Virus record (IMG/VR): IMGVR_UViG_3300037515_000068
Location: 1-47,023 of that record
DNA: 47,023 nucleotides
Reading direction: 5' to 3' (one strand)
Source: a virus
Taxonomy: Duplodnaviria > Caudoviricetes
Shown here: positions 1 through 47,023 of the stretch, piece by piece
Layout of the letters: every line of letters begins with the position of its first letter
How positions within the stretch are numbered: the stretch's first letter is position 1
Notes under the pieces: model-generated
What the model was told of the DNA's origin: nothing
Databases searched by the model: none
Seen by the model: only the letters and a program-made list of their open reading frames with translations
Translations under genes and position numbers: made by a program

Positions 1-191
1 GCAACTCCTATTTGTCGGGGAATCTGATAAATTACCGCATCAATCTGGCGAAAAAAATAGGGGTTGATCTTGTTGAATGGCTGGAAGGCCCGCATGAGCC
101 GAAGAAGTACACAATCGAGCAGCTGCGCGAAATCAAAGCGACCTACAGCCGTAAAGCGCGGGAGCTAAAAAATAAATACGAAATAGTTTGA
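1..191 (+). CDS. ninG: NinG/Rap-like recombination nuclease, C-terminal part (continues from the window end)
   Basis: Frame starting at base 3 reads NSYLSGNLINYRINLAKKIGVDLVEWLEGPHEPKKYTIEQLREIKATYSRKARELK, a typical NinG C-terminus; TGA at 189-191. Confidence 0.85.
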   Translation, partial: NSYLSGNLINYRINLAKKIGVDLVEWLEGPHEPKKYTIEQLREIKATYSRKARELKNKYEIV

Positions 192-217
192 CACTGCGAA
201 ATAGTTTCGTTTAGAAT
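179..217 (+). promoter_or_regulatory. Sigma70-like promoter with operator-like repeat
   Basis: TTGACA 188-193, 18-nt spacer, TAGAAT 212-217; CGAAATAGTTT occurs twice (179-189, 197-207), the second within palindromic CGAAA-TAG-TTTCG. Confidence 0.6.
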
Positions 218-260
218 GGCTACACGGTGCAGGAAACGCCGAGCTAATTAGGAGTAGATC

Positions 261-413
261 ATGAACAACTTTTATATCACCCGCGAATCGAACTCTGTTT
301 GTGTTTGGAATGGCAGCAGCGGCGAATGCGTTTTTACCATCAGCCGTTACGCAGACGGATACACCGGCTACGAGCAAGCCGCAGCTAAATGTGCAGAATT
401 GAACGCAGCTTAA
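261..413 (+). CDS. Small hypothetical protein (50 aa, MNNFYITRES...)
   Basis: AGGAG RBS, ATG 261, TAA 411-413; below ORF-track cutoff. Confidence 0.6.
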   Translation: MNNFYITRESNSVCVWNGSSGECVFTISRYADGYTGYEQAAAKCAELNAA

Positions 414-440
414 CGCCGTAAAGATAAAGGGGTAGAGATA

Positions 441-575
441 ATGAAGCCATTTGACGGATTTACTCAAGAACAAATGCAGGATCTGTATTTTAATTACGCA
501 GCATACCGCGATGCGTATTGCAGGGCAAACGGCACATGCTGCGCAGATATTGGGATTGTTGAGTTTTACTCATGA
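441..575 (+). CDS. Small hypothetical protein (44 aa, MKPFDGFTQE...)
   Basis: AAAGGGG RBS; ATGA overlap with the next gene. Confidence 0.5.
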   Translation: MKPFDGFTQEQMQDLYFNYAAYRDAYCRANGTCCADIGIVEFYS

Positions 576-754
576 CGCCCAGCGAACAATGCAAAGCGGC
601 AGGGCTAAAGAGCCTGCGCGAGCTGGCACAGATAAGTAACGTAAGCACACGCACGCTTGAGAACTGGCACAGGCATAACATCACGCGGTTTACGGTCATG
701 CTGGCCGGGGCGGTGGCGACTAAAGCGAAAAGATCAGAAAATGCCGAAAATTGA
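572..754 (+). CDS. Small HTH DNA-binding protein
   Basis: LKSLRELAQISNVSTRTLENW helix-turn-helix pattern. Confidence 0.7.
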   Translation: MTPSEQCKAAGLKSLRELAQISNVSTRTLENWHRHNITRFTVMLAGAVATKAKRSENAEN

Positions 755-983
755 ATACGAAACCCGCACTTTATCCGTGATCGTCGTCGCAAAAGGCAAG
801 CCGATATTTAGCGAGATGGCAACTAGGGTCGAAATCGTTGACGAGGCCGGCGGCGAGTATGTCGAGGTATCCCAGCAGGGGCGGGTAGACCTCGGGAAAA
901 TCGCCATCAACCCGGAGGAATGGCCGATGCTGCGCGAGGTGATAGATACGATGGTTTCTCAGTGCAGGGATGATGCAAATTGA
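741..983 (+). CDS. Hypothetical phage protein
   Basis: ATG 741 (MPKIEYETR...) overlapping the previous gene. Confidence 0.6.
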   Translation: MPKIEYETRTLSVIVVAKGKPIFSEMATRVEIVDEAGGEYVEVSQQGRVDLGKIAINPEEWPMLREVIDTMVSQCRDDAN

Positions 984-1129
984 CACCAATCTCCCAAAAG
1001 TTTAAAGGCAAATGCCAGAACCTAGGCTGTAGCGCGCCCGCAGAGGTATCATTCCGGCTACAAAGCGGGGCTAGGCAGGCGAGGTGCAGGGCTTGTGCGG
1101 AGAAGGCGAGAAAGGGGCGTAGAAAGTGA
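980..1129 (+). CDS. Small basic Cys-rich protein (possible Zn finger)
   Basis: TTG start coupled to the previous stop; CQNLGC...CRAC. Confidence 0.45.
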   Translation: MTPISQKFKGKCQNLGCSAPAEVSFRLQSGARQARCRACAEKARKGRRK

Positions 1130-1158
1130 TTGACACAGTACGATCGTTCGCTTACATT
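1130..1158 (+). promoter_or_regulatory. Sigma70 promoter
   Basis: TTGACA 1130-1135, 17-nt spacer, TACATT 1153-1158. Confidence 0.7.
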
Positions 1159-1166
1159 GCGCACAT

Positions 1167-1287
1167 CAGCGATTTGCAGTCGCTAAATCAGGTGTGACCC
1201 AGTTGTCATAGGCATGTAGGGGAGAAATCCCGCCGACCTGATTCGGTACTGCAAACTACATGGCCTATAACAACTGGGTTTTGTTTT
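1167..1287 (+). ncRNA. c4/CI-like antisense RNA locus with upstream target boxes
   Basis: Outer stem 1197-1219 / 1256-1279 with GGGA-GAAA-TCCC hairpin; enclosed ACCTGATT and ACTGCAAA are complementary to upstream AATCAGGT (1186-1193) and TTTGCAGT (1173-1180). Confidence 0.6.
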
Positions 1288-1605
1288 GGCTGATTGCCTG
1301 GCAGTATGGAAGGGTAACCGCCGAACGGGTTAGGTAGCAAGGCCGTAAGAACGAGTCCAGACGGCAGCGCGGGTTTAATTGATAGAACGCGGACGGGATG
1401 CGATGTAGGATGTTAAATCATCCGTTCAAGCCAGAGTTTGAGCATTGCCGCAAGTCTGTCATAGCCTAATAGCGAGGGATGGCTCCGTAGCCGAAACTCT
1501 AAAGGTAAACGCCCAACTATGGGATAGGTTTGCCTTTAACTCGGGATTTCACCATAGCCGATACTCTGGTGATAGAATAGAGCAAACCACTGAATAGGTG
1601 ATATT

Positions 1606-1791
1606 TTGGCAACGATAGACGACCAAGCCGAAGCATTCGAGCAACGAGATCGGGATATTGCGCTAAAGCTACGCAAGCCAGAGCTAAAGGCATGCGGCTA
1701 CTGCTACAACTGCGGAGAGCCGATAAGCGGCGTATTCTGCGATATTGAATGCGGACGGGATTACGAGCAGCGCAAGAGGTTCAGCCAATGA
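1606..1791 (+). CDS. TraR/DksA-like C4 zinc-finger protein
   Basis: IDDQAEAFEQRDRDIAL N-terminal helix plus CYNCGEPI...FCDIEC. Confidence 0.7.
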   Translation: MATIDDQAEAFEQRDRDIALKLRKPELKACGYCYNCGEPISGVFCDIECGRDYEQRKRFSQ

Positions 1792-1967
1792 TAATTGACG
1801 ATCAATTAAAATCAGCGCAGCGCGATGTAAATATGGCAATGTCGGCGGCAGTAGATGCCATAGTAGAATATCGAGAGTTTGAGAATGTGATGGCTGAATT
1901 TGTGAAAAAATACGGCAAAACCGCAGTGCGCAGGATCATTAAGCGTATCCCTGACAAGGAGCAATAA
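1788..1967 (+). CDS. Hypothetical protein
   Basis: ATGA-coupled start (MIIDDQ...). Confidence 0.55.
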   Translation: MIIDDQLKSAQRDVNMAMSAAVDAIVEYREFENVMAEFVKKYGKTAVRRIIKRIPDKEQ

Positions 1968-2209
1968 TGTCCAACTACGACGAAATAGAGAATATCCACA
2001 GCTACCACGGAACGCGGGAGAAGTTGGGCGTTGACGTTTCTGGAGTTGAAATCGACCACTCTAAGGCCGTGGAATACTGCCAAGTGCGAGTAAGCGGAGA
2101 ACTGCGGGATGTTGCGATGGAGGGGTGGGAAGTCACCGCATCATGGCGCGAAGGGGTGGAAACGGTTTACGGGATGCGCAGGGAAGTGAAGGCAAATGGC
2201 ACGGCCTAG
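1967..2209 (+). CDS. Hypothetical protein
   Basis: AAGGAG RBS, coupled to the previous stop. Confidence 0.55.
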   Translation: MSNYDEIENIHSYHGTREKLGVDVSGVEIDHSKAVEYCQVRVSGELRDVAMEGWEVTASWREGVETVYGMRREVKANGTA

Positions 2210-2675
2210 CAAGATCACCAAAGCAGCAAAGCCTTTAACGCCATCGCAGCGACTTGATGCAATAGGCATCGACGCTATTTGCGATGAGATAGCACAAGGC
2301 AAAAGCCTGCATGCTTGGTGCCTCGAAAACGGCATGAAGAACATGACGGTTACGGACTGGATAAATGCCGACAAAGAGCGTGCCGTAAAGTACGCGCGCG
2401 CGAGGGACGAAAGATCGGATGCCTATTTTGAGTCGCTTGGCGAAGTCGGCGAGCAAGCTGTTAGAGCCGAAACAGCCGTTGAAGTCGCCGGGCTGCGACT
2501 CAAGGCTGATAATATCAAGTGGATGCTGGCGCGCATGTCTCCGCGCAAGTATGGGGATAAGCTGGCAATAGGCGGGGCAGACGACTTGCCGCCAGTCCAG
2601 CAAGAGATTACCGCCGCAATGACCCCGCAGGACGCAGCAAGGGCTTATTCCGACCTGATGGACAAAAAGCCGTGA
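2196..2675 (+). CDS. terS: Terminase small subunit
   Basis: MARPSK...ICDEIAQGKSL...YARARD...KWMLARMSPRKYGDK motif of Sf6-type TerS; directly before TerL. Confidence 0.85.
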   Translation: MARPSKITKAAKPLTPSQRLDAIGIDAICDEIAQGKSLHAWCLENGMKNMTVTDWINADKERAVKYARARDERSDAYFESLGEVGEQAVRAETAVEVAGLRLKADNIKWMLARMSPRKYGDKLAIGGADDLPPVQQEITAAMTPQDAARAYSDLMDKKP

Positions 2676-4294
2676 CGTTCGACTACAAGAATCCAGATTA
2701 CCCCGCAATCTACGCAGAACGCGCCGAACGACTGAAGCGCATTCGAGCTAACCCTCAGTCTATCCCCGCCCTGAAACTGTACTACCGCGACAACATCGCC
2801 CAGTTCCTCACGGATTGGGCTTGTACTGTTGATCCTCGCGGCCCGGAGATCGGCCAGCCTTCGGTTATCCCGTTTATTCTGTTTCCGAAACAAATTGAAT
2901 GGGTGGATTGGTTTATCGCTAAGTGGAAGAATCGCGAACCTGGACTAACTGACAAATCCCGAGACATGGGTCTATCGTGGCTCGCGGTGTGTACCGCCGC
3001 ATCGGTGTGCATGTTCAATGATGGCATCGTTGCCGGGTTCGGTTCCCGCAAAGAAGATTACGTAGACAAGATCGGCGACCCGAAAAGCCTATTCTGGAAG
3101 GCACGGGAGTTTCTGCGATTATTGCCGAATGAGTTTACCGGCGCATGGTCTGACGCGCACATGCGCATATCGTTTAGCGGAACTGGTTCGGTGATGACCG
3201 GCGAGGCTGGCGACAACATCGGGCGCGGCGACCGAACGAGCTTTTACTTCGTTGACGAGGCCGCACATATCGAGAGGCCGCAGCTTGTTGACGCTTCCCT
3301 ATCGGCTACGACCAACTGCCGCATAGACATATCCAGCGCAAACGGCATGGCTAACCCGTTCGCTATCAAGCGGTTCAGTGGGAAAATATCAGTGTTTTCG
3401 ATGCACTGGCGCGATGATCCGCGAAAGGACGAAGCGTGGTATCAAAAGAAAAAAAACGAGCTAGACCCAATAACACTCGCTCAAGAAATCGACATTGACT
3501 ATTCGGCATCGGTTGAGGGGGTGCTAATCCCGTCCGAATGGGTGCAAGCTGCTATCGATGCAGACGAAAAGCTGGATATAAGCCCGTCAGGCGTGCGTAA
3601 AGGCGCGCTGGATGTAGCTGATGAGGGCAAGGATGAGAATGCCTTCGCTGGTCGTCATGGCGTATTGCTGGAGACTGTGGAAAGCTGGAAGGGCGTAGGC
3701 TCGGACATATTCAGCACGGTAGAGAAAGCGTTTATGCTGTGCGACGATGGCGGATATTTGGCATTCTCATATGATGCTGACGGTCTAGGGGCCGGGGTGC
3801 GCGGTGACGCCAGGATTATCAATGCGCGCCGGGATGAGAGCAAGCAAGGGCAGCTAGAGGTATCGGCGTTTCGTGGCTCTGGTGCGGTATTGAAGCCCGA
3901 TGCGATGATGGTCAAGGGGCGCAAGAATAAGGACTTTTTCGCCAATGCCAAGGCGCAGGCATGGTGGGCGTTGCGCATCAGGTTTCAAAATACCTATCGA
4001 GCTGTTGTGGAAGGTGTGATGCCGGAAGACCCGGACAACATCATCGCAATCTCAGGGAAGATACCGAATCTGAGCAAGCTGACCGCCGAACTGTCGCAGC
4101 CGACCTATTCGATCAACACCGCCGGCAAGATCATCATCGACAAAGCACCGGATAACACCAAATCCCCGAACCTGGCCGATTCGGTTATGATTGCATACGC
4201 TGAATCCGGGCCGATGGTTAAGGCTAAAACGGAAGCCAAGCCGAAGCGCACATTGAACATTGGGAACTCGGGTGGCTTGGGTTGGATGGGTTAG
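2672..4294 (+). CDS. terL: Terminase large subunit
   Basis: KSRDMGLSW Walker A, FVDEAA Walker B, LDVADEGKD nuclease motif, SPNLADS. Confidence 0.95.
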   Translation: MTFDYKNPDYPAIYAERAERLKRIRANPQSIPALKLYYRDNIAQFLTDWACTVDPRGPEIGQPSVIPFILFPKQIEWVDWFIAKWKNREPGLTDKSRDMGLSWLAVCTAASVCMFNDGIVAGFGSRKEDYVDKIGDPKSLFWKAREFLRLLPNEFTGAWSDAHMRISFSGTGSVMTGEAGDNIGRGDRTSFYFVDEAAHIERPQLVDASLSATTNCRIDISSANGMANPFAIKRFSGKISVFSMHWRDDPRKDEAWYQKKKNELDPITLAQEIDIDYSASVEGVLIPSEWVQAAIDADEKLDISPSGVRKGALDVADEGKDENAFAGRHGVLLETVESWKGVGSDIFSTVEKAFMLCDDGGYLAFSYDADGLGAGVRGDARIINARRDESKQGQLEVSAFRGSGAVLKPDAMMVKGRKNKDFFANAKAQAWWALRIRFQNTYRAVVEGVMPEDPDNIIAISGKIPNLSKLTAELSQPTYSINTAGKIIIDKAPDNTKSPNLADSVMIAYAESGPMVKAKTEAKPKRTLNIGNSGGLGWMG

Positions 4295-4311
4295 TTTAAC
4301 AGGAGATTTGA

Positions 4312-4653
4312 ATGACACACTTAGGCATAGGGGCCGAGCAATTCGGCATAGACGCGGCGAATTTTGGCATCGGGCTGGACACCGGGAACATCGGTAGCGT
4401 GATGGCAATGGCGATGGCTACGGACTCGCTGAACGCGCAGCAGGAGGCGGTAGCAAGGCCGAGTCTTGATGTTGCTGCCATAACTGATGCAGCGCATGAA
4501 TTGATGAACAATCCAGATAATGAGCATCAGCGAAAGGAGATTGAATCGCAGCTTGATGCGGTAATGCCAGAACGTCAGCCGGATATTGTGCCGCCAGCGA
4601 CGAAGCCAGCAAAGCCAGTGACGAAGCGCAAATACACGAAGAGGTCGAAGTGA
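4312..4653 (+). CDS. Hypothetical protein with basic C-terminal tail
   Basis: AGGAG RBS; ends KRKYTKRSK. Confidence 0.6.
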   Translation: MTHLGIGAEQFGIDAANFGIGLDTGNIGSVMAMAMATDSLNAQQEAVARPSLDVAAITDAAHELMNNPDNEHQRKEIESQLDAVMPERQPDIVPPATKPAKPVTKRKYTKRSK

Positions 4654-4970
4654 GTGATTTAGCCATGCTAGGCAAGCGCACCCACGAAGGCGCAAAGTGC
4701 CGCATCGGCTACACAATGGCCGTCCCCACGAACATGCGCGGCCATATCCGCGAGGTCAGCAGCTTGCACACTGAGCCGGGAATGCGCGGCAAAGGCCAAG
4801 CAACAAAGCTACTCAAGCAGGTATGCGAAGAGGCGGACAAGTGTGGTAAAGTGCTGATATTGTTGCCGGATGATGAAAAGCTGGTAGCGTGGTATCAGAA
4901 GTTCGGCTTCGAGATAATCCAGCAAGAGCCTAAAATGCTGATGATGCGAAAGGTAACTCCGCAAGGTTGA
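4650..4970 (+). CDS. GNAT-family N-acetyltransferase
   Basis: RGKGQATKLL acetyl-CoA motif and WYQKFGF. Confidence 0.8.
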   Translation: MSDLAMLGKRTHEGAKCRIGYTMAVPTNMRGHIREVSSLHTEPGMRGKGQATKLLKQVCEEADKCGKVLILLPDDEKLVAWYQKFGFEIIQQEPKMLMMRKVTPQG

Positions 4971-5161
4971 ATCGAATGTAACTCATAATTATCTGGTTCG
5001 GTGGTTGCGCGTGGTCAAGCCGGCGAAGATAATCAGCAAGGCGTTTCGGTTCGTAAAAAGTTTTGCGCTTTGCTGTACCTCCACATCTTCGCAATCGGCA
5101 GCGAAGTAAAAAACCACGATAGCCGAATATTCCCCCGTCGAGACGATGGCAAGAGGTGATT

Positions 5162-7516
5162 ATGGATTACGAGAACGAGGCTTCCGAGCCGAAAGAATCG
5201 AAGGCCGAAGATAGTACGGACATCGTGACCGAGGCCAAAGAGCGGTACGAGCTTGCCAAGGTCGCCTATTCGACACTGCGCGCCGCCGCTCAAGAGGATA
5301 CGAAGTTCTACCTCGGCGACTCTGAGAACGGCTGGCAATGGCCTGAGAACATCAAGCTAAACCGCTCAGAAGTTGAGCGCCGTCCGTGCCTCACGATCAA
5401 CCTGACCGCGCAGCACTGCAACCAGGTAATCAACTCCATCCGCCAAAACCGACCAGCTGCAAAGGTGCGCCCAGTAGACGACAGTTCCGACAAAAAGACC
5501 GCCGAGATTCTTGAGGGTCTAATCCGCAACATCCACAACTACAGCAGCGCGGACGATGCGCACGATTTGGCCGCTGAACATGCTATCGCTGGCGGTGAGG
5601 GATATTGGGCGGTTCGCACCTGCTACGAGTCTGAAAAGAGTTTCAACCAGATTATCAAGATCGACCAGATACCAGACCCGAATATGGTCTATATCGACCC
5701 ATTCGCAAAGAACATCGACCGCTCGGATGCGGATTGGGGGTTTGTGTTTGAGGATGTCTCAAAAGAGTACGTCCGCCGCAAGTGGCCCGACATTAACCCT
5801 TCATCGTGGGCCGAGGATGCGCAAGGATGGACGAAGAAGGACACGGTACGGATTGCCGACTACTACTACTGCGAGTATGTCGATGATGTCCTGTATCAGC
5901 TTCCTACTGGCGATTCTGAGCTAAAGAGCAAAATCCCGCCGCAGATTCTTGAGCAATTGGACATGATGGTGTCGGCAAAAGTGCTGGCAACCCGTCCGAC
6001 CAAGCGCAAAGAGTGGAAAATCTGCAAGCTGATCGGCGGTGAATCCAAGCCTGTCGATATGACAGATTGGCCTGGTTCTACTTTGCCTATCGTGATGGTT
6101 GTCGGCAAGGAACTGACGGTCAACGGCGAAGTAGTGCGCAAGGGCTTAGTCCGCGACCTGAAAGACCCGGCGCGGATGGTCAATTACGCATTTTCCGCCG
6201 CGATTGAGTCTATCGCATTGCAGAACAAAATCCCGTACATGGCCCCGGCTGCGGCTATTGAGGGCTACGAGACAATATGGGATTCCGCGAACATTGAGAA
6301 TCGTTCGTATTTGCCATATAACCACGTTGACGATTCAGGAAATCAGATACCGGCTCCGCAACGCCAGCAAGGAACACAACTCGCATCGGCACAAATTCAG
6401 ATGCTGCAAGTCGCAACCGAGCAAATGCGCGGCGCGTCAGGCCAGCATAACGCCTCGATGGGTATTAAGTCGGAGGCTTCTAGCGGGATTGGCATTCAAC
6501 GGCTCAAATCGCAATCTGAGGTAGCTACGTTCCACTTCCCGGACAACTTCGCCCGCGCTTTGAAGTATGAGGCGCAGATTCTCGTTGACCTGATTACCGG
6601 CGGCAGGGTGATGGACACCAAGCGAGTTATGAGAGTATTGGGGATCGATGGCAAGGAAAGCCAAGCCGTGCTAGACCCGTCCTCACAAGTCGCGCATCAG
6701 GAAGTAGACGGGCTGACGGAAGAGGACGTAACGCGCATATTCAACCCGACAATCGGGCGCTATGACGTGACTATCGACACCGGCCCGAGCTACATGACAC
6801 AACGGCAGGAAACGGCGGCGAACGTGACCGAAATCGCAGCAAGGAATCCGCAAGTAATGCAATTGGCCGGCGACTTGGTATTCCGTTCGTTGGACTTCCC
6901 GCTTGCCGACCAGTTCGCCAAGCGTTTCGAGAAGTCACTACCTCCTGGGTTGAAAGACGAAAAAGGCCAGCCGCAGATTCCGCCGCAGGTTCAACAGGCC
7001 ATCCAGCAGGCGCAGCAGCATATTCAAGAGCAGGATCAGGTTATCCAGCAAATGCAATCTGAATTGCAGAAAAACCAGACAGAGCAACAGCGTGCAGCAT
7101 TGGAGGCTCAGAAGGCGCAAGCCGAAGCTCAAGTAGCGCAGGCAAGACTGCAAATCGACCAAGCCAAGATTCAAATCGACAGCTTCAAAGCTGAGACTGA
7201 GCGGGCGAAAATGGAGTACGAAGCCCGTATAGCAATGGCACAGCAGACGCTGCAAGAATCAGCCGCAAGCGAAGAACAGGACGAATCACAGCAATTGGCA
7301 TTTGAGCAATATAAGGCCGAATTGCAGGCCGAAACAGAGCGCTGGAAAGCGAGGCTCGATGCTGAGACAAAGATGGCAATCGCAGAGATGCAAAGCCGCT
7401 CAGAAGTCCAACAAGAGCATATCCGCACGGCCCCGGCGATGATGGAACACGCGCACGACATGATGCAGAATATGGTCGTGGTTGAAGGAGTCGAAGATGG
7501 CGAAACCGGAAGATAG
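5162..7516 (+). CDS. P22-like portal protein
   Basis: GWQW...RPCLTIN...RQNRP...GLVRDLKDPARMVNY...GRYDVTIDTGPSYMTQRQE; Gln-rich C-terminal coiled coil (barrel). Confidence 0.93.
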   Translation: MDYENEASEPKESKAEDSTDIVTEAKERYELAKVAYSTLRAAAQEDTKFYLGDSENGWQWPENIKLNRSEVERRPCLTINLTAQHCNQVINSIRQNRPAAKVRPVDDSSDKKTAEILEGLIRNIHNYSSADDAHDLAAEHAIAGGEGYWAVRTCYESEKSFNQIIKIDQIPDPNMVYIDPFAKNIDRSDADWGFVFEDVSKEYVRRKWPDINPSSWAEDAQGWTKKDTVRIADYYYCEYVDDVLYQLPTGDSELKSKIPPQILEQLDMMVSAKVLATRPTKRKEWKICKLIGGESKPVDMTDWPGSTLPIVMVVGKELTVNGEVVRKGLVRDLKDPARMVNYAFSAAIESIALQNKIPYMAPAAAIEGYETIWDSANIENRSYLPYNHVDDSGNQIPAPQRQQGTQLASAQIQMLQVATEQMRGASGQHNASMGIKSEASSGIGIQRLKSQSEVATFHFPDNFARALKYEAQILVDLITGGRVMDTKRVMRVLGIDGKESQAVLDPSSQVAHQEVDGLTEEDVTRIFNPTIGRYDVTIDTGPSYMTQRQETAANVTEIAARNPQVMQLAGDLVFRSLDFPLADQFAKRFEKSLPPGLKDEKGQPQIPPQVQQAIQQAQQHIQEQDQVIQQMQSELQKNQTEQQRAALEAQKAQAEAQVAQARLQIDQAKIQIDSFKAETERAKMEYEARIAMAQQTLQESAASEEQDESQQLAFEQYKAELQAETERWKARLDAETKMAIAEMQSRSEVQQEHIRTAPAMMEHAHDMMQNMVVVEGVEDGETGR

Positions 7517-9875
7517 GCGCGCAAAGCTGGCAAGGGAAATGTCGCACAGAATGAGTGCGGATGAGCGATTGCGCGCCTATGAAGCCGCGCTGAATCCGCC
7601 TAGTCAGGAAGATATTGACACGGCGATTAAGGTCGGCATGGGGCGAATGTCTCCTGACGTAGCCTATGGCGAGAAGCCGCTTGCCGGTGGGCTGGACATT
7701 GCTGAGATAGGCGGCATTCCAATCAACGCGACAGACTTCATCGGCACGGGCATCCCGTCCAAGCTGGCGATGGGCGCGAAGATGTTTGCCGCACCGCTGG
7801 CTGCGGCATTGGGGGGAACGGCTATCGCATCGCAAGCCAGCCAAGGCGCGAAGCTGAACGCACTGGCTAACCTGATGCGCAAGGAGCGCGGGATATTCGC
7901 TGGGGTGAATGCGAAGACGGCGGACATGGCAAAGCTGGAAGAGGCGAAACAACTCGCCGCGCAGGGTGTGCCGGATGCGGATATTTGGGCGCAAACCGGA
8001 TGGACGCTGGACACGCCGGACAAGATGCCGAGGTTTGAGATACCGGATGATGCGGCTAGATTAAATCTTGAGGATGCTGGATATTTAGGTGTCAAACACT
8101 CTTTCGATGATTTGGATAAATCAGTTTCGCATGAAGATTTATATTCTGCATATCCAGAAATAAAAGGATATGGAGGCGATATATCACAGACTCCCGGCGG
8201 CTTAGAATCTGGCTCGTTTAAGGCAGGAAAGATGAGCGGAAAGCCATCTATTAGAGCTACCGGAGATGATGCAACAGGAACAGTTTTGCACGAACTCCAG
8301 CACGCCATCCAGCAGCGCGAAGGGTTCGCTAGGGGCGGGAGTCCTGAGTTATTCAAAGAATCCAACTCCCCGCTAATCCCGGAAATGGCGGCGCGCAATC
8401 AAGCGGTAATAGATGTCGGAAGAATGGCAAAAGAATATGGAATGTCTCCAGAAGATGTTTTGCGTAGCGGTGCTATAGATGAGCCGCATGCGTCAGAATT
8501 GCTAAGCAGAGGATTGGATTCAGGCCAATGGGATTACATGACGCGATACGCGAATGAGCGCGCATTATCTCCAGATCAAGCATACAAACGACTAGCTGGA
8601 GAAGCCGAAGCACGCCTAACGCAAGCGCGCATGAACCTAACCCCATATCAGCGCCTAGCCCAGTACCCATACGAGCCGGAATACTTCCTTCAGGCTACCG
8701 GAGTGCCGCTTGATGAATTGATCGTCCGCAAGGGTGGCGACGGCACGGCTATGAGCCTGCCGGATAACCTCGATGACCTATGGACTCCAGTAGACACACT
8801 CCAGCACCCAGCCGGAACGCAATATTCGCCAATCAACAAATATCTGAACAATCCAGACTACAATACCGGGATGGATGTTCCGTATGGCAATTTTCCAACA
8901 AGGGGGATGTATGAAGAAATCATCGCAAGACAAAAAGCGGATGCTGATTTCAATCAATCGCAATTCCAAGACGACCTGCATCGCGCAATCGAAGCTGATG
9001 CAGGACTCGCCGCCTCGCGTGGGAACGTACAGCCAGCCAGCAACGTACCGCAAAGATTGTCCGACGGGCAGATAAATGGCGATGATTGGCTTAAAAAGCA
9101 GATGGAAGGAATTGGTATTTCAGAGCCATCGCCAACATACGACGCCCAGCGCGAAAACCTCAACGCCGCATTGCTGGAAAAGCATCTATCCGGTAATCCG
9201 TTAAACCCGGATGAGCTGGCGCAATATGAGGCCAACGGCGCGCTTATGTCGAACACTGGGCGCGGTGATATTAACGCGATGAACGCTCAGGCACAGCCGG
9301 AATATGCGGCGTATCGCGGTGAGTTTGATACGCCTGCTTATCATGGTACAGACAGAAAGTTTTCAGAATTTGACCCAGAAGAGAAATATGCTGCATCGAA
9401 TTCTATGGGAAGTTGGTTTACTGATGACCCACTGCAAGCCGCATTCTATGCCGACCCATCAAACAGAGGGAAAGGCGATGTAATGCGCGCATTGTTGCGC
9501 GTTGAAGACCCTTATGAAATTGATGCTATGGCTGATGCTAGAAGGATTGCAGACGACATCGGCATTGACCCGAATCTTAATTGGGGAAATGCGTCAGAAA
9601 TACTGCAATACTCTGATTATGTCGAAGACGCCATAAAAGATGCCAGTCGGTTAGGAAAAAAATCATTAGTTGTCAGAAATACCGCAGATGCGCCAAATAG
9701 ATCAGATGATCTTGCTACGCACTACTCTATTTTTGATCCACGGAATATCAGGCTAAAAACAGCGGCCTTCGACCCTCTTCGCCGCAACAGCGCAAACATC
9801 CTAGCCGGTGGCGCTGCTGGTGCGGTAGGGCTGAACGAGCTTGCAGATTTGCTGTATTTGGATGAATACCAGTAG
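7497..9875 (+). CDS. Polyvalent virion-associated protein: LPD23-like/HExxH domain plus C-terminal ADP-ribosyltransferase-like domain
   Basis: IWAQTGW..RFEIPDD..LYSAYPE..LHELQHAIQQREGFARGGS..LAGEAEAR; C-terminal AYHGT..FSEFDP..GSWFT..YSIFDPRNIR. Confidence 0.7.
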   Translation: MAKPEDRRAKLAREMSHRMSADERLRAYEAALNPPSQEDIDTAIKVGMGRMSPDVAYGEKPLAGGLDIAEIGGIPINATDFIGTGIPSKLAMGAKMFAAPLAAALGGTAIASQASQGAKLNALANLMRKERGIFAGVNAKTADMAKLEEAKQLAAQGVPDADIWAQTGWTLDTPDKMPRFEIPDDAARLNLEDAGYLGVKHSFDDLDKSVSHEDLYSAYPEIKGYGGDISQTPGGLESGSFKAGKMSGKPSIRATGDDATGTVLHELQHAIQQREGFARGGSPELFKESNSPLIPEMAARNQAVIDVGRMAKEYGMSPEDVLRSGAIDEPHASELLSRGLDSGQWDYMTRYANERALSPDQAYKRLAGEAEARLTQARMNLTPYQRLAQYPYEPEYFLQATGVPLDELIVRKGGDGTAMSLPDNLDDLWTPVDTLQHPAGTQYSPINKYLNNPDYNTGMDVPYGNFPTRGMYEEIIARQKADADFNQSQFQDDLHRAIEADAGLAASRGNVQPASNVPQRLSDGQINGDDWLKKQMEGIGISEPSPTYDAQRENLNAALLEKHLSGNPLNPDELAQYEANGALMSNTGRGDINAMNAQAQPEYAAYRGEFDTPAYHGTDRKFSEFDPEEKYAASNSMGSWFTDDPLQAAFYADPSNRGKGDVMRALLRVEDPYEIDAMADARRIADDIGIDPNLNWGNASEILQYSDYVEDAIKDASRLGKKSLVVRNTADAPNRSDDLATHYSIFDPRNIRLKTAAFDPLRRNSANILAGGAAGAVGLNELADLLYLDEYQ

Positions 9876-9914
9876 TGACCACTAACTAACGCTTAGCAAG
9901 CGCTCACATACTTG

Positions 9915-10032
9915 TTGACTCAATGAATATGTAGTAGTAGTCTACGCGCACCGTACCGCAAGTACGGGATAGAAGGCAGCGTCGTTAGATGCCGCATTCC
10001 CACAGTGCCGAAAGGCCGAAGGAGATTTACCC
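9915..10032 (+). promoter_or_regulatory. Putative promoter and structured 5' leader of the scaffold gene
   Basis: TTGACT-17-TAGTCT (9915-9943); hairpins CCGTAC-CGCAA-GTACGG and GCC-GAAA-GGC before the AAGGAG RBS. Confidence 0.45.
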
Positions 10033-10926
10033 ATGACTGATTTAGTCAATGATTCGCCCGTGGTAGACCATACCCCGTCCGAAGTAGTACAAGAAGTAAT
10101 CGAAGCAAAAGCGGAAGCTGCCCCCGCAGAAACACCAGAAAGCGCAGCGCCTCCAGTTGTGGACACGGCATCCCCAACGGACGAAAAATCGCCGGAATCG
10201 AAACCTGTAGAGAAAACGTTCACTCAATCTGAGTTGGACGACATTCTTCAGAAACGATTAGCCAAAGAACATCGCAAACTTGAACGACAAGCACGACTGG
10301 AAGTTGAGAATGAGTATCTGCGCAAGCAGCAAGCTCAACCACAACAACAAGTCGCCCAATCCGTTCAGGATGCAGGTAGCGGTGAGCCAAGGCCTGAGAA
10401 TTTCCAGACTTACGAAGAATACATCGAGGCCGTAACCGATTGGAAGGTTGAAGCTAAGTTGGATGCCAAATTGCGCAGCTTGCAAGAGCAATCGCAGGAG
10501 CGCAAACAGCAATCCGCTCAAGCCCAACATGAAGCCAGCATCGCTGAAAATCTGAGTAAGGCGGCTGAAAAGTATGAGGACTTTCACGAAGTAATCAGCA
10601 ACCCGAATCTGCAAGTAACTATCGCCATGCGTGATGCAATTGGCGACAGCGAAATCGGCGGCGAGATTGCCTACTACCTCGGGACTCATGCCGACGAATC
10701 CGCAGCTATCGCCAAAATGTCGCCAGTGCAACAGATTAAAGCGATTGACCGTCTGGAAGCAAAACTCAAGGAACCGGCCCCCGCGCCAGAAATTAAACCA
10801 GTCAGCCAAGCCCCGAAGCCTATAGAGCCGGTGCGAGGCGTAAAGACTGGAAGCGTGAAACTCGAAACCGCCGATATGGATACGTACCTGAAAGAGCGTC
10901 GTGCTCAAGGTGCGCGGTGGGCTTAA
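10033..10926 (+). CDS. Capsid scaffolding protein
   Basis: Acidic coiled coil with KTFTQSELD, PRPENFQTYEEY, IAYYLG; directly before the capsid gene. Confidence 0.85.
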   Translation: MTDLVNDSPVVDHTPSEVVQEVIEAKAEAAPAETPESAAPPVVDTASPTDEKSPESKPVEKTFTQSELDDILQKRLAKEHRKLERQARLEVENEYLRKQQAQPQQQVAQSVQDAGSGEPRPENFQTYEEYIEAVTDWKVEAKLDAKLRSLQEQSQERKQQSAQAQHEASIAENLSKAAEKYEDFHEVISNPNLQVTIAMRDAIGDSEIGGEIAYYLGTHADESAAIAKMSPVQQIKAIDRLEAKLKEPAPAPEIKPVSQAPKPIEPVRGVKTGSVKLETADMDTYLKERRAQGARWA

Positions 10927-10952
10927 TCAACAATCTTTGAAAGGAAATAACG

Positions 10953-12164
10953 ATGTCTAACGTACTTGTTACCTGTAGCCTGATCGCCAAGGAAACGCTG
11001 GCGATTCTGGAAAATACCCTCGGCTTTGCCGCCAACGTGAACCGCAACTGGGAGGATGAATTCGCCGGTAATCAGTCGAAGGGTTACAGCCCGGGCGCGA
11101 CCATCAACATCAAGCGTCCGCCTCGCTACACCTACCGCGCGGGTCGTACCGCTGTTCCTCAGGCGACCGTCGAAACCAGCACCGCGCTGACTGTGAACCA
11201 AGGCGGTACTGACCTCGGTTTTACCGGGTTCGAGCGCACCTTGAGCCTGCAACAGTTCGAGCAGAAGATGGCCGCTGGTGCTGCTGCCGTAGCCAACGAA
11301 GTGGATCGCCAAGGTCTGCAAGTTGCGCACGATAACGTGTTCAACATCATCAACGCCGCTGGTGCGATTCCAGCAACTTCGATTGCCGCGTTGCAGATTT
11401 ACACCGACTCCGGCGCTCGTCTAGACCAGATGGGCGCGCCCCGCGACCGCCAGCGCGCAATGGTGCTGAACCCGAAGATGAACGGCGCGTCCGTTGCTGG
11501 TTTGGCTGGACTGTTCAACAGCGCAGACAAACTGAATCGCCAGTACGGTTCCGGCATGATGGTGGATTCGCTGGGCTACATCGTCGCGATGGATCAGAAC
11601 TCTGTCGGCCATGCAAACGGCGCAGGTACTGCTTCTAACGTCAACGGCGCAAACCAGACTGGCTCTACCATCACCGTGGCAGCTACCGGCGCAGGCACAA
11701 TCACCAAGGGCACGATCATCACCTTGCCCGGTGTGTTTGCGGTCAACCCGCAGAGCCGCCAATCGACCGGCGAACTGGCGAACTTCATCATCACCGCCGA
11801 CGTAGCCCAAGGCGCTACCAGCCTGCCGATCAGCCCGGCAATCGTTACCTCTGGCGCATTCCAGAACGTGACCGCTTCGCCAACTACCGGACAGCCTTTC
11901 GTCATCCAAGGTGCTGCATCGACGACCTACGGCGCAAGCTACGCATACCACAAAGATGCGTTTACGCTGGCTATGGTGCCGATGTACACCCCGCCGGGCA
12001 ACAAGGGCGTCGTTGACATCTCCCAACTGTCGCACAACGGCTTCACGGTCAAGGCTGTGACCTACTACGACGGCGTGAGCGATTCGTTCAATACCCGTCT
12101 TGATGTGCTGTTCGGCTGGGCCGCGGTCTATAGCGAGCTAGCCTGCCGGGTGCACAACGTATAA
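10953..12164 (+). CDS. Major capsid protein (P22 gp5-like)
   Basis: GATINIKRPPRY, AYHKDAFTLAM, TRLDVLFGWAAV. Confidence 0.92.
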   Translation: MSNVLVTCSLIAKETLAILENTLGFAANVNRNWEDEFAGNQSKGYSPGATINIKRPPRYTYRAGRTAVPQATVETSTALTVNQGGTDLGFTGFERTLSLQQFEQKMAAGAAAVANEVDRQGLQVAHDNVFNIINAAGAIPATSIAALQIYTDSGARLDQMGAPRDRQRAMVLNPKMNGASVAGLAGLFNSADKLNRQYGSGMMVDSLGYIVAMDQNSVGHANGAGTASNVNGANQTGSTITVAATGAGTITKGTIITLPGVFAVNPQSRQSTGELANFIITADVAQGATSLPISPAIVTSGAFQNVTASPTTGQPFVIQGAASTTYGASYAYHKDAFTLAMVPMYTPPGNKGVVDISQLSHNGFTVKAVTYYDGVSDSFNTRLDVLFGWAAVYSELACRVHNV

Positions 12165-12171
12165 CCAGACT

Positions 12172-12195
12172 AGGGGGATAACCTCCCCCTTCTCT
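12172..12195 (+). terminator. Hairpin after the capsid gene
   Basis: AGGGGG-ATAACCT-CCCCCT followed by a pyrimidine tract. Confidence 0.5.
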
Positions 12196-12220
12196 CAATC
12201 ATTCTGAAAAGGAAAAAATC

Positions 12221-12928
12221 ATGTCCGTAACTCTGATTCGCAATTATGGCAACTTCCTGTCTGGTGCGGTTGTAACGCTGCCTGACGCAACCGAGGCCGC
12301 GCTGATCGCTCAAGGCTTCGCAACTGCTGGCCCGACTACTGCAATGTCAGCTTACCCTGGCGGCTTCCAGCAAGTCGTATCTCAAGGCGGCAATGTAGCC
12401 GATGCGCTGGTGACTGGCGAGGGTTCGTTCACCTACGATCAAGGCCCGCGCTTCCTGCCGTGCTTCCCAATGGGTTCCGCAGCTTTGACCGGCTACGAGA
12501 CTAACGGCGTTGCTCCTGTCGCCGGTACGCTGAACCTGACCGAAATCTATGTCCCGTACTGGCAGACGTGGACAGGCGCAAGTGTTCTCAATGGTACGAC
12601 TGTTGGTACCGATAGCTTCATCGTTGCGCTGTACGGCTCCGATGGCACACTGATCGCGAACTCCGCTCTGGCCGGTACGCTGTCCGCTGGCGCGTCTGTG
12701 TTCCAGAATATCCCGTTCACCGCTACCGTCGTACTAGCTCCGGGCCGCTACTTCATCGGCGTGCAGTCTGACGGCACTACTGCTACTCTGCGGCATATTC
12801 TGGCTGCTAACGGCTTCGGCGGTTCTACCTCCGCAACCGCTGGCACGTTTGGTACGCTGCCTGATCCGGCAACTGCTCCCACCTCGTTCACAACAGCCGT
12901 TGGCGTTATCTGCGGACTGTATAAGTAA
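12221..12928 (+). CDS. Virion structural protein (possible capsid decoration)
   Basis: Follows the capsid gene with a strong RBS; Gly/Thr/Ala-rich beta composition. Confidence 0.6.
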   Translation: MSVTLIRNYGNFLSGAVVTLPDATEAALIAQGFATAGPTTAMSAYPGGFQQVVSQGGNVADALVTGEGSFTYDQGPRFLPCFPMGSAALTGYETNGVAPVAGTLNLTEIYVPYWQTWTGASVLNGTTVGTDSFIVALYGSDGTLIANSALAGTLSAGASVFQNIPFTATVVLAPGRYFIGVQSDGTTATLRHILAANGFGGSTSATAGTFGTLPDPATAPTSFTTAVGVICGLYK

Positions 12929-12981
12929 GCCTGTTTAACCTGCACCTTCAAACGAGGGTGCAGCATTAAGGAGGCTTGCTT

Positions 12982-13911
12982 ATGGCAACCGCAGAATCAG
13001 TAATCACCCTATCCCTACAGCAAATCCTGAATGATGACGTAACAGCTACGCCATCGGCTTCGGATTTGAGTACGGGGCTTACCTACCTCATCAACCTGCT
13101 AGACCACTGGCAACTCAGCCCACAAGATACAGTCGGGATGCGTGAGTACGTTTACACCCCGACCACTGGAGACCAGTATGTGACTATCGGCTCGGCGCAT
13201 GCTGTTACGTCGATGACGCAAACCGGGACGACGGTAACGGTGACGACTACCGCAGCGCATGGGTTTTCGACTGGTAGTAAAGTCGTTATCTCTGGGGCTG
13301 ACCAGACTGACTACAACGGGCTGCAAACAGTTACCGTAACCTCGGACACCGTATTTACTTTTGAGGCGACTGCGGGGCTTACCACGCCAGCGACGGGAAC
13401 TATTCTTGCAGGCGCGCAGATCACCGCGCCGATGCCAGTCAGGATTGAAGAGGGATCATTCTGCCGACTGAGCGGGACGGACTTCCTGATCGGCTTCGCG
13501 CCATCGTTCGACATCTACGCTGGCCAGCCGGTAAAGACGACTCAAGGCTACCCGTCCAAATGCTTCTACATGCCTTCTAATACCAACATCGGCACGCTGT
13601 ATATGTGGCCTGCATCGAATGGCGCAGAGTTGCATTTGTGGGTAAGGGAGACTCCGGTTAACGGGTTCGAGTCAATGACGCTTTCCACTACGCTTACCTT
13701 GCCGATGGGCATGCAAAAAGTTCTAGTCGATTGCTTGGCTGCTGAGATGCTGGACATTTTCAGCGTTCCAGATCCTACCTACAGCAAGATCAGAATCAAG
13801 GCGAATAACTCGATTCGGACATGGAAGCGCGCAAATCTCAAAGTTGGGGTTTTGGGTATGCCGACCGGAGTTGGAAGATACGGGTATCGTTCTAACGCAT
13901 TTACAGGATAA
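12982..13911 (+). CDS. Head-tail adaptor (P22 gp4-like) with an inserted beta domain
   Basis: PSASDLSTGLTYLINLLDHW, LYMWP, LTLPMG...CLAAEM; insert TTTAAHGFSTGSKVVISGADQTDYNG. Confidence 0.7.
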   Translation: MATAESVITLSLQQILNDDVTATPSASDLSTGLTYLINLLDHWQLSPQDTVGMREYVYTPTTGDQYVTIGSAHAVTSMTQTGTTVTVTTTAAHGFSTGSKVVISGADQTDYNGLQTVTVTSDTVFTFEATAGLTTPATGTILAGAQITAPMPVRIEEGSFCRLSGTDFLIGFAPSFDIYAGQPVKTTQGYPSKCFYMPSNTNIGTLYMWPASNGAELHLWVRETPVNGFESMTLSTTLTLPMGMQKVLVDCLAAEMLDIFSVPDPTYSKIRIKANNSIRTWKRANLKVGVLGMPTGVGRYGYRSNAFTG

Positions 13912-13925
13912 CGAAAGGAAACAAG

Positions 13926-14201
13926 ATGGCACAAAACCAAACCATGCCCGTAATCAAAGGGGCTTTGCTGACTACCGATCCGCTGGTGATTCCAGTACCA
14001 AAAGACATGCAAATCCCAGGTAGCATTACGCTGAAATCTGCCGATGCAGGGAGGTTGATCGAGCTTTCCACTGACGGCGTGGAGTATTTCACCCCGGCGG
14101 TAGATGTTCAGTCCGCGACGATGCAGATTCTGGTAGTGAATGCACCCATCACCCATATCCGGCTAACGGGAGCCGCTAACGACATTTATCTGGTGAGCTA
14201 A
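13926..14201 (+). CDS. Small virion protein
   Basis: AAAGGA RBS; within the structural operon. Confidence 0.55.
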   Translation: MAQNQTMPVIKGALLTTDPLVIPVPKDMQIPGSITLKSADAGRLIELSTDGVEYFTPAVDVQSATMQILVVNAPITHIRLTGAANDIYLVS

Positions 14202-14203
14202 CT

Positions 14204-14695
14204 ATGTCCTATCCAAACGTATTCCCCCAAGTTTCTACCTCCATCATTGAAGGTACAACCACGAATGACAACGCAGCGGCTGGCATCATAGGCGAGGTGG
14301 CATCATCTACCGTTGCGATTGCTAACGTCGTAGCTGTAACGACTGCTACCCCCGTTGATGTGACCACGCTGGCACTAACTGCCGGTGACTGGGAGGTGTC
14401 CGGGGTGGTCAATCGCGAGTTGACAGGCGTGACAGCTACGGCTTACGGCGCGGCAATTTCCCCGACTGCCGACACGTTCCCAGCGCAGGCTGGCGGTTCT
14501 GGAGTTGGCGCGGATTCATCCGTAACCCATAACGCCACATTCGGAACGACCGTAACTGGCAACTATGTGACAATCGTCGGGCCGGTGAGGGTTAGCCTTG
14601 ACGCTGGCGCGACGATTCACCTTGTCGTAGGAGATACCTTCTCTGCTGGTACGGTTGGCGCATTTGGTACGTTGCGCGCTCGCAGGGTTCGCTAA
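14204..14695 (+). CDS. Virion structural protein
   Basis: GTTTNDNAAAGIIGE...LTAGDWEVSG...LRARRVR, a pattern seen in phage tail/fibre domains. Confidence 0.6.
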   Translation: MSYPNVFPQVSTSIIEGTTTNDNAAAGIIGEVASSTVAIANVVAVTTATPVDVTTLALTAGDWEVSGVVNRELTGVTATAYGAAISPTADTFPAQAGGSGVGADSSVTHNATFGTTVTGNYVTIVGPVRVSLDAGATIHLVVGDTFSAGTVGAFGTLRARRVR

Positions 14696-14696
14696 G

Positions 14697-15068
14697 ATGA
14701 AAAAGTCCGCCATTCAAGGATTGCTCGGAGTGTTGTTTCTTAGCCGCGACTTTGCGCACAAGCGCCATCTCGCGGCGGATAAGTTTTCCGAGCATGACGC
14801 GCTCGGGGATTTTTACGAAGGAATCATCCCGCTTGCAGACAAACTGGCTGAGGCATGGCAGGGCAAGAATCTGGCGATGATCGGGGATATTCCTTCACTG
14901 AGTACGGACTTCAAGGAATCGAGCGTCAAGGGCTTGCAATCTCAGCTTGAAGTTGTGCGCCAATATCGCGAAGATGTGGCCGAAGATTACTCCCCGATTG
15001 CGAACATTTTGGACGAGATTGAATCGGCGTATCTGTCCGTAATCTACAAGCTGACGTTCCTGAAATAA
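14697..15068 (+). CDS. Ferritin/Dps-like four-helix protein (DUF5856-like)
   Basis: AHKRHL..FSEHDALGDFYE..LADKLAEAWQG..NILDEI..YKLTFLK. Confidence 0.65.
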   Translation: MKKSAIQGLLGVLFLSRDFAHKRHLAADKFSEHDALGDFYEGIIPLADKLAEAWQGKNLAMIGDIPSLSTDFKESSVKGLQSQLEVVRQYREDVAEDYSPIANILDEIESAYLSVIYKLTFLK

Positions 15069-15319
15069 TGCTCCGCCTCCCGCTTCCTGCTGACTTAGTA
15101 ACCCGCGACGGGACGGCAGCGCAGGACGCGCAACAGCTAAACTCGTTCGTGGATGATGGGTACGTTTACAAGCGGCCCGGCATCAATTCGGCATTGGCAA
15201 CTGATGCAGGAACGGCGCAAGGCGGGATATTCGGGGAGAATCTGCTGTTCACGATCAACGGCGACACGATGCACAGCTACAACTCGGCATTCACTCTGCA
15301 ATCGACTTTCGTATTATGA
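15068..15319 (+). CDS. Short protein resembling the N-terminus of gp10-like tail hub proteins
   Basis: RLPL..TRDG..DA..NSFV..KRPG. Confidence 0.55.
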   Translation: MLRLPLPADLVTRDGTAAQDAQQLNSFVDDGYVYKRPGINSALATDAGTAQGGIFGENLLFTINGDTMHSYNSAFTLQSTFVL

Positions 15320-16242
15320 GGATTCCTCTTCCTACTTTGCTAAAAACCCGCACGGGGGCACCCGACAAGGATGCCCGGATGACGAACTGCTATGTCGAGA
15401 CGCGAGGGCAGGAGTCGGTTGTGCGGAAGCGTGCCGGAACTTCGCTTACATCAAGCATGACTGCCGGAGTTGCGCAAGGCGGGATAGATATACCGGGCGG
15501 GGCGGTTGTGGTCAATGATGATGCGATAACGGTAGTCGTTGAAATAACTGACGCGGCTGATGCCGCAGTTGTTGCTGCTGCGAGCGATGTTGCGGGCGGT
15601 GATTTAGCTGATAACGAAGCGGCGGTTGCTGAGTCTGAGGGCATCCCTAATGGCGGGTTTAATTGGGCGTTGGTAATTCCTGTATGCCAACCAATAACAG
15701 TTCCGCCCGAAAACGATAGGGGAACGTCGCAGTATGCAGGCCCAAGCGAAACTCCATACGGCATCCCATCGCCAACCATAGTTGATACGCTGATTCTGGA
15801 AACGAACTGCTGGAATCTGTATAGGAGATCGACGAAGACTTATTCAAGTAGGTCGGTTGCGAATGGATATTCTACTAATCTTGGGTATTTAGCGGCATCC
15901 GCTGGAGGATTCCACATATACACAGGGCTACATGGTTTTGGTGCAACTATATCTGACATGAAATCTAGCGTTGCGCAAAACAACTATGGAGTTTTAGGCG
16001 CAGAAGAAGGTGCAGGTACGTATTTCCCGCCTAACGGCGTGTACCCAGATGGGTATCAGTATAGACTGATAAACAAGCGCCCTGGGGCAGGTGAAATTGC
16101 AGCTTATTACGATTACTATACTTTTTACGGGACATCGTATCAGGGAGAAAGAAATTATTCAGCCGGGTATAGCGGTGCCGCTTCTAGACCAACTCTCTAT
16201 TACCTAGACTACGTAGAAGTCTGGTCTTACTACATCATTTAA
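15316..16242 (+). CDS. gp10-N-terminus-like domain fused to a Tyr-rich variable C-terminal domain
   Basis: RIPL..TRTG..DARMTNCYVE..RKRAG; the 3' half is AT-richer and Tyr/Gly-rich. Confidence 0.55.
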   Translation: MRIPLPTLLKTRTGAPDKDARMTNCYVETRGQESVVRKRAGTSLTSSMTAGVAQGGIDIPGGAVVVNDDAITVVVEITDAADAAVVAAASDVAGGDLADNEAAVAESEGIPNGGFNWALVIPVCQPITVPPENDRGTSQYAGPSETPYGIPSPTIVDTLILETNCWNLYRRSTKTYSSRSVANGYSTNLGYLAASAGGFHIYTGLHGFGATISDMKSSVAQNNYGVLGAEEGAGTYFPPNGVYPDGYQYRLINKRPGAGEIAAYYDYYTFYGTSYQGERNYSAGYSGAASRPTLYYLDYVEVWSYYII

Positions 16243-16251
16243 GAGGCCCCA

Positions 16252-18054
16252 ATGCCCGTAACCGTCCCCAATCTCCCCTATTCATTCTGCCCCACGGCTC
16301 GCGCCCAGAGCAATCAGGGATTCATGTTCAAGAACGCTTATGATGCGTTTTTCTATGATGAGGCGACTGCGACCGTCACCCAGATCACGGATATCGACTA
16401 TCCGGGCTATCACACGTATTCGGTGACGCTGACAAGCTCCAGCACGACAGCAACAGCGACCATGCCAGCGTTAGCCGTGACCAGCATCACCAGCACGGGC
16501 GGAGTGGCTACGATGACCACGGCGGCGGCGCACGGGCTGACTACGGGCGACTCTGTGCTGGTGGCTGGTGCTGCGCAAACGGAATACAACGGGTCGGTGA
16601 CTGTGACCGTTACCGGGGCATCGACGTTCACCTATGACATCGTTGGTACTCCTACCTCGCCCGCTACCGGAACGATAACCTACCAGAAAAACCACGGTCT
16701 ATCCGTGGGCGATTCGGTAACGATTGCCGGGGCTACGCAAACCGAATACAACGGCGCATATACCGTCGTGACCGTGGCAGATTCTCAGCACTTTACCTAC
16801 ACCTTTGCAGGGAGTGCAACGACTCCTGCGACGGGAACGATTACCGCAGTTGGTGGACGAACGACAGTCCCCGGCATCGTGTTCCTCGATGGCTACTTTT
16901 TCGTGATGGACTCGAAAGCGACTATCCGCAATTGCGTGCTGACTGAGCCGCTGCAATGGTCTGGGCTGGACTTTATCACGGCACAGATCGAACCAGGCGC
17001 AGGGGTGGCGCTGGCAAAGTCTCAGAGCTACGTTATCGCATTCAAGGAATGGTCAACCGAGTTTTTTTACGACGCCGCGAATTCTGTAGGTTCGCCGCTG
17101 TCTCCGGTGAGTAACGGATTCACCCTTACCGGGTGCGCATCGGGGGATTCTGTTGCAAACATGGACGGCATGCTTTTTTGGGTATCGCAAACCCGTCAAA
17201 AAGGCCGTGCCGTTCACATGATGCAGGGCTTGAACGATGCGCAAATCAGCACGCCGGATGTTGAACGGATATTGAACCTTTCGACATTGGCAACGGTGCA
17301 CAGCTACGGGGTGAAGATTGCGGGACATGCGTTTTATTTACTAACACTGGTTGACCTGAATAAGACGCTGGTTTTCGACATGGCAAGCAAGACATGGGCG
17401 TTATGGTCTAGCCTGACACTTGGGGATGATGTAAGCGTTACCAGCATTGCACTGAGCGGCACGACTGCAACCGTGACCACGGCGGCTGCGCATAACCTTC
17501 TCGACGGCGACCCTGTACTAATAGCGGGTGCAGATCAGGCGGCATACAACGGCATCCAGACAATTACCTACGTTGACGCGACCCATTACACATTCCAGAC
17601 TACGGCAGGCACCACGACCCCGGCGACTGGAACGATCACCTCAACGCCATACACCGAGACGTATTTCAAGTACACGAAGTACATCAACGCGCTGGGCCGT
17701 GACTTGGTGCAGCATGAATCTGATGGGACATTATGCGAGCTGACTGAGAGCGTTTTTCGGGACGTAGATTCTCCGATTAACGTCAAGGTTAGAACCGGGA
17801 AGTTTGACGGCGGCAACAGCAATCTGAAGCGGTTTGCAGCGGTGGAAATCATTGGAAATAAGGTGTCTGCTAATGCTTATATCAGGCACTCCGGCGATGA
17901 CTACGTTACCAATACGCAATATCGTCCTGTTGACTTGAGCGCAAACCGTTCAATCATCCGTAGGCTAGGTTCAGATCGTAGAAGAAGTTTTGAGGTAAAA
18001 CATACAGATAATACCTCTTTACAGTTGGCTTTTATTGATATAGACGCTGTATAA
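16252..18054 (+). CDS. Tail hub / DNA stabilization protein (P22 gp10-like) with three inserted beta domains
   Basis: GIVFLDGYFFV, IAFKEWSTEFFY, ISTPDVERIL, GHAFYLLT, RRLGSDRRRSFEV. Confidence 0.8.
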   Translation: MPVTVPNLPYSFCPTARAQSNQGFMFKNAYDAFFYDEATATVTQITDIDYPGYHTYSVTLTSSSTTATATMPALAVTSITSTGGVATMTTAAAHGLTTGDSVLVAGAAQTEYNGSVTVTVTGASTFTYDIVGTPTSPATGTITYQKNHGLSVGDSVTIAGATQTEYNGAYTVVTVADSQHFTYTFAGSATTPATGTITAVGGRTTVPGIVFLDGYFFVMDSKATIRNCVLTEPLQWSGLDFITAQIEPGAGVALAKSQSYVIAFKEWSTEFFYDAANSVGSPLSPVSNGFTLTGCASGDSVANMDGMLFWVSQTRQKGRAVHMMQGLNDAQISTPDVERILNLSTLATVHSYGVKIAGHAFYLLTLVDLNKTLVFDMASKTWALWSSLTLGDDVSVTSIALSGTTATVTTAAAHNLLDGDPVLIAGADQAAYNGIQTITYVDATHYTFQTTAGTTTPATGTITSTPYTETYFKYTKYINALGRDLVQHESDGTLCELTESVFRDVDSPINVKVRTGKFDGGNSNLKRFAAVEIIGNKVSANAYIRHSGDDYVTNTQYRPVDLSANRSIIRRLGSDRRRSFEVKHTDNTSLQLAFIDIDAV

Positions 18055-18095
18055 TCAAACTATTCCCGCCGTGATGGTGGCAAGGAGTCCTACAT

Positions 18096-18410
18096 ATGAA
18101 CGCACTTCAAGGCATTACGCAAGGCGCACAGCCTGCAATGCAGCCGCAAAACGCACTATCTGGCATGCAATCTGCACAGCCGCAACAATCCCCAAAATTC
18201 AACGGAACGGTTACGTTCCAAGGCCAGCCCATCCAAGTTAGCGATGGGTTGGCACAATTCGGCGGCGAAAACTTCACCGTAAGCGATGACGGTCGGGTAG
18301 TGGCGAACGAAAAGCGCCAATTTGTCGGAACGATATTGAATGGCAAGTTCGTCATGGCAACTCCTGAAATTATTGACCAATTCAAAAAACAGGGCGTTTT
18401 TGAGAAGTGA
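18096..18410 (+). CDS. Hypothetical virion/ejection-region protein
   Basis: AAGGAG RBS; Gln-rich N-terminus. Confidence 0.55.
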   Translation: MNALQGITQGAQPAMQPQNALSGMQSAQPQQSPKFNGTVTFQGQPIQVSDGLAQFGGENFTVSDDGRVVANEKRQFVGTILNGKFVMATPEIIDQFKKQGVFEK

Positions 18411-18784
18411 GCAACCTGAAAGACTGGCTGCACAAGCGACGGGGGATGTTCTACGAAGGCGAGACACTGAAACAGCACTGTGATGCGTTTCTGGAAATGG
18501 TTGACGGCGGGGCGATTGTTCACGAGTTCAAGGATGCGATTATCGTACTTGAACAACACGGACTAGCAGGAAATTATCGGGCATGGTTGCTGTTTGACAA
18601 GTTCACGAAAGGCACAGCCAGCGCGATGAAACAGGTAGCGGATGAATTTGACGGTGTTGGGCTGTATGCGGCAAGCCACGATAAACGCATAAGAGATTTG
18701 TTGCTCAAGTTCGGGTTCGAGCAATACCACGAAACAAAAGCCGATTACTATTTAGTGAAGCGAGGTAACGATCATGGGATGTAG
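18407..18784 (+). CDS. GNAT-like protein preceding the ejection genes
   Basis: LLLKFGFEQ motif; position typical of podophage acetyltransferase-like genes. Confidence 0.5.
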   Translation: MSNLKDWLHKRRGMFYEGETLKQHCDAFLEMVDGGAIVHEFKDAIIVLEQHGLAGNYRAWLLFDKFTKGTASAMKQVADEFDGVGLYAASHDKRIRDLLLKFGFEQYHETKADYYLVKRGNDHGM

Positions 18785-19937
18785 TTTCTTAGACCCGATA
18801 CAAGACGCTCTAGGAAGCGAGGGGCTGGGGTTGCCTGGTGCTGAAACTGTGCTGCCTGTAGTTGCCTCGGTTTTCTTGCCCGGTCTCGGCTCGGCCATTG
18901 GCGGCGCGCTCGGGGCTACAGGCGCGACGGCTTCGGCCATCGGCGGCGCTGTACTTGGTGGAGCTGGTAGCGCGCTGGCCGGAGGCGATGCGCTTACTGG
19001 CGCACTACTTGGCGGCGCTGGTGGGTTCTTGTCTGGAGGAGGTTTAAGCGGCGCTGGTGACGGAGGCATGCTGACGATGGATCAGCTCGGTTCCCTTGCT
19101 GGGAACCCGGAGGCAATTCAATCCTATCTCGATGCCGGGTATATCTCGCAGGACATGCTGACTAACTCAATGTCTGCGTTTACATCGTTGCCTGCCGATG
19201 CACAGCAAGCCTATATTAATGCAGGTTTTGATCCTGTTGAAATCGGGGCGGCTTCGTTATCTAACACTGGAACGAATTGGGCTAATGTTGCCGACATCGC
19301 GAAGAATGTAAGTACCATCGCAAAGCCGAATGCCGGGACGAATTCGCTGACGAACTTCCTTAAAGACCCTTCGTGGTCTGGTGCTGGCAATCTCCTAACG
19401 GACAACCTTGGCAATCTGACAAATGCCGGGCTTGGTCTGTACGGTCAATATCAATCCGCCCAGTCCGCAAAAGACATCGCTGCACAAAACGCCGCGATGC
19501 AAAAGCCGTGGCTAGATGCAGGAACAAATGCGCTCGCTCAAATCACACCTGGCATTCAATCCGGTGGCGAATTCCGCAAGGATTACACCGTAGCGGATTA
19601 TCAGGTAGACCCATACAACAAGTGGCTGCAATCGCAAGGCTCAAAGGCTATCGAGCGAAGCGCGGCGGCAAAGGGTACGCTAGGTTCGGGAAACGTGCTG
19701 GCTGAACTGTCAAAGTACAACCAAAACGTAGCTGGCGCAGGATTTGCAGATCAGTGGAACCGCGAACAACAAGGCACGACAAACAAGTTCAACCGACTTG
19801 CTAGCGTTGCAAATCTAGGCCCGACTGCGGCGACTAATGTAATGGGCGGTAACGCTTTTGCAGCATCCGAAGGCGCGAAGTCTAAGATCGGCATGACTAA
19901 CACGCTGTCAAACCTCGTCAATAGCTGGGGGACTTAA
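18774..19937 (+). CDS. DNA ejection (internal virion) protein, gp7-like
   Basis: Gly/Ala-rich hydrophobic N-terminus; PWLDAGTNAL..DPYNKW..AIERSAAAKGTLGSGN. Confidence 0.7.
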   Translation: MGCSFLDPIQDALGSEGLGLPGAETVLPVVASVFLPGLGSAIGGALGATGATASAIGGAVLGGAGSALAGGDALTGALLGGAGGFLSGGGLSGAGDGGMLTMDQLGSLAGNPEAIQSYLDAGYISQDMLTNSMSAFTSLPADAQQAYINAGFDPVEIGAASLSNTGTNWANVADIAKNVSTIAKPNAGTNSLTNFLKDPSWSGAGNLLTDNLGNLTNAGLGLYGQYQSAQSAKDIAAQNAAMQKPWLDAGTNALAQITPGIQSGGEFRKDYTVADYQVDPYNKWLQSQGSKAIERSAAAKGTLGSGNVLAELSKYNQNVAGAGFADQWNREQQGTTNKFNRLASVANLGPTAATNVMGGNAFAASEGAKSKIGMTNTLSNLVNSWGT

Positions 19938-19939
19938 TC

Positions 19940-21205
19940 ATGGCTGACTTCTCGCAATATGGAACCGCTGATTACGCTAATAAGATGGCGGATAAGCTGT
20001 CTGGATTTAACCTGCCTGAGAATGTCGCCGCTCGCAGGAATGTGCAGATAGGGCAGCAAGAGCAGGAAATGAAGCTGCGGCAAATGCAGCAAGAGGTTCA
20101 AGATAAAGAGCAAGCTAGGCAAGCGTGGAAGGCGGCAGTAGAAGCAAGCAAAGCAACCGGAGAAAGCCCCGCTACGATTTATCGCAAGAACGCCGCTAAT
20201 CTTGGATATGCTCAAGCGACTGAGGCAGAAAAATACGATCAGGAACTTAAAAAGCTGAAAGCGCCTAAATACGAATTCGATAAAACAACAGGTCAACTTG
20301 TAGGGATTGATCCGATTGGCAATGTCACAGTCAAGAAGGTTGAAGGGTATCAGCCTTCAATGAAGCTGGAAGGCGCAAGCAATCTCCGCAAGTTGATGGA
20401 AGAGCGCAACCAGTTCCCGAAAGACTCGCCAGAGTGGAACTCATATACCAATGCGATCAGGAAAGAATCCGAGACTCCGCAGCAGATTACGCCGCGAATC
20501 GTGATGCCTCGTCAGGAACGCATGGTTGCAGTAATTGACACAGCAACAAATGCGCCTATATATGTCCCAGCTTCTGAGGCTGTCGGCATGCCTGCCGTGC
20601 GTGGCGACGGGGAAGCTCCCCCTAAAGCGCAACCCGGTACGCGAGTATTTAAAGATGAAGCCGGAAATTGGCAATCTGAGCTAATCCCGAATCAACCAGC
20701 TTGGCAGAAGGCGAAAAGCCAATATGCGCAAGACACCGCTGCAGTCACGAATGCCGTTGCGGATGCGGACAAATTATCACAACGTGCGGAAGCTCTTGCA
20801 AAGCATCCGGGACTTGCTGGAAATTTCGGCATGCGCGGATATGCCCCTAACGTAAGGGGCACTGATGCGGCAAATGCAGAAGTTCTATTGTCAGAGCTGA
20901 AAGACTCAATGCAACTGGCCGGATTTGGTGCTTTGCGTAGCACGTCTGGCTCTCCTGGTGCGATGACTGAGAAGGAATGGCCGAAGCTTGAGGCGGCGAT
21001 TGCAAAGCTGCAAAATGCTTCCGATGTAGATCAAGCCAGATCCGCATTAGCCGATATTTCGCTTTATGCGAAGCGTATTAAGTCGGTAGCATCTTCGGCA
21101 TACGATAATGAATGGAGCGGATCTCAATTCGCAAATCAAAATAGTGCGCCTGTTCAGGGTGGCGATTTGCACTCAAAAGCCGATGCAATTTTAAGGGGGC
21201 GATAA
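19940..21205 (+). CDS. DNA ejection protein (gp20-like position)
   Basis: Helical Gln/Ala-rich; GAMTEKEWPKL; synteny. Confidence 0.6.
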   Translation: MADFSQYGTADYANKMADKLSGFNLPENVAARRNVQIGQQEQEMKLRQMQQEVQDKEQARQAWKAAVEASKATGESPATIYRKNAANLGYAQATEAEKYDQELKKLKAPKYEFDKTTGQLVGIDPIGNVTVKKVEGYQPSMKLEGASNLRKLMEERNQFPKDSPEWNSYTNAIRKESETPQQITPRIVMPRQERMVAVIDTATNAPIYVPASEAVGMPAVRGDGEAPPKAQPGTRVFKDEAGNWQSELIPNQPAWQKAKSQYAQDTAAVTNAVADADKLSQRAEALAKHPGLAGNFGMRGYAPNVRGTDAANAEVLLSELKDSMQLAGFGALRSTSGSPGAMTEKEWPKLEAAIAKLQNASDVDQARSALADISLYAKRIKSVASSAYDNEWSGSQFANQNSAPVQGGDLHSKADAILRGR

Positions 21206-21206
21206 C

Positions 21207-23144
21207 ATGGCTACCGCAGACGAATACGCACAATGGATTATTGATAATCAGGCGAATCAAAATTCTCCTGAGTTCCGCACCGTCGCGGCTGCGTATAAAG
21301 ATGCGAAGATGCGCGAATCCAAAGTTTCCGCCGTAGAGCAATATTCGGAGTCGGTGGCGAAAGAACAAAAGCGAATCTTCGATGAATTGCCGTGGTATCA
21401 GCAAATGGCGGTCGGGGCCGGAAAGTCAGCCGTTGACCTTGGGCGCGGCGTCGGGCAATTGGCTGGGGTAGTTTCGCGAGAGGATATTGACGAAGCGGAA
21501 GCTATTGATAAAAACATCACGGGATGGGGAACTGCCGGACAGGTACTTGGAACCGTTGGGCAGTTGGCTATCCCATTCGGTGCGGGTGCTGGACTGGCTA
21601 GATTGGCCCCTGCCGGCAGTAAATTAGCCGCAGCGGGGCAAGGGCTGGCGAACGTAGTTACAAAGGCTCCATTGTCGCTTAAAGGTGCTGCGCAACAGGG
21701 CGCGCTGGGCGGAAGTCTGGGCGCGATACAGCCAGTATCAAGCGATGAAAGCCGCACCTTCAACTCAGCACTTGGGGCGGTTGGCGGTGCGATTTTGCCG
21801 TTGGCCGGTGCTGGATTTAAGGCCGTACGGCGCGCAATGGAGCCTGTCACAAGCCCGCAAATCGCAGCGGCGCGGAAGCTGGTTGAAGATGCTGGCGGCG
21901 AACAGGCGTTAGCGGATGCGATTCAAAAAGCGCAAGCTGCCGGAATGTCTATGTCGGGATCGCCGTACACGCTGGGGCAGGCCGGCAAGAGCGCGGGACT
22001 TTCGGCAACTGAGCGCGCAAGGGCAGCGGTTAACCCGGAGAATTTCCAACCTATCTATCAGGGGCAGACCGAGGCCAGGATTGGCGCGCTTCGCGGGATA
22101 GCGCAGGATGACACCGCATTGCTTGCGGCAAAAGAATCGCGAGATGAAGCTGCGAAGGCTGTATATGATCCTGCGTTTGCTAGTGACTTGCAGCGACAAT
22201 CCGCCGAACAAGCAACGGCGAACGCAACCCGATCAACGCAAACGGGCGGAATTGGCGGGGTCGGTGACGCGCCAGTGAACTTAGACCCAAGGCTGTCAGC
22301 ACTGCGTGGGAACCCCGTTATCGACGCCGCAAAGCGTGATGCGCAGACGCTTGCAAAGACCTTCGGTAAAGATATAGGCGACCCGATGCAATCGCTTGAA
22401 GGGTTGCATTACATAAAGTTGGCGATAGATAGCCAGCTAAATAAGCCGGTTGCAAATACGTCGCTCGGGTCTTATTCGGATGCTGCTTTGAAATCTACGA
22501 AAGCACGGCTGATGGATGCGATTGTCGGAACCGAAAATGCTCCCGGCATATCGCCTATGTACGGTTCGGCCGTCAAGCAATATGCGGAAATGAGCAAGCC
22601 TATCAATCAAATGCAGGTAGGCCGCAGCCTCATGGATACATTAGTCGGCGAGGCAACAAAGTACGGCGCGAATCCGAAACAGCAAGCCGAGGCATATTTC
22701 CGCGCACTGAAAAACGCACCTGCGCTGATTAAGAAAGAAACTGGCATGAGCATGCCGCTTGAGCGCATTATGACACCCGAGCAAATGGCGACACTGCGCA
22801 AGATTGGCGAGGATTTGGCACGCAAGGTTGACGCTGAGAACCTTGGGCGAGGCGTAGGTTCGGACACTGCGCAGAAATTAGCCAGAGGGAATATCGCTAG
22901 CAACATGATGGCCGAAGCCGCTAAAGGCAGGCTTTGGCGAGTAGGAGAATTCGCATCGAATCTTGCTAATTTCAGGGTCGGCGGAGAACTGGATAAGATG
23001 CTGCAAAATCCAGAAACCGCACAGCAAGGATATAACGCGCTCGCCGAATTAATTGCGCGCCGCGCTATCGAAAACCCGAATACGAATGCACTTAGGGCGA
23101 TTGGCATTCAAGGCACAACGCAATCTCTGATCGGGCAGCAATGA
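21207..23144 (+). CDS. DNA ejection protein (gp16-like position)
   Basis: Large Gly/Ala-rich helical protein; GVGSDTAQKL; synteny. Confidence 0.6.
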   Translation: MATADEYAQWIIDNQANQNSPEFRTVAAAYKDAKMRESKVSAVEQYSESVAKEQKRIFDELPWYQQMAVGAGKSAVDLGRGVGQLAGVVSREDIDEAEAIDKNITGWGTAGQVLGTVGQLAIPFGAGAGLARLAPAGSKLAAAGQGLANVVTKAPLSLKGAAQQGALGGSLGAIQPVSSDESRTFNSALGAVGGAILPLAGAGFKAVRRAMEPVTSPQIAAARKLVEDAGGEQALADAIQKAQAAGMSMSGSPYTLGQAGKSAGLSATERARAAVNPENFQPIYQGQTEARIGALRGIAQDDTALLAAKESRDEAAKAVYDPAFASDLQRQSAEQATANATRSTQTGGIGGVGDAPVNLDPRLSALRGNPVIDAAKRDAQTLAKTFGKDIGDPMQSLEGLHYIKLAIDSQLNKPVANTSLGSYSDAALKSTKARLMDAIVGTENAPGISPMYGSAVKQYAEMSKPINQMQVGRSLMDTLVGEATKYGANPKQQAEAYFRALKNAPALIKKETGMSMPLERIMTPEQMATLRKIGEDLARKVDAENLGRGVGSDTAQKLARGNIASNMMAEAAKGRLWRVGEFASNLANFRVGGELDKMLQNPETAQQGYNALAELIARRAIENPNTNALRAIGIQGTTQSLIGQQ

Positions 23145-23275
23145 CCGCCGCGATAGCAATGTTTGTCAAACCGTTCGTGGTGATCGCGTTTATCATTTTT
23201 GTCCGTTCTATTAACTGGATGGCGCAGACATTTTTGCCGAATAGCGTAAGCGAATTTTTGCTCAAGAAACGATAA
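23141..23275 (+). CDS. Small membrane peptide (44 aa)
   Basis: MTAAIAMFVKPFVVIAFIIFVRSINW...KKR; coupled at both ends (ATGA, TAATG). Confidence 0.5.
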   Translation: MTAAIAMFVKPFVVIAFIIFVRSINWMAQTFLPNSVSEFLLKKR

Positions 23276-24666
23276 TGCAACCCCTAGCCCAGCCTCCCCG
23301 CAAAGACGACCGATCATTCGATGATTGGATGTTCCGCCTATGGAAGCGCATCGCTGCTACTGCGGGGCTGGCGTGGTCGTTAATCGACAAAACCGGGAGC
23401 AACATCACCGACATCGAGACGCGCAATCATGCCGATTTGCAGAATATCAACACGGCGATTTATTCGCACTTGTCGGCTGCTGATGCGACTGACTTGACGG
23501 ATGGGGGGGAATCGACGCTCCATTATCATGCCAGCGATAGGGACAGCGCGAACTTCACCGGAACGGATTGGGATGATTTGACCGATGCAGGGCAATCATC
23601 TTTGCACGGGCATCCTGACTCGCTGATAAACATCACAACAATCGGGTCAGTTACTGATAACGTAACTGTTCAAGACTCCATAAGCCACGCGTGGTCGTCT
23701 GGAAGCGTTACAGGGTTTGAACTTACCGATAATGGCGACGGGACGATAAACCTTGCAGCAGGCGAGGCGATGCTGCGGCCCACCTCCGATCCTCACGATA
23801 CGCTCATCTCGATGGCTGTCGGTGTGACGGCTAATCTAGCCCTTACGGATAACTCGCTGAATTATGTCTTTGTGAGCTATAACGCCGGTACTCCCATCGT
23901 TCAGGCCGGAACATCGCTCACCGATTTTAACTGCATCGACAAGTGCCTGATATATTCAATATCTAGGGAAGGTACGACCCTATACTGGGTGTCTGCTGGT
24001 GAGCAGAATATAGACTCAAACCGCAAGCATCGTCGGATGCTTCTTGAGTGCGAGGGATTCCGACATGTTGTTGGAGGCTCGGCTTTAGGTGCGTCAGGTA
24101 CGCGCAACTTCGCGATTACTGCTGGATCGTTTTATTACGGGCTGGCTAAAGTAACGCACGATGCTTTTGATACATCGGCAGCTAGCACATTCAAATACTA
24201 CTATCGCAATGGGTCTGGAGGATGGACAACATCTACCGGAAACACGCAGATAAATAATACCCAATACGACGATGGTACTGGAACATTAGCCACGCTCGGA
24301 AATAACAATTACGGTATTCATTGGGTTTATCTAATCTTGGATAACCCGACCATCATCGCCGTGCAGTTCGGGCAAGACGACTATGCCAATATCGCTGCCG
24401 CTAGGGCTGCAACTGTTCCAGCAGCTCCCCCAACTATGCAAGGTATCGGGGCTCTCGCGGGGCGTATTATCATTGAGAAGTCGGCGGCTTCATTCACGAT
24501 TGTGGAAAGTTCGTTTTCTCAGTCATTTATGGCAACTGCTGCCACTCAGCATAATGGATTGGCCGGATTGCAAGGCGGTGCAGTGAGCGACTACTATCAC
24601 GTGACAGCCAATGAATATGGTAATATCCGTTCAAGTTTGTGGGCTTTTGCAGCCGCGCAGGGGTAA
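23275..24666 (+). CDS. Tail fibre/spike-associated protein
   Basis: RNHADLQNI and HNGLAGLQGG..DYYH motifs; repeated TDLTDGG/DDLTDAG units. Confidence 0.6.
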   Translation: MQPLAQPPRKDDRSFDDWMFRLWKRIAATAGLAWSLIDKTGSNITDIETRNHADLQNINTAIYSHLSAADATDLTDGGESTLHYHASDRDSANFTGTDWDDLTDAGQSSLHGHPDSLINITTIGSVTDNVTVQDSISHAWSSGSVTGFELTDNGDGTINLAAGEAMLRPTSDPHDTLISMAVGVTANLALTDNSLNYVFVSYNAGTPIVQAGTSLTDFNCIDKCLIYSISREGTTLYWVSAGEQNIDSNRKHRRMLLECEGFRHVVGGSALGASGTRNFAITAGSFYYGLAKVTHDAFDTSAASTFKYYYRNGSGGWTTSTGNTQINNTQYDDGTGTLATLGNNNYGIHWVYLILDNPTIIAVQFGQDDYANIAAARAATVPAAPPTMQGIGALAGRIIIEKSAASFTIVESSFSQSFMATAATQHNGLAGLQGGAVSDYYHVTANEYGNIRSSLWAFAAAQG

Positions 24667-24668
24667 GT

Positions 24669-26045
24669 ATGATTAGATTAAATCAAACCGCATCGCAACT
24701 GTTATCGCTGATTACTGAGCAGAATGGTGCGACGGTTGTTGTCAGCTACTCCGACAAGTCGGCAACGGGCTATGACGGGGATACGCAAGTCACTGCAATC
24801 ACCTCTGCGACAACGACCACGATATGCTCGACACCAGCAGCAGCAACGATCCGCGACGTTGACCATATATCCGTTCGGAATACCTACGCCGGATCTCAAG
24901 CGGTAACAGTTCAGCTTTCAAGTTCGGCAACACTTTACCCGCTGGTTACAATTTCGCTCGCGCTGGGCGATTCGCTGGAATACACGCATGGCTCAGGCTG
25001 GCGGGTTATGGATAGCAGCGGGCAGATCAAGATGGCGCTGGCGTTTACCCCTACTTCCCATGCAGGATTAACTGATTTGGCTTGGGAGGGGTCTGGGCAT
25101 ACTGGGACTGCGGGGGCTTTAGCCACGTTTGATGGAGCCGGAGGTGCCGCAGAAGTCATAGAGCCTGGAACTAATCTAGCTGCATTAGAAGGAGATGCAA
25201 CGCAAGCATTCTCAGCCGCCAGCCTAAATGGCGGCCCATTGGCAGGGCTACGGAATATCATAGTCAATGGAGGATTCACTATAAATCAAAGGAAGTATGC
25301 TTCCGGTGCAGTATTATCTGCCGGAAGTTATGGACATGATCGCTGGAAAGCAGGATCCGGAGGTGGGGACTATTCATTTACACAGCTTGAATCAAATACT
25401 GCAATAACAATTTCGGCAAATAAGACTCTAATTCAGGTTATTGAGAATAAAAATATTCATGCTACTAGATATGTTGTTAGTTGGACTGGCACGGCTCTAG
25501 CCCGAGCAGGCGTGAATAGTGCAACTCCTTCGGGGGCCTACGCGGCAAGCCCGATAGTTATTACAGGGCAAACCGTTGGCACGGTGATGAGCATAGAGTT
25601 CGGCAATGGAGCCTCTGCGGGCACTCTGGGCGTAGTACAAATTGAGGCATCCTCTTCTGCTACTACTGGAACACCCTTTGAGAATCGCCCGGCCGGACTA
25701 GAGCTTAGCCTATGCCAGCGCTACTACTATAGGCTTCAACCCGGAGCACTTCAGCCTTTCGGGGTTGCGTACAACGCTAATACTAATCAGAGCTATATCG
25801 TCATATCTCTCCCTCAGATGCGTACTGGCCCGACCGCTTTGGGGCAGAGTGGCACTGCTACAGACTATGCAGTACAGCAAGCGGGAGCTGTTACTGTTTG
25901 CAGTGCAGTTCCTGTATTCTCGACTGCAAGTTCTGCTGTGGCGATGATAGTATTTACAACGGCAGGAGCAGTTACTGCTGGGCATGCAGTAGTGGGAAGG
26001 GCAGCTACTGCGGACGCCTATTTAGGATTCTCTGCGGAGCTATAA
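24669..26045 (+). CDS. Tail fibre protein
   Basis: RNIIVNGGFTINQR..DRW..TPFENRPAGLELSLCQRYY..AEL. Confidence 0.75.
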   Translation: MIRLNQTASQLLSLITEQNGATVVVSYSDKSATGYDGDTQVTAITSATTTTICSTPAAATIRDVDHISVRNTYAGSQAVTVQLSSSATLYPLVTISLALGDSLEYTHGSGWRVMDSSGQIKMALAFTPTSHAGLTDLAWEGSGHTGTAGALATFDGAGGAAEVIEPGTNLAALEGDATQAFSAASLNGGPLAGLRNIIVNGGFTINQRKYASGAVLSAGSYGHDRWKAGSGGGDYSFTQLESNTAITISANKTLIQVIENKNIHATRYVVSWTGTALARAGVNSATPSGAYAASPIVITGQTVGTVMSIEFGNGASAGTLGVVQIEASSSATTGTPFENRPAGLELSLCQRYYYRLQPGALQPFGVAYNANTNQSYIVISLPQMRTGPTALGQSGTATDYAVQQAGAVTVCSAVPVFSTASSAVAMIVFTTAGAVTAGHAVVGRAATADAYLGFSAEL

Positions 26046-26046
26046 A

Positions 26047-26376
26047 ATGATTACTTATAAACACCTTACTGATACAGTCCTCGCAAGGATTGATGAGGAT
26101 GGAAAGTCTAGGACTTCCTGCTCCGTTGAAGATGAAGAGTTCAAGAAGTGGTGTGCATTAGGCAATGCCCCTCTTCCCTTGGAAGATCCTATTCCTGATT
26201 ATGCCGAGCAGATAGCAGCACTGGAGGCTAAGGAGCTACTTCCAAGGGCTATTAGAGAGCTGATGCTTAAATATGCAGAGGCCGCTTACTCACCTGAGGA
26301 ACTCCTTCTAGATATTAGCTATCAGCGAATAAAGAATCTAGATACTCAGATACGAGAACTACGAGCTTTAATGTAG
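26047..26376 (+). CDS. Tail fibre assembly/chaperone-like protein
   Basis: EFKKWCALGNAPLP..LDTQIRELRA; follows the fibre gene. Confidence 0.55.
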   Translation: MITYKHLTDTVLARIDEDGKSRTSCSVEDEEFKKWCALGNAPLPLEDPIPDYAEQIAALEAKELLPRAIRELMLKYAEAAYSPEELLLDISYQRIKNLDTQIRELRALM

Positions 26377-26414
26377 TCTGAGTTATATAATTACCAATCG
26401 CTGGGAGGCGAAGC

Positions 26415-26681
26415 ATGGAAGAACAGGAAAACCGCAGACGACACTGGCACTTGGAGAAGTCCATAAGTGTCGGCCACATTATCACCACTGTGGCAATAGC
26501 CGGAAGCGTGCTCACGTGGGCGATGCGAATGGATACACGCGTATCTGTAATCGAGACACAGATACACTATTCGGCGGAGCAGCAGAAGCGCATCGAATCG
26601 ACCGGACGGGAAGGGCTTAACGAGATCAAGGCATCGCTCATTCGCATCGAATCGAAGTTGGATGGTAAGGCGGATAAATGA
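26415..26681 (+). CDS. Holin-like/hemolysin-like membrane protein
   Basis: One TM helix followed by a coiled coil ending RIESKLD. Confidence 0.55.
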   Translation: MEEQENRRRHWHLEKSISVGHIITTVAIAGSVLTWAMRMDTRVSVIETQIHYSAEQQKRIESTGREGLNEIKASLIRIESKLDGKADK

Positions 26682-27082
26682 GCAGCCGCAGCCTAGACCA
26701 CCTGAACCCATACACACGCGATGCCTCGATAAAGCACAAGCAACTGTGCAAGTCTCGCGGTGTCGAATTGTTGATTTACTGCACCCGCCGCGACAACGAG
26801 GAACAGGACGGACTGTACGCCATAGGCCGCACCTTGCCTGGAAAGATTGTCACCAACGCTCGGGCCGGTCAGTCGGCTCACAACCCAGACGAAGATGGAT
26901 ATGCTTCAGCATACGACTGCTGCCCGATGATCGCCGGCAAGCCGATGTGGGACAGCAAGCACCCCGCATGGGCTATCGTTATCGCGTGCGGTGAAGATGC
27001 GGGGCTTTCGGCGTCTGCCCGATGGACAGGCAAGCTACGCGAGGTTGCGCACTTTCAAGACCCCAACTGGAGGAAGCCATGA
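26678..27082 (+). CDS. Endolysin, M15-family L-Ala-D-Glu peptidase
   Basis: RDNEEQDGLYAIGRT..VTNARAGQSAHN..AYD..HFQ. Confidence 0.88.
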   Translation: MSSRSLDHLNPYTRDASIKHKQLCKSRGVELLIYCTRRDNEEQDGLYAIGRTLPGKIVTNARAGQSAHNPDEDGYASAYDCCPMIAGKPMWDSKHPAWAIVIACGEDAGLSASARWTGKLREVAHFQDPNWRKP

Positions 27083-27285
27083 TCGCACAAATGCTCAAAT
27101 CCCGCTCAATTCGCTGGGCGTTGCTCGGCATCATCATCGGCGTGCTAGAAGTTCAGTGGGCTATCGTGACCGATAACCTCACCCCCTACATCGGCGCACA
27201 GGCGATGGGCTGGGTGACTATCGTGTTCGGCATCGGCGCGGGGGTTTACCGGCTGGTGACTACGCAAAGTGTTGGCGACAAATGA
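27079..27285 (+). CDS. Holin-like protein (2 TM)
   Basis: Two hydrophobic helices; ends RLVTTQSVGDK. Confidence 0.6.
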   Translation: MIAQMLKSRSIRWALLGIIIGVLEVQWAIVTDNLTPYIGAQAMGWVTIVFGIGAGVYRLVTTQSVGDK

Positions 27286-27680
27286 TTTACCTCCGACTTG
27301 CAGCTGTTGCAATCGTCGCGCTTGCGATGTACGGCGCGTATTGGTCGGTGGACAACAATGGATATCAGCGCGCCATGTCGGAGATGCGCGACTCCTCTCT
27401 GGCGGCCGCACAAGAGCAAGCCATGCGCCTTAAACTTTCACAGGAGAAACACGATGCCGATCAAGCTACTATTGCCCGCCTTGCTGCTGATGCTCGCCGG
27501 GTGCGCGTCAACTTCCCAACCTGCTCCGGAAGTATTAAAGGTGCGGACGGAAGCGCCGGGATACTTTCAGACGGAGTGGATGCTGCATTTGCAGAACTTC
27601 AAGAATCGACTGGCCGACTTGTCGAACGATGCGACCAGCTCAATATCGACGCCATAAGGCAGAATGACTCTCTGCCATAA
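27282..27680 (+). CDS. rz: Rz-like i-spanin
   Basis: N-terminal TM followed by a coiled coil. Confidence 0.75.
   Translation: MIYLRLAAVAIVALAMYGAYWSVDNNGYQRAMSEMRDSSLAAAQEQAMRLKLSQEKHDADQATIARLAADARRVRVNFPTCSGSIKGADGSAGILSDGVDAAFAELQESTGRLVERCDQLNIDAIRQNDSLP
27454..27657 (+). CDS. rz1: Rz1-like o-spanin lipoprotein embedded in the +1 frame of Rz
   Basis: AGGAG RBS; MPIKLLLPALLLMLAG-C lipobox. Confidence 0.8.
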   Translation: MPIKLLLPALLLMLAGCASTSQPAPEVLKVRTEAPGYFQTEWMLHLQNFKNRLADLSNDATSSISTP

Positions 27681-27686
27681 ATGCCG

Positions 27687-27845
27687 CTATCCATTGCGCC
27701 CGCTACAAGATGGCAGGTGCAGCGTGTGCGGGTCTCGATTGATCTTAGGCATGAACGTCCAGCGCCGCACTTGGTTGCACCGGACGCACTGAACCTTCGT
27801 GCCTTTGCGGTCGGCGTACAGGGTCAGCCATTTGTGGATGCACAC
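27687..27845 (-). CDS. Small Zn-ribbon-like protein (52 aa)
   Basis: GAGGTG RBS, GTG start; CIHKW...CVRCNQ. Confidence 0.4.
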   Translation of the reverse strand: MCIHKWLTLYADRKGTKVQCVRCNQVRRWTFMPKINRDPHTLHLPSCSGRNG

Positions 27846-28089
27846 GGCTCACCTCGTCTGCCGACATAGGCCGCTCATACTCATATAGCGTGTACTCCCA
27901 CTGTCCGCAGACGGCATCGTTAGAGTGCATTTCATAGCACTCTGGGTGCATCCTATTCGTTCCGGCATCGCCGCATTCGTAGGTGCGCCAGCGATAGTAT
28001 ATTTCGCCTACCGCTATCGATTCTCCGCAGCTCATGCATCGATGCTGTTTTTTGGCTTTGGGTTTTTCTACCGGTGTGCAATACATCAC
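27745..28089 (-). CDS. Cys-rich hypothetical protein
   Basis: KAKKQHRCMSCGESI..HPECY. Confidence 0.55.
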   Translation of the reverse strand: MMYCTPVEKPKAKKQHRCMSCGESIAVGEIYYRWRTYECGDAGTNRMHPECYEMHSNDAVCGQWEYTLYEYERPMSADEVSRVHPQMADPVRRPQRHEGSVRPVQPSAALDVHA

Positions 28090-28766
28090 TTCACCTCGTC
28101 GGCCATGCGGCGCAGCCAGTTAGATACCATTGTCCCAACAGAATCGTCATTGGTTTCATCTGCCGCTTCCAGTAGTGTGCTTCTCTGCGTCTCTCGCGCC
28201 TTTTCAGCATCGTGCTTGTCGATCCATTGCTGGATGGATTCGGGGGTGGCGTTGAGTGCATTGAAAGCATCTGTCGCATAGTGTGTAAGAACGTCTGCGT
28301 CTTTCTGCGTACTGGCCCCGCAAGCCGCCTCGCCTAGATTATCGCCAAGGTTTTGCAGCATTTCCACCAGCATCGCGTTGTACGCCATTGCCTCATTCAA
28401 GGCACCATCCCAAGAAAGTTCCTTCACAGTTGCGGCGAGGCGCTCGTTCTCTGCTTTGAGTTCTGCTAGTTGCTTCGGCAGCGATAGCACTTCATCTGCA
28501 TCCTTAGTTAACGGATGCCAGTAGGTCGTCCCGGCGTGCAGCCCGGTGAGTCGCATAACTACGCCATCAATATTCCCATCGTAGTCGTTGTATCCGCAGG
28601 CTATGGTGAGTAGTTCCAGTGCTTTGTCAAGCTTCGTTTTGAATTCTGCAATATCCTTGTCTTTCTGCTCGGCGCAGGCTTGCCATGCTTCTTTCGCTGT
28701 CGGCACGCGGTCGTAGTCAGACTCAAAATCCATCCTGAATTCACGGTAATTCGCCTGTTCAGTCAT
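28086..28766 (-). CDS. Hypothetical protein (Ead/Ea22-like mosaic)
   Basis: AKEAWQA, LKAENERL, TLLEAAD motifs. Confidence 0.55.
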   Translation of the reverse strand: MTEQANYREFRMDFESDYDRVPTAKEAWQACAEQKDKDIAEFKTKLDKALELLTIACGYNDYDGNIDGVVMRLTGLHAGTTYWHPLTKDADEVLSLPKQLAELKAENERLAATVKELSWDGALNEAMAYNAMLVEMLQNLGDNLGEAACGASTQKDADVLTHYATDAFNALNATPESIQQWIDKHDAEKARETQRSTLLEAADETNDDSVGTMVSNWLRRMADEVK

Positions 28767-28768
28767 TT

Positions 28769-29035
28769 TTATTCTCCCATGTTTCGGATTGCTTCCGCAT
28801 AAACAACGCCCTCATGCCGGTCAAGGTCGTAGATGTATGGCACAAGGTACTTCTCGCCGCCGTCGAACTTCGTGTAGATTCGATGCGACTTGCAAAACTC
28901 CGCGTCGATTTCTCGCTGGTGCGCTGCGATGTCATTGGCGAAAGCCCACAGTTCCTCCTCCAAATCAACGTAGTCTTCTGGCCAAAGTCCGCGCTGCACC
29001 GCCAGCCGTCTCAACACTTCCCGATCAATAGACAC
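28769..29035 (-). CDS. Hypothetical protein
   Basis: FANDIAAHQREIDAEFC..AEAIRNMG. Confidence 0.5.
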   Translation of the reverse strand: MSIDREVLRRLAVQRGLWPEDYVDLEEELWAFANDIAAHQREIDAEFCKSHRIYTKFDGGEKYLVPYIYDLDRHEGVVYAEAIRNMGE

Positions 29036-29330
29036 TGGGCATCCCCTTCACAAGTTGAACGTCCTTCCGACTCTTACAGGCCGTAACGCGACCGTCTGCT
29101 ACGAATCGAGCGCGACCATCCAAGACCATATCCATCTGCCTGATTACTTCCATCTGATCTTGGACTGCTGCTTTCTGCCGCACCACTTCCTCCCGCCGGT
29201 CGAGGTTGTCCAATAGCACAACGATCACAGCCAAAACGACGGCAGCTTTGATCGTAAAACCTACACGTCGGGTCAACGGGTTGTGCTTGCTCTTCCATGG
29301 GTGCAGGGCGTAGCGGCGTATGCGGTTCAT
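29025..29330 (-). CDS. Hypothetical membrane protein
   Basis: One TM segment. Confidence 0.5.
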   Translation of the reverse strand: MNRIRRYALHPWKSKHNPLTRRVGFTIKAAVVLAVIVVLLDNLDRREEVVRQKAAVQDQMEVIRQMDMVLDGRARFVADGRVTACKSRKDVQLVKGMPSVY

Positions 29331-29335
29331 TCACG

Positions 29336-29539
29336 TCACCCACTTGTTTTTTCTGCCGAGACGATAATCTTCCTGCATTCATCCATCAACCCGGATATGG
29401 TGCATTCAGGCATTTTCTGTGAGTTTTTTCCGTTATATCTCAACCAGTATCGCCCCTTGAACGGTTTCGGCAAAAGCTCCAGCTTGTGCAACTTCCCACC
29501 TGCTACGATAGAGATTCTAACTGTTGCTTTTTGCCTCAA
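29336..29539 (-). CDS. Hypothetical protein
   Basis: AAGGGG RBS before TTG. Confidence 0.5.
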   Translation of the reverse strand: MRQKATVRISIVAGGKLHKLELLPKPFKGRYWLRYNGKNSQKMPECTISGLMDECRKIIVSAEKTSG

Positions 29540-29647
29540 AATATAACCCCTTGAATCTGCTGGATGCGCCTATTTTAATAGTCTCGCACGATTGTGTCGA
29601 TTTATTTAAAAATTAACCATGCGGTGCATATCATTCGTTATGCCCCG

Positions 29648-29827
29648 TCACAGTGATTTAACATCCTGCACGACCGTTACCGCATAGCCAAGCGCCTTGA
29701 TCGCCTTGATCGCGGCATCCGTCAGTGTTGTGGTTCCGGCGATGGCGCAAAATAATTCAGCTTTGTCGCAAGCCGGGAAAATCCGTTGGTTCCCGAACTG
29801 GCTCACAATCCGCACTTTAATTTCCAT
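29648..29827 (-). CDS. Small phage protein in cassette 1
   Basis: MEIKVRIVSQFGNQRIFPACDKAELF..; AAGGTG RBS. Confidence 0.7.
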   Translation of the reverse strand: MEIKVRIVSQFGNQRIFPACDKAELFCAIAGTTTLTDAAIKAIKALGYAVTVVQDVKSL

Positions 29828-29869
29828 GATGTTCACCTTTTAAGTTATTAAGCTTGCCTACTGGTTCGC

Positions 29870-29899
29870 ATAATACAGGCGACGTATTGATCGTGTCAA
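29870..29899 (-). promoter_or_regulatory. Sigma70 promoter inside cassette 1
   Basis: Minus strand TTGACA-18-TATTAT. Confidence 0.6.
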
Positions 29900-29934
29900 G
29901 CGTTATTTTCAAAAGGTAAAAACCGCAGCGTAGG

Positions 29935-30002
29935 GCATAACCGTCGCTTCGAGAGGGACTGGACGAAAAGCGCCGTCCAGCCCCTCAAGCTAATCGTTGT
30001 GC
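29935..30002 (+). repeat. attC site
   Basis: GCATAAC-CGTCG-CTTCGAGAGGGACTGGACG..CGTCCAGCCCCTCAAG-CTAATC-GTTGTGC imperfect hairpin with extrahelical bases. Confidence 0.85.
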
Positions 30003-30268
30003 CACACGTCGATGGCGAAGACCTCAACCGGGTCTTTCCCAAAGTGCGGGTGTGTTATCACCTTCACCGTGTATCCCTTCCACGGCAGCACAAGCCGGCG
30101 CGTGGTGTCGTCTCGCCTCGGGTATCCGTATTTCAGTACAACCGAGTCGTATTTCTTCCCGATCAACTTCTTGCGCCAGTAGTCATTCACAAGCCGGTAT
30201 TCCTCGGGTTTGGTGCCCGCCTTGATCTGGTCGAAATACTCGCCCTTCAAATTCAAAACCAAGTCCAT
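29990..30268 (-). CDS. ASCH/PUA-like domain protein in cassette 2
   Basis: LNLKGEYFDQIKAGTKPEEYR..YW..YGYP; stop lies inside the attC. Confidence 0.8.
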   Translation of the reverse strand: MDLVLNLKGEYFDQIKAGTKPEEYRLVNDYWRKKLIGKKYDSVVLKYGYPRRDDTTRRLVLPWKGYTVKVITHPHFGKDPVEVFAIDVWHND

Positions 30269-30289
30269 TTCTCTCTCCGTTTGGCAGGG

Positions 30290-30353
30290 GCACAACACAT
30301 CATCCGAGCGGGACCGCGCAAAAGCGCGCGGCCCCTCAATTCAGCCGTTAGGC
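30290..30353 (+). repeat. attC site
   Basis: GCACAAC..ATCCGAGCGGGACCGCGC-AAAA-GCGCGCGGCCCCTCAAT..GTTAGGC. Confidence 0.85.
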
Positions 30354-30521
30354 ACTCTTTCGTTTGTACTGCGAAACGTGGGCATTTTTGCAATTGATGC
30401 AAAAATTAAGTGTGGAAGTACCGCATGACCACGCAACATAATCATTATGCCTGTCGCAATCCGTTTTCTTGCACTCCTTACCCGTTCTTGGTTTCGGGTA
30501 AAACTTGTCATAGTTTTCCAT
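30348..30521 (-). CDS. 57-aa Cys-rich protein in cassette 3
   Basis: MENYDKFYPKPRTGKECKKTDC...FCINCKNAH..KSA*; GGAG RBS; TAA lies within the attC core. Confidence 0.6.
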   Translation of the reverse strand: MENYDKFYPKPRTGKECKKTDCDRHNDYVAWSCGTSTLNFCINCKNAHVSQYKRKSA

Positions 30522-30537
30522 GTTTTCTCCAGTGCGG

Positions 30538-30601
30538 GCCTAACCCGTCAATCCAGCGGGACAGGCCAAAAGCGGCCTGCCCCTGATTTCATGCGTTAGA
30601 G
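30538..30601 (+). repeat. attC site
   Basis: GCCTAAC-CCGTC-AATCCAGCGGGACAGGCC..GGCCTGCCCCTGATT-TCATGC-GTTAGAG, aadA-type layout. Confidence 0.9.
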
Positions 30602-30607
30602 GTTCTT

Positions 30608-30829
30608 ATGTCAAAGTTCATATCTAATCTCCTTTACTCGTTGAAAAGCGAAAATGCCAAGCGCCGAGAAATGGAGAAAGCATTCGCCTCTGTTGACGCA
30701 TCGTCTCAAGACGATCCGAATCAATTTACACAAAACGATTGGCATAATCGGCCACTTGGCGTTATTGCTCTTGGCATTATTGCCTCTTTGTTGGCTTGGG
30801 CTGTTTTGCATCATTACGGCCTCGCCTAG
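30608..30829 (+). CDS. Small membrane protein in cassette 4 (canonical cassette orientation)
   Basis: ATG just after the core site, with GAGG RBS overlapping it; C-terminal TM helix. Confidence 0.6.
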   Translation: MSKFISNLLYSLKSENAKRREMEKAFASVDASSQDDPNQFTQNDWHNRPLGVIALGIIASLLAWAVLHHYGLA

Positions 30830-30893
30830 TGCAAAGGTATGCAACTACCGTAGCTCCGATAAACATTGAAAACCATAGCCCCATGTCACAGAC

Positions 30894-30953
30894 CTCTAAC
30901 CCGTCAATCAACCCGGACTCGCCTTCGGCGAGCCGGTTATTTCTGCGTTGGCC
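30894..30953 (+). repeat. attC site
   Basis: CTCTAAC-CCGTC-AATCAACCCGGACTCGCC-TTC-GGCGAGCCGGTTATT-TCTGC-GTTGGCC. Confidence 0.9.
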
Positions 30954-31423
30954 GTCACAGGTTCCCATGCGCTACGCTCCACCGGCTCAACCCACAGTCG
31001 CAGTTTCTGCGAGTGCTTGCCGCACCACAGGCATTCGCGGTGTTCGCCATTCGTCCGCCAGCGCGCGTCGTCGCCGACGAAGTGCATCTTGTGCGCCGGG
31101 TCAATGGCGCAGCGCCCTACGGCGGTGTAGCGTGGCCAAAAGTCCGCAATCTCTACCAGCGGACCGAGCCCGACCCAGCAGGCATGCTCTGCCTTCGTTC
31201 CATTGCACAGCACCTGCATCAGCCGCGCTCCGAAAAGGTCTCCGTTGTCCAGCATCCCAATCCACAGCGCGCCGGCCCTGTCAGAAAAAACCCGGCTCGT
31301 CCAAGCGTGGTGCTTCCGGCTGCGCATCGTCAGCCACTTGTGCAGGTTCGGGCTGTACTTCGCGCTCTTGCTTGGGTGTATCGCGGCCACGTCAAGGCCG
31401 TTCGCTTCTACTGCCAGTGTCAT
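30908..31423 (-). CDS. Hypothetical Cys/His/Trp-rich protein in cassette 5
   Basis: GGAG RBS; CAIDPAH..ECLWCG; reads through into the attC. Confidence 0.7.
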   Translation of the reverse strand: MTLAVEANGLDVAAIHPSKSAKYSPNLHKWLTMRSRKHHAWTSRVFSDRAGALWIGMLDNGDLFGARLMQVLCNGTKAEHACWVGLGPLVEIADFWPRYTAVGRCAIDPAHKMHFVGDDARWRTNGEHRECLWCGKHSQKLRLWVEPVERSAWEPVTANAEITGSPKASPG

Positions 31424-31445
31424 TTGTCGTCTCCAGTAAAGTGCC

Positions 31446-31516
31446 GGCCAACAACCGCATCGAGCGGGACCGTGCGCGATGAGGCCGCGCCCGGCCCCTC
31501 ATGCGGAGCGTTATTC
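31446..31516 (+). repeat. attC site
   Basis: GGCCAAC-AACC-GCATCGAGCGGGACCG..CGGCCCCTCATGC-GGAGC-GTTATTC. Confidence 0.85.
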
Positions 31517-31566
31517 GCTTTGTTCTTCTGCACAAATCTTCCTGCTAACAAGTCGTTTGTGCGTGA

Positions 31567-31776
31567 CTAACTACGCTCTCCTACAATCTTCCTCGCCGCA
31601 GACATCACATCCCGCTTGCTGATCGCCTGACGTAACGCCTCCAACTTGTTGCGCGCTATCTCTTGCGCATGAAGACATTCAAGCGTGGATTTGTCCGCTG
31701 CATCGTCGAGTTCGTCCTGGTACTCGGCAAGCTGGCACATCAGGCGAGCTTTGTCTGTGATGTTTATGTCCGGCAT
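31567..31776 (-). CDS. Hypothetical protein
   Basis: ORF with GGAG RBS in the leftward operon. Confidence 0.5.
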   Translation of the reverse strand: MPDINITDKARLMCQLAEYQDELDDAADKSTLECLHAQEIARNKLEALRQAISKRDVMSAARKIVGERS

Positions 31777-31873
31777 TTCATTCTCCGCTGTTGTTGGTGA
31801 TGGGTGAACTATGCCAGCGTTTTACCGGCCATGCCATCCCCCGAAGGTGTGGGTATCATGCAACACTTTAGTG

Positions 31874-32038
31874 TTACTTCGCAAGCGAATCAGCGAACCA
31901 GTCGAGCATTATTCGGAGCTGCACATCCATAAGTTCGACCGCACGATGTGCGCCGTCGTAGTCGCCTTTCATGGCGGCATCCTCAGCCACTTTCAGCAGG
32001 CGTTTGGCTTCCAGCATGGCTTCTATGTAGTCTGTCAT
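31874..32038 (-). CDS. Small hypothetical protein (MTDYIEAMLE...)
   Basis: TAATG-coupled to the ssb stop. Confidence 0.5.
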   Translation of the reverse strand: MTDYIEAMLEAKRLLKVAEDAAMKGDYDGAHRAVELMDVQLRIMLDWFADSLAK

Positions 32039-32517
32039 TACATCGCCCTCCAGCACACCCCAGCACCACGATGCCCGTTCCGCATGAAGGGGATGTCGGA
32101 GTCAAAGTCGTCAAACGATCCGCTGCCTGACTTCGGCATATCGGCGCGAGGCGCTGGAGCTTGCCGAACTGGTTTGTTTTCGCTGGCCTGTTGTTCGCCT
32201 TGCGCCTTGCCGCCCAGCAGTGCCAGTTCTGTCACCCGAACGTCCAGCGATACGCCTTTCCCTCCGTCTTTTTGGTCGTAGCTGCGCAAGGTCACTTCGC
32301 CGCTGATGCCGACAAGCTGCCCCTTCCCTAGGTACGGCAGCACGGATTCGCCGCGCTTGCCGAACATGGCACAGTTTGCCCACGTCGTTTTTTCTTTGTC
32401 GCCGTAGCCGGATTTGACGGCAACTGAGAACGACACGACGCTATCGCCGCCAGTGGTGAATCGTTGCTCGGCATCTTTACCGAGGTTGCCGGTGAATGTC
32501 CAGTTGTTGAGTCCCAT
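32038..32517 (-). CDS. ssb: Single-stranded DNA-binding protein
   Basis: GNLGKDAEQR, FSVAV, KGQLVGISG, DDFDSDIPF acidic motif. Confidence 0.93.
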   Translation of the reverse strand: MGLNNWTFTGNLGKDAEQRFTTGGDSVVSFSVAVKSGYGDKEKTTWANCAMFGKRGESVLPYLGKGQLVGISGEVTLRSYDQKDGGKGVSLDVRVTELALLGGKAQGEQQASENKPVRQAPAPRADMPKSGSGSFDDFDSDIPFMRNGHRGAGVCWRAM

Positions 32518-32526
32518 TATTTTTCC

Positions 32527-33171
32527 TTATGATGCGAAGGTGATGCGGTTATAAATCTGTCGAGTCCTGCGAACGTCGTCCTTGCAGTAGTCGATTACCT
32601 TTTGCGGATCAACCGGCCATGTTTCGGCGACCATCGATCCGTCAAAGTCGCCCTTGCCCTCAATGCCGAATGCTTTGCAAAGCCTGTCCATGCTTCCGCG
32701 CTTGTGCGGGTCACTACTCCACATCAGCATCGTATCGGCAATGCAATCATCCCAAGGCTTCGCGCTCATGGCCTTGCGGATAGACTCGGGCGGCTTGATT
32801 CTGAGGATGATGCTGCGGTGCTTAAGGAACGGAAAATCAAACCCGGCGATGTTGTGTCCGCAATACTTGCCGACGAACGGCAGATAGTCGTAGAAGCGCT
32901 GGATTGCATCGCCTTCGCTATCAGTCGGCAGAGTGGCGAAAGTCTCTCCATCGTCTTCCTGCCACGCTATGCAGGCGATGCGCCCATACATTCCATCGAA
33001 CGAAGTCTTCGCAACCAGTTCGGCGAGCGCGGATTCAGCGTTTTCTTCCATCCATGCCGCGCAAGTCTCTGGCTTCTTGTGCGTAGCTGGCGGCTTGATC
33101 GTGGCGCGCAACTGCTCGATAATTTCAGGGTCTTGCGTGGGCAGAGTTTCCGAATCAAAAGTCAAAATCAT
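32527..33171 (-). CDS. PolB-like 3'-5' exonuclease (DEDD)
   Basis: FDSET, GHNIAGFDFPFL, YCKDDV. Confidence 0.88.
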   Translation of the reverse strand: MILTFDSETLPTQDPEIIEQLRATIKPPATHKKPETCAAWMEENAESALAELVAKTSFDGMYGRIACIAWQEDDGETFATLPTDSEGDAIQRFYDYLPFVGKYCGHNIAGFDFPFLKHRSIILRIKPPESIRKAMSAKPWDDCIADTMLMWSSDPHKRGSMDRLCKAFGIEGKGDFDGSMVAETWPVDPQKVIDYCKDDVRRTRQIYNRITFAS

Positions 33172-34055
33172 GATGCCGCTCCTTCGTCGATAATCTGTTG
33201 CAGGGTTTCTTTGCGCGCATCTTTTGCGGCGGTGAACTTGGATAGCGCCGCAGTGTCGCCGATAGCCTTTGCGGCCTTGTGCGCGGAGATGTATGCAGAT
33301 TTCAGCGCGTCCTCTGTTTGTGCGTCGGTGATCGTCAGCAACAAATCGGCTACAGACGATTCGGAAAGCGCAGGCGTTACACCAGAGTCGAGCCAGTTCA
33401 GCAGCGTCTCGCCGGTCTTTTGCTCGATTTTGAAAAACTGCCCATCGAACAAGCTGGTTCTGTCCTTGCTGGCGCTGGCGATGTGGTTCATATCCACGTC
33501 CAGCATCACAGTAAACTCGTACTCCATGCCTTCACGTTGAACAGGGGCCATGCCGACCTTCTTCGGTGTTTGCTTGCCCTTCTCGTTTGTCTCAAGCACG
33601 TATTCCTGCTTGCTTCGCATCGTCGCGATAATGTGGCAAGGAGATTGCAGCATGGATTCAACCAGCGCGTTATGCTCTGGCGTGATCGTGCGCCATGCAG
33701 CAAAGCTGTTCGTTCCACGGTCGGCGAGTTTGCCTTGCTTGTCCAGCAAGCCGCCATCACCGGCCCATGCATGGCTCAGGCTGTCGATGATGATCGTGTC
33801 GTAGCCAGCAGATTCAAACGCCTTGATTGCCTCGCGGTATTTGCTGACAGAATACGGCGCTTCGATACCGATAATGTCGTACTCACCCAAGTGCGCGTAC
33901 AAGTCACCGGAGCCGTGCTCAGTGTCAATCAGGCCGACCTTACCGCCCATACCGAACGCCATCAAAAGGGCGCTGTATGTTTTTCCGCCGCCGCTTGGTG
34001 CGGAGATTCCGAGCCTGAGCTTTGCTTTTTTTCGTTCTGCGCGCCTGATTTCCAT
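33168..34055 (-). CDS. Sak4-like AAA ATPase recombinase
   Basis: APSGGGKTYSAL, IDTEHGS, IIDSLSHAW, QREGMEYEF; adjacent to ssb and the exonuclease. Confidence 0.85.
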   Translation of the reverse strand: MEIRRAERKKAKLRLGISAPSGGGKTYSALLMAFGMGGKVGLIDTEHGSGDLYAHLGEYDIIGIEAPYSVSKYREAIKAFESAGYDTIIIDSLSHAWAGDGGLLDKQGKLADRGTNSFAAWRTITPEHNALVESMLQSPCHIIATMRSKQEYVLETNEKGKQTPKKVGMAPVQREGMEYEFTVMLDVDMNHIASASKDRTSLFDGQFFKIEQKTGETLLNWLDSGVTPALSESSVADLLLTITDAQTEDALKSAYISAHKAAKAIGDTAALSKFTAAKDARKETLQQIIDEGAAS

Positions 34056-34365
34056 GTTGTTTCCCCTTGTGCGTTTAGCCTGTTTAGTGGATGGTGGTAG
34101 TGATAGCAATCGTGCATATCAATCCCGGATTCGTTCTCTTGCTCCTGTTGCTCCTGTTGCGCCTGCCATTCATCTGCCATGCGTCCCATGCTGGCCTCCT
34201 TGTTTACTCAATTTCTCCGCAGCCCGATCGCGCCTGAGTTGTGCCATGCTCCTGATGTGGTGCGATGTCAGCGCGGCGATGTGGCAACGTGCGCGCAGGC
34301 CGTCTTTGATTATCTCGACTTGCGCGGTATCTGCCATGCGGTCGATGTTTGTCAGCCAGTTCATT

Positions 34366-34626
34366 TCAAACCTTCGGTGCGTCTGGTAGTGGCATCCAGT
34401 GGGTCGGATCGGTTGCCCAGCAGTTCGGCATGTCATCGGCTTCGACCGATGTTTCGTACCATCCTTCAAGTCCATCGCAGTCTTCCGGCTCTTCCCATGT
34501 TTCGATGATTGCATCCTGAGAAAACCACTGCCCCCGCATCGTTCGCCAGTTGCCGTGCGAGTTGCGGTAGCCAAGCAAAATCGTGCAGCCTGTTTTCGGC
34601 GCTGTTTCAATCGTCTGCCATTCCAT
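34366..34626 (-). CDS. DUF551-family protein
   Basis: MEWQTIETAPK...PTHWMPLPDAP. Confidence 0.85.
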   Translation of the reverse strand: MEWQTIETAPKTGCTILLGYRNSHGNWRTMRGQWFSQDAIIETWEEPEDCDGLEGWYETSVEADDMPNCWATDPTHWMPLPDAPKV

Positions 34627-34884
34627 TTCAATCTCCTTTATTTTGGGCGCTTTCGAGTAGCGCAAGTATTTTCTTCGCACCTGAGCGCGCGTAAATCTGC
34701 AATCGCAGCGCATGCTTCGCGCTCTCGTTTCACTATGCCGTCCAATCTCTCATCAGGATCTTCGGACAATATAGCGCGCACCCGTGCGATGAATTCTTCC
34801 TTCGTTTCCGCGTCATGCGTCACAATGTCGCGAAGTGCGCAGATAGTCGCGGCGAGAGAGTCGGCGCGGTGCTGGTGCTGGGCA

Positions 34885-35088
34885 TCAGCCGGCATCGTCT
34901 TCATCATCTGCGGCGCATGTAAATTCGTTTGCAATCTCGCGCAACTGGGTAGATGTGAGCTTCCATGACTTAACCTCATCCCAGCGCCCGCAGCATTTGT
35001 TCGGCGTAAGCCTTGTTCCGCTGTGCTCGCTGTTAAGTGAAATCGCAAACATCCCATGCGGGCATTTATCGAGCGATAGCGTTTTCAT
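34885..35088 (-). CDS. Hypothetical protein
   Basis: MKTLSLDKCPHG..KCCGRW; coupled to the upstream gene. Confidence 0.5.
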   Translation of the reverse strand: MKTLSLDKCPHGMFAISLNSEHSGTRLTPNKCCGRWDEVKSWKLTSTQLREIANEFTCAADDEDDAG

Positions 35089-35291
35089 GGCCTCCACCAC
35101 AACACCAGCACCACAATCGCCGCCAACGTGTAAACGATCATGATGAAATGTCCCGAAAAGTTGGTGATGTCCTCGACCTCTTCGTATTCGTTAGCAAGAA
35201 ATACCGGCTCATCGCTCCCGAATGCCTCCTTCGTGGTGCGCGGGAATCGGTGGACAGTGTTTCCGTATTCGGCGTAGAGGTTGTCGGTCAT
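35085..35291 (-). CDS. Small membrane protein
   Basis: HRFPRTTKEAFG motif and C-terminal TM. Confidence 0.6.
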   Translation of the reverse strand: MTDNLYAEYGNTVHRFPRTTKEAFGSDEPVFLANEYEEVEDITNFSGHFIMIVYTLAAIVVLVLWWRP

Positions 35292-35689
35292 TTTGCGGAC
35301 TCGGCTTTCTCGATTGCAATGCGAAGTTTTTCCAATGCGGCGCGGCTACCATCGTTATCGCTCAGGCGCCCAAGCGTTGGAAGAGAGCCGACAACAAATG
35401 ATCTAACTTCAATAGCAGCATCCATCAGCTCGTCGCGCTGCTTCCTGATGATGTCGTATGCGTGGATAAACTTCCCGCCGCGAGCGGCTGATTCGAGTTC
35501 GCTGGTCGGTATTCCGGCGCAGGCATCCAAGCAAGCCTTAACTCGGCGTGCGCCTTCTTCTCGACTAATAGATAGTCTGCGTCCTTCCCACATCATAACG
35601 ACGATTTCATCGGCATTAACGCCATCATGATTCAGCCGATAAACCAGCGAATCGACTATTTTCAGCGGCTGTTTTTCTGCGTCGTTCAT
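35288..35689 (-). CDS. Hypothetical phage protein
   Basis: ARRVKACLDACAGIPTSELE..QRDEL..AIEKAE. Confidence 0.65.
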   Translation of the reverse strand: MNDAEKQPLKIVDSLVYRLNHDGVNADEIVVMMWEGRRLSISREEGARRVKACLDACAGIPTSELESAARGGKFIHAYDIIRKQRDELMDAAIEVRSFVVGSLPTLGRLSDNDGSRAALEKLRIAIEKAESAK

Positions 35690-35892
35690 GGTGTCACCTC
35701 CATTTGTTTGCGCGCCACGAATTCAGACTCCAGCCGCTCCAATTCTGCGATGCGCTCTTCCTCGGTTTGCTGGTTGCCGAACATGCGCGCCATCGCACCA
35801 TCAACCGCGTCCATCATCGGATTGGCTTGCGCCAGAAACTCCGGCAGGCCCATCGCCTGAGTGCCTGCGCAGAGTGATTTGATTTCGCTCAT
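35686..35892 (-). CDS. Hypothetical protein (MSEIKSL...)
   Basis: Coupled at both ends. Confidence 0.5.
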   Translation of the reverse strand: MSEIKSLCAGTQAMGLPEFLAQANPMMDAVDGAMARMFGNQQTEEERIAELERLESEFVARKQMEVTP

Positions 35893-36236
35893 TACGAAAA
35901 CTCCCCAGTTATGTAATCCCACGATCCTTGGCCATGCCCTATGCAATGCCATCCATCAATTTCATGGCGCATCGGAAGCTCGCCATGCCACATCCGCTCG
36001 GCTATCTTTTTCTCCATATCGCCAATGGAAATCTTCTCGCCGTACTCATCACGAATAAAGGATCCGGGCGCACTCCAAAGGCCGCGCCAATCGTCCAGCG
36101 TGTTGATATTGTCTTCTGGCATTACATGCAACGCGAAACACCATCCGCCAGAGCTTTTTCCTATGTGTAAAGCATTGAACGGCCTGCCGCAGCATTCGCA
36201 ATCGGTCTTTTGGTGCAGATAATAATTAGTTCCCAT
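35892..36236 (-). CDS. Conserved phage protein
   Basis: MGTNYY..CECCGR..LHIGKSSGGWCF..IRDEYG..GEFS. Confidence 0.7.
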   Translation of the reverse strand: MGTNYYLHQKTDCECCGRPFNALHIGKSSGGWCFALHVMPEDNINTLDDWRGLWSAPGSFIRDEYGEKISIGDMEKKIAERMWHGELPMRHEIDGWHCIGHGQGSWDYITGEFS

Positions 36237-36370
36237 GATTACCCTTAGTTAATTAGGCTGCTGTTAAAGCCGCAGCTCGCATCCTGAGTCCCCGGTATCC
36301 GCGCCCGTAGTCGTTTTCCCTGTTTAACTCAGCCTCTGTTTAATGCCCAGCGGTTCGAGGCGTTTCTTTA

Positions 36371-36496
36371 TTAGCCGTTGCCGTAGCCGTCGCCGTAGCC
36401 GTCGCCGTAGCCGTCGCCGTAGCCGTAGCCGTAGCCGTCGCCGTAGCCGTAGCCGTAGCCGTCGCCGTCGCCGTCAAGCGTTAGAGTAGTTTCCAT
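36371..36496 (-). CDS. 41-aa Gly-Asp/Tyr repeat peptide
   Basis: METTLTLDGDGDGYGYGYGDG...NG*; overlaps the end of the upstream gene. Confidence 0.65.
   Translation of the reverse strand: METTLTLDGDGDGYGYGYGDGYGYGYGDGYGDGYGDGYGNG
36374..36475. repeat. Hexamer tandem repeat GCCGT(A/C/T) x17
   Basis: Direct reading of the sequence. Confidence 0.95.
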
Positions 36497-36801
36497 TTCG
36501 CTTGCTCCACGTCGATGATGGAGATTACTGCACGATTTGGGATGCGTAGTGACCCAACCTTATCGAGCTTTGTTCCTGACAATGGGCCTCCGACTAATTC
36601 ACCGATCCCCTTTGTAGTTCCCCACACGCGGATATTGCTGGAATTTTTCAGCTTAACAAAATCATCCGTTTCTTCGACATTGCCGATATAAACGAATCCG
36701 CGATCAGCTATGACAATCTTTATATCGCCATCGCACTTTTCCACCGAATCAGCGCGGATATATTTCACATCGTCAATCGTTATGGTTTCAGGCTTGCTCA
36801 T
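36481..36801 (-). CDS. DUF6948-like (Sm-like) phage protein
   Basis: MSKPETITIDDVKYIRAD..IVIADRGFVYIG..IRVWGTTKGIGEL. Confidence 0.7.
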   Translation of the reverse strand: MSKPETITIDDVKYIRADSVEKCDGDIKIVIADRGFVYIGNVEETDDFVKLKNSSNIRVWGTTKGIGELVGGPLSGTKLDKVGSLRIPNRAVISIIDVEQAKWKLL

Positions 36802-37001
36802 GTCTATCTCCAAATGGTTAATAAGTGCCGTCCAAGGCTGGAAAGGAATCTGTCGCACATCCTTCGGTCGGGCGGTTTGGTTCGGGTGGCCGCCATCCTT
36901 TATTTTGTTATCGCAGTGCCTTTTCTCCTGCGCTCCTTCAACCTTCTTAGGGCTATCGCTCCAGTCTCCGAGCTCATAACAAAACATTCCGTATTGCTCA
37001 A

Positions 37002-37191
37002 TCGTCAGTAGTCAGGTGGCCGGTGCTAATCTCCGGCGATGGCATTTAACTACTGGTGGCGCTTATGCCTTCCGGCTATTCGCTTATTAGCCATAGCCCT
37101 CCCATACTGGGGCAGACCCCGCCCCGCCCGAAGAGTATCCATCTTGAAGCCTCAGCACATTAGCTATGCGCATTCACCTGATTACTGACGA
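37002..37191 (-). ncRNA. Candidate structured RNA with loop-loop pairing
   Basis: 17-bp closing stem (37002-37018 / 37175-37191); two hairpins whose loops GCTAAT and ATTAGC are complementary. Confidence 0.45.
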
Positions 37192-37610
37192 CTGCTTGTT
37201 AGGTGCTGGCGAAAGACAAAGATTTATGCACCACACAATCGCTACTTACGCACAATCGCCAGCAATACTGCAACAACAACAACTAGCTAAATTACTCTTG
37301 CTGCCTTGTAATGGATAGTAGATGGCGTGTTGCTTAACTCAATGTATGCGCCGATCTCGAATCCGGCTTCCCGCCCATGCGACATACAACCGTGCTGAGT
37401 AGCACTCACAACACGCCAACTGCTATCCACTACATTTGCTCGCTACCGTTGCGCCCTTACCGTAGTTACGACGCTGCACTATGACCGCGATTCAGACTAA
37501 CGCTACTTGCCGGTACTTTAGGGATCTAAGAGCGCTCTGCGATTCCATACTCAATCCGTCGTTCGCTGCTGCTGGCCTGCCGGTTCGGCACTACACCGCC
37601 GATGTGAAGC

Positions 37611-37689
37611 ATCATGCCATAACGTATGGCAAAGCACAAGAGGAAATTGCAACTTGTTGAAACCTGCAATATATGGCATCATACCAGCC
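37611..37689. promoter_or_regulatory. Divergent promoter pair and palindromic operator
   Basis: Minus TTGTGC-17-CATGAT and plus TTGTTG-17-CATCAT, both with extended TG; palindrome TGCCATA-ACG-TATGGCA at 37615-37631. Confidence 0.5.
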
Positions 37690-37881
37690 ATGAATAAACG
37701 CAAACTAATCGAATATCTGGGCGGCACTTGCGAGAAGGCCGCGCATAGATTGGGCTACGCATCAGATAATGCGCGCAACAACATCCAGCGCCTGAGCGAC
37801 CCGCTGACCGATCGCCAGGTGCAGACGATCATCATGCGCATGAAGGCCAAGCGGATCAAGATTCCCGAGTCGTTGCTATGA
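37690..37881 (+). CDS. Cro-like regulator (possibly leaderless)
   Basis: MNKRKLIEYLGGTCEKAAHRLGY..LSDPLTDRQ; first gene of the rightward arm. Confidence 0.65.
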   Translation: MNKRKLIEYLGGTCEKAAHRLGYASDNARNNIQRLSDPLTDRQVQTIIMRMKAKRIKIPESLL

Positions 37882-38168
37882 CACAGCAAATAGAAAGACT
37901 CAGGCGGTACAATCGATGGAGGCGCGGCGATAAGCGCCTGAAACAGCCAGACCCAAAGGCGCTTGGCGAACTTATAGACGGCGTTGCGGACAGGATGGAA
38001 GTGCTAGAACGAGAGCGCGCGGAGTTTTTTGAGCGGTGGCACAATGAACGGCGTAAGCGCGAAGCATTGTCCGTAGATGTTGCCCGATGCTTACGGATTA
38101 TGCTATCTGAGCCGCTTAGGGCAGAAAGAATTTTACGTGAAGCATTGACCCTGAGCAATCAGGGCTAA
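37878..38168 (+). CDS. Hypothetical protein
   Basis: LRRYNRWRRG..PKALGELID motif common in phages. Confidence 0.6.
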   Translation: MTQQIERLRRYNRWRRGDKRLKQPDPKALGELIDGVADRMEVLERERAEFFERWHNERRKREALSVDVARCLRIMLSEPLRAERILREALTLSNQG

Positions 38169-38345
38169 CAAGATAGGCGACTAGAATAGAGGCTGGTGGA
38201 GATCATATGCCCATCATGGAGACCATCTAGCCGCCTTCCTTGTTGGTGAATCGCAAGCGGTCGGCGTAGTCAGTTCGAGCTGTCGAACATATCTGGCGTA
38301 TAGCGGCCAGACACCAACAGCCTACACTCCTCCCCCTGGAGCTTT

Positions 38346-38375
38346 GACCTGTCCTAGTGGCAGGTCTTTTTTTTT
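38346..38375 (+). terminator. Rho-independent terminator
   Basis: GACCTGTC-CTAGT-GGCAGGTC followed by T9. Confidence 0.8.
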
Positions 38376-38454
38376 CGTAAATTTTGCTACTTGGTATTGC
38401 GGTAGTTGGCGGGCGGGGTTACTATGTTGGTGCGCTGTACATCCGGCGACATTC

Positions 38455-38549
38455 TTGACGGGATGATGAGTTGGCCTTAGCCAAACCCCTGCACCTACTC
38501 GGTGTCCGTCAACTCCCTACATGGGAGAGGGGTTTGACTAAGGCTTTTT
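38455..38549 (+). ncRNA. Second c4/CI-like antisense RNA locus
   Basis: Stem GCCTTAGCCAAACCCCT 38474-38490 / AGGGGTTTGACTAAGGC 38528-38544 enclosing two small hairpins; inner CCGTCAA is complementary to upstream TTGACGG (38455-38461). Confidence 0.55.
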
Positions 38550-38568
38550 GCATGGGAGAAAATAAAAA

Positions 38569-38694
38569 ATGAATGCACAGTTCCAAGCTGCCCACCGATA
38601 CGCGAAGCTGATCCCGAAGATGAAGGAGCGCAATCGTCGAACAGGCGTTTTAATGCTGCTGGCTAAGATCAAGGCAGCAATCAAGCATGGCTAG
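38569..38694 (+). CDS. Small basic protein (41 aa)
   Basis: GGGAG RBS; overlaps the initiator start. Confidence 0.45.
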   Translation: MNAQFQAAHRYAKLIPKMKERNRRTGVLMLLAKIKAAIKHG

Positions 38695-39418
38695 AATTCG
38701 CTCTATCAAGCCTGACTTCTGGACTGACGAGAAGATCGTAGAGCTTTCCGCTTTCTCGCGCCTGCTGTTCATTGGCCTGTGGAACTTTGCTGACGACGAT
38801 GGGCGCATGGTGTACTCGCCCAAGAAAATCAAGATGCAGATATTCCCCGCCGATACTCTGGATATTTCGGAGTTATTCGGGGAAATTCGGCGGGAATCGC
38901 TGGTTGATATTTATGTCGTTGATGGTGTTGAATATTTGCAGGTAAAGAATTTTGCACAGCACCAGAAGATCGACAAGCGGACAGCATCGAAACTACCAGA
39001 AAATTCCGACTCACCTCCGAATTCCGCCGAATCCCACCGAATCCCAACTACGGAATGGAAGGGAAGGGAAGAGGAAAAGGAAGGGAATGGAATAAAAGCT
39101 ATAGCAACCGGCAAGCCGGTTTGCCCACATCAGGAAATCATCGCCCTATACCACGAGATTCTGCCGTCTTGCCCTGCAATCCGCGACTGGACTACAGCAA
39201 GGGCGGCAGCATTGAAGGCTCGATGGAACGAGGATGCCGAACGGCAATCGCTGGAATACTGGCGACGGCTGTTCGAGTACATCGCCGCGATTCCGTTCCT
39301 GACTGGCAAGGTTTCCAGCTCTGGACGCAAGCCGTTCGTGCTGTCGCTGGACTGGCTGGTGAAGGCCGATAACTTCGCCAAGGTGCGCGAAGGACGCTAC
39401 GAGGATTCCGCAGCATGA
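38687..39418 (+). CDS. Replication initiator protein
   Basis: MARIRSIKPDFWTDEK..LLFIGLWNFADDDGR; C-terminal LDWLVKADNFAKVREGRY. Confidence 0.85.
   Translation: MARIRSIKPDFWTDEKIVELSAFSRLLFIGLWNFADDDGRMVYSPKKIKMQIFPADTLDISELFGEIRRESLVDIYVVDGVEYLQVKNFAQHQKIDKRTASKLPENSDSPPNSAESHRIPTTEWKGREEEKEGNGIKAIATGKPVCPHQEIIALYHEILPSCPAIRDWTTARAAALKARWNEDAERQSLEYWRRLFEYIAAIPFLTGKVSSSGRKPFVLSLDWLVKADNFAKVREGRYEDSAA
38861..39046. other. Putative replication origin (iterons within the initiator gene)
   Basis: 10-bp-period repeats ending TTCGG (38861-38890) and inverted CCGAAT(T/C)C.. x3 (39017-39046) flanking an AT-richer stretch. Confidence 0.55.
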
Positions 39419-40751
39419 GCGACCTATCCGAAAACTTCACTGTCCCGCACAGCACTGACGCAGAGCAATCCGTACTCGGTGGACTGCTGATCGACAACAA
39501 CGCGATTGAGCGCATGGGCGACTTGGAAGAGTCGGCGTTCTACACCGAATCGCACCGCCTGATTTACCGCGCCATCCGCAAGCAAGCTGCTTCCGGCAAG
39601 TCGTGGGATGTCATCACCGTGGCGGAAATGCTCGAATCGGTGAAGCGCTTGGATGCTGTCGGTGGGTTGCCGTACATCGGTAGTCTTGCGCAAAACGTGC
39701 CGTCGGCCGCAAACATTCGCCGCTATGCCGAGATCGTCCGCGAGCATGCCATGCGCCGAGAGATTATGGCCGCCGCTGCCGAACTATCCGAACTGGTCGC
39801 CGCCAATGGAGATGTCGCGGTGGCGATGGACAAAGCGCAATCCCGCCTGATGGCGATTACCGAAGGCGTGCAGACGGACGAGCCGCGCCACATTGCCGAG
39901 ATCGTGACAAGCGGCTTGAAGGCAGCACAAAGGGAATTCCTACCGGCCTGATTGAACTCGATGCAATCCTGAACGGAGGCTGGCATCGCGGGCAGGTGAT
40001 CGTGATGGCGGCAAGGCCTAGCATGGGTAAAACCGCGCTATCGCTGCACAACGCCACGTATGCGGCGCAGCATGGCTACGGCGTGCTGTATCTGAGCATG
40101 GAAATGAAGGATAGCGAACTGGCTGATCGGGCGATTGCCTCGTTGGGTCGTGTCAACCTTGGCAGCATCCTCACAGGTGACATGAAAAGCGAACAATGGG
40201 ATGGAATCACACATGCAGTCGGCAAGGTGCAGGACATCGCGCTGCATGTGCTCGACAAGTCCGGACTGAGCTTCTACCAAGTGGCTACATTCTCGCGCCG
40301 CCACAAGCGCAAGCACGGGCTGGATGTGCTGGTGGTTGACTACTTGCAACTGATGTCCGGAGCGGATGACGAGAAGCGCCACGCTCAGATTGAGGAAATC
40401 ACCCGCAACCTGAAATCTCTGGCGAAGGAGTTGGATATTGCGGTGCTGCTGTTGAGCCAGTTGTCACGTAAGACCGAAGAAAGCCGCCGCCCGAAGTTGT
40501 CGCACCTTCGCGACTCCGGTTCCATCGAACAGGATGCGGATGTTGTGCTGTTCATCCACCGCGAGGAAGTTGACAACCCGGAAACGCAATGGAAGAACTA
40601 CGCGGACATTCATATCGCGAAGAACCGCCAGGGTGCGTTAGGGCGGGTAGGGGCGACGTACATCGGGCATCAGGTGCGCTTCGATAACTTCACCGGCACG
40701 CCGCCGAACTGGGACGAAAAGCCCGCACAAAAACCGAGAGGATACCCGTAA
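39415..40751 (+). pseudogene. dnaB: DnaB-like replicative helicase, frameshifted near 39905
   Basis: N-domain PHSTDAEQSVLGGLL in one frame; KRLEGSTKGIPTGLIELDAILNGGWHRGQVIVMAARPSMGKT, VVDYLQL, LRDSGSIEQDAD in the -1 frame. Confidence 0.85.
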
Positions 40752-40909
40752 TGACCATCCGCCAATCCTACGCCGAGCGAGACGCCGCCATCTTCGCATG
40801 GTCTGAAACTGGCATGCGCCAGAAGGCCATCGCGCAGATGTTCGACCTGTCCGAGTATCGCATCAAGGCCATCATCGCCAAGCAACGCAAGATTACCAAA
40901 ACCAACTAG
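40751..40909 (+). CDS. Small Mor-like HTH protein (52 aa)
   Basis: ERDAAIF..GMRQKAIAQMFDLSEYRIKAII. Confidence 0.6.
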   Translation: MTIRQSYAERDAAIFAWSETGMRQKAIAQMFDLSEYRIKAIIAKQRKITKTN

Positions 40910-40918
40910 GAGGCAAAA

Positions 40919-41911
40919 ATGGAACGCAAATTAGCATCTGTCAAACGCATTACCGAAATCAGAGCAATCGAAGGTGCTGACGCAATTGAGTGCGCAATTG
41001 TCGGCGGCGGATGGCCGGTAGTGGTGAAGAAGGACGAATTCAATGAAGGCGATTTGGCGCTGTACTTGGAGATCGACTCTTGGGTTCCGTATGAGCTTGC
41101 ACCATTCTTGTGCAGAGGAAAAGAGCCTCGCGAGTTTAACGGCGTGAAGGGCGAGCGTCTGCGCACGATCAAGCTGCGCGGCCAGATCAGCCAAGGTCTG
41201 GTGTTGCCGCTTGACCCGAGTGAGGACATGGCGTTCGATGGGCAGGACATGACTGAGCGTTACGGCATCCAGAAATGGGAGAAGCCAATCCCGGCGCAAC
41301 TGCAAGGCCAGATGAAAGGAAACTTCCCGTCTTGGATTCGCAAGACAGATCAAGAGCGCGTCCAGAACCTTGACGGGGTAATTTGCTGGGATGATGAATA
41401 CGAAATAACAATCAAGCTGGACGGCTCCAGCATGACGATATGGGGCCATGCCGGCGAGGTCGGGGTATGCTCTCGCAACGTGGACTTAAAGATGGATCAG
41501 GAAGGAAATTCGTTCGTCAACATGGCGAAGAAGATTCTTGATCGAATTGAGTTGCCGGAAGAAATCGCCATTCAAGGCGAGCTGATTGGGCCATCAATTC
41601 AGGGCAATCGCGAAGGTCTAGCGGAACATGAATTTTACGTGTTCGATATATTCGATATTGTGGCGCAAGCGTATTGGTCTCCGCTGAGTGTGCGTGCATT
41701 TTGCAAAACCAACGGATTGAATCACGTTCCAGTTATTGATGAGCACTGCAAACTTGTTGACAATGGCGTTTGCTCGATTGAGTCCGCACTTGCATTCGCC
41801 GAAGGGAAATCGCTGAATAACCCGGTGCGAGAGGGTTTGGTATTTAAGCGCACAGATGGGGGATTTTCGTTTAAGGCCATCAGCAATACTTTTTTGCTTG
41901 GCGAAAAGTGA
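40919..41911 (+). CDS. RNA ligase (DRB0094/Rnl2-like family)
   Basis: RKLASV..IEGADAIE..KLRGQISQGL..KTDQERVQN..KLDGSS..QGELIG..EGLVFK..SFKAISN. Confidence 0.9.
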   Translation: MERKLASVKRITEIRAIEGADAIECAIVGGGWPVVVKKDEFNEGDLALYLEIDSWVPYELAPFLCRGKEPREFNGVKGERLRTIKLRGQISQGLVLPLDPSEDMAFDGQDMTERYGIQKWEKPIPAQLQGQMKGNFPSWIRKTDQERVQNLDGVICWDDEYEITIKLDGSSMTIWGHAGEVGVCSRNVDLKMDQEGNSFVNMAKKILDRIELPEEIAIQGELIGPSIQGNREGLAEHEFYVFDIFDIVAQAYWSPLSVRAFCKTNGLNHVPVIDEHCKLVDNGVCSIESALAFAEGKSLNNPVREGLVFKRTDGGFSFKAISNTFLLGEK

Positions 41912-41936
41912 TTATCGCAGCGCAACGGAGGAAAGC

Positions 41937-42113
41937 ATGATTTCTGCAATTATCAACAAATTTCGCACGACCTTACGCACTAATCGGCTGCGCAAAGCAA
42001 TCCGAGTTGTTGAGTCCGAAGGTCTCCATGTTTGCAACATGAAAGAGCTTTGGGATTCTGTTTATCTGGTAGACAAAAAAGGAAGCTGGCACAAGGTTGG
42101 GAGGAAAGCATGA
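41937..42113 (+). CDS. Small hypothetical protein
   Basis: GGAGG RBS (MISAIINK...). Confidence 0.5.
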   Translation: MISAIINKFRTTLRTNRLRKAIRVVESEGLHVCNMKELWDSVYLVDKKGSWHKVGRKA

Positions 42114-42496
42114 GCCGGAAACGAGGCAAACGGCATAGCACGCTTGCGGTCGTTCCACTGGGTGCAAAGCGCAACAGATACGAAATCGACGCACGCGCTG
42201 CCTTGCTTGCACTGGAGAACGATTGCGCCAATCAGCAGCATCTGGTTGACCTGTACGTGCTAGCCGAGCTGTGCGACGAGCTGACCGACGAACCGCATAT
42301 CAGGGCGCATTGTGATGCTGTGCGCCGGCTGTGCGACGAAATCCACAATGCCGAGTACGTCTGCACGGGATTGCGCTACGCAGCGATGCAGTCGAGCGCG
42401 AACCTGCTGCTTGACTGGTTCCACCTACAGCCGAATGCGTCCATCGCACGGATCGCGCTGCGCATGGTGGCGAAAATTGAAGGGGTGACGGAATGA
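42110..42496 (+). CDS. Hypothetical protein
   Basis: GGAGG RBS (MSRKRGKR...). Confidence 0.55.
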   Translation: MSRKRGKRHSTLAVVPLGAKRNRYEIDARAALLALENDCANQQHLVDLYVLAELCDELTDEPHIRAHCDAVRRLCDEIHNAEYVCTGLRYAAMQSSANLLLDWFHLQPNASIARIALRMVAKIEGVTE

Positions 42497-42714
42497 TGGA
42501 AACTACACCTAGAGTTATTGGGCTATCGCGCGACAATAGAACGCAGCGATGGCTTGTAACGTGCCCGAGGTGCGGCCATGTATTTGAGCCGCAAACGACC
42601 AGGCTATCATGGCAAGACATGGACTGCCCTAAAACAAAGTGCGGGGCGCGAATGATGGCTGACTACAATGCAGAGCCGCCAACAGTGAAATTGGTGCGTA
42701 AGGAGGCCGCATGA
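42493..42714 (+). CDS. Zn-ribbon protein
   Basis: CPRCG..CPKTKCG. Confidence 0.55.
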   Translation: MMETTPRVIGLSRDNRTQRWLVTCPRCGHVFEPQTTRLSWQDMDCPKTKCGARMMADYNAEPPTVKLVRKEAA

Positions 42715-42934
42715 GACTTGAAACCTACCCCACCTGTAAAGCCAGCCGCAAGACGCGCAAGCCTCTGCGCACGGCTCTTGAATTGGCGGCTGAACACAAT
42801 CGAGCATGGCGCAACTGCGCGGCTATCTTGCCGGGAGCGATGCACCGAAGCCGGAGATGGTCAACCGGCGCGGCGGCGCGTATTACGAACCTATCGCATT
42901 CCGCAAGTGGATTGCAAAAAAGTTGCCGAATTGA
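42711..42934 (+). pseudogene. Xis/AlpA-like wHTH protein with an apparent 1-nt frameshift near 42800
   Basis: PLRTALELAAEHN in frame 0 continues as SMAQLRGYLAGSDAPKP..YYEPIAFRKW in the -1 frame. Confidence 0.45.
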
Positions 42935-43025
42935 GCTATAACATGTAGCAATAATTTGTTGCTTGATGTAGAGTGTCGGAACGCTAACAGGGCGCAACGC
43001 TAGATTGAAAAGAAAGGATTTTTTA

Positions 43026-43772
43026 ATGCGAGTTGATGACGAAGTATTAGCTGTGTTGAGCCGTGCTGAAACTAGCGGGTTTGAATTGAAGCTGACAGGG
43101 CAGCTTGACCGCAAGCTATACGAGCGCACGAACAAAGTGCTGGAAGCTGCGGGCGGGAAGTGGAACCGAAAAGCTAAGGCGCACGTTTTTGAATCTGAGG
43201 CTTTTGACAGAATTGACCAGATCATTTTGTCCGGTGAGGTTGAGATACCAAAGGACGAATTTAACTATTTTCCTTCCCCGCCTGCTGTTGTAGCGCGGCT
43301 TATGGAGCTTGCTGGAATTTCGCCTGGGATGCAGGTTTTAGAGCCAAGCGCGGGGCGCGGGGCTATTGCGGTAGCTTGCGCCGAGCAAGGCGCCGATGTT
43401 GACTGCGTGGAACTGATGGAAGTCAACTACAACGCGCTATGCGCGGATGACAGGCTTAAGCGCGTGAAACATGGCTGCTTCCTTGAGCATGGCGTGATTG
43501 AGGCTTACGACCGCATCGTGATGAACCCACCTTTTGCAAAACAGGCCGACATCAAGCACGTAACCCACGCGCTGAAATTCTTGAAGCCGGGTGGTAAGCT
43601 AGTTTCGGTAATGGCGTCAAGCGTTGGATTCCGCGAAAACAGGCTTACCAACGAATTCCGCGATTTGATTGCAGAGCGAGGCGGACGAATTGAAGCACTG
43701 CCAGAGGGCGCATTCAAAGAATCTGGCACGATGGTTCGGACGGTGATCGTTGAGATACCGGCTGCAATTTGA
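43026..43772 (+). CDS. SAM-dependent N6-adenine-type methyltransferase
   Basis: VLEPSAGRGAI, MNPPF, LKPGGKLV, FKESGT. Confidence 0.88.
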   Translation: MRVDDEVLAVLSRAETSGFELKLTGQLDRKLYERTNKVLEAAGGKWNRKAKAHVFESEAFDRIDQIILSGEVEIPKDEFNYFPSPPAVVARLMELAGISPGMQVLEPSAGRGAIAVACAEQGADVDCVELMEVNYNALCADDRLKRVKHGCFLEHGVIEAYDRIVMNPPFAKQADIKHVTHALKFLKPGGKLVSVMASSVGFRENRLTNEFRDLIAERGGRIEALPEGAFKESGTMVRTVIVEIPAAI

Positions 43773-43787
43773 TTTGGAGGTATTGCG

Positions 43788-43886
43788 GTGAGCCAAACCA
43801 TCATCATCACCCAGCAAAGCCAGCAGAACGCACTGACTCGCATTTCCAACCTGCCGACAGATGGCAGCGTTGAGATTGTTGTATGA
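43788..43886 (+). pseudogene. Truncated NinB-like N-terminal fragment
   Basis: GGAGG RBS; MSQTIIITQQSQQNALTRISNLPTDGSVEIVV*. Confidence 0.4.
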
Positions 43887-44320
43887 GCGCGTGGACAATT
43901 AACAGCGAATCATCGCTACAATCCGCTATTGGTGACGTGCGAGAGTTGTACCGTGTACACAAGTACGTAAAGCTATCCGCCAAGACAGGTAAGGCGCGTA
44001 GCTTGGATCAAAATGCAATAAGCCATAGTTGGTACGAGCAACTTGCCCGCGAACTTCGGGAGGATGATGCGGTAGGCTGGAAATCCTACTGCAAGCTGCA
44101 TCACGGCGTTCCGATACTTCGAGCAGAGGATGTAGAATTTCGCGAGTTTTACGATACATCTATGCTGCGCACGATGAGCTATGAGCAAAAGCTTGCGGCG
44201 ATGAAGTTTGTACCTGTGACTAGCATAATGACGAAGCCGCAGTTGAGTAAATATCTTGAATCGATGCAAATCGATTTCGATAAGCGTGGTGTATATTTAA
44301 AATTTCCAGAATTGGAGTAA
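43883..44320 (+). CDS. ninB: NinB-like protein
   Basis: RSLDQNAISHSWY..WKSYCK..TSIMTKPQLSKYLE. Confidence 0.7.
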   Translation: MSAWTINSESSLQSAIGDVRELYRVHKYVKLSAKTGKARSLDQNAISHSWYEQLARELREDDAVGWKSYCKLHHGVPILRAEDVEFREFYDTSMLRTMSYEQKLAAMKFVPVTSIMTKPQLSKYLESMQIDFDKRGVYLKFPELE

Positions 44321-44399
44321 AAAATGATTCGTAAAACTCGCCAGAGGAAAAAAAAGACCTTTATATTTAGTCAATAATCTTGCTGAAATTCACAGAGGC

Positions 44400-44819
44400 A
44401 TGAAGAGATCCGAAGAAACAAGGAAGAAAATTTCTGATTCCATGAAAGGGAACCAGAAATGGCTAGGAAAAAAACATTCAGAAGAAACAAAGATTCTTAT
44501 ATCAAAAGCCAAAGCCGGCAAAGATAATTTGAAAGCAAGGAAGCCGATAAAAGCTAATAAAGTTGGCTGTAGCGATTATATATATTTCAGTGGATTGCTA
44601 GAGGCATCTAAAGCATTGGGTATCGGAGCATCAGGGATTTCTATGTGTTGCACAGGCAAGAAATCATCCGCTAGAGGGTATGAGTTTAGATTTACGAGCG
44701 CGCAGGAATTAGGCGTTATTTTTTACGTGCACAACGTAGAGTTCAGCGGGACTCCGGCAGCATCATCGCCGGAGGCTCCGCTGGAACGCCGGGTTGGGCC
44801 TGGCGCACAGGAGGATTGA
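44400..44819 (+). CDS. NUMOD3/NUMOD1-type DNA-binding protein lacking a nuclease domain
   Basis: KRSEETRKKISDS, GKKHSEETK, FSGLLEASKALG..ISMCCTGK..ARGYEF; C-terminus encoded by the attC. Confidence 0.7.
   Translation: MKRSEETRKKISDSMKGNQKWLGKKHSEETKILISKAKAGKDNLKARKPIKANKVGCSDYIYFSGLLEASKALGIGASGISMCCTGKKSSARGYEFRFTSAQELGVIFYVHNVEFSGTPAASSPEAPLERRVGPGAQED
44729..44799 (-). repeat. attC site
   Basis: Minus strand GCCCAAC-CCGGC-GTTCCAGCGG..CCGCTGAAC-TCTAC-GTTGTGC. Confidence 0.88.
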
Positions 44820-44822
44820 GAT

Positions 44823-45020
44823 ATGCAAACAGCGAAAGAGCGAGAAGAAGCGTTTCGCCGCGACCTGGCGGAACTGCTGGCAAAGCACAAGGCTGAACTG
44901 AACATCACCGACGACGGCAGGAGCTACGGAATGCACAGCGGCGTTGCCGAGGTGACGATGATGGGCGAGTGGGACGCGGAAGGGAATCCGACCGCCGACT
45001 ACACGGAGTTTCGGATATGA
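44823..45020 (+). CDS. Hypothetical protein in a cassette
   Basis: GGAGG RBS; fills the cassette. Confidence 0.65.
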   Translation: MQTAKEREEAFRRDLAELLAKHKAELNITDDGRSYGMHSGVAEVTMMGEWDAEGNPTADYTEFRI

Positions 45021-45021
45021 G

Positions 45022-45084
45022 GCCCAACGCCTGAATTAACGCGCCGCCGCTTTTGGCGGTCGAGCCTTGAACGCCGTGTTATGC
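45022..45084 (-). repeat. attC site
   Basis: Minus strand GCATAAC-ACGGC-GTTCAAGGC..ACCGCCAAAAGCGGCGG..GTTAATT-CAGGC-GTTGGGC. Confidence 0.8.
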
Positions 45085-45105
45085 GGCTATTTACAGGAGG
45101 ATGAG

Positions 45106-45381
45106 ATGGTTGATCTTTCAAGGCAGGAAATGACCGGGACGCTGTACGTGTTTGGCGTTCCGGTTTTGAGTGGGCTGTACGCATCGAATGCGGAGGACGC
45201 GATGACATGGCGAAATCGCGTGCCTCCGCTGCTGCGCTGGGCGTGCCGGTTTAGCTGGTTCATGACCTGGACGACGAAAGAGGAATACCGGGACGCGACC
45301 GGCGCGGTGAGGCGGCGAGACAGCCTGCCGCATAACGAAAAATTAACCAGCGGTGCGCACACTGCACCCAAAACGGAGTAG
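45106..45381 (+). CDS. Hypothetical protein in a cassette, reading into the attC
   Basis: AGGAGG RBS (MVDLSRQEM...). Confidence 0.6.
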   Translation: MVDLSRQEMTGTLYVFGVPVLSGLYASNAEDAMTWRNRVPPLLRWACRFSWFMTWTTKEEYRDATGAVRRRDSLPHNEKLTSGAHTAPKTE

Positions 45382-45452
45382 AGAATATGGAACACACTGA
45401 GGACGTAAACAAGGCCGCTGGCGCACCGTCTGAGTTGAATGCCGGGTTAGGC
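45330..45452 (-). repeat. Long attC site (123 bp)
   Basis: Plus-strand GCATAAC..CGGTGCGC..long loop..GCGCACCG..GTTAGGC. Confidence 0.75.
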
Positions 45453-45476
45453 ATTCTAACCACGGAGAGGTGAACG

Positions 45477-45710
45477 ATGATAAAAAACAAAATAATTGAG
45501 CAGCAGGTTATTTTTGAATCTGCGACAGGTAAAAAGGCGCGCAACGTCTATCTCGGCAGGGAAGACATGAAAGACCTTTTGAAATGGGCGCAACTGAACG
45601 GCTACATCATGGACGCTGGCTCGGCGAACATCGAAGGTTTGGACAGGCCTGTGGTAAGAGGATTGAAATGTTTTGAGGTGAACGCGGACAGGCATATTGA
45701 ATGTGCCTAG
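45477..45710 (+). CDS. Hypothetical protein in a cassette
   Basis: GAGGTG RBS; stop inside the attC heptamer. Confidence 0.65.
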   Translation: MIKNKIIEQQVIFESATGKKARNVYLGREDMKDLLKWAQLNGYIMDAGSANIEGLDRPVVRGLKCFEVNADRHIECA

Positions 45711-45772
45711 CGCCTAGCTAACCGGCGCAGGCGGCTTCATCGCCTGCGTCCGGGTTGAGCGACGTGTTATGC
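45705..45772 (-). repeat. attC site with mutated crossover triplet (GTT to GCT)
   Basis: Minus strand GCATAAC-ACGTC-GCTCAACCCGGACGCAGGCG..CGCCTGCGCCGGTTAGC-TAGGC-GCTAGGC. Confidence 0.8.
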
Positions 45773-45813
45773 CGCCGTGCCGCCAGAACCGTTTTTTAAC
45801 CAAGGAGCAAACC

Positions 45814-46095
45814 ATGAACCTGAAATACCGCAAGAAGCCCGTAGTGATCGAAGCGTTTTGTTTGGACGGCGGCGCAATGCCGGAGTGGTTCTTGGACGCA
45901 CGAAGCGCGGGAACCGTGAGGACGTATGCCGAGGGCACTGGCAACCCGTTCGATGACCCGCTGACGCACGCCGAGATTGACACGCTTGAAGGAACGCACA
46001 GAGCGAACCGGGGAGACTGGATCATTCGCGGGATCAAGGGGGAACTGTACCCATGCAAGCCGGACATCTTCGCAGCGACGTATGAAGCGGCATAA
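45814..46095 (+). CDS. Conserved phage protein (KYRKKPVVIEA family) in a cassette
   Basis: IDTLEG..GDWIIRGIKGELYPCKPDIFAATYE; TAA inside GCATAAC. Confidence 0.85.
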   Translation: MNLKYRKKPVVIEAFCLDGGAMPEWFLDARSAGTVRTYAEGTGNPFDDPLTHAEIDTLEGTHRANRGDWIIRGIKGELYPCKPDIFAATYEAA

Positions 46096-46170
46096 CGAGT
46101 AGTTAACTCGGCTGCGCATCGCGCAGTCCGGTGGAGCGAAGCGGAACGAAAGTTAAACGTAGCGCCCTAA
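46090..46170 (-). repeat. Terminal attC with degenerate inverse core
   Basis: Minus strand GTTTAAC..CTGCGC-GAT-GCGCAG..GTTAAC-TACTC-GTTATGC; the expected AAC of the inverse core is absent. Confidence 0.6.
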
Positions 46171-46172
46171 AA

Positions 46173-46361
46173 ATGCCAGAAAGTACACCAGTTTTGATTT
46201 GCCGCGAATGCAAGCAAGCAGTAATCGGCCCGACTGATGGTGATCGCAAGATGGCTAAACAGGGGTATCGTTCCTGTGCTATGGCTGCAACTCCAGCCGA
46301 AAAAGCGCGGTATCATTCCGGCGGGCAGCAATGTAAATATCCGGGGAGGGTAAAGAAGTGA
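46173..46361 (+). CDS. Small Cys-rich protein
   Basis: MPESTPVLICREC..MAKQGYRSC..QQC. Confidence 0.55.
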   Translation: MPESTPVLICRECKQAVIGPTDGDRKMAKQGYRSCAMAATPAEKARYHSGGQQCKYPGRVKK

Positions 46362-46633
46362 GTACACTACACTTACACTTACGATTTGAGTATTTCGATG
46401 CCATAGCGGAAGGCCGTAAATATAAAGAATACCGCGATGCGTCGAAGTGGCAAAAGAAACTGGACAGCGAAAAATATAAATTTATCAGGCTTTATAGGGG
46501 GTTTGAAAAAGTGGCAGACGATACGATTTTGGACATGCCGTACCGTGGCTACGAACTCGAAACAATCGTGCATCCTCATTTCGGGAACGTGGAGAAATTG
46601 GTTTGCGCTATTCATGTCACGCCACAAAAATGA
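46358..46633 (+). CDS. Second ASCH/PUA-like protein
   Basis: LHLRFEYFDAIAEGRKYKEYR..HPHFG. Confidence 0.75.
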   Translation: MSTLHLHLRFEYFDAIAEGRKYKEYRDASKWQKKLDSEKYKFIRLYRGFEKVADDTILDMPYRGYELETIVHPHFGNVEKLVCAIHVTPQK

Positions 46634-47023
46634 CCCAATCAGAGCATAAAGAGCCGAAGCCGAAAAAGTGCAATGCTCCTAACTGCGGGAAGATGTTCGT
46701 CCCTACTAAGCCATTGCAGCAAGTGTGCGATTTCGGATGCGCTATCGAGCTTAACCTGCACAACAGAGCCAAGAAAGAGGCTAAGGAAGCTACTAGGAAG
46801 CGCGTAGAGCATCGAGAGGCGAAGGCGAAGCTAAAGAGCCGCGGCGACTGGATGCGCGAGGCTCAGATCGCCATAAACGCATACCGGCGCGAACTCACGA
46901 AGTCGGACGGGTGTATATCCTGCGGGACGATGAACGGGAAAATGAACGGCGGCCATTATCGCAGCGTCGGATCAAGCCCGGAGACACGGTTCGAAGAACT
47001 CAATATCTGGTGTCAATGCGAAC
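46630..47023 (+). CDS. ninG: NinG/Rap-like nuclease, N-terminal part (continues at base 1)
   Basis: PKKC..C..F.P.KPLQQVC..CA..CISCG..GGHYRSVGSSPETRFEELNIWCQC. Confidence 0.88.
   Translation, partial: MTQSEHKEPKPKKCNAPNCGKMFVPTKPLQQVCDFGCAIELNLHNRAKKEAKEATRKRVEHREAKAKLKSRGDWMREAQIAINAYRRELTKSDGCISCGTMNGKMNGGHYRSVGSSPETRFEELNIWCQCE

Follow-up and report, generated by a model that had tools for sequence, protein, structure and literature searches.

Antisense gene cassettes in an integrase-less integron-type array of a tailed phage

How does a phage genome come to hold an array of integron-type cassettes without an integrase, and with most of the genes facing against their recombination sites? 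The window analyzed here is the whole virus record IMGVR_UViG_3300037515_000068 (47,023 nt; CheckV completeness 100%). The record is a circle opened inside ninG and lacks only ~3 nt, which leaves no room for a further gene outside the window. The phage encodes P22-like head, portal, and ejection genes, lysis genes at 26.4–27.7 kb, and an early operon that runs leftward (ssb, 3'-5' exonuclease, AAA_24), along with O/DnaB replication genes and a nin region. From its likeness, we take the ORF at 37654–37881 to be Cro-like; no CI-like gene was seen in the window phage. The DnaB helicase at 39415–40751 is divided between two ORFs covering an N-terminal 178 aa and a C-terminal 251 aa. A contig from run X1, which may be the source run, covers 28500–31671 with zero differences from the window. 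Among GenBank phages and plasmids, only short gene matches were retrieved, and no relative of array 1.

The preliminary description of this DNA had proposed five attC-like hairpins bounding five units (array 1). All five were recovered by a covariance model trained on 38 attCs, every one from bacterial assemblies:
29935–30002, + strand: attC1, 36.9 bits
30290–30353, + strand: attC2, 61.7 bits
30538–30601, + strand: attC3, 73.2 bits
30894–30953, + strand: attC4, 55.3 bits
31446–31516, + strand: attC5, 28.8 bits; its R' (GTTATTC) is the tail junction
At E ≤ 1 the model reports nine places in the 47-kb window, namely these five and four in a second array at 44.7–45.8 kb. Each array-1 site consists of an R'' AAC, a 5-nt spacer, an 8-nt L'' with an extra C, a 7-nt L', and an R' GTT, with + as the top strand, and in all five the more stable fold is that of the bottom strand. 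A structural scanner (score ≥11) placed five sites inside 1.6 kb here versus 0.08 sites per genome in 12 Markov shuffles; it also flagged lone sites at 5985 and 23275, to which the covariance model gives no support. The sole match of an Rfam search was a chance SorX, with no attC match.

The same description held that the GTT heptamers at the two ends of each unit are exact reverse complements. This proved correct for 5/5 units, the pair differing with each cassette (GTTATGC/GCATAAC, GTTGTGC/GCACAAC, GTTAGGC/GCCTAAC, GTTAGAG/CTCTAAC, and GTTGGCC/GGCCAAC), and the joint chance of five exact pairs is ~3e-7 given heptamer frequencies from 247 units. Such complementarity had been read as the footprint of circles recombined by IntI; it does mark a true cassette unit, and is also found in 60/72 forward bacterial units among the matches listed, but alone it does not prove recombination in this phage. 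The pairing probability of the R box is 0.70–0.98 when cassettes are folded as circles and 0.02–0.94 within the array, attC2 being poorly paired in its present context (0.02) and well paired as a circle (0.94). Array 1 is thus confirmed as a genuine integron-type cassette array in a phage. With five attCs in 1.6 kb and no integron integrase nearby, it also fits the definition of a CALIN (at least two close attCs on one strand).

That the genome lacks a tyrosine recombinase, as had been noted, was borne out on this complete genome by a six-frame profile search of the window, which returned no match to PF00589, TIGR02249, or PF00239 and hence no tyrosine or serine recombinase. A tblastn search of the window with IntI gave no match at E ≤ 10, leaving no IntI remnant either.

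The unusual part of the array, absent from the preliminary description, is its antisense polarity combined with phage-type cargo. Of the five array-1 ORFs, four are encoded on the − strand, in the direction of the early operon and antisense to their attCs; under the usual cassette test of an ORF co-oriented with its attC, a single one is forward. All four ORFs of the second array, on the other side of the genome, are likewise antisense to their attCs. We surveyed 15 of 64 parts of the viral collection and 2 of 64 parts of the bacterial collection with a single attC motif, which an estimated ~560 viral stretches contain, and called ORF strand by a codon model in attC-to-attC units. At least 125 viral and at least 140 bacterial loci were retrieved, 80 of each with long flanks. 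Among the matches listed, 134 viral units in 38 contigs comprised 123 antisense, 3 forward, 7 without a call, and 1 ambiguous, versus 6 antisense, 72 forward, 17 without a call, and 2 ambiguous among 97 bacterial units. Antisense units thus make up 123/126 of the orientable viral units listed versus 6/78 of the bacterial (Fisher p = 8e-44), or, again among the matches listed, 37/37 viral contigs versus 3/25 bacterial loci. Of the six antisense bacterial units, three belong to MAG-binned contigs of phages, and another was probably miscalled.

The strand call itself holds. Among the matches listed, the bottom strand is the more stable in 88% of viral and 82% of bacterial sites, the spacer purine fraction is 0.67 in both sets, and the extra base is C in 112/123 viral and 71/71 bacterial sites. 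Because these asymmetries are alike, the polarity is no artefact of strand assignment, and action of the same enzyme fits both sets. Among the same listed matches, viral antisense ORFs enter the next attC more frequently than bacterial ORFs (44/109 versus 6/68), and some begin within the upstream attC hairpin (16/109 versus 2/68); two long attCs carry a ribosome-binding site and ATG in the loop (window 45330–45452; L217 3896–4010). For this one attC motif, antisense orientation is the rule in viral records and not in bacterial assemblies. The rule is not universal, as the cassettes of phage TJE1 are forward. Separately, one antisense ORF, with no PHROG match, opens an otherwise forward bacterial-type array (L411 1–474).

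The five cassettes are as follows, each unit being on the + strand:
29637–29995: cassette 1, antisense 59-aa ORF at 29648–29827
29899–29870, − strand: predicted promoter of cassette 1's own (TTGACA-18-TATTAT)
29996–30346: cassette 2, antisense 92-aa ORF at 29990–30268 (phrog_625), stop inside attC1
30347–30594: cassette 3, antisense 57-aa cysteine-rich ORF at 30348–30521, stop codon within the R' heptamer
30595–30946: cassette 4, the sole forward ORF at 30608–30829, 73 aa, hydrophobic C-terminus
30947–31509: cassette 5, antisense 171-aa ORF at 30908–31423, final residues running through attC4

Several of these units have relatives elsewhere, both with and without attCs. The gene of cassette 1 has a homologue lacking an attC in L033. 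Cassette 2, whose plasmid homologues are annotated as ASCH-domain proteins, recurs as a whole unit with its attC at 76% identity beside different neighbours in G051; its viral relatives number 19, of which 16 are more than 1.5 kb from any attC, two lie close to sites, and one is the same cassette. For cassette 3, 24 homologues were found, and 8 of the 10 retrieved diverge from the crossover onward into different tails. Cassette 5 shares 83% DNA identity with a cassette in L217; the homology stops at the crossover, and the L217 copy sits under another attC. The attC5 body is 97–99% identical in L130 and L128, where it sits on unrelated genes. The first 30 aa of cassette 4 are 90% identical to those of a forward cassette in L411, a 10-attC bacterial-type array, and a 151-nt stretch of the cassette is found intact in run X4, away from the neighbours it has in array 1. 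Its frame is backed by two protein homologues, the codon score alone leaving the strand ambiguous. On this sequence likeness, cassette 4 was likely captured from a bacterial array.

Named cargo of viral cassettes includes DNA methyltransferases. Among cassette ORFs passing a score filter, PHROG matches numbered 16 in a random 54 of 92 viral ORFs versus 7 in all 54 bacterial ORFs, a trend only (p = 0.059). PADLOC matched 0/16 cassette and flank proteins, so a defence role for cassette 4 is without support, and a search of the ESM Atlas at 0.9 gave no match for the flank gene or cassette 5.

One might suppose that such cassettes are ordinary bacterial ones, either flipped by top-strand recombination or copied as a block from a host integron. 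Top-strand recombination does occur at lower frequency, according to the accessible text of two studies (PMC9892861; PMC5027507), and the attC types match betaproteobacterial ones. Insertion through the top strand would, however, turn the hairpin asymmetry together with the gene, whereas here the extra base marks + as the top strand and the genes lie on −. Cassette 2 moreover travels with an attC on the 5' side of its gene, bacterial arrays are forward, and ordinary phage genes include homologues of the cargo. This explanation is largely refuted, and we give it almost no credence.

If phages have cassettes of their own, the next question is where and how these enter. The head of array 1 contains three features:
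29336–29539, − strand: flank gene (67 aa), occupying the place that phage-borne intI takes in other arrays
29572–29600, − strand: predicted sigma70-like promoter of the flank gene (TCGACA-17-TAAAAT, 10/12)
29621–29643, + strand: fixed array insertion site of divergent attI type, crossover G|TT at 29637/29638
No family match was found for the flank gene, and a role of its protein as an arm-binding domain was dropped, with no match in its support. All four viral relatives of the gene (4/4) have an array opening at the same site. On a matrix built from 21 other phage first sites, the head site ranks first of 1,428 GTT sites; it ranks 1 to 3 of 1,428 once phage first sites enter the matrix, and second when two sites of the same module are removed. 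On a matrix from 12 intI-adjacent attI sites it scores −3.0 (rank 78/1,428), which lends no support to a canonical attI at 29637 and suggests that the site may be decayed or an attG hotspot. A Pc-type promoter reading in from the head reaches just 9/12 matches at 29605–29634, and shuffles yield 1.7 such sites. More broadly, the first sites of 14/21 IntI-less phage arrays score above the 99th percentile on the attI matrix, in a test that omitted five attC-remnant rows.

Relatives vary in content exactly at this crossover, and the comparative check thus favours the cassette reading. Two records (L412/L413; G048, G049) match the window at 91.6% identity for 641 nt, a stretch that ends at 29639; past the crossover they carry two other cassettes, one antisense and one forward, before homology resumes at 31574. 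The forward cassette of L412 encodes a membrane protein, and the complete G049 genome (the L413 record) bears terminal repeats and gave no match to PF00589. In L414 and L127, the same head site is joined to other cassettes, and contigs of runs X2 and X4 part from the window at 29640 and 29639. Whole units bounded at G|TT move intact, with cassettes 2, 3, and 5 recurring among other neighbours. A further set of related, IntI-less phage contigs in G053 (C15, C14, and C7; L423–L425) carries 13–19 antisense attCs each and holds shared, reordered, and duplicated cassettes. Together with C8 (L426), these contigs are binned with a bacterium bearing a normal chromosomal integron, a link by co-binning only. 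Contigs of four runs contained no joined (excised) form of the array, although contigs cannot show absence. Relatives of the phage backbone are mostly array-less: arrays occur in 2/14 relatives by exonuclease, and 0/62 AAA_24 relatives have at least two attC sites, with 7 having one.

Any active exchange needs an enzyme, and some phages encode one. IntI is present in 2/38 array-bearing viral records among the matches listed. Of 11 near-complete array-bearing records not picked through IntI, 10 lack it, including one with ~15 or more cassettes, and only G001 carries it; nine of those 10 have no tyrosine recombinase at all, and one has another tyrosine recombinase. Where present, the phage IntI scores above the TIGR02249 cut-off and is encoded opposite to the attCs behind a clear attI, the standard geometry (G001, G024, G029, G046, and G047). 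In G024, G029, G044, G046, and G047, the gene is flanked by phage genes, inside operons, and co-oriented with early genes. G046 is a provirus with its own serine recombinase, so the intI at its edge is a phage gene, and G047 is a complete phage combining IntI with antisense cassettes. Six viral IntIs cluster together in a 16-row tree with 92/98 support. IntI-bearing phages also include two with apparent DGR genes (L358 5936–7615 and L359 4135–5290), presumably Avd and a reverse transcriptase; the array in L359 abuts a truncated RT gene.

The existence of phage-borne IntI raises the prospect that array 1 is a frozen relic, its ancestral intI lost and its content altered only by deletion or by homologous recombination between phages. 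The weak attI at the head fits this account, as does the second array with its altered R' and lost R''. Against it, two complete recombinase-less relatives with flanks 92% alike have no cassette in common and part at G|TT, array 1 contains a host-type cassette, and IntI-less arrays predominate among the near-complete records. We regard a relic as unlikely. Somewhat less probable still is a supply of integrase chiefly by IntI-encoding phages, whether co-infecting or resident, rather than by the host chromosome. The grouping of the six viral IntIs and the example of G047 speak for such a source; the scarcity of IntI in array-bearing viral records, the resemblance of phage first sites to bacterial attI, and the forward host-type cassettes found in phage arrays speak against it. 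A different, Xer-like recombinase might instead act on the array sites, host Xer enzymes being, to our knowledge, universal. Any recombinase next to such an array is nonetheless a true IntI, nine of the 10 near-complete IntI-less records lack any tyrosine recombinase, and the site asymmetry equals that of IntI substrates; we consider Xer-like action very improbable.

In line with the preliminary description, we favour, as the likely explanation, a real phage cassette array without an integrase, with 4/5 genes antisense, in which an IntI acting in trans, most probably that of the host, would insert and excise cassettes at one fixed site of attI type. Its observed basis comprises the attC anatomy, the lack of a recombinase, the cassette-precise differences, the recurrence of cassettes, and the viral antisense rule. 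IntI acts on attC as a folded bottom strand, joining it to attI and thereby setting cassette orientation, as described in the available portions of PMC5027507 and PMC8876359. In array 1, a circular cassette would recombine, through its folded bottom strand, with the site at 29637. The platform would face against the leftward early operon; new cassettes would be added at the operon's distal end, and the operon would read the array from its tail. Since phage transcripts would read only cassettes with antisense genes, selection would retain these, and phages would keep a cassette pool of their own; forward host cassettes, for instance cassette 4, could enter and would be silent. The polarity probably traces to phages whose early operon ended with a co-oriented intI, as a phage's own IntI at that position would explain why the genes are antisense. 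Once an antisense pool exists, IntI-less phages would need just a site and an enzyme in trans. The source of that enzyme could be the host or, since some phages encode IntI, a co-infecting phage. If the replication origin lies near the O-like gene, the bottom strand of both arrays would be on the lagging-strand template, which is the favourable orientation for recombination in the part of PMC5371416 consulted.

A bolder extension, which we hold tentatively and think less likely than not, is that IntI also serves as a phage integrase, the whole genome entering a host integron as a giant cassette through an attC of its array, and that new cassettes are made from phage genes at the DNA level. Provirus G001 (L006, L015) has intI, attI, and six antisense cassettes on one side of the phage core and, on the other, a second attI-type site and further cassettes up to the edge, which is the permutation expected from attC × attI integration; no further recombinase was found in G001. 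Packaging at the DNA level is suggested by cassette 1, with its promoter and attC-less homologue, and by one attC body on three unrelated genes. Provirus G038 was set aside as a giant-cassette case: its array is at the record edge, but a regex found no second attI.

Integrase-less phage arrays are already known, 17 phage CALINs having been reported in 10,705 phages (Qi et al. 2023, PMC9892861), compared with the ~560 viral stretches estimated here to contain a single attC motif, and IntI1 recombined 5/6 phage attCs in that study. Those arrays likewise comprise attC clusters without intI, small accessory genes, and methyltransferases, with a host IntI implied. In the text available, typical arrays are described and antisense genes, a phage-specific pool, a retained attI, and cassette-precise variation go unmentioned. 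One of its examples, MW202573 (L422 2069–3738), has attCs on − and genes on +, i.e., the antisense layout. Sedentary chromosomal integrons of Betaproteobacteria (Methylophilaceae, Gallionellaceae, Thiobacillus) share attC length, sequence type, strand asymmetry, heptamer complementarity, and attI geometry with the phage arrays, yet theirs combine intI with forward genes read from a head promoter, in contrast to the missing intI, antisense genes, and predicted tail reading here. Insertion at attG (Loot et al., 10.1101/2022.09.11.507474), by which IntI inserts cassettes at GWT sites outside integrons, offers a possible start for an array in a phage; as far as the preprint's accessible text goes, it differs in that the present site keeps its place among relatives and resembles attI in many phages, with a cargo other than the host's pool. 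Inverted-integrase integrons (10.1101/2025.02.12.637893; 10.1101/2022.02.06.479319) are also a polarity variant of the integron, but in the portions available it is the integrase that is turned (intI on the attC strand), whereas here the genes are turned and the intI-attI-attC geometry of intI-bearing phages is standard. Array 1 would work like an integron, is a CALIN by definition rather than a complete integron, as the window has no intI, and breaks cassette co-orientation. Our search of mainly openly accessible literature found no paper on an antisense phage cassette pool.

These results suggest that phages maintain a second cassette pool, in which integron chemistry is combined with reversed gene polarity. 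Phages would gain a site-specific route for swapping accessory genes, adding to genome mosaicism. The polarity would also silence host cassettes in the phage and phage cassettes in the host, and many host integron cassettes are anti-phage according to the accessible part of a recent preprint (10.1101/2024.07.02.601686). Because the cargo has plain phage homologues and one attC occurs on unrelated genes, the genesis of cassettes can be tested with before/after pairs.

The second array lies between a NUMOD3 homing-endonuclease fragment and ninG, and G019 likewise has arrays at both places:
44729–46189, − strand: array 2, in the nin region, partly decayed and antisense, its four ORFs on +
44729–44799, − strand: attC
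45022–45084, − strand: attC
45330–45452, − strand: attC
45705–45772, − strand: attC with R' GCT
46090–46158, − strand: attC without R''
The covariance model finds four of these five attCs. The head attC, the one without R'', joins a stretch weakly like bacterial attI. Near this array, a second phrog_625 gene (46358–46633), the first being cassette 2, stands outside any cassette. Elsewhere in the backbone, the gene at 37878–38168 has no attC; a hybrid cassette in G001 (L006 11547–12011), whose heptamers are mismatched, has a homologue of this gene as its N-terminal half.

Follow-up and report, generated by a model that had tools for sequence, protein, structure and literature searches.

Integron work takes the gene of a cassette as preceding its attC site on the top strand. 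The window analysed here (the whole stretch of 47,023 nucleotides) is a 47 kb lambdoid/P22-like phage carrying two attC arrays without an integrase, and it raises the question of why nearly all of its cassette genes lie on the opposite strand, and whether replication or transcription sets that arrangement.

Two attC arrays without an integrase

Nine full attC sites were found, five in array 1 and four in array 2, together with an outer site at one end of each array.

29626..29643, strand -: A0, simple site resembling attI (R box and L box separated by a 5-nt spacer)
29935..30002, top strand +: attC A1 (position matrix, geometry score; covariance model weak, E 0.12)
30290..30353, top strand +: attC A2, c1's own site (matrix, covariance model, homologue comparison)
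30538..30601, top strand +: attC A3, c2's own site (matrix, covariance model, homologue comparison)
30894..30953, top strand +: attC A4 (matrix)
31446..31516, top strand +: attC A5, promoter-proximal end of array 1 (matrix, covariance model)
44729..44799, top strand -: attC B1 (covariance model, matrix, geometry score)
45022..45084, top strand -: attC B2 (matrix, covariance model)
45330..45452, top strand -: attC B3, 123 nt with a long terminal loop (matrix; covariance model weak, E 0.87)
45705..45772, top strand -: attC B4 (matrix)
46090..46158, no strand assigned: B5, atypical site that ends array 2 (hairpin after an AAC-5nt-GTT core)

In all nine full sites the R''/R' cores (AAC...GTT) and the L boxes form an imperfect hairpin, in which extra-helical bases and spacer asymmetry mark one recombinogenic strand. 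With five and four full sites, both arrays are CALINs (at least two attC sites within a few kb and no intI nearby). No intI was found in the window by tblastn (best E 0.21), nor any integrase family among its 70 scanned ORFs. An Rfam scan of the window returned no family for the attC sites and a single weak SorX match.

The original prediction read the top strand as + in array 1 and - in array 2. Three callers, trained on bacterial integrons only and validated on bacterial arrays, gave the same polarity at 9/9 sites, including the covariance model, on which that reading had been staked. The covariance model was built from 46 bacterial sites, each of at most 102 nt and oriented solely by the position of intI, and the position matrix from 69 bacterial sites (9 of 78 candidates were discarded as poor before training); the third caller was a geometry score on the extra-helical base. 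Matrix scores of the window sites were 31-52, and three shuffles of the window gave nothing above 20.4. At 40 chromosomal loci outside the training set, the matrix scanner and the position of intI agreed on polarity for 241 of 243 sites. Model R1 gave no matches at E 0.001 in three whole genomes and is therefore weak at genome scale. The matrix and codon models replaced a plain MFE scan for sites and strand calls by longest ORF, both of which proved too noisy.

A bacterial chromosomal array (G199) holds a site that matches A4 at 96% identity over 54 nt. The cleavage triplet of B4 is AGC in place of AAC, which probably makes it a poor substrate. A search by end complementarity saw no upstream partner for A5; equally, no downstream partner was seen for B5, which scored neither as attC (position matrix) nor as attI (host-attI matrix) and may be a degenerate attC or an attI-like site.

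Cassette gene strand in the window and beyond

29648..29836, strand - (bottom strand): c0 gene, 62 aa (ORF)
29990..30268, strand -: c1 gene, phrog_625, reads into A1 (codon model)
30348..30521, strand -: c2 gene, 57 aa, Cys-rich (codon model)
30608..30829, strand + (top strand): c3 gene, 73 aa, the exception (codon model)
30908..31423, strand -: c4 gene, 171 aa, reads through A4 (codon model)
44400..44819, strand +: NUMOD3/homing-endonuclease-like ORF, backbone gene at the proximal end of array 2, reads through B1
44823..45020, strand + (bottom strand): d1 gene, 65 aa (codon model)
45106..45381, strand +: d2 gene, reads into B3 (codon model)
45477..45710, strand +: d3 gene, 77 aa (codon model)
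45769..46095, strand +: d4 gene, phrog_419, stop codon within the R box of B5

Genes on the attC bottom strand had been predicted for 8 of 9 cassettes, all following local phage transcription, and this is what we found: the codon model placed six of the seven cassettes between full sites on the bottom strand and one on the top, the two terminal cassettes hold bottom-strand ORFs at 29648-29836 (-) and 45769-46095 (+), and all the reversed genes are co-directional with the local operon. Only 1/9 cassettes has the canonical order of a top-strand gene followed by its own attC. That exception, c3, also has an alternative bottom-strand ORF of 35 codons (30777-30884); its gene has only two homologues, both without context, and none was found in viral contigs. 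The c0 gene has a sigma-70-like promoter of its own at 29899-29870 (11/12 matches), in a window where total promoter matches do not exceed those of shuffles. The product of c1 is presumably ASCH-like, going by the label of phrog_625 on a phage record. At 8/9 junction pairs the two cassette ends complement each other perfectly over 7-10 nt; the ninth pair has one mismatch, in B4.

Orientation is equally non-random across phages. After dereplication at 95%, and with uncalled cassettes left out, the viral set held 238 bottom to 25 top, against 7 to 194 in bacterial arrays; given the bacterial rate of 7/201, 8/9 in the window is not chance. Among viral loci, mostly chosen by attC patterns or IntI and so not a random sample, 69/72 were mostly bottom, and loci selected by protein gave 18 bottom and 0 top. 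A metagenome scan with one attC pattern recovered both layouts in a bimodal distribution, the 60 loci with cassettes being 30 bottom-only, 20 top-only, 7 mixed and 3 uncalled. These strands rest on the codon model, which left 18/75 and 35/185 bacterial cassettes uncalled; the direction stayed the same when the viral set was called with the bacterial codon model and vice versa. Reversed genes read through into the neighbour's site far more often than canonical ones (70/204 vs 10/188). Among cultured phages, PH101 and MW202573 have the reversed layout. TJE1 is a counter-example, a phage with canonical cassettes inside its operon. The layout recurs in many other phages, which suggests that phages maintain a mirror-image cassette pool of their own.

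Recombining strand, distal ends and replication

Which attC travels with a reversed gene was read from homologous cassettes, whose homology stops at AAC. With one flank alike at 0.85 or more (a threshold picked after the data were seen; background 95th percentile 0.72), the 30 reversed pairs gave 7 upstream and 0 downstream, and the 6 canonical pairs 0 upstream and 5 downstream. A crude up-versus-down comparison of the reversed pairs gave 13 to 12, and 23/30 had neither site in common. The c2 homologue in locus L425 shares A3, and the c1 homologue in locus L119 shares the whole of A2, with A2 and the 5' leader identical and the gene 72% identical. The reversed phage cassettes showed no close homologues among the canonical bacterial ones. 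Since it is the upstream attC that stays with the gene in homologous cassettes, the crossover position points to ordinary bottom-strand IntI chemistry with the gene alone reversed, in line with the original prediction. Qi et al. 2023 (PMC9892861) reported, in the text available, attC clusters without integrase in phages, the sites of which recombine with attI1 as bottom strands; the PH101 genes lie on the strand assayed there as the better-recombining bottom strand.

Were the other strand to recombine, the cassettes would be functionally canonical and the inversion an effect of naming. R'' and R' are indeed almost mirror images, and in 64/204 reversed genes, as in canonical ones, the stop codon is the TAA of the R box downstream. 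This reading is nonetheless very improbable and already largely refuted, as the genes travel with the upstream site, polarity is canonical to phage intI throughout, and the PH101 sites prefer the bottom strand.

The outer site A0 has its crossover G|TT at 29637|29638 on the + strand and scores 4.4 with a matrix of 31 host attI sites, against a 99th background percentile of -0.4. In a related phage contig (run X4) the match to the window runs to 29639 and is followed by 844 differing letters; A0 is thus the exact start of another cassette block there, which indicates that the content of array 1 was swapped at A0. The distal ends of 21/33 integrase-less arrays, A0 among them, exceeded the host-attI 99th background percentile, compared with 2/280 attC starts, and such arrays appear to retain an attI of host type there. 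The exact distal partner was absent from view in 24/62 arrays. Beside A0, a Pc candidate reading the top strand matches at 9/12 (29605-29634, +), which is at chance level overall. No joint at an attC was seen in the contigs of run X1, from which the window may come, although contigs cannot exclude one.

Alternatively, the attC sites could be host-derived relics, used today as linkers of homology by the phage's own recombination proteins or acting as RNA leaders, with IntI out of play. The window phage does encode Sak4-like, NinB and exonuclease proteins but no IntI, and the identical A2 leader of L119, like the many homologous genes with differing attC bodies, would fit. We regard this as improbable, given breakpoints at the AAC triplet, the end complementarity at nearly all junctions, the conserved attI-like ends, and a bottom strand that is still the more stable fold in 186/245 phage sites.

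A stronger alternative is that replication sets polarity: only bottom strands on the lagging template would fold and shuffle efficiently, and co-directional genes must then be reversed. The original prediction had placed an origin between the arrays.

38687..39418, strand +: O-like replication initiator
38875-38904 and 39006-39042: short inverted repeats, putative origin

Its strand logic is correct, in that a bidirectional origin in the O-like gene puts the bottom strand of both arrays on the lagging template, and the two arrays are consistent with the idea. As far as PMC5371416 was available, excision in E. coli is higher in the lagging-template orientation, which most sedentary integrons avoid. 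Under a bidirectional model, 10/10 loci that have several sites and an O-like or DnaB gene in view are lagging (one requires a circular wrap and two are duplicates), and replication could explain the excess of reversed over TJE1-like layouts and their repeated origin. However, all ten loci are also co-transcribed, so that replication and expression are wholly confounded in this test, and 2/4 single sites lie on the leading side. The turning points of the GC skew, 37816 and 27386, are transcription switch points and not the putative origin and its antipode; as the skew follows transcription, it lends the lagging-strand idea no independent support. Six Mu-like transposable phages have the reversed layout as well, placed behind tail genes and ahead of primase or head genes, and first insertion at genomic sites showed no leading/lagging bias in the accessible part of 10.1101/2022.09.11.507474. 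A scan of 92/170 flanking ORFs for a case decoupling replication from transcription yielded none with a mapped origin. Replication alone is therefore unlikely to account for the layout; its effect may act together with geometry and expression.

A proposed phage integron type and known systems

The original prediction was right on polarity and non-randomness and missed two features: distal ends that resemble attI, and phage integrons whose intI forms part of the operon. In 59 viral IntI clusters the attC/attI polarity was canonical, with the nearest attC canonical to intI in 39/39; all 12 viral IntI tested passed the TIGR02249 cutoff (the IntI tree was a quick search, no bootstrap). The gene upstream was co-directional with intI in 50/52 callable cases, and intI is sense-oriented inside the phage operon, so that only reversed genes would be transcribed. 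Among 401 genomes of a betaproteobacterial order, 165 have IntI and 43 have matches to array 1, nearly all to attC only. One reversed cassette was found stored in a host array, where by its geometry it would be silent from Pc.

These two features explain the inversion without replication. We consider it likely that the two arrays, which lack an integrase, belong to a reversed-gene type of phage integron, kept by geometry and expression and descended, we infer, from intI-bearing platforms. An integron platform (intI-attI, or attI alone) would lie within a phage operon, and its intI, where present, would read the way the operon does. As attI polarity is fixed relative to intI, the top strand of a cassette inserted by ordinary bottom-strand recombination would run antisense to the phage transcript. 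A gene in the canonical orientation would not be expressed there, so we propose that selection for expression keeps bottom-strand genes, with attC as a 5' leader. New cassettes would join at the promoter-distal attI, and the window phage would borrow the integrase of a host or co-infecting phage in trans.

More tentatively, there may be a separate and widespread phage integron economy. Host intI-attI would have been captured several times and wired into operons in mirror geometry, and ordinary phage genes would become reversed cassettes; host chromosomal integrons, with attC and attI types in common, would donate integrase and store these cassettes silently, and the exchange of attC sites on phage genes would be an observable route of cassette genesis.

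An opposite rule in the phage pool changes array annotation, namely which attC belongs to which gene, and predicts cryptic phage genes in bacterial arrays. It would also supply a site-specific mechanism by which accessory regions in tailed phages become mosaic. Because the same phage genes occur with different attC sites or none, how cassettes are made becomes testable, as does whether host integrases remodel infecting phages.

A published description of the reversed layout was not found in the mainly open-access literature covered; the figures or GenBank supplement of PMC9892861 may show orientations. The text of that study calls the TJE1 and PH101 cassettes typical and, as available, leaves gene strand versus attC polarity undiscussed. 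Its phage CALINs are likewise integrase-less attC clusters, PH101 and MW202573 being reversed here and TJE1 canonical, whereas the distal-end attI and intI within phage operons belong to the present analysis and are absent from that text. With canonical integrons the arrays share attC anatomy, the G|TT crossover, the attI consensus and, with betaproteobacterial chromosomal arrays, attC sequences; they differ in bottom-strand genes, attC as 5' leader and frequent read-through to the neighbour's site, and Pc expression is replaced by a proposed phage-operon expression with growth at the promoter-distal end. In the inverted cassettes of Nivina et al. 2016 (PMC5027507, seen in part) the gene also faces away from Pc, but top-strand recombination flips the whole cassette and leaves the gene-attC relation canonical, whereas here the gene alone is reversed, in whole arrays. 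Inverted-integrase integrons, in the portion of PMC13323075 available, similarly have intI and cassette genes co-directional, but with intI and attC on one strand, whereas the phage integrons keep the regular attC polarity to intI. The toxin-antitoxin cassettes of the Vibrio superintegron (10.1101/2023.11.21.568050, available sections) likewise combine a bottom-strand gene with a normal attC frame, but as rare single exceptions with their own promoters, whereas here a whole promoterless pool is reversed.

Polarity of the two attC arrays

The two arrays in the window hold nine full attC sites, and the following features are referred to below.

29626-29643: A0, attI-like distal end of array 1
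29935-31516, top strand +: A1-A5, attC sites of array 1
36348-36491, - strand: tandem 6/12-nt repeat encoding Gly-Tyr/Asp-Gly runs; contig depth is very high here, and ORF 36481-36987 lies immediately before it
37307-37434 and 38163-38248: long hairpins flanking the divergent promoter region
39415-39951 and 39996-40751: two ORFs of a DnaB-like helicase
44729-45772, top strand -: B1-B4, attC sites of array 2
46090-46158: B5, atypical terminal site of array 2
46358-46633: second phrog_625 gene, not part of a cassette

Site polarity was called independently of the genes, using bacterial integron sites oriented from the position of intI. A geometry score agreed with this orientation at 75 of 78 bacterial candidate sites, a position matrix built from 69 of the 78 agreed at 241/243 sites from 40 independent chromosomal loci, and a covariance model of attC was built from 46 bacterial sites. 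All three callers gave the polarity originally predicted (A1-A5 top +, B1-B4 top -). As also predicted, the cassette ORF lies on the attC bottom strand (hereafter reversed) in 8 of the 9 cassettes. The exception (30608-30829) has two homologs, and its cassette holds a candidate bottom-strand ORF of 35 codons. Cassette ends are complementary at 8/9 junctions.

The window spans an entire virus record. P22-like head, ejection and lysis genes occupy the + strand, an early arm (SSB, exonuclease, Sak4-like) runs leftward and a rightward arm carries an O-like initiator, DnaB, RNA ligase, methylase and NinB. Contigs of run X1 end at 39906 within the DnaB-like region, so the split helicase is possibly an assembly fault. 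No integrase family matched among the 70 window ORFs scanned, tblastn found no IntI homologue in the window, and the region around 37000-38400 showed neither a recognisable integrase nor a CI-like repressor. The non-cassette copy of phrog_625 shows that the cassettes carry ordinary phage genes.

Gene orientation in phages and bacteria

Viral loci were gathered via two phage proteins, two attC patterns, one cassette protein and IntI. When ORF strand was tabulated against attC polarity (cassettes with a strand call only, dereplicated at 95%), phage orientation proved non-random, with 238 bottom-strand and 25 top-strand cassettes, whereas bacterial cassettes numbered 7 and 194, respectively. Only three of 72 viral loci were mostly top-strand (L194, L267, L106), and the IntIs of L194 and L267 cluster with bacterial IntIs in a quick tree. 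One attC pattern searched in metagenomes retrieved both reversed and canonical layouts, mostly unmixed. Among the 120 listed homologs of the 171-aa product of cassette c4, the tail is read through the attC bottom strand in 18 and the top strand in none, using motifs with sensitivities of 207/351 and 152/351 on control sites. Among published phages, PH101 is reversed (sites top +; genes - at 3/3 cassettes by annotation, 2/3 by codon model), as is MW202573 at 3/3, and TJE1 is canonical at 2/2. Of two PH101 sites assayed by Qi et al., the bottom strand recombined better (PMC9892861). The related phages L090 and L143 carry two mirror-image arrays on divergent arms, like the window.

Phage integrons with intI

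The 101 viral IntI loci formed 59 clusters in settings that include Mu-like, terminase-adjacent, post-tail and prophage-end. The integron-integrase cutoff was passed by 12/12 viral IntIs tested, and attI lies ~30-140 nt ahead of the intI start at 22 loci. Excluding two bacterial-type loci, cassettes here were 45 bottom and 1 top. The nearest upstream attC is canonical relative to intI in 39/39 clusters, and of the 52 clusters where the preceding gene could be called, 50 have it in the same direction as intI; together these suggest that intI was placed sense inside a phage operon; attI polarity would have been inherited along with it, and reversed genes alone would be transcribed. In the quick tree (no bootstrap), 49 viral IntIs fall in several groups interspersed with bacterial IntIs, and its starred branches force at least four changes.

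One prophage end in a bacterial genome (L564/L565; G214:C13:1-6000) carries a reversed IntI integron with a phage-type attI, and a tyrosine integrase precedes the host genes. Reverse transcriptase genes near reversed arrays (L285:5315-6661, L563:3706-4509) possibly belong to attC-targeting group II introns.

Recombining strand, possible host traffic and replication

With bottom-strand crossover at R', a reversed gene would travel with the site upstream of it. Among 30 informative reversed homologous pairs, the upstream site was common (>=0.85) in seven and the downstream site in none; in canonical pairs the downstream site was common in 5/6 and the upstream in 0/6. A crude threshold-free comparison split the reversed pairs 13 to 12, because 23 pairs have neither site in common. 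Window cassettes c1 and c2 have upstream sites identical to those of viral loci L119 and L425, respectively, with homology limits at AAC. An independent-run contig matches 29041-29639, has 844 different letters where array 1 would be, and resumes at 31577, the break being the GTT of A0. As to how reversed cassettes arise, some pairs agree in gene and leader, differ in attC body, and break close to the sense-strand GTT; sites might be exchanged by rare top-strand events (PMC5027507) or by homologous exchange.

Using a matrix of 31 host attI sites, 21 of 33 distal ends of integrase-less arrays, and A0, scored above the 99th background percentile, against 2/280 attC starts; B5 fell below it. Judged by this sequence likeness, attI is retained by integrase-less arrays. 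Promoter-like matches flank A0 at 29600-29572 (-), placed as PintI, and 29605-29634 (+), placed as Pc, with total hits at chance level. In the betaproteobacterial order searched, IntI was found in 165 of 401 genomes; attC sites of this order match those of the window, whereas most of the genes show no match. A reversed cassette whose site is 96% identical to A4 occurs in one chromosomal array, consistent with traffic via a host integrase.

Replication in Mu-like phages goes mainly in the early-operon direction, so these phages fail to separate fork from transcription. A lagging-template effect on attC recombination is established (PMC5371416, PMC8946536), and the original prediction held that both arrays would put the bottom strand on the lagging template if replication is bidirectional. 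Its strand logic is correct for the putative origin near 38.9 kb, but the GC skew turns where transcription switches, and every lagging-template case among the loci checked is co-transcribed as well. Replication may contribute to the reversal bias; it is not needed to explain it.

In the literature searched, phage attC clusters without integrase (CALINs) are described and the reversed-gene layout was not found. Reversed arrays are real and general, and differ from known integron cassette arrays in the strand of the gene.

What the first reader, a model, noticed from the sequence alone, without database searches (positions are those of the whole stretch)
44729..46170. Second independent cassette array in the nin region, in opposite orientation
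Seen: five more attC-like sites (63-123 bp, diverse sequences) bound four single-gene cassettes with complementary ends. Here the attC top strand is the minus strand. The cargo includes the KYRKKPVVIEA family, a typical phage gene rather than typical integron cargo. Inference: two arrays in both early arms argue for a recurring mechanism, not one accidental capture, and suggest phage genes themselves are packaged as cassettes.
Basis: partly seen in the sequence, partly recalled or inferred. Interest (0 to 1): 0.85.

Follow-up and report, generated by a model that had tools for sequence, protein, structure and literature searches.

The report
Reversed integron cassettes of phage genes
This phage keeps four small early genes in integron-type gene cassettes that face the opposite way to those of bacteria; one cassette recurs as the same unit in three other contigs, and related phages encode their own integron integrase, so phages likely use this system to swap their own genes.

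Summary
The array is real. A model built only from bacterial attC sites scores four hairpins (44729-45772) at 34.5-56.3 bits, all on the minus strand. The fifth site is a broken attC (8.4 bits), and the fourth has a mutated cut triplet. The four genes lie antisense to their attC, with 8-10 bp complementary cassette ends. Cassette 1 recurs as the same unit in three other contigs, cut at AA|C with new neighbours, and the hairpin upstream of the gene travels with it. Across fetched loci, genes were inverted in 277 of 402 viral cassettes (21 canonical) against 8 of 177 bacterial (84 canonical). This phage has no integrase. Related phages encode a distinct IntI lineage behind a conserved attI-like site, ending arrays of the same reversed type. 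One attC-plus-leader shell holds three unrelated genes, a lead on how cassettes arise. Phage attC clusters are published (Qi 2023); the two tested are canonical. This scan noted reversed phage arrays before, on other DNA. Recombination is inferred, not shown. Verdict: new variant of a known kind.

The parts
44729..44799 (-). S1, intact attC (top strand minus); belongs to cassette 1; inferred crossover 44734|44735
   Evidence: 56.3 bits; folding z -5.0 on the plus (bottom) strand; pfold 0.86; travels with gene 1 in L475, L477, L480
44823..45020 (+). Cassette 1 gene, 65 aa, no family; cassette spans 44735-45027 (293 bp)
   Evidence: 81 homologues; viral clusters
45022..45084 (-). S2, attC of cassette 2, folds poorly
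   Evidence: 34.5 bits; z 0.3; pfold 0.00025
45106..45381 (+). Cassette 2 gene, 91 aa, reads through the crossover into S3; cassette spans 45028-45335 (308 bp)
   Evidence: three homologues diverge at or right after the PHN/PQN/PHS codons; no family
45330..45452 (-). S3, long attC of cassette 3; holds a ribosome-binding motif and a start codon (28-codon ORF 45387-45473)
   Evidence: 43.3 bits; 82-88% identical sites in L163 and L131 have the same internal start
45477..45710 (+). Cassette 3 gene, 77 aa, no family; cassette spans 45336-45710 (375 bp)
   Evidence: 96% identical over 45435-45712 in unrelated phage L082, ending at the crossover
45705..45772 (-). S4, attC of cassette 4; cut triplet mutated (AAC to AGC), so likely not cleavable
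   Evidence: 41.9 bits; near-identical sites with AAC in many phage loci, among them intI-bearing L371 and L394
45814..46095 (+). Cassette 4 gene, 93 aa, KYRKKPVVIEA / PGDYG-like family, function unknown; cassette spans 45711-46095 (385 bp)
   Evidence: phrog_419 E 2e-29; Atlas 'PGDYG protein' 0.95, recognition value low; cassette form also in L017 and L143
46090..46170 (-). S5, broken attC that ends the array: R' and L' half intact, extra G changed, R'' box gone
   Evidence: 8.4 bits, not significant; 87% identical to an intact site in L163
43883..44320 (+). NinB-like gene, upstream landmark
   Evidence: phrog_7283 E 4e-43
44400..44819 (+). NUMOD3 homing-endonuclease fragment whose frame runs through S1
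   Evidence: PF07460
46173..46633 (+). Two genes after S5 without att sites (62 aa; 91 aa phrog_625), followed by NinG from 46630
   Evidence: no model hit here
29610..31516 (+). First array, mirror image: five attC (29935, 30290, 30538, 30894, 31446; top strand plus) and an attI-like end site at about 29610-29643; genes on minus except 30608-30829
   Evidence: 28-49 bits; end site shared with L082 and L143
38687..39418 (+). Replication initiator gene with short repeats, between the two arrays; likely origin
   Evidence: PHROG replication initiation; repeats at 39017-39049; skew changes sign near 38 kb

Best explanation
This is an integrase-less array of four integron cassettes whose genes lie antisense to their attC sites, likely built by an IntI integrase supplied from outside this genome, most likely by related prophages that encode one or else by the host's integron. 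Shown: each unit runs from an AA|C point through the hairpin, a short leader and the gene to the next AA|C, and such units change neighbours between genomes at that point. Inferred: IntI cuts the folded bottom strand, which here is the coding strand, excises the unit as a circle and inserts it at an attI or another att site. Because the genes are reversed, the phage's early transcript would read the whole array and no integron Pc promoter is needed. If replication runs both ways from the origin between the arms, the bottom strands of both arrays sit on lagging templates, the orientation that raises excision. In this genome cassette 1 and perhaps 2 look excisable; cassettes 3 and 4 are likely locked by the damage to S4 and S5. 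Gene functions are unknown; by analogy with the methyltransferase and base-modification cargo of related arrays they are likely host-adaptation accessory genes.
For: Independent bacterial attC model fits S1-S4 on one strand only. Same cassette 1 unit in L475, L477, L480: conservation starts at AAC of S1 and stops just after AAC of S2. In 9 of 9 homologous cassette pairs with different flanks, the upstream hairpin is more alike than the downstream one (a tenth pair had identical context). Orientation: 277 inverted, 21 canonical, 104 unclear of 402 viral cassettes; 8, 84, 85 of 177 genome cassettes. No TIGR02249 match in this genome. L103 and L154 IntI pass the TIGR02249 cut-off. 71 viral loci encode relatives; in the 64 searched, 172 of 174 attC hits lie on the strand opposite intI, and 30 of 32 loci with cassettes are mostly inverted. 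G697 is a complete phage (terminase, portal, capsid, repressor) with intI at the end of such an array. S4-like sites occur in intI-bearing arrays. 115 of 301 genomes of a plausible host order encode an IntI-like protein (the count includes unpublished G299 and G031). Lagging-template effect: PMC5371416, passages.
Against: No recombination was observed: no joint at any att site in four runs (contigs drop rare forms). S5 is broken, S4's triplet is mutated and S2 folds poorly (pfold 0.00025 against a bacterial median of 0.57). The host is unknown, so the source of IntI is not shown. S5 does not match the phage attI consensus. The origin and bidirectional replication are inferred; the skew follows transcription as well. 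The pattern that drew the viral and genome sets was designed on phage sites, the ORF caller is a simple script with many unclear calls, and loci overlap and are related, so the counts are not independent events.
Confidence: 0.8

Rival explanations
1. The array is a fossil: cassettes were built by IntI in another phage, taken over as a block by homologous recombination, and are no longer shuffled here.
For: S4 triplet mutated, S5 broken, S2 weak. No integrase. No joints at att sites. The phage encodes a Sak4-like annealing protein (weak hit). Half-decayed cassettes occur elsewhere (L042, L082, L472). An ordinary gene next door is skipped in another run without att sites.
Against: S1 and 4 of 5 sites of the first array fold well (pfold 0.27-0.86). 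Each cassette here has neighbours seen in no fetched relative. Viral attC sites as a class keep good folding (median pfold 0.28, n 399). This rival concerns present activity, not how the units were made.
Confidence: 0.13
2. The hairpins are repeated linkers that promote gene exchange by homologous recombination, like the mobile regulatory cassettes described for T4-type phages.
For: Near-identical hairpins precede unrelated genes in many phages. Such cassettes are reported in PMC2839356 (search listing only).
Against: Exchange points fall at AAC, not inside the repeats. The ends are complementary across the gene. The five sites here are too unlike each other for the repeat finder to pair more than about 21 nt.
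Confidence: 0.04
3. The hairpins work only as RNA signals (terminators or RNase III sites) between early genes.
For: They lie between co-transcribed genes, and S1 and S4 fold better than shuffles.
Against: No terminator pattern on the sense strand in 43700-47023. No Rfam match here. Strand-specific fit to a bacterial attC model. RNA signals would not explain complementary ends across genes. A secondary RNA role is not excluded.
Confidence: 0.02
4. These are bacterial integron cassettes that were captured and inserted backwards by top-strand recombination.
For: Top-strand recombination inverts cassettes (PMC5027507, passages). One cassette of the first array is of canonical type. Qi 2023 shows capture of bacterial arrays (PMC9892861).
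Against: Such inversion turns gene and attC together, whereas here each gene is reversed against its own attC and all attC sites point one way. Only 1 of 272 viral inverted cassette proteins had a homologue among 84 bacterial cassette proteins. The cassette 1 family was found in 0 of 401 genomes.
Confidence: 0.01

Closest known systems
CALINs and integrons in phage genomes (Qi et al. 2023, PMC9892861; read parts 1-4 of 7 and part 1 of 2 of the supplement)
   Same: Clusters of attC sites without an integrase in phages; small cargo genes, methyltransferases among them; phage attC shown there to recombine with IntI1.
   Different: The two published cases I tested are canonical: TJE1 has attC top strand and genes both on plus, M16-3 likewise follows the bacterial layout. 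Here genes are antisense to attC, there are two mirror-image arrays in the early arms, and cargo is phage-type. The text I read does not describe reversed genes or a phage IntI lineage; its figures and Dryad file were not seen.
Classical integrons: IntI, attI, attC cassettes (Cury 2016 PMC4889954, Nivina 2016 PMC5027507, Loot 2017 PMC5371416; passages)
   Same: attC anatomy (R and L boxes, extra base), crossover in the AAC triplet, complementary cassette ends; in intI-bearing phages intI and attC keep the usual relative orientation.
   Different: Genes run toward intI on the bottom strand and would be read from a phage promoter at the far end, not from Pc. Bottom strands are predicted on lagging templates, whereas 25 of 30 sedentary integrons have them on leading templates. 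This genome has no intI.
Inverted-integrase integrons (Treponema and others; Cury 2016, passage)
   Same: Cassette genes and intI are transcribed in the same direction.
   Different: There intI is turned relative to attC. In the phages intI and attC are in the usual geometry and the genes are turned.
Cassette insertion at attG sites, SALINs (Loot et al., bioRxiv 10.1101/2022.09.11.507474; passages)
   Same: IntI can place cassettes outside an integron, which could seed an array in a phage without intI.
   Different: Many viral arrays end at a recurring attI-like family, not at random GWT sites; attG insertion does not explain reversed genes.

Membership tests
attC site (S1-S4) | R'' and R' boxes with L''/L' pairing and an extra base on one arm; fit to an attC covariance model | tested here: met
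   34.5-56.3 bits with a model built from 36 bacterial sites. The IntegronFinder model itself was not available.
attC site (S1-S4) | Intact AAC cut triplet in R' | tested here: inconclusive
   Met for S1-S3; not met for S4 (AGC), whose relatives have AAC.
attC site (S5) | Complete hairpin with R'' box and extra base | tested here: not met
   8.4 bits, E 2.6; intact homologue in L163 shows what was lost.
attC site | Bottom strand folds into the recombinogenic form | tested here: inconclusive
   Computed pfold S1 0.86, S3 0.093, S4 0.036, S2 0.00025 (own constraint scheme).
attC site | Recombined by IntI, bottom strand preferred | not testable with these tools
   Needs the conjugation assay.
Integron gene cassette | Complementary R boxes across the unit | tested here: met
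   4 of 4.
Integron gene cassette | Same unit in other contexts with ends at the crossover | tested here: met
   Cassette 1 in 3 contigs; cassette 3, right end; cassette 2 by protein ends; cassette 4 family in L017 and L143.
Canonical integron cassette | Gene on the top strand, upstream of its attC | tested here: not met
   All four genes are on the bottom strand and follow their own attC.
CALIN | Two or more clustered attC sites and no intI | tested here: met
   Four sites within 1.1 kb; no TIGR02249 match in a record rated complete.
Complete integron | intI gene beside the array | tested here: not met
   met in related phages.
Complete integron | attI at the end of the array | tested here: inconclusive
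   This array ends at broken attC S5; the first array ends at an attI-like site shared with L082 and L143.
Complete integron | Pc promoter driving the cassettes from attI | not tested
   Genes point toward the attI end, so Pc could not drive them; promoter scan at chance level.
Intrinsic terminator | GC-rich stem followed by a T run on the sense strand | tested here: not met
   None on the plus strand in 43700-47023.

The most novel reading that the evidence does not exclude
Phages of Betaproteobacteria run an integron of their own: a dedicated IntI lineage with its own attI at the end of the early operon, a pool of reversed cassettes kept apart from the bacterial pool, and satellite arrays such as this one in phages without intI. 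New cassettes are made by loading phage genes into a reused attC-plus-leader shell, which gives a testable handle on cassette genesis.
Probability: 0.5. Interest if true: 0.87.

Novelty: new variant of a known kind. Interest (0 to 1): 0.7.

Why it matters
Integrons are known as bacterial tools, recently as stores of anti-phage genes. If phages use the same chemistry in reverse layout to swap accessory early genes (methyltransferases and base-modification enzymes are common cargo in related arrays), this is a site-specific route to phage mosaicism and the counterpart of bacterial defence cassettes. Reversed genes would be silent behind a bacterial Pc promoter, which could keep the two pools apart. 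How cassettes arise had 'no reliable model' in 2016 (PMC4792948, passage); one shell holding three unrelated genes, and gene families seen both inside and outside cassettes, make that question approachable. It also explains odd protein ends in phage annotation, where frames run into hairpins.

Tried and rejected
A first hand-made attC scan had no power (6 hits against 0-6 in shuffles) and was replaced by the model and a profile scan with 0 hits in 20 shuffles; that scan misses S2 and one site of the first array. Rfam: no relevant match. Annotated phages: only gene 4 family pieces, no record covering the array. No viral locus for cassette 2. No Pfam family for any of the four genes, PHROG only for gene 4; no structure was predicted. 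Sequencing runs: no RNA holder listed; no joint at att sites, which is no evidence of inactivity. S5 as phage-type attI: rejected, it is a broken attC. Direction of gain or loss of att sites: unresolved on a 65-column tree (33 rows, near-duplicate and partial loci among the 43 left out). The careful IntI tree did not finish; quick and FastTree trees are reported. Terminase searches with PF03237 and phrog_2 rang in only 1 of 5 intI phages; ORF scans then showed virion genes in the two examined. PMC13323075 and PMC13366799 (passages) hold nothing on phage cassette orientation. Seven literature searches found no paper on reversed phage cassettes or a phage IntI lineage; most subscription journals and bioRxiv supplements are outside the library.

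Full report
Context. The window is a whole 47,023-base virus record, rated complete. It has terminase, portal, capsid and ejection genes, a replication initiator and DnaB helicase near 39-41 kb, and NinB and NinG around the finding. Early genes diverge from about 38 kb. No integron integrase or other match to TIGR02249 was found, while the same search rang in 14 of 14 control genomes.

Observation. I drew a half-site pattern from phage sites and scanned bacterial genomes with it. From 24 of those loci I took 36 full attC sites and built a covariance model. In the window it gives nine significant hits: S1-S4 on the minus strand (56.3, 34.5, 43.3, 41.9 bits) and five sites of the first array on the plus strand (28-49 bits); the next hit is 10.6 bits. 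The strand call is anchored by intI-bearing bacterial loci, where the pattern always lay on the intI strand. S5 scores 8.4 bits. An 87% identical site in L163 is a full attC, so S5 is a broken one. S4's cut triplet reads AGC. Cassette ends are complementary across the gene over 9, 10, 8 and 10 bp, and 4/4 in the variable bases in 4 of 4 cassettes against a background of 0.10 each. Units run 293, 308, 375 and 385 bp from AA|C to AA|C.

Which hairpin belongs to which gene. Complementary ends alone do not tell orientation, so I mapped boundaries. Cassette 1 occurs in L475, L477 and L480: conservation begins at the AAC of S1, covers the hairpin, leader and gene, and stops one base after the AAC of S2. 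Cassette 3 is 96% identical in unrelated phage L082 from the right arm of S3 to the crossover in S4. Three of seven cassette 2 homologues diverge at or right after the crossover codon; the others end or diverge elsewhere. In 9 of 9 homologous cassette pairs with different flanks the upstream hairpin is the more conserved. So each gene follows its own attC on the bottom strand, the reverse of a bacterial cassette.

How general. At pattern matches, the adjacent ORF was inverted in 84, canonical in 8 and unclear in 18 of 110 viral sites; in genomes 33, 76 and 56 of 165, and 2, 20 and 7 where intI lay in the locus. Between detected site pairs: 277, 21 and 104 of 402 viral cassettes; 8, 84 and 85 of 177 genome cassettes. 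By locus majority, 92 of 103 viral loci are inverted and 24 of 29 genome loci canonical. Arrays are not the rule in this region: 4 of 45 NinB relatives had attC hits within 6 kb.

Cargo. Gene 4 is phrog_419. Only 1 of its 80 best viral loci has attC hits (L017); L143 is a second cassette form. It was found in 4 of 301 genomes, none with attC nearby. The gene 1 family has cassette forms among close relatives and att-free forms among distant ones, and was found in 0 of 401 genomes. Of 90 inverted viral cassette proteins drawn at random from 272, 33 hit PHROGs, with seven DNA methyltransferases, two Mom-like proteins, a queuine tRNA-ribosyltransferase and a PAPS reductase. Of 84 bacterial cassette proteins 17 hit, six of them acetyltransferases. 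One of 272 had a homologue among the 84. The pools look largely separate, on a small bacterial sample.

The integrase. Two pattern loci encode an IntI over the TIGR02249 cut-off. A scan with one of them gave 71 viral loci. Upstream of intI most of the 54 printed show a conserved site, RYYYAAC then TTAAATTC and a short inverted repeat, at which the last phage gene ends; a strict pattern finds it for 29 of 52 viral integrases. In 64 of the 71 loci searched, 172 of 174 attC hits are on the strand opposite intI, and 30 of 32 loci with cassettes are mostly inverted. G697 (direct terminal repeats) and G696 carry virion genes with the array and intI in an early arm; G696 has a separate phage integrase. 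In a quick tree 44 of 52 viral IntIs group with support 99. After adding the closest copies from a 301-genome search and dropping six long-branch rows and one unpublished genome, 33 bacterial and 3 viral rows fall on one side (support 93). On the other side are 44 viral rows, one genome copy with the phage-type attI (L523, likely a prophage) and one artefactual long-branch row. The viral set was drawn by likeness to L103, so the clade is partly by design, but the bacterial rows were drawn the same way. Sites 85-97% identical to S4 occur in intI-bearing arrays L371 and L394, which ties this array to that pool. IntI-like genes are also common in plausible hosts: 115 of 301 genomes (two unpublished genomes are in the count).

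Mechanism. From the literature, IntI cuts the folded bottom strand in the AAC of R' (PMC5027507, passages), and excision is higher when that strand is the lagging template (PMC5371416, passages). Here the bottom strand is the coding strand in both arrays. Inferred: the early transcript reads the arrays without Pc, and forks leaving an origin near 39 kb expose both bottom strands. Computed folding suggests S1 is a good substrate (0.86), S3 and S4 moderate, S2 poor. With S4's triplet and S5 damaged, cassettes 3 and 4 are likely fixed. No excision joint was seen in four runs kept as contigs.

A lead on cassette origin. The S1 hairpin and its leader are 90-97% identical in L084 and L088, where they precede unrelated genes of 59 and 85 aa, and all three units end in the same 10 bases. 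Nine of those bases are the complement of the start, so selection may explain the shared tail; the shared hairpin and leader point to reuse of a shell. S4-type sites likewise precede many unrelated genes.

Known and new. Phage attC clusters and their recombination by IntI1 are published (PMC9892861). TJE1 and M16-3 from that paper are canonical by my model. Seven searches found no paper on reversed phage cassettes or a phage IntI lineage. Earlier notes of this scan describe reversed integrase-less arrays in other phages; I had reached that reading before seeing them and count them as leads only. A word search for a phage IntI clade among the notes found none holding all words, though one note mentions relatives with a recombinase in Bacteroidota phages.

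Verdict. A real, partly decayed CALIN of reversed cassettes; it works like an integron array, is not a complete integron and not a canonical cassette array. New variant of a known kind; interest 0.7, mostly for the phage IntI lineage and the handle on cassette genesis.

Noticed in passing
L103:991-2022, L154:6146-7255, L355-L425: Phage-encoded integron integrases with a conserved attI-like site, placed as the last gene of reversed cassette arrays; in L154 the phage integrase follows closely.
   Followed up: yes
window 29610-29643; L082:5229-5260; L143:165-200: A second attI-like end site (AAC, 5 bases, ATAT(A/G)CACC) shared by three unrelated integrase-less arrays.
   Followed up: partly
window 30608-30829: One cassette of the first array is canonical: gene on the top strand, 73 aa with a hydrophobic C-terminus; possibly a captured bacterial cassette.
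   Followed up: no
window 29990-30268 and 46358-46633: The same family (phrog_625) occurs twice, once inside a cassette and once without att sites; the att-free copy is skipped in run X2.
   Followed up: partly
window 45387-45473; L163:2892-3017; L131: The 123-nt attC type contains a ribosome-binding motif and start codon, so translation can begin inside the recombination site.
   Followed up: partly
L403: A viral contig whose IntI groups with bacterial ones yet has inverted cassettes: a possible second origin of the reversed layout.
   Followed up: no
L523 (G216:C13): A bacterial genome with a phage-lineage IntI, phage-type attI and phage-like cassettes, besides two other IntI copies; likely a prophage that could supply IntI in trans.
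   Followed up: partly
L288: A Thiobacillus contig with mostly inverted cassettes and a site and leader 78% like S2; possibly a prophage piece.
   Followed up: no
L143:1-2200: An array that starts directly after a Cro-like gene (label from my reading of the sequence, no call).
   Followed up: no
L214:7268-12559: A bacterial array with many very short, near-periodic cassettes about 296 bp apart.
   Followed up: no
L522:3260-4255 (G696): Reverse transcriptase next to a tail gene in an intI-bearing phage, suggestive of a diversity-generating retroelement.
   Followed up: no
window 39415-40751: DnaB helicase appears as two ORFs (N-terminal 178 aa, C-terminal 251 aa).
   Followed up: no
window 36380-36480: Low-complexity tandem repeat at the end of the 36481-36987 gene; it attracts unrelated contigs in read laying.
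   Followed up: no
window 44400-44819: NUMOD3 fragment without a nuclease domain directly upstream of S1; its frame runs through the hairpin.
   Followed up: no
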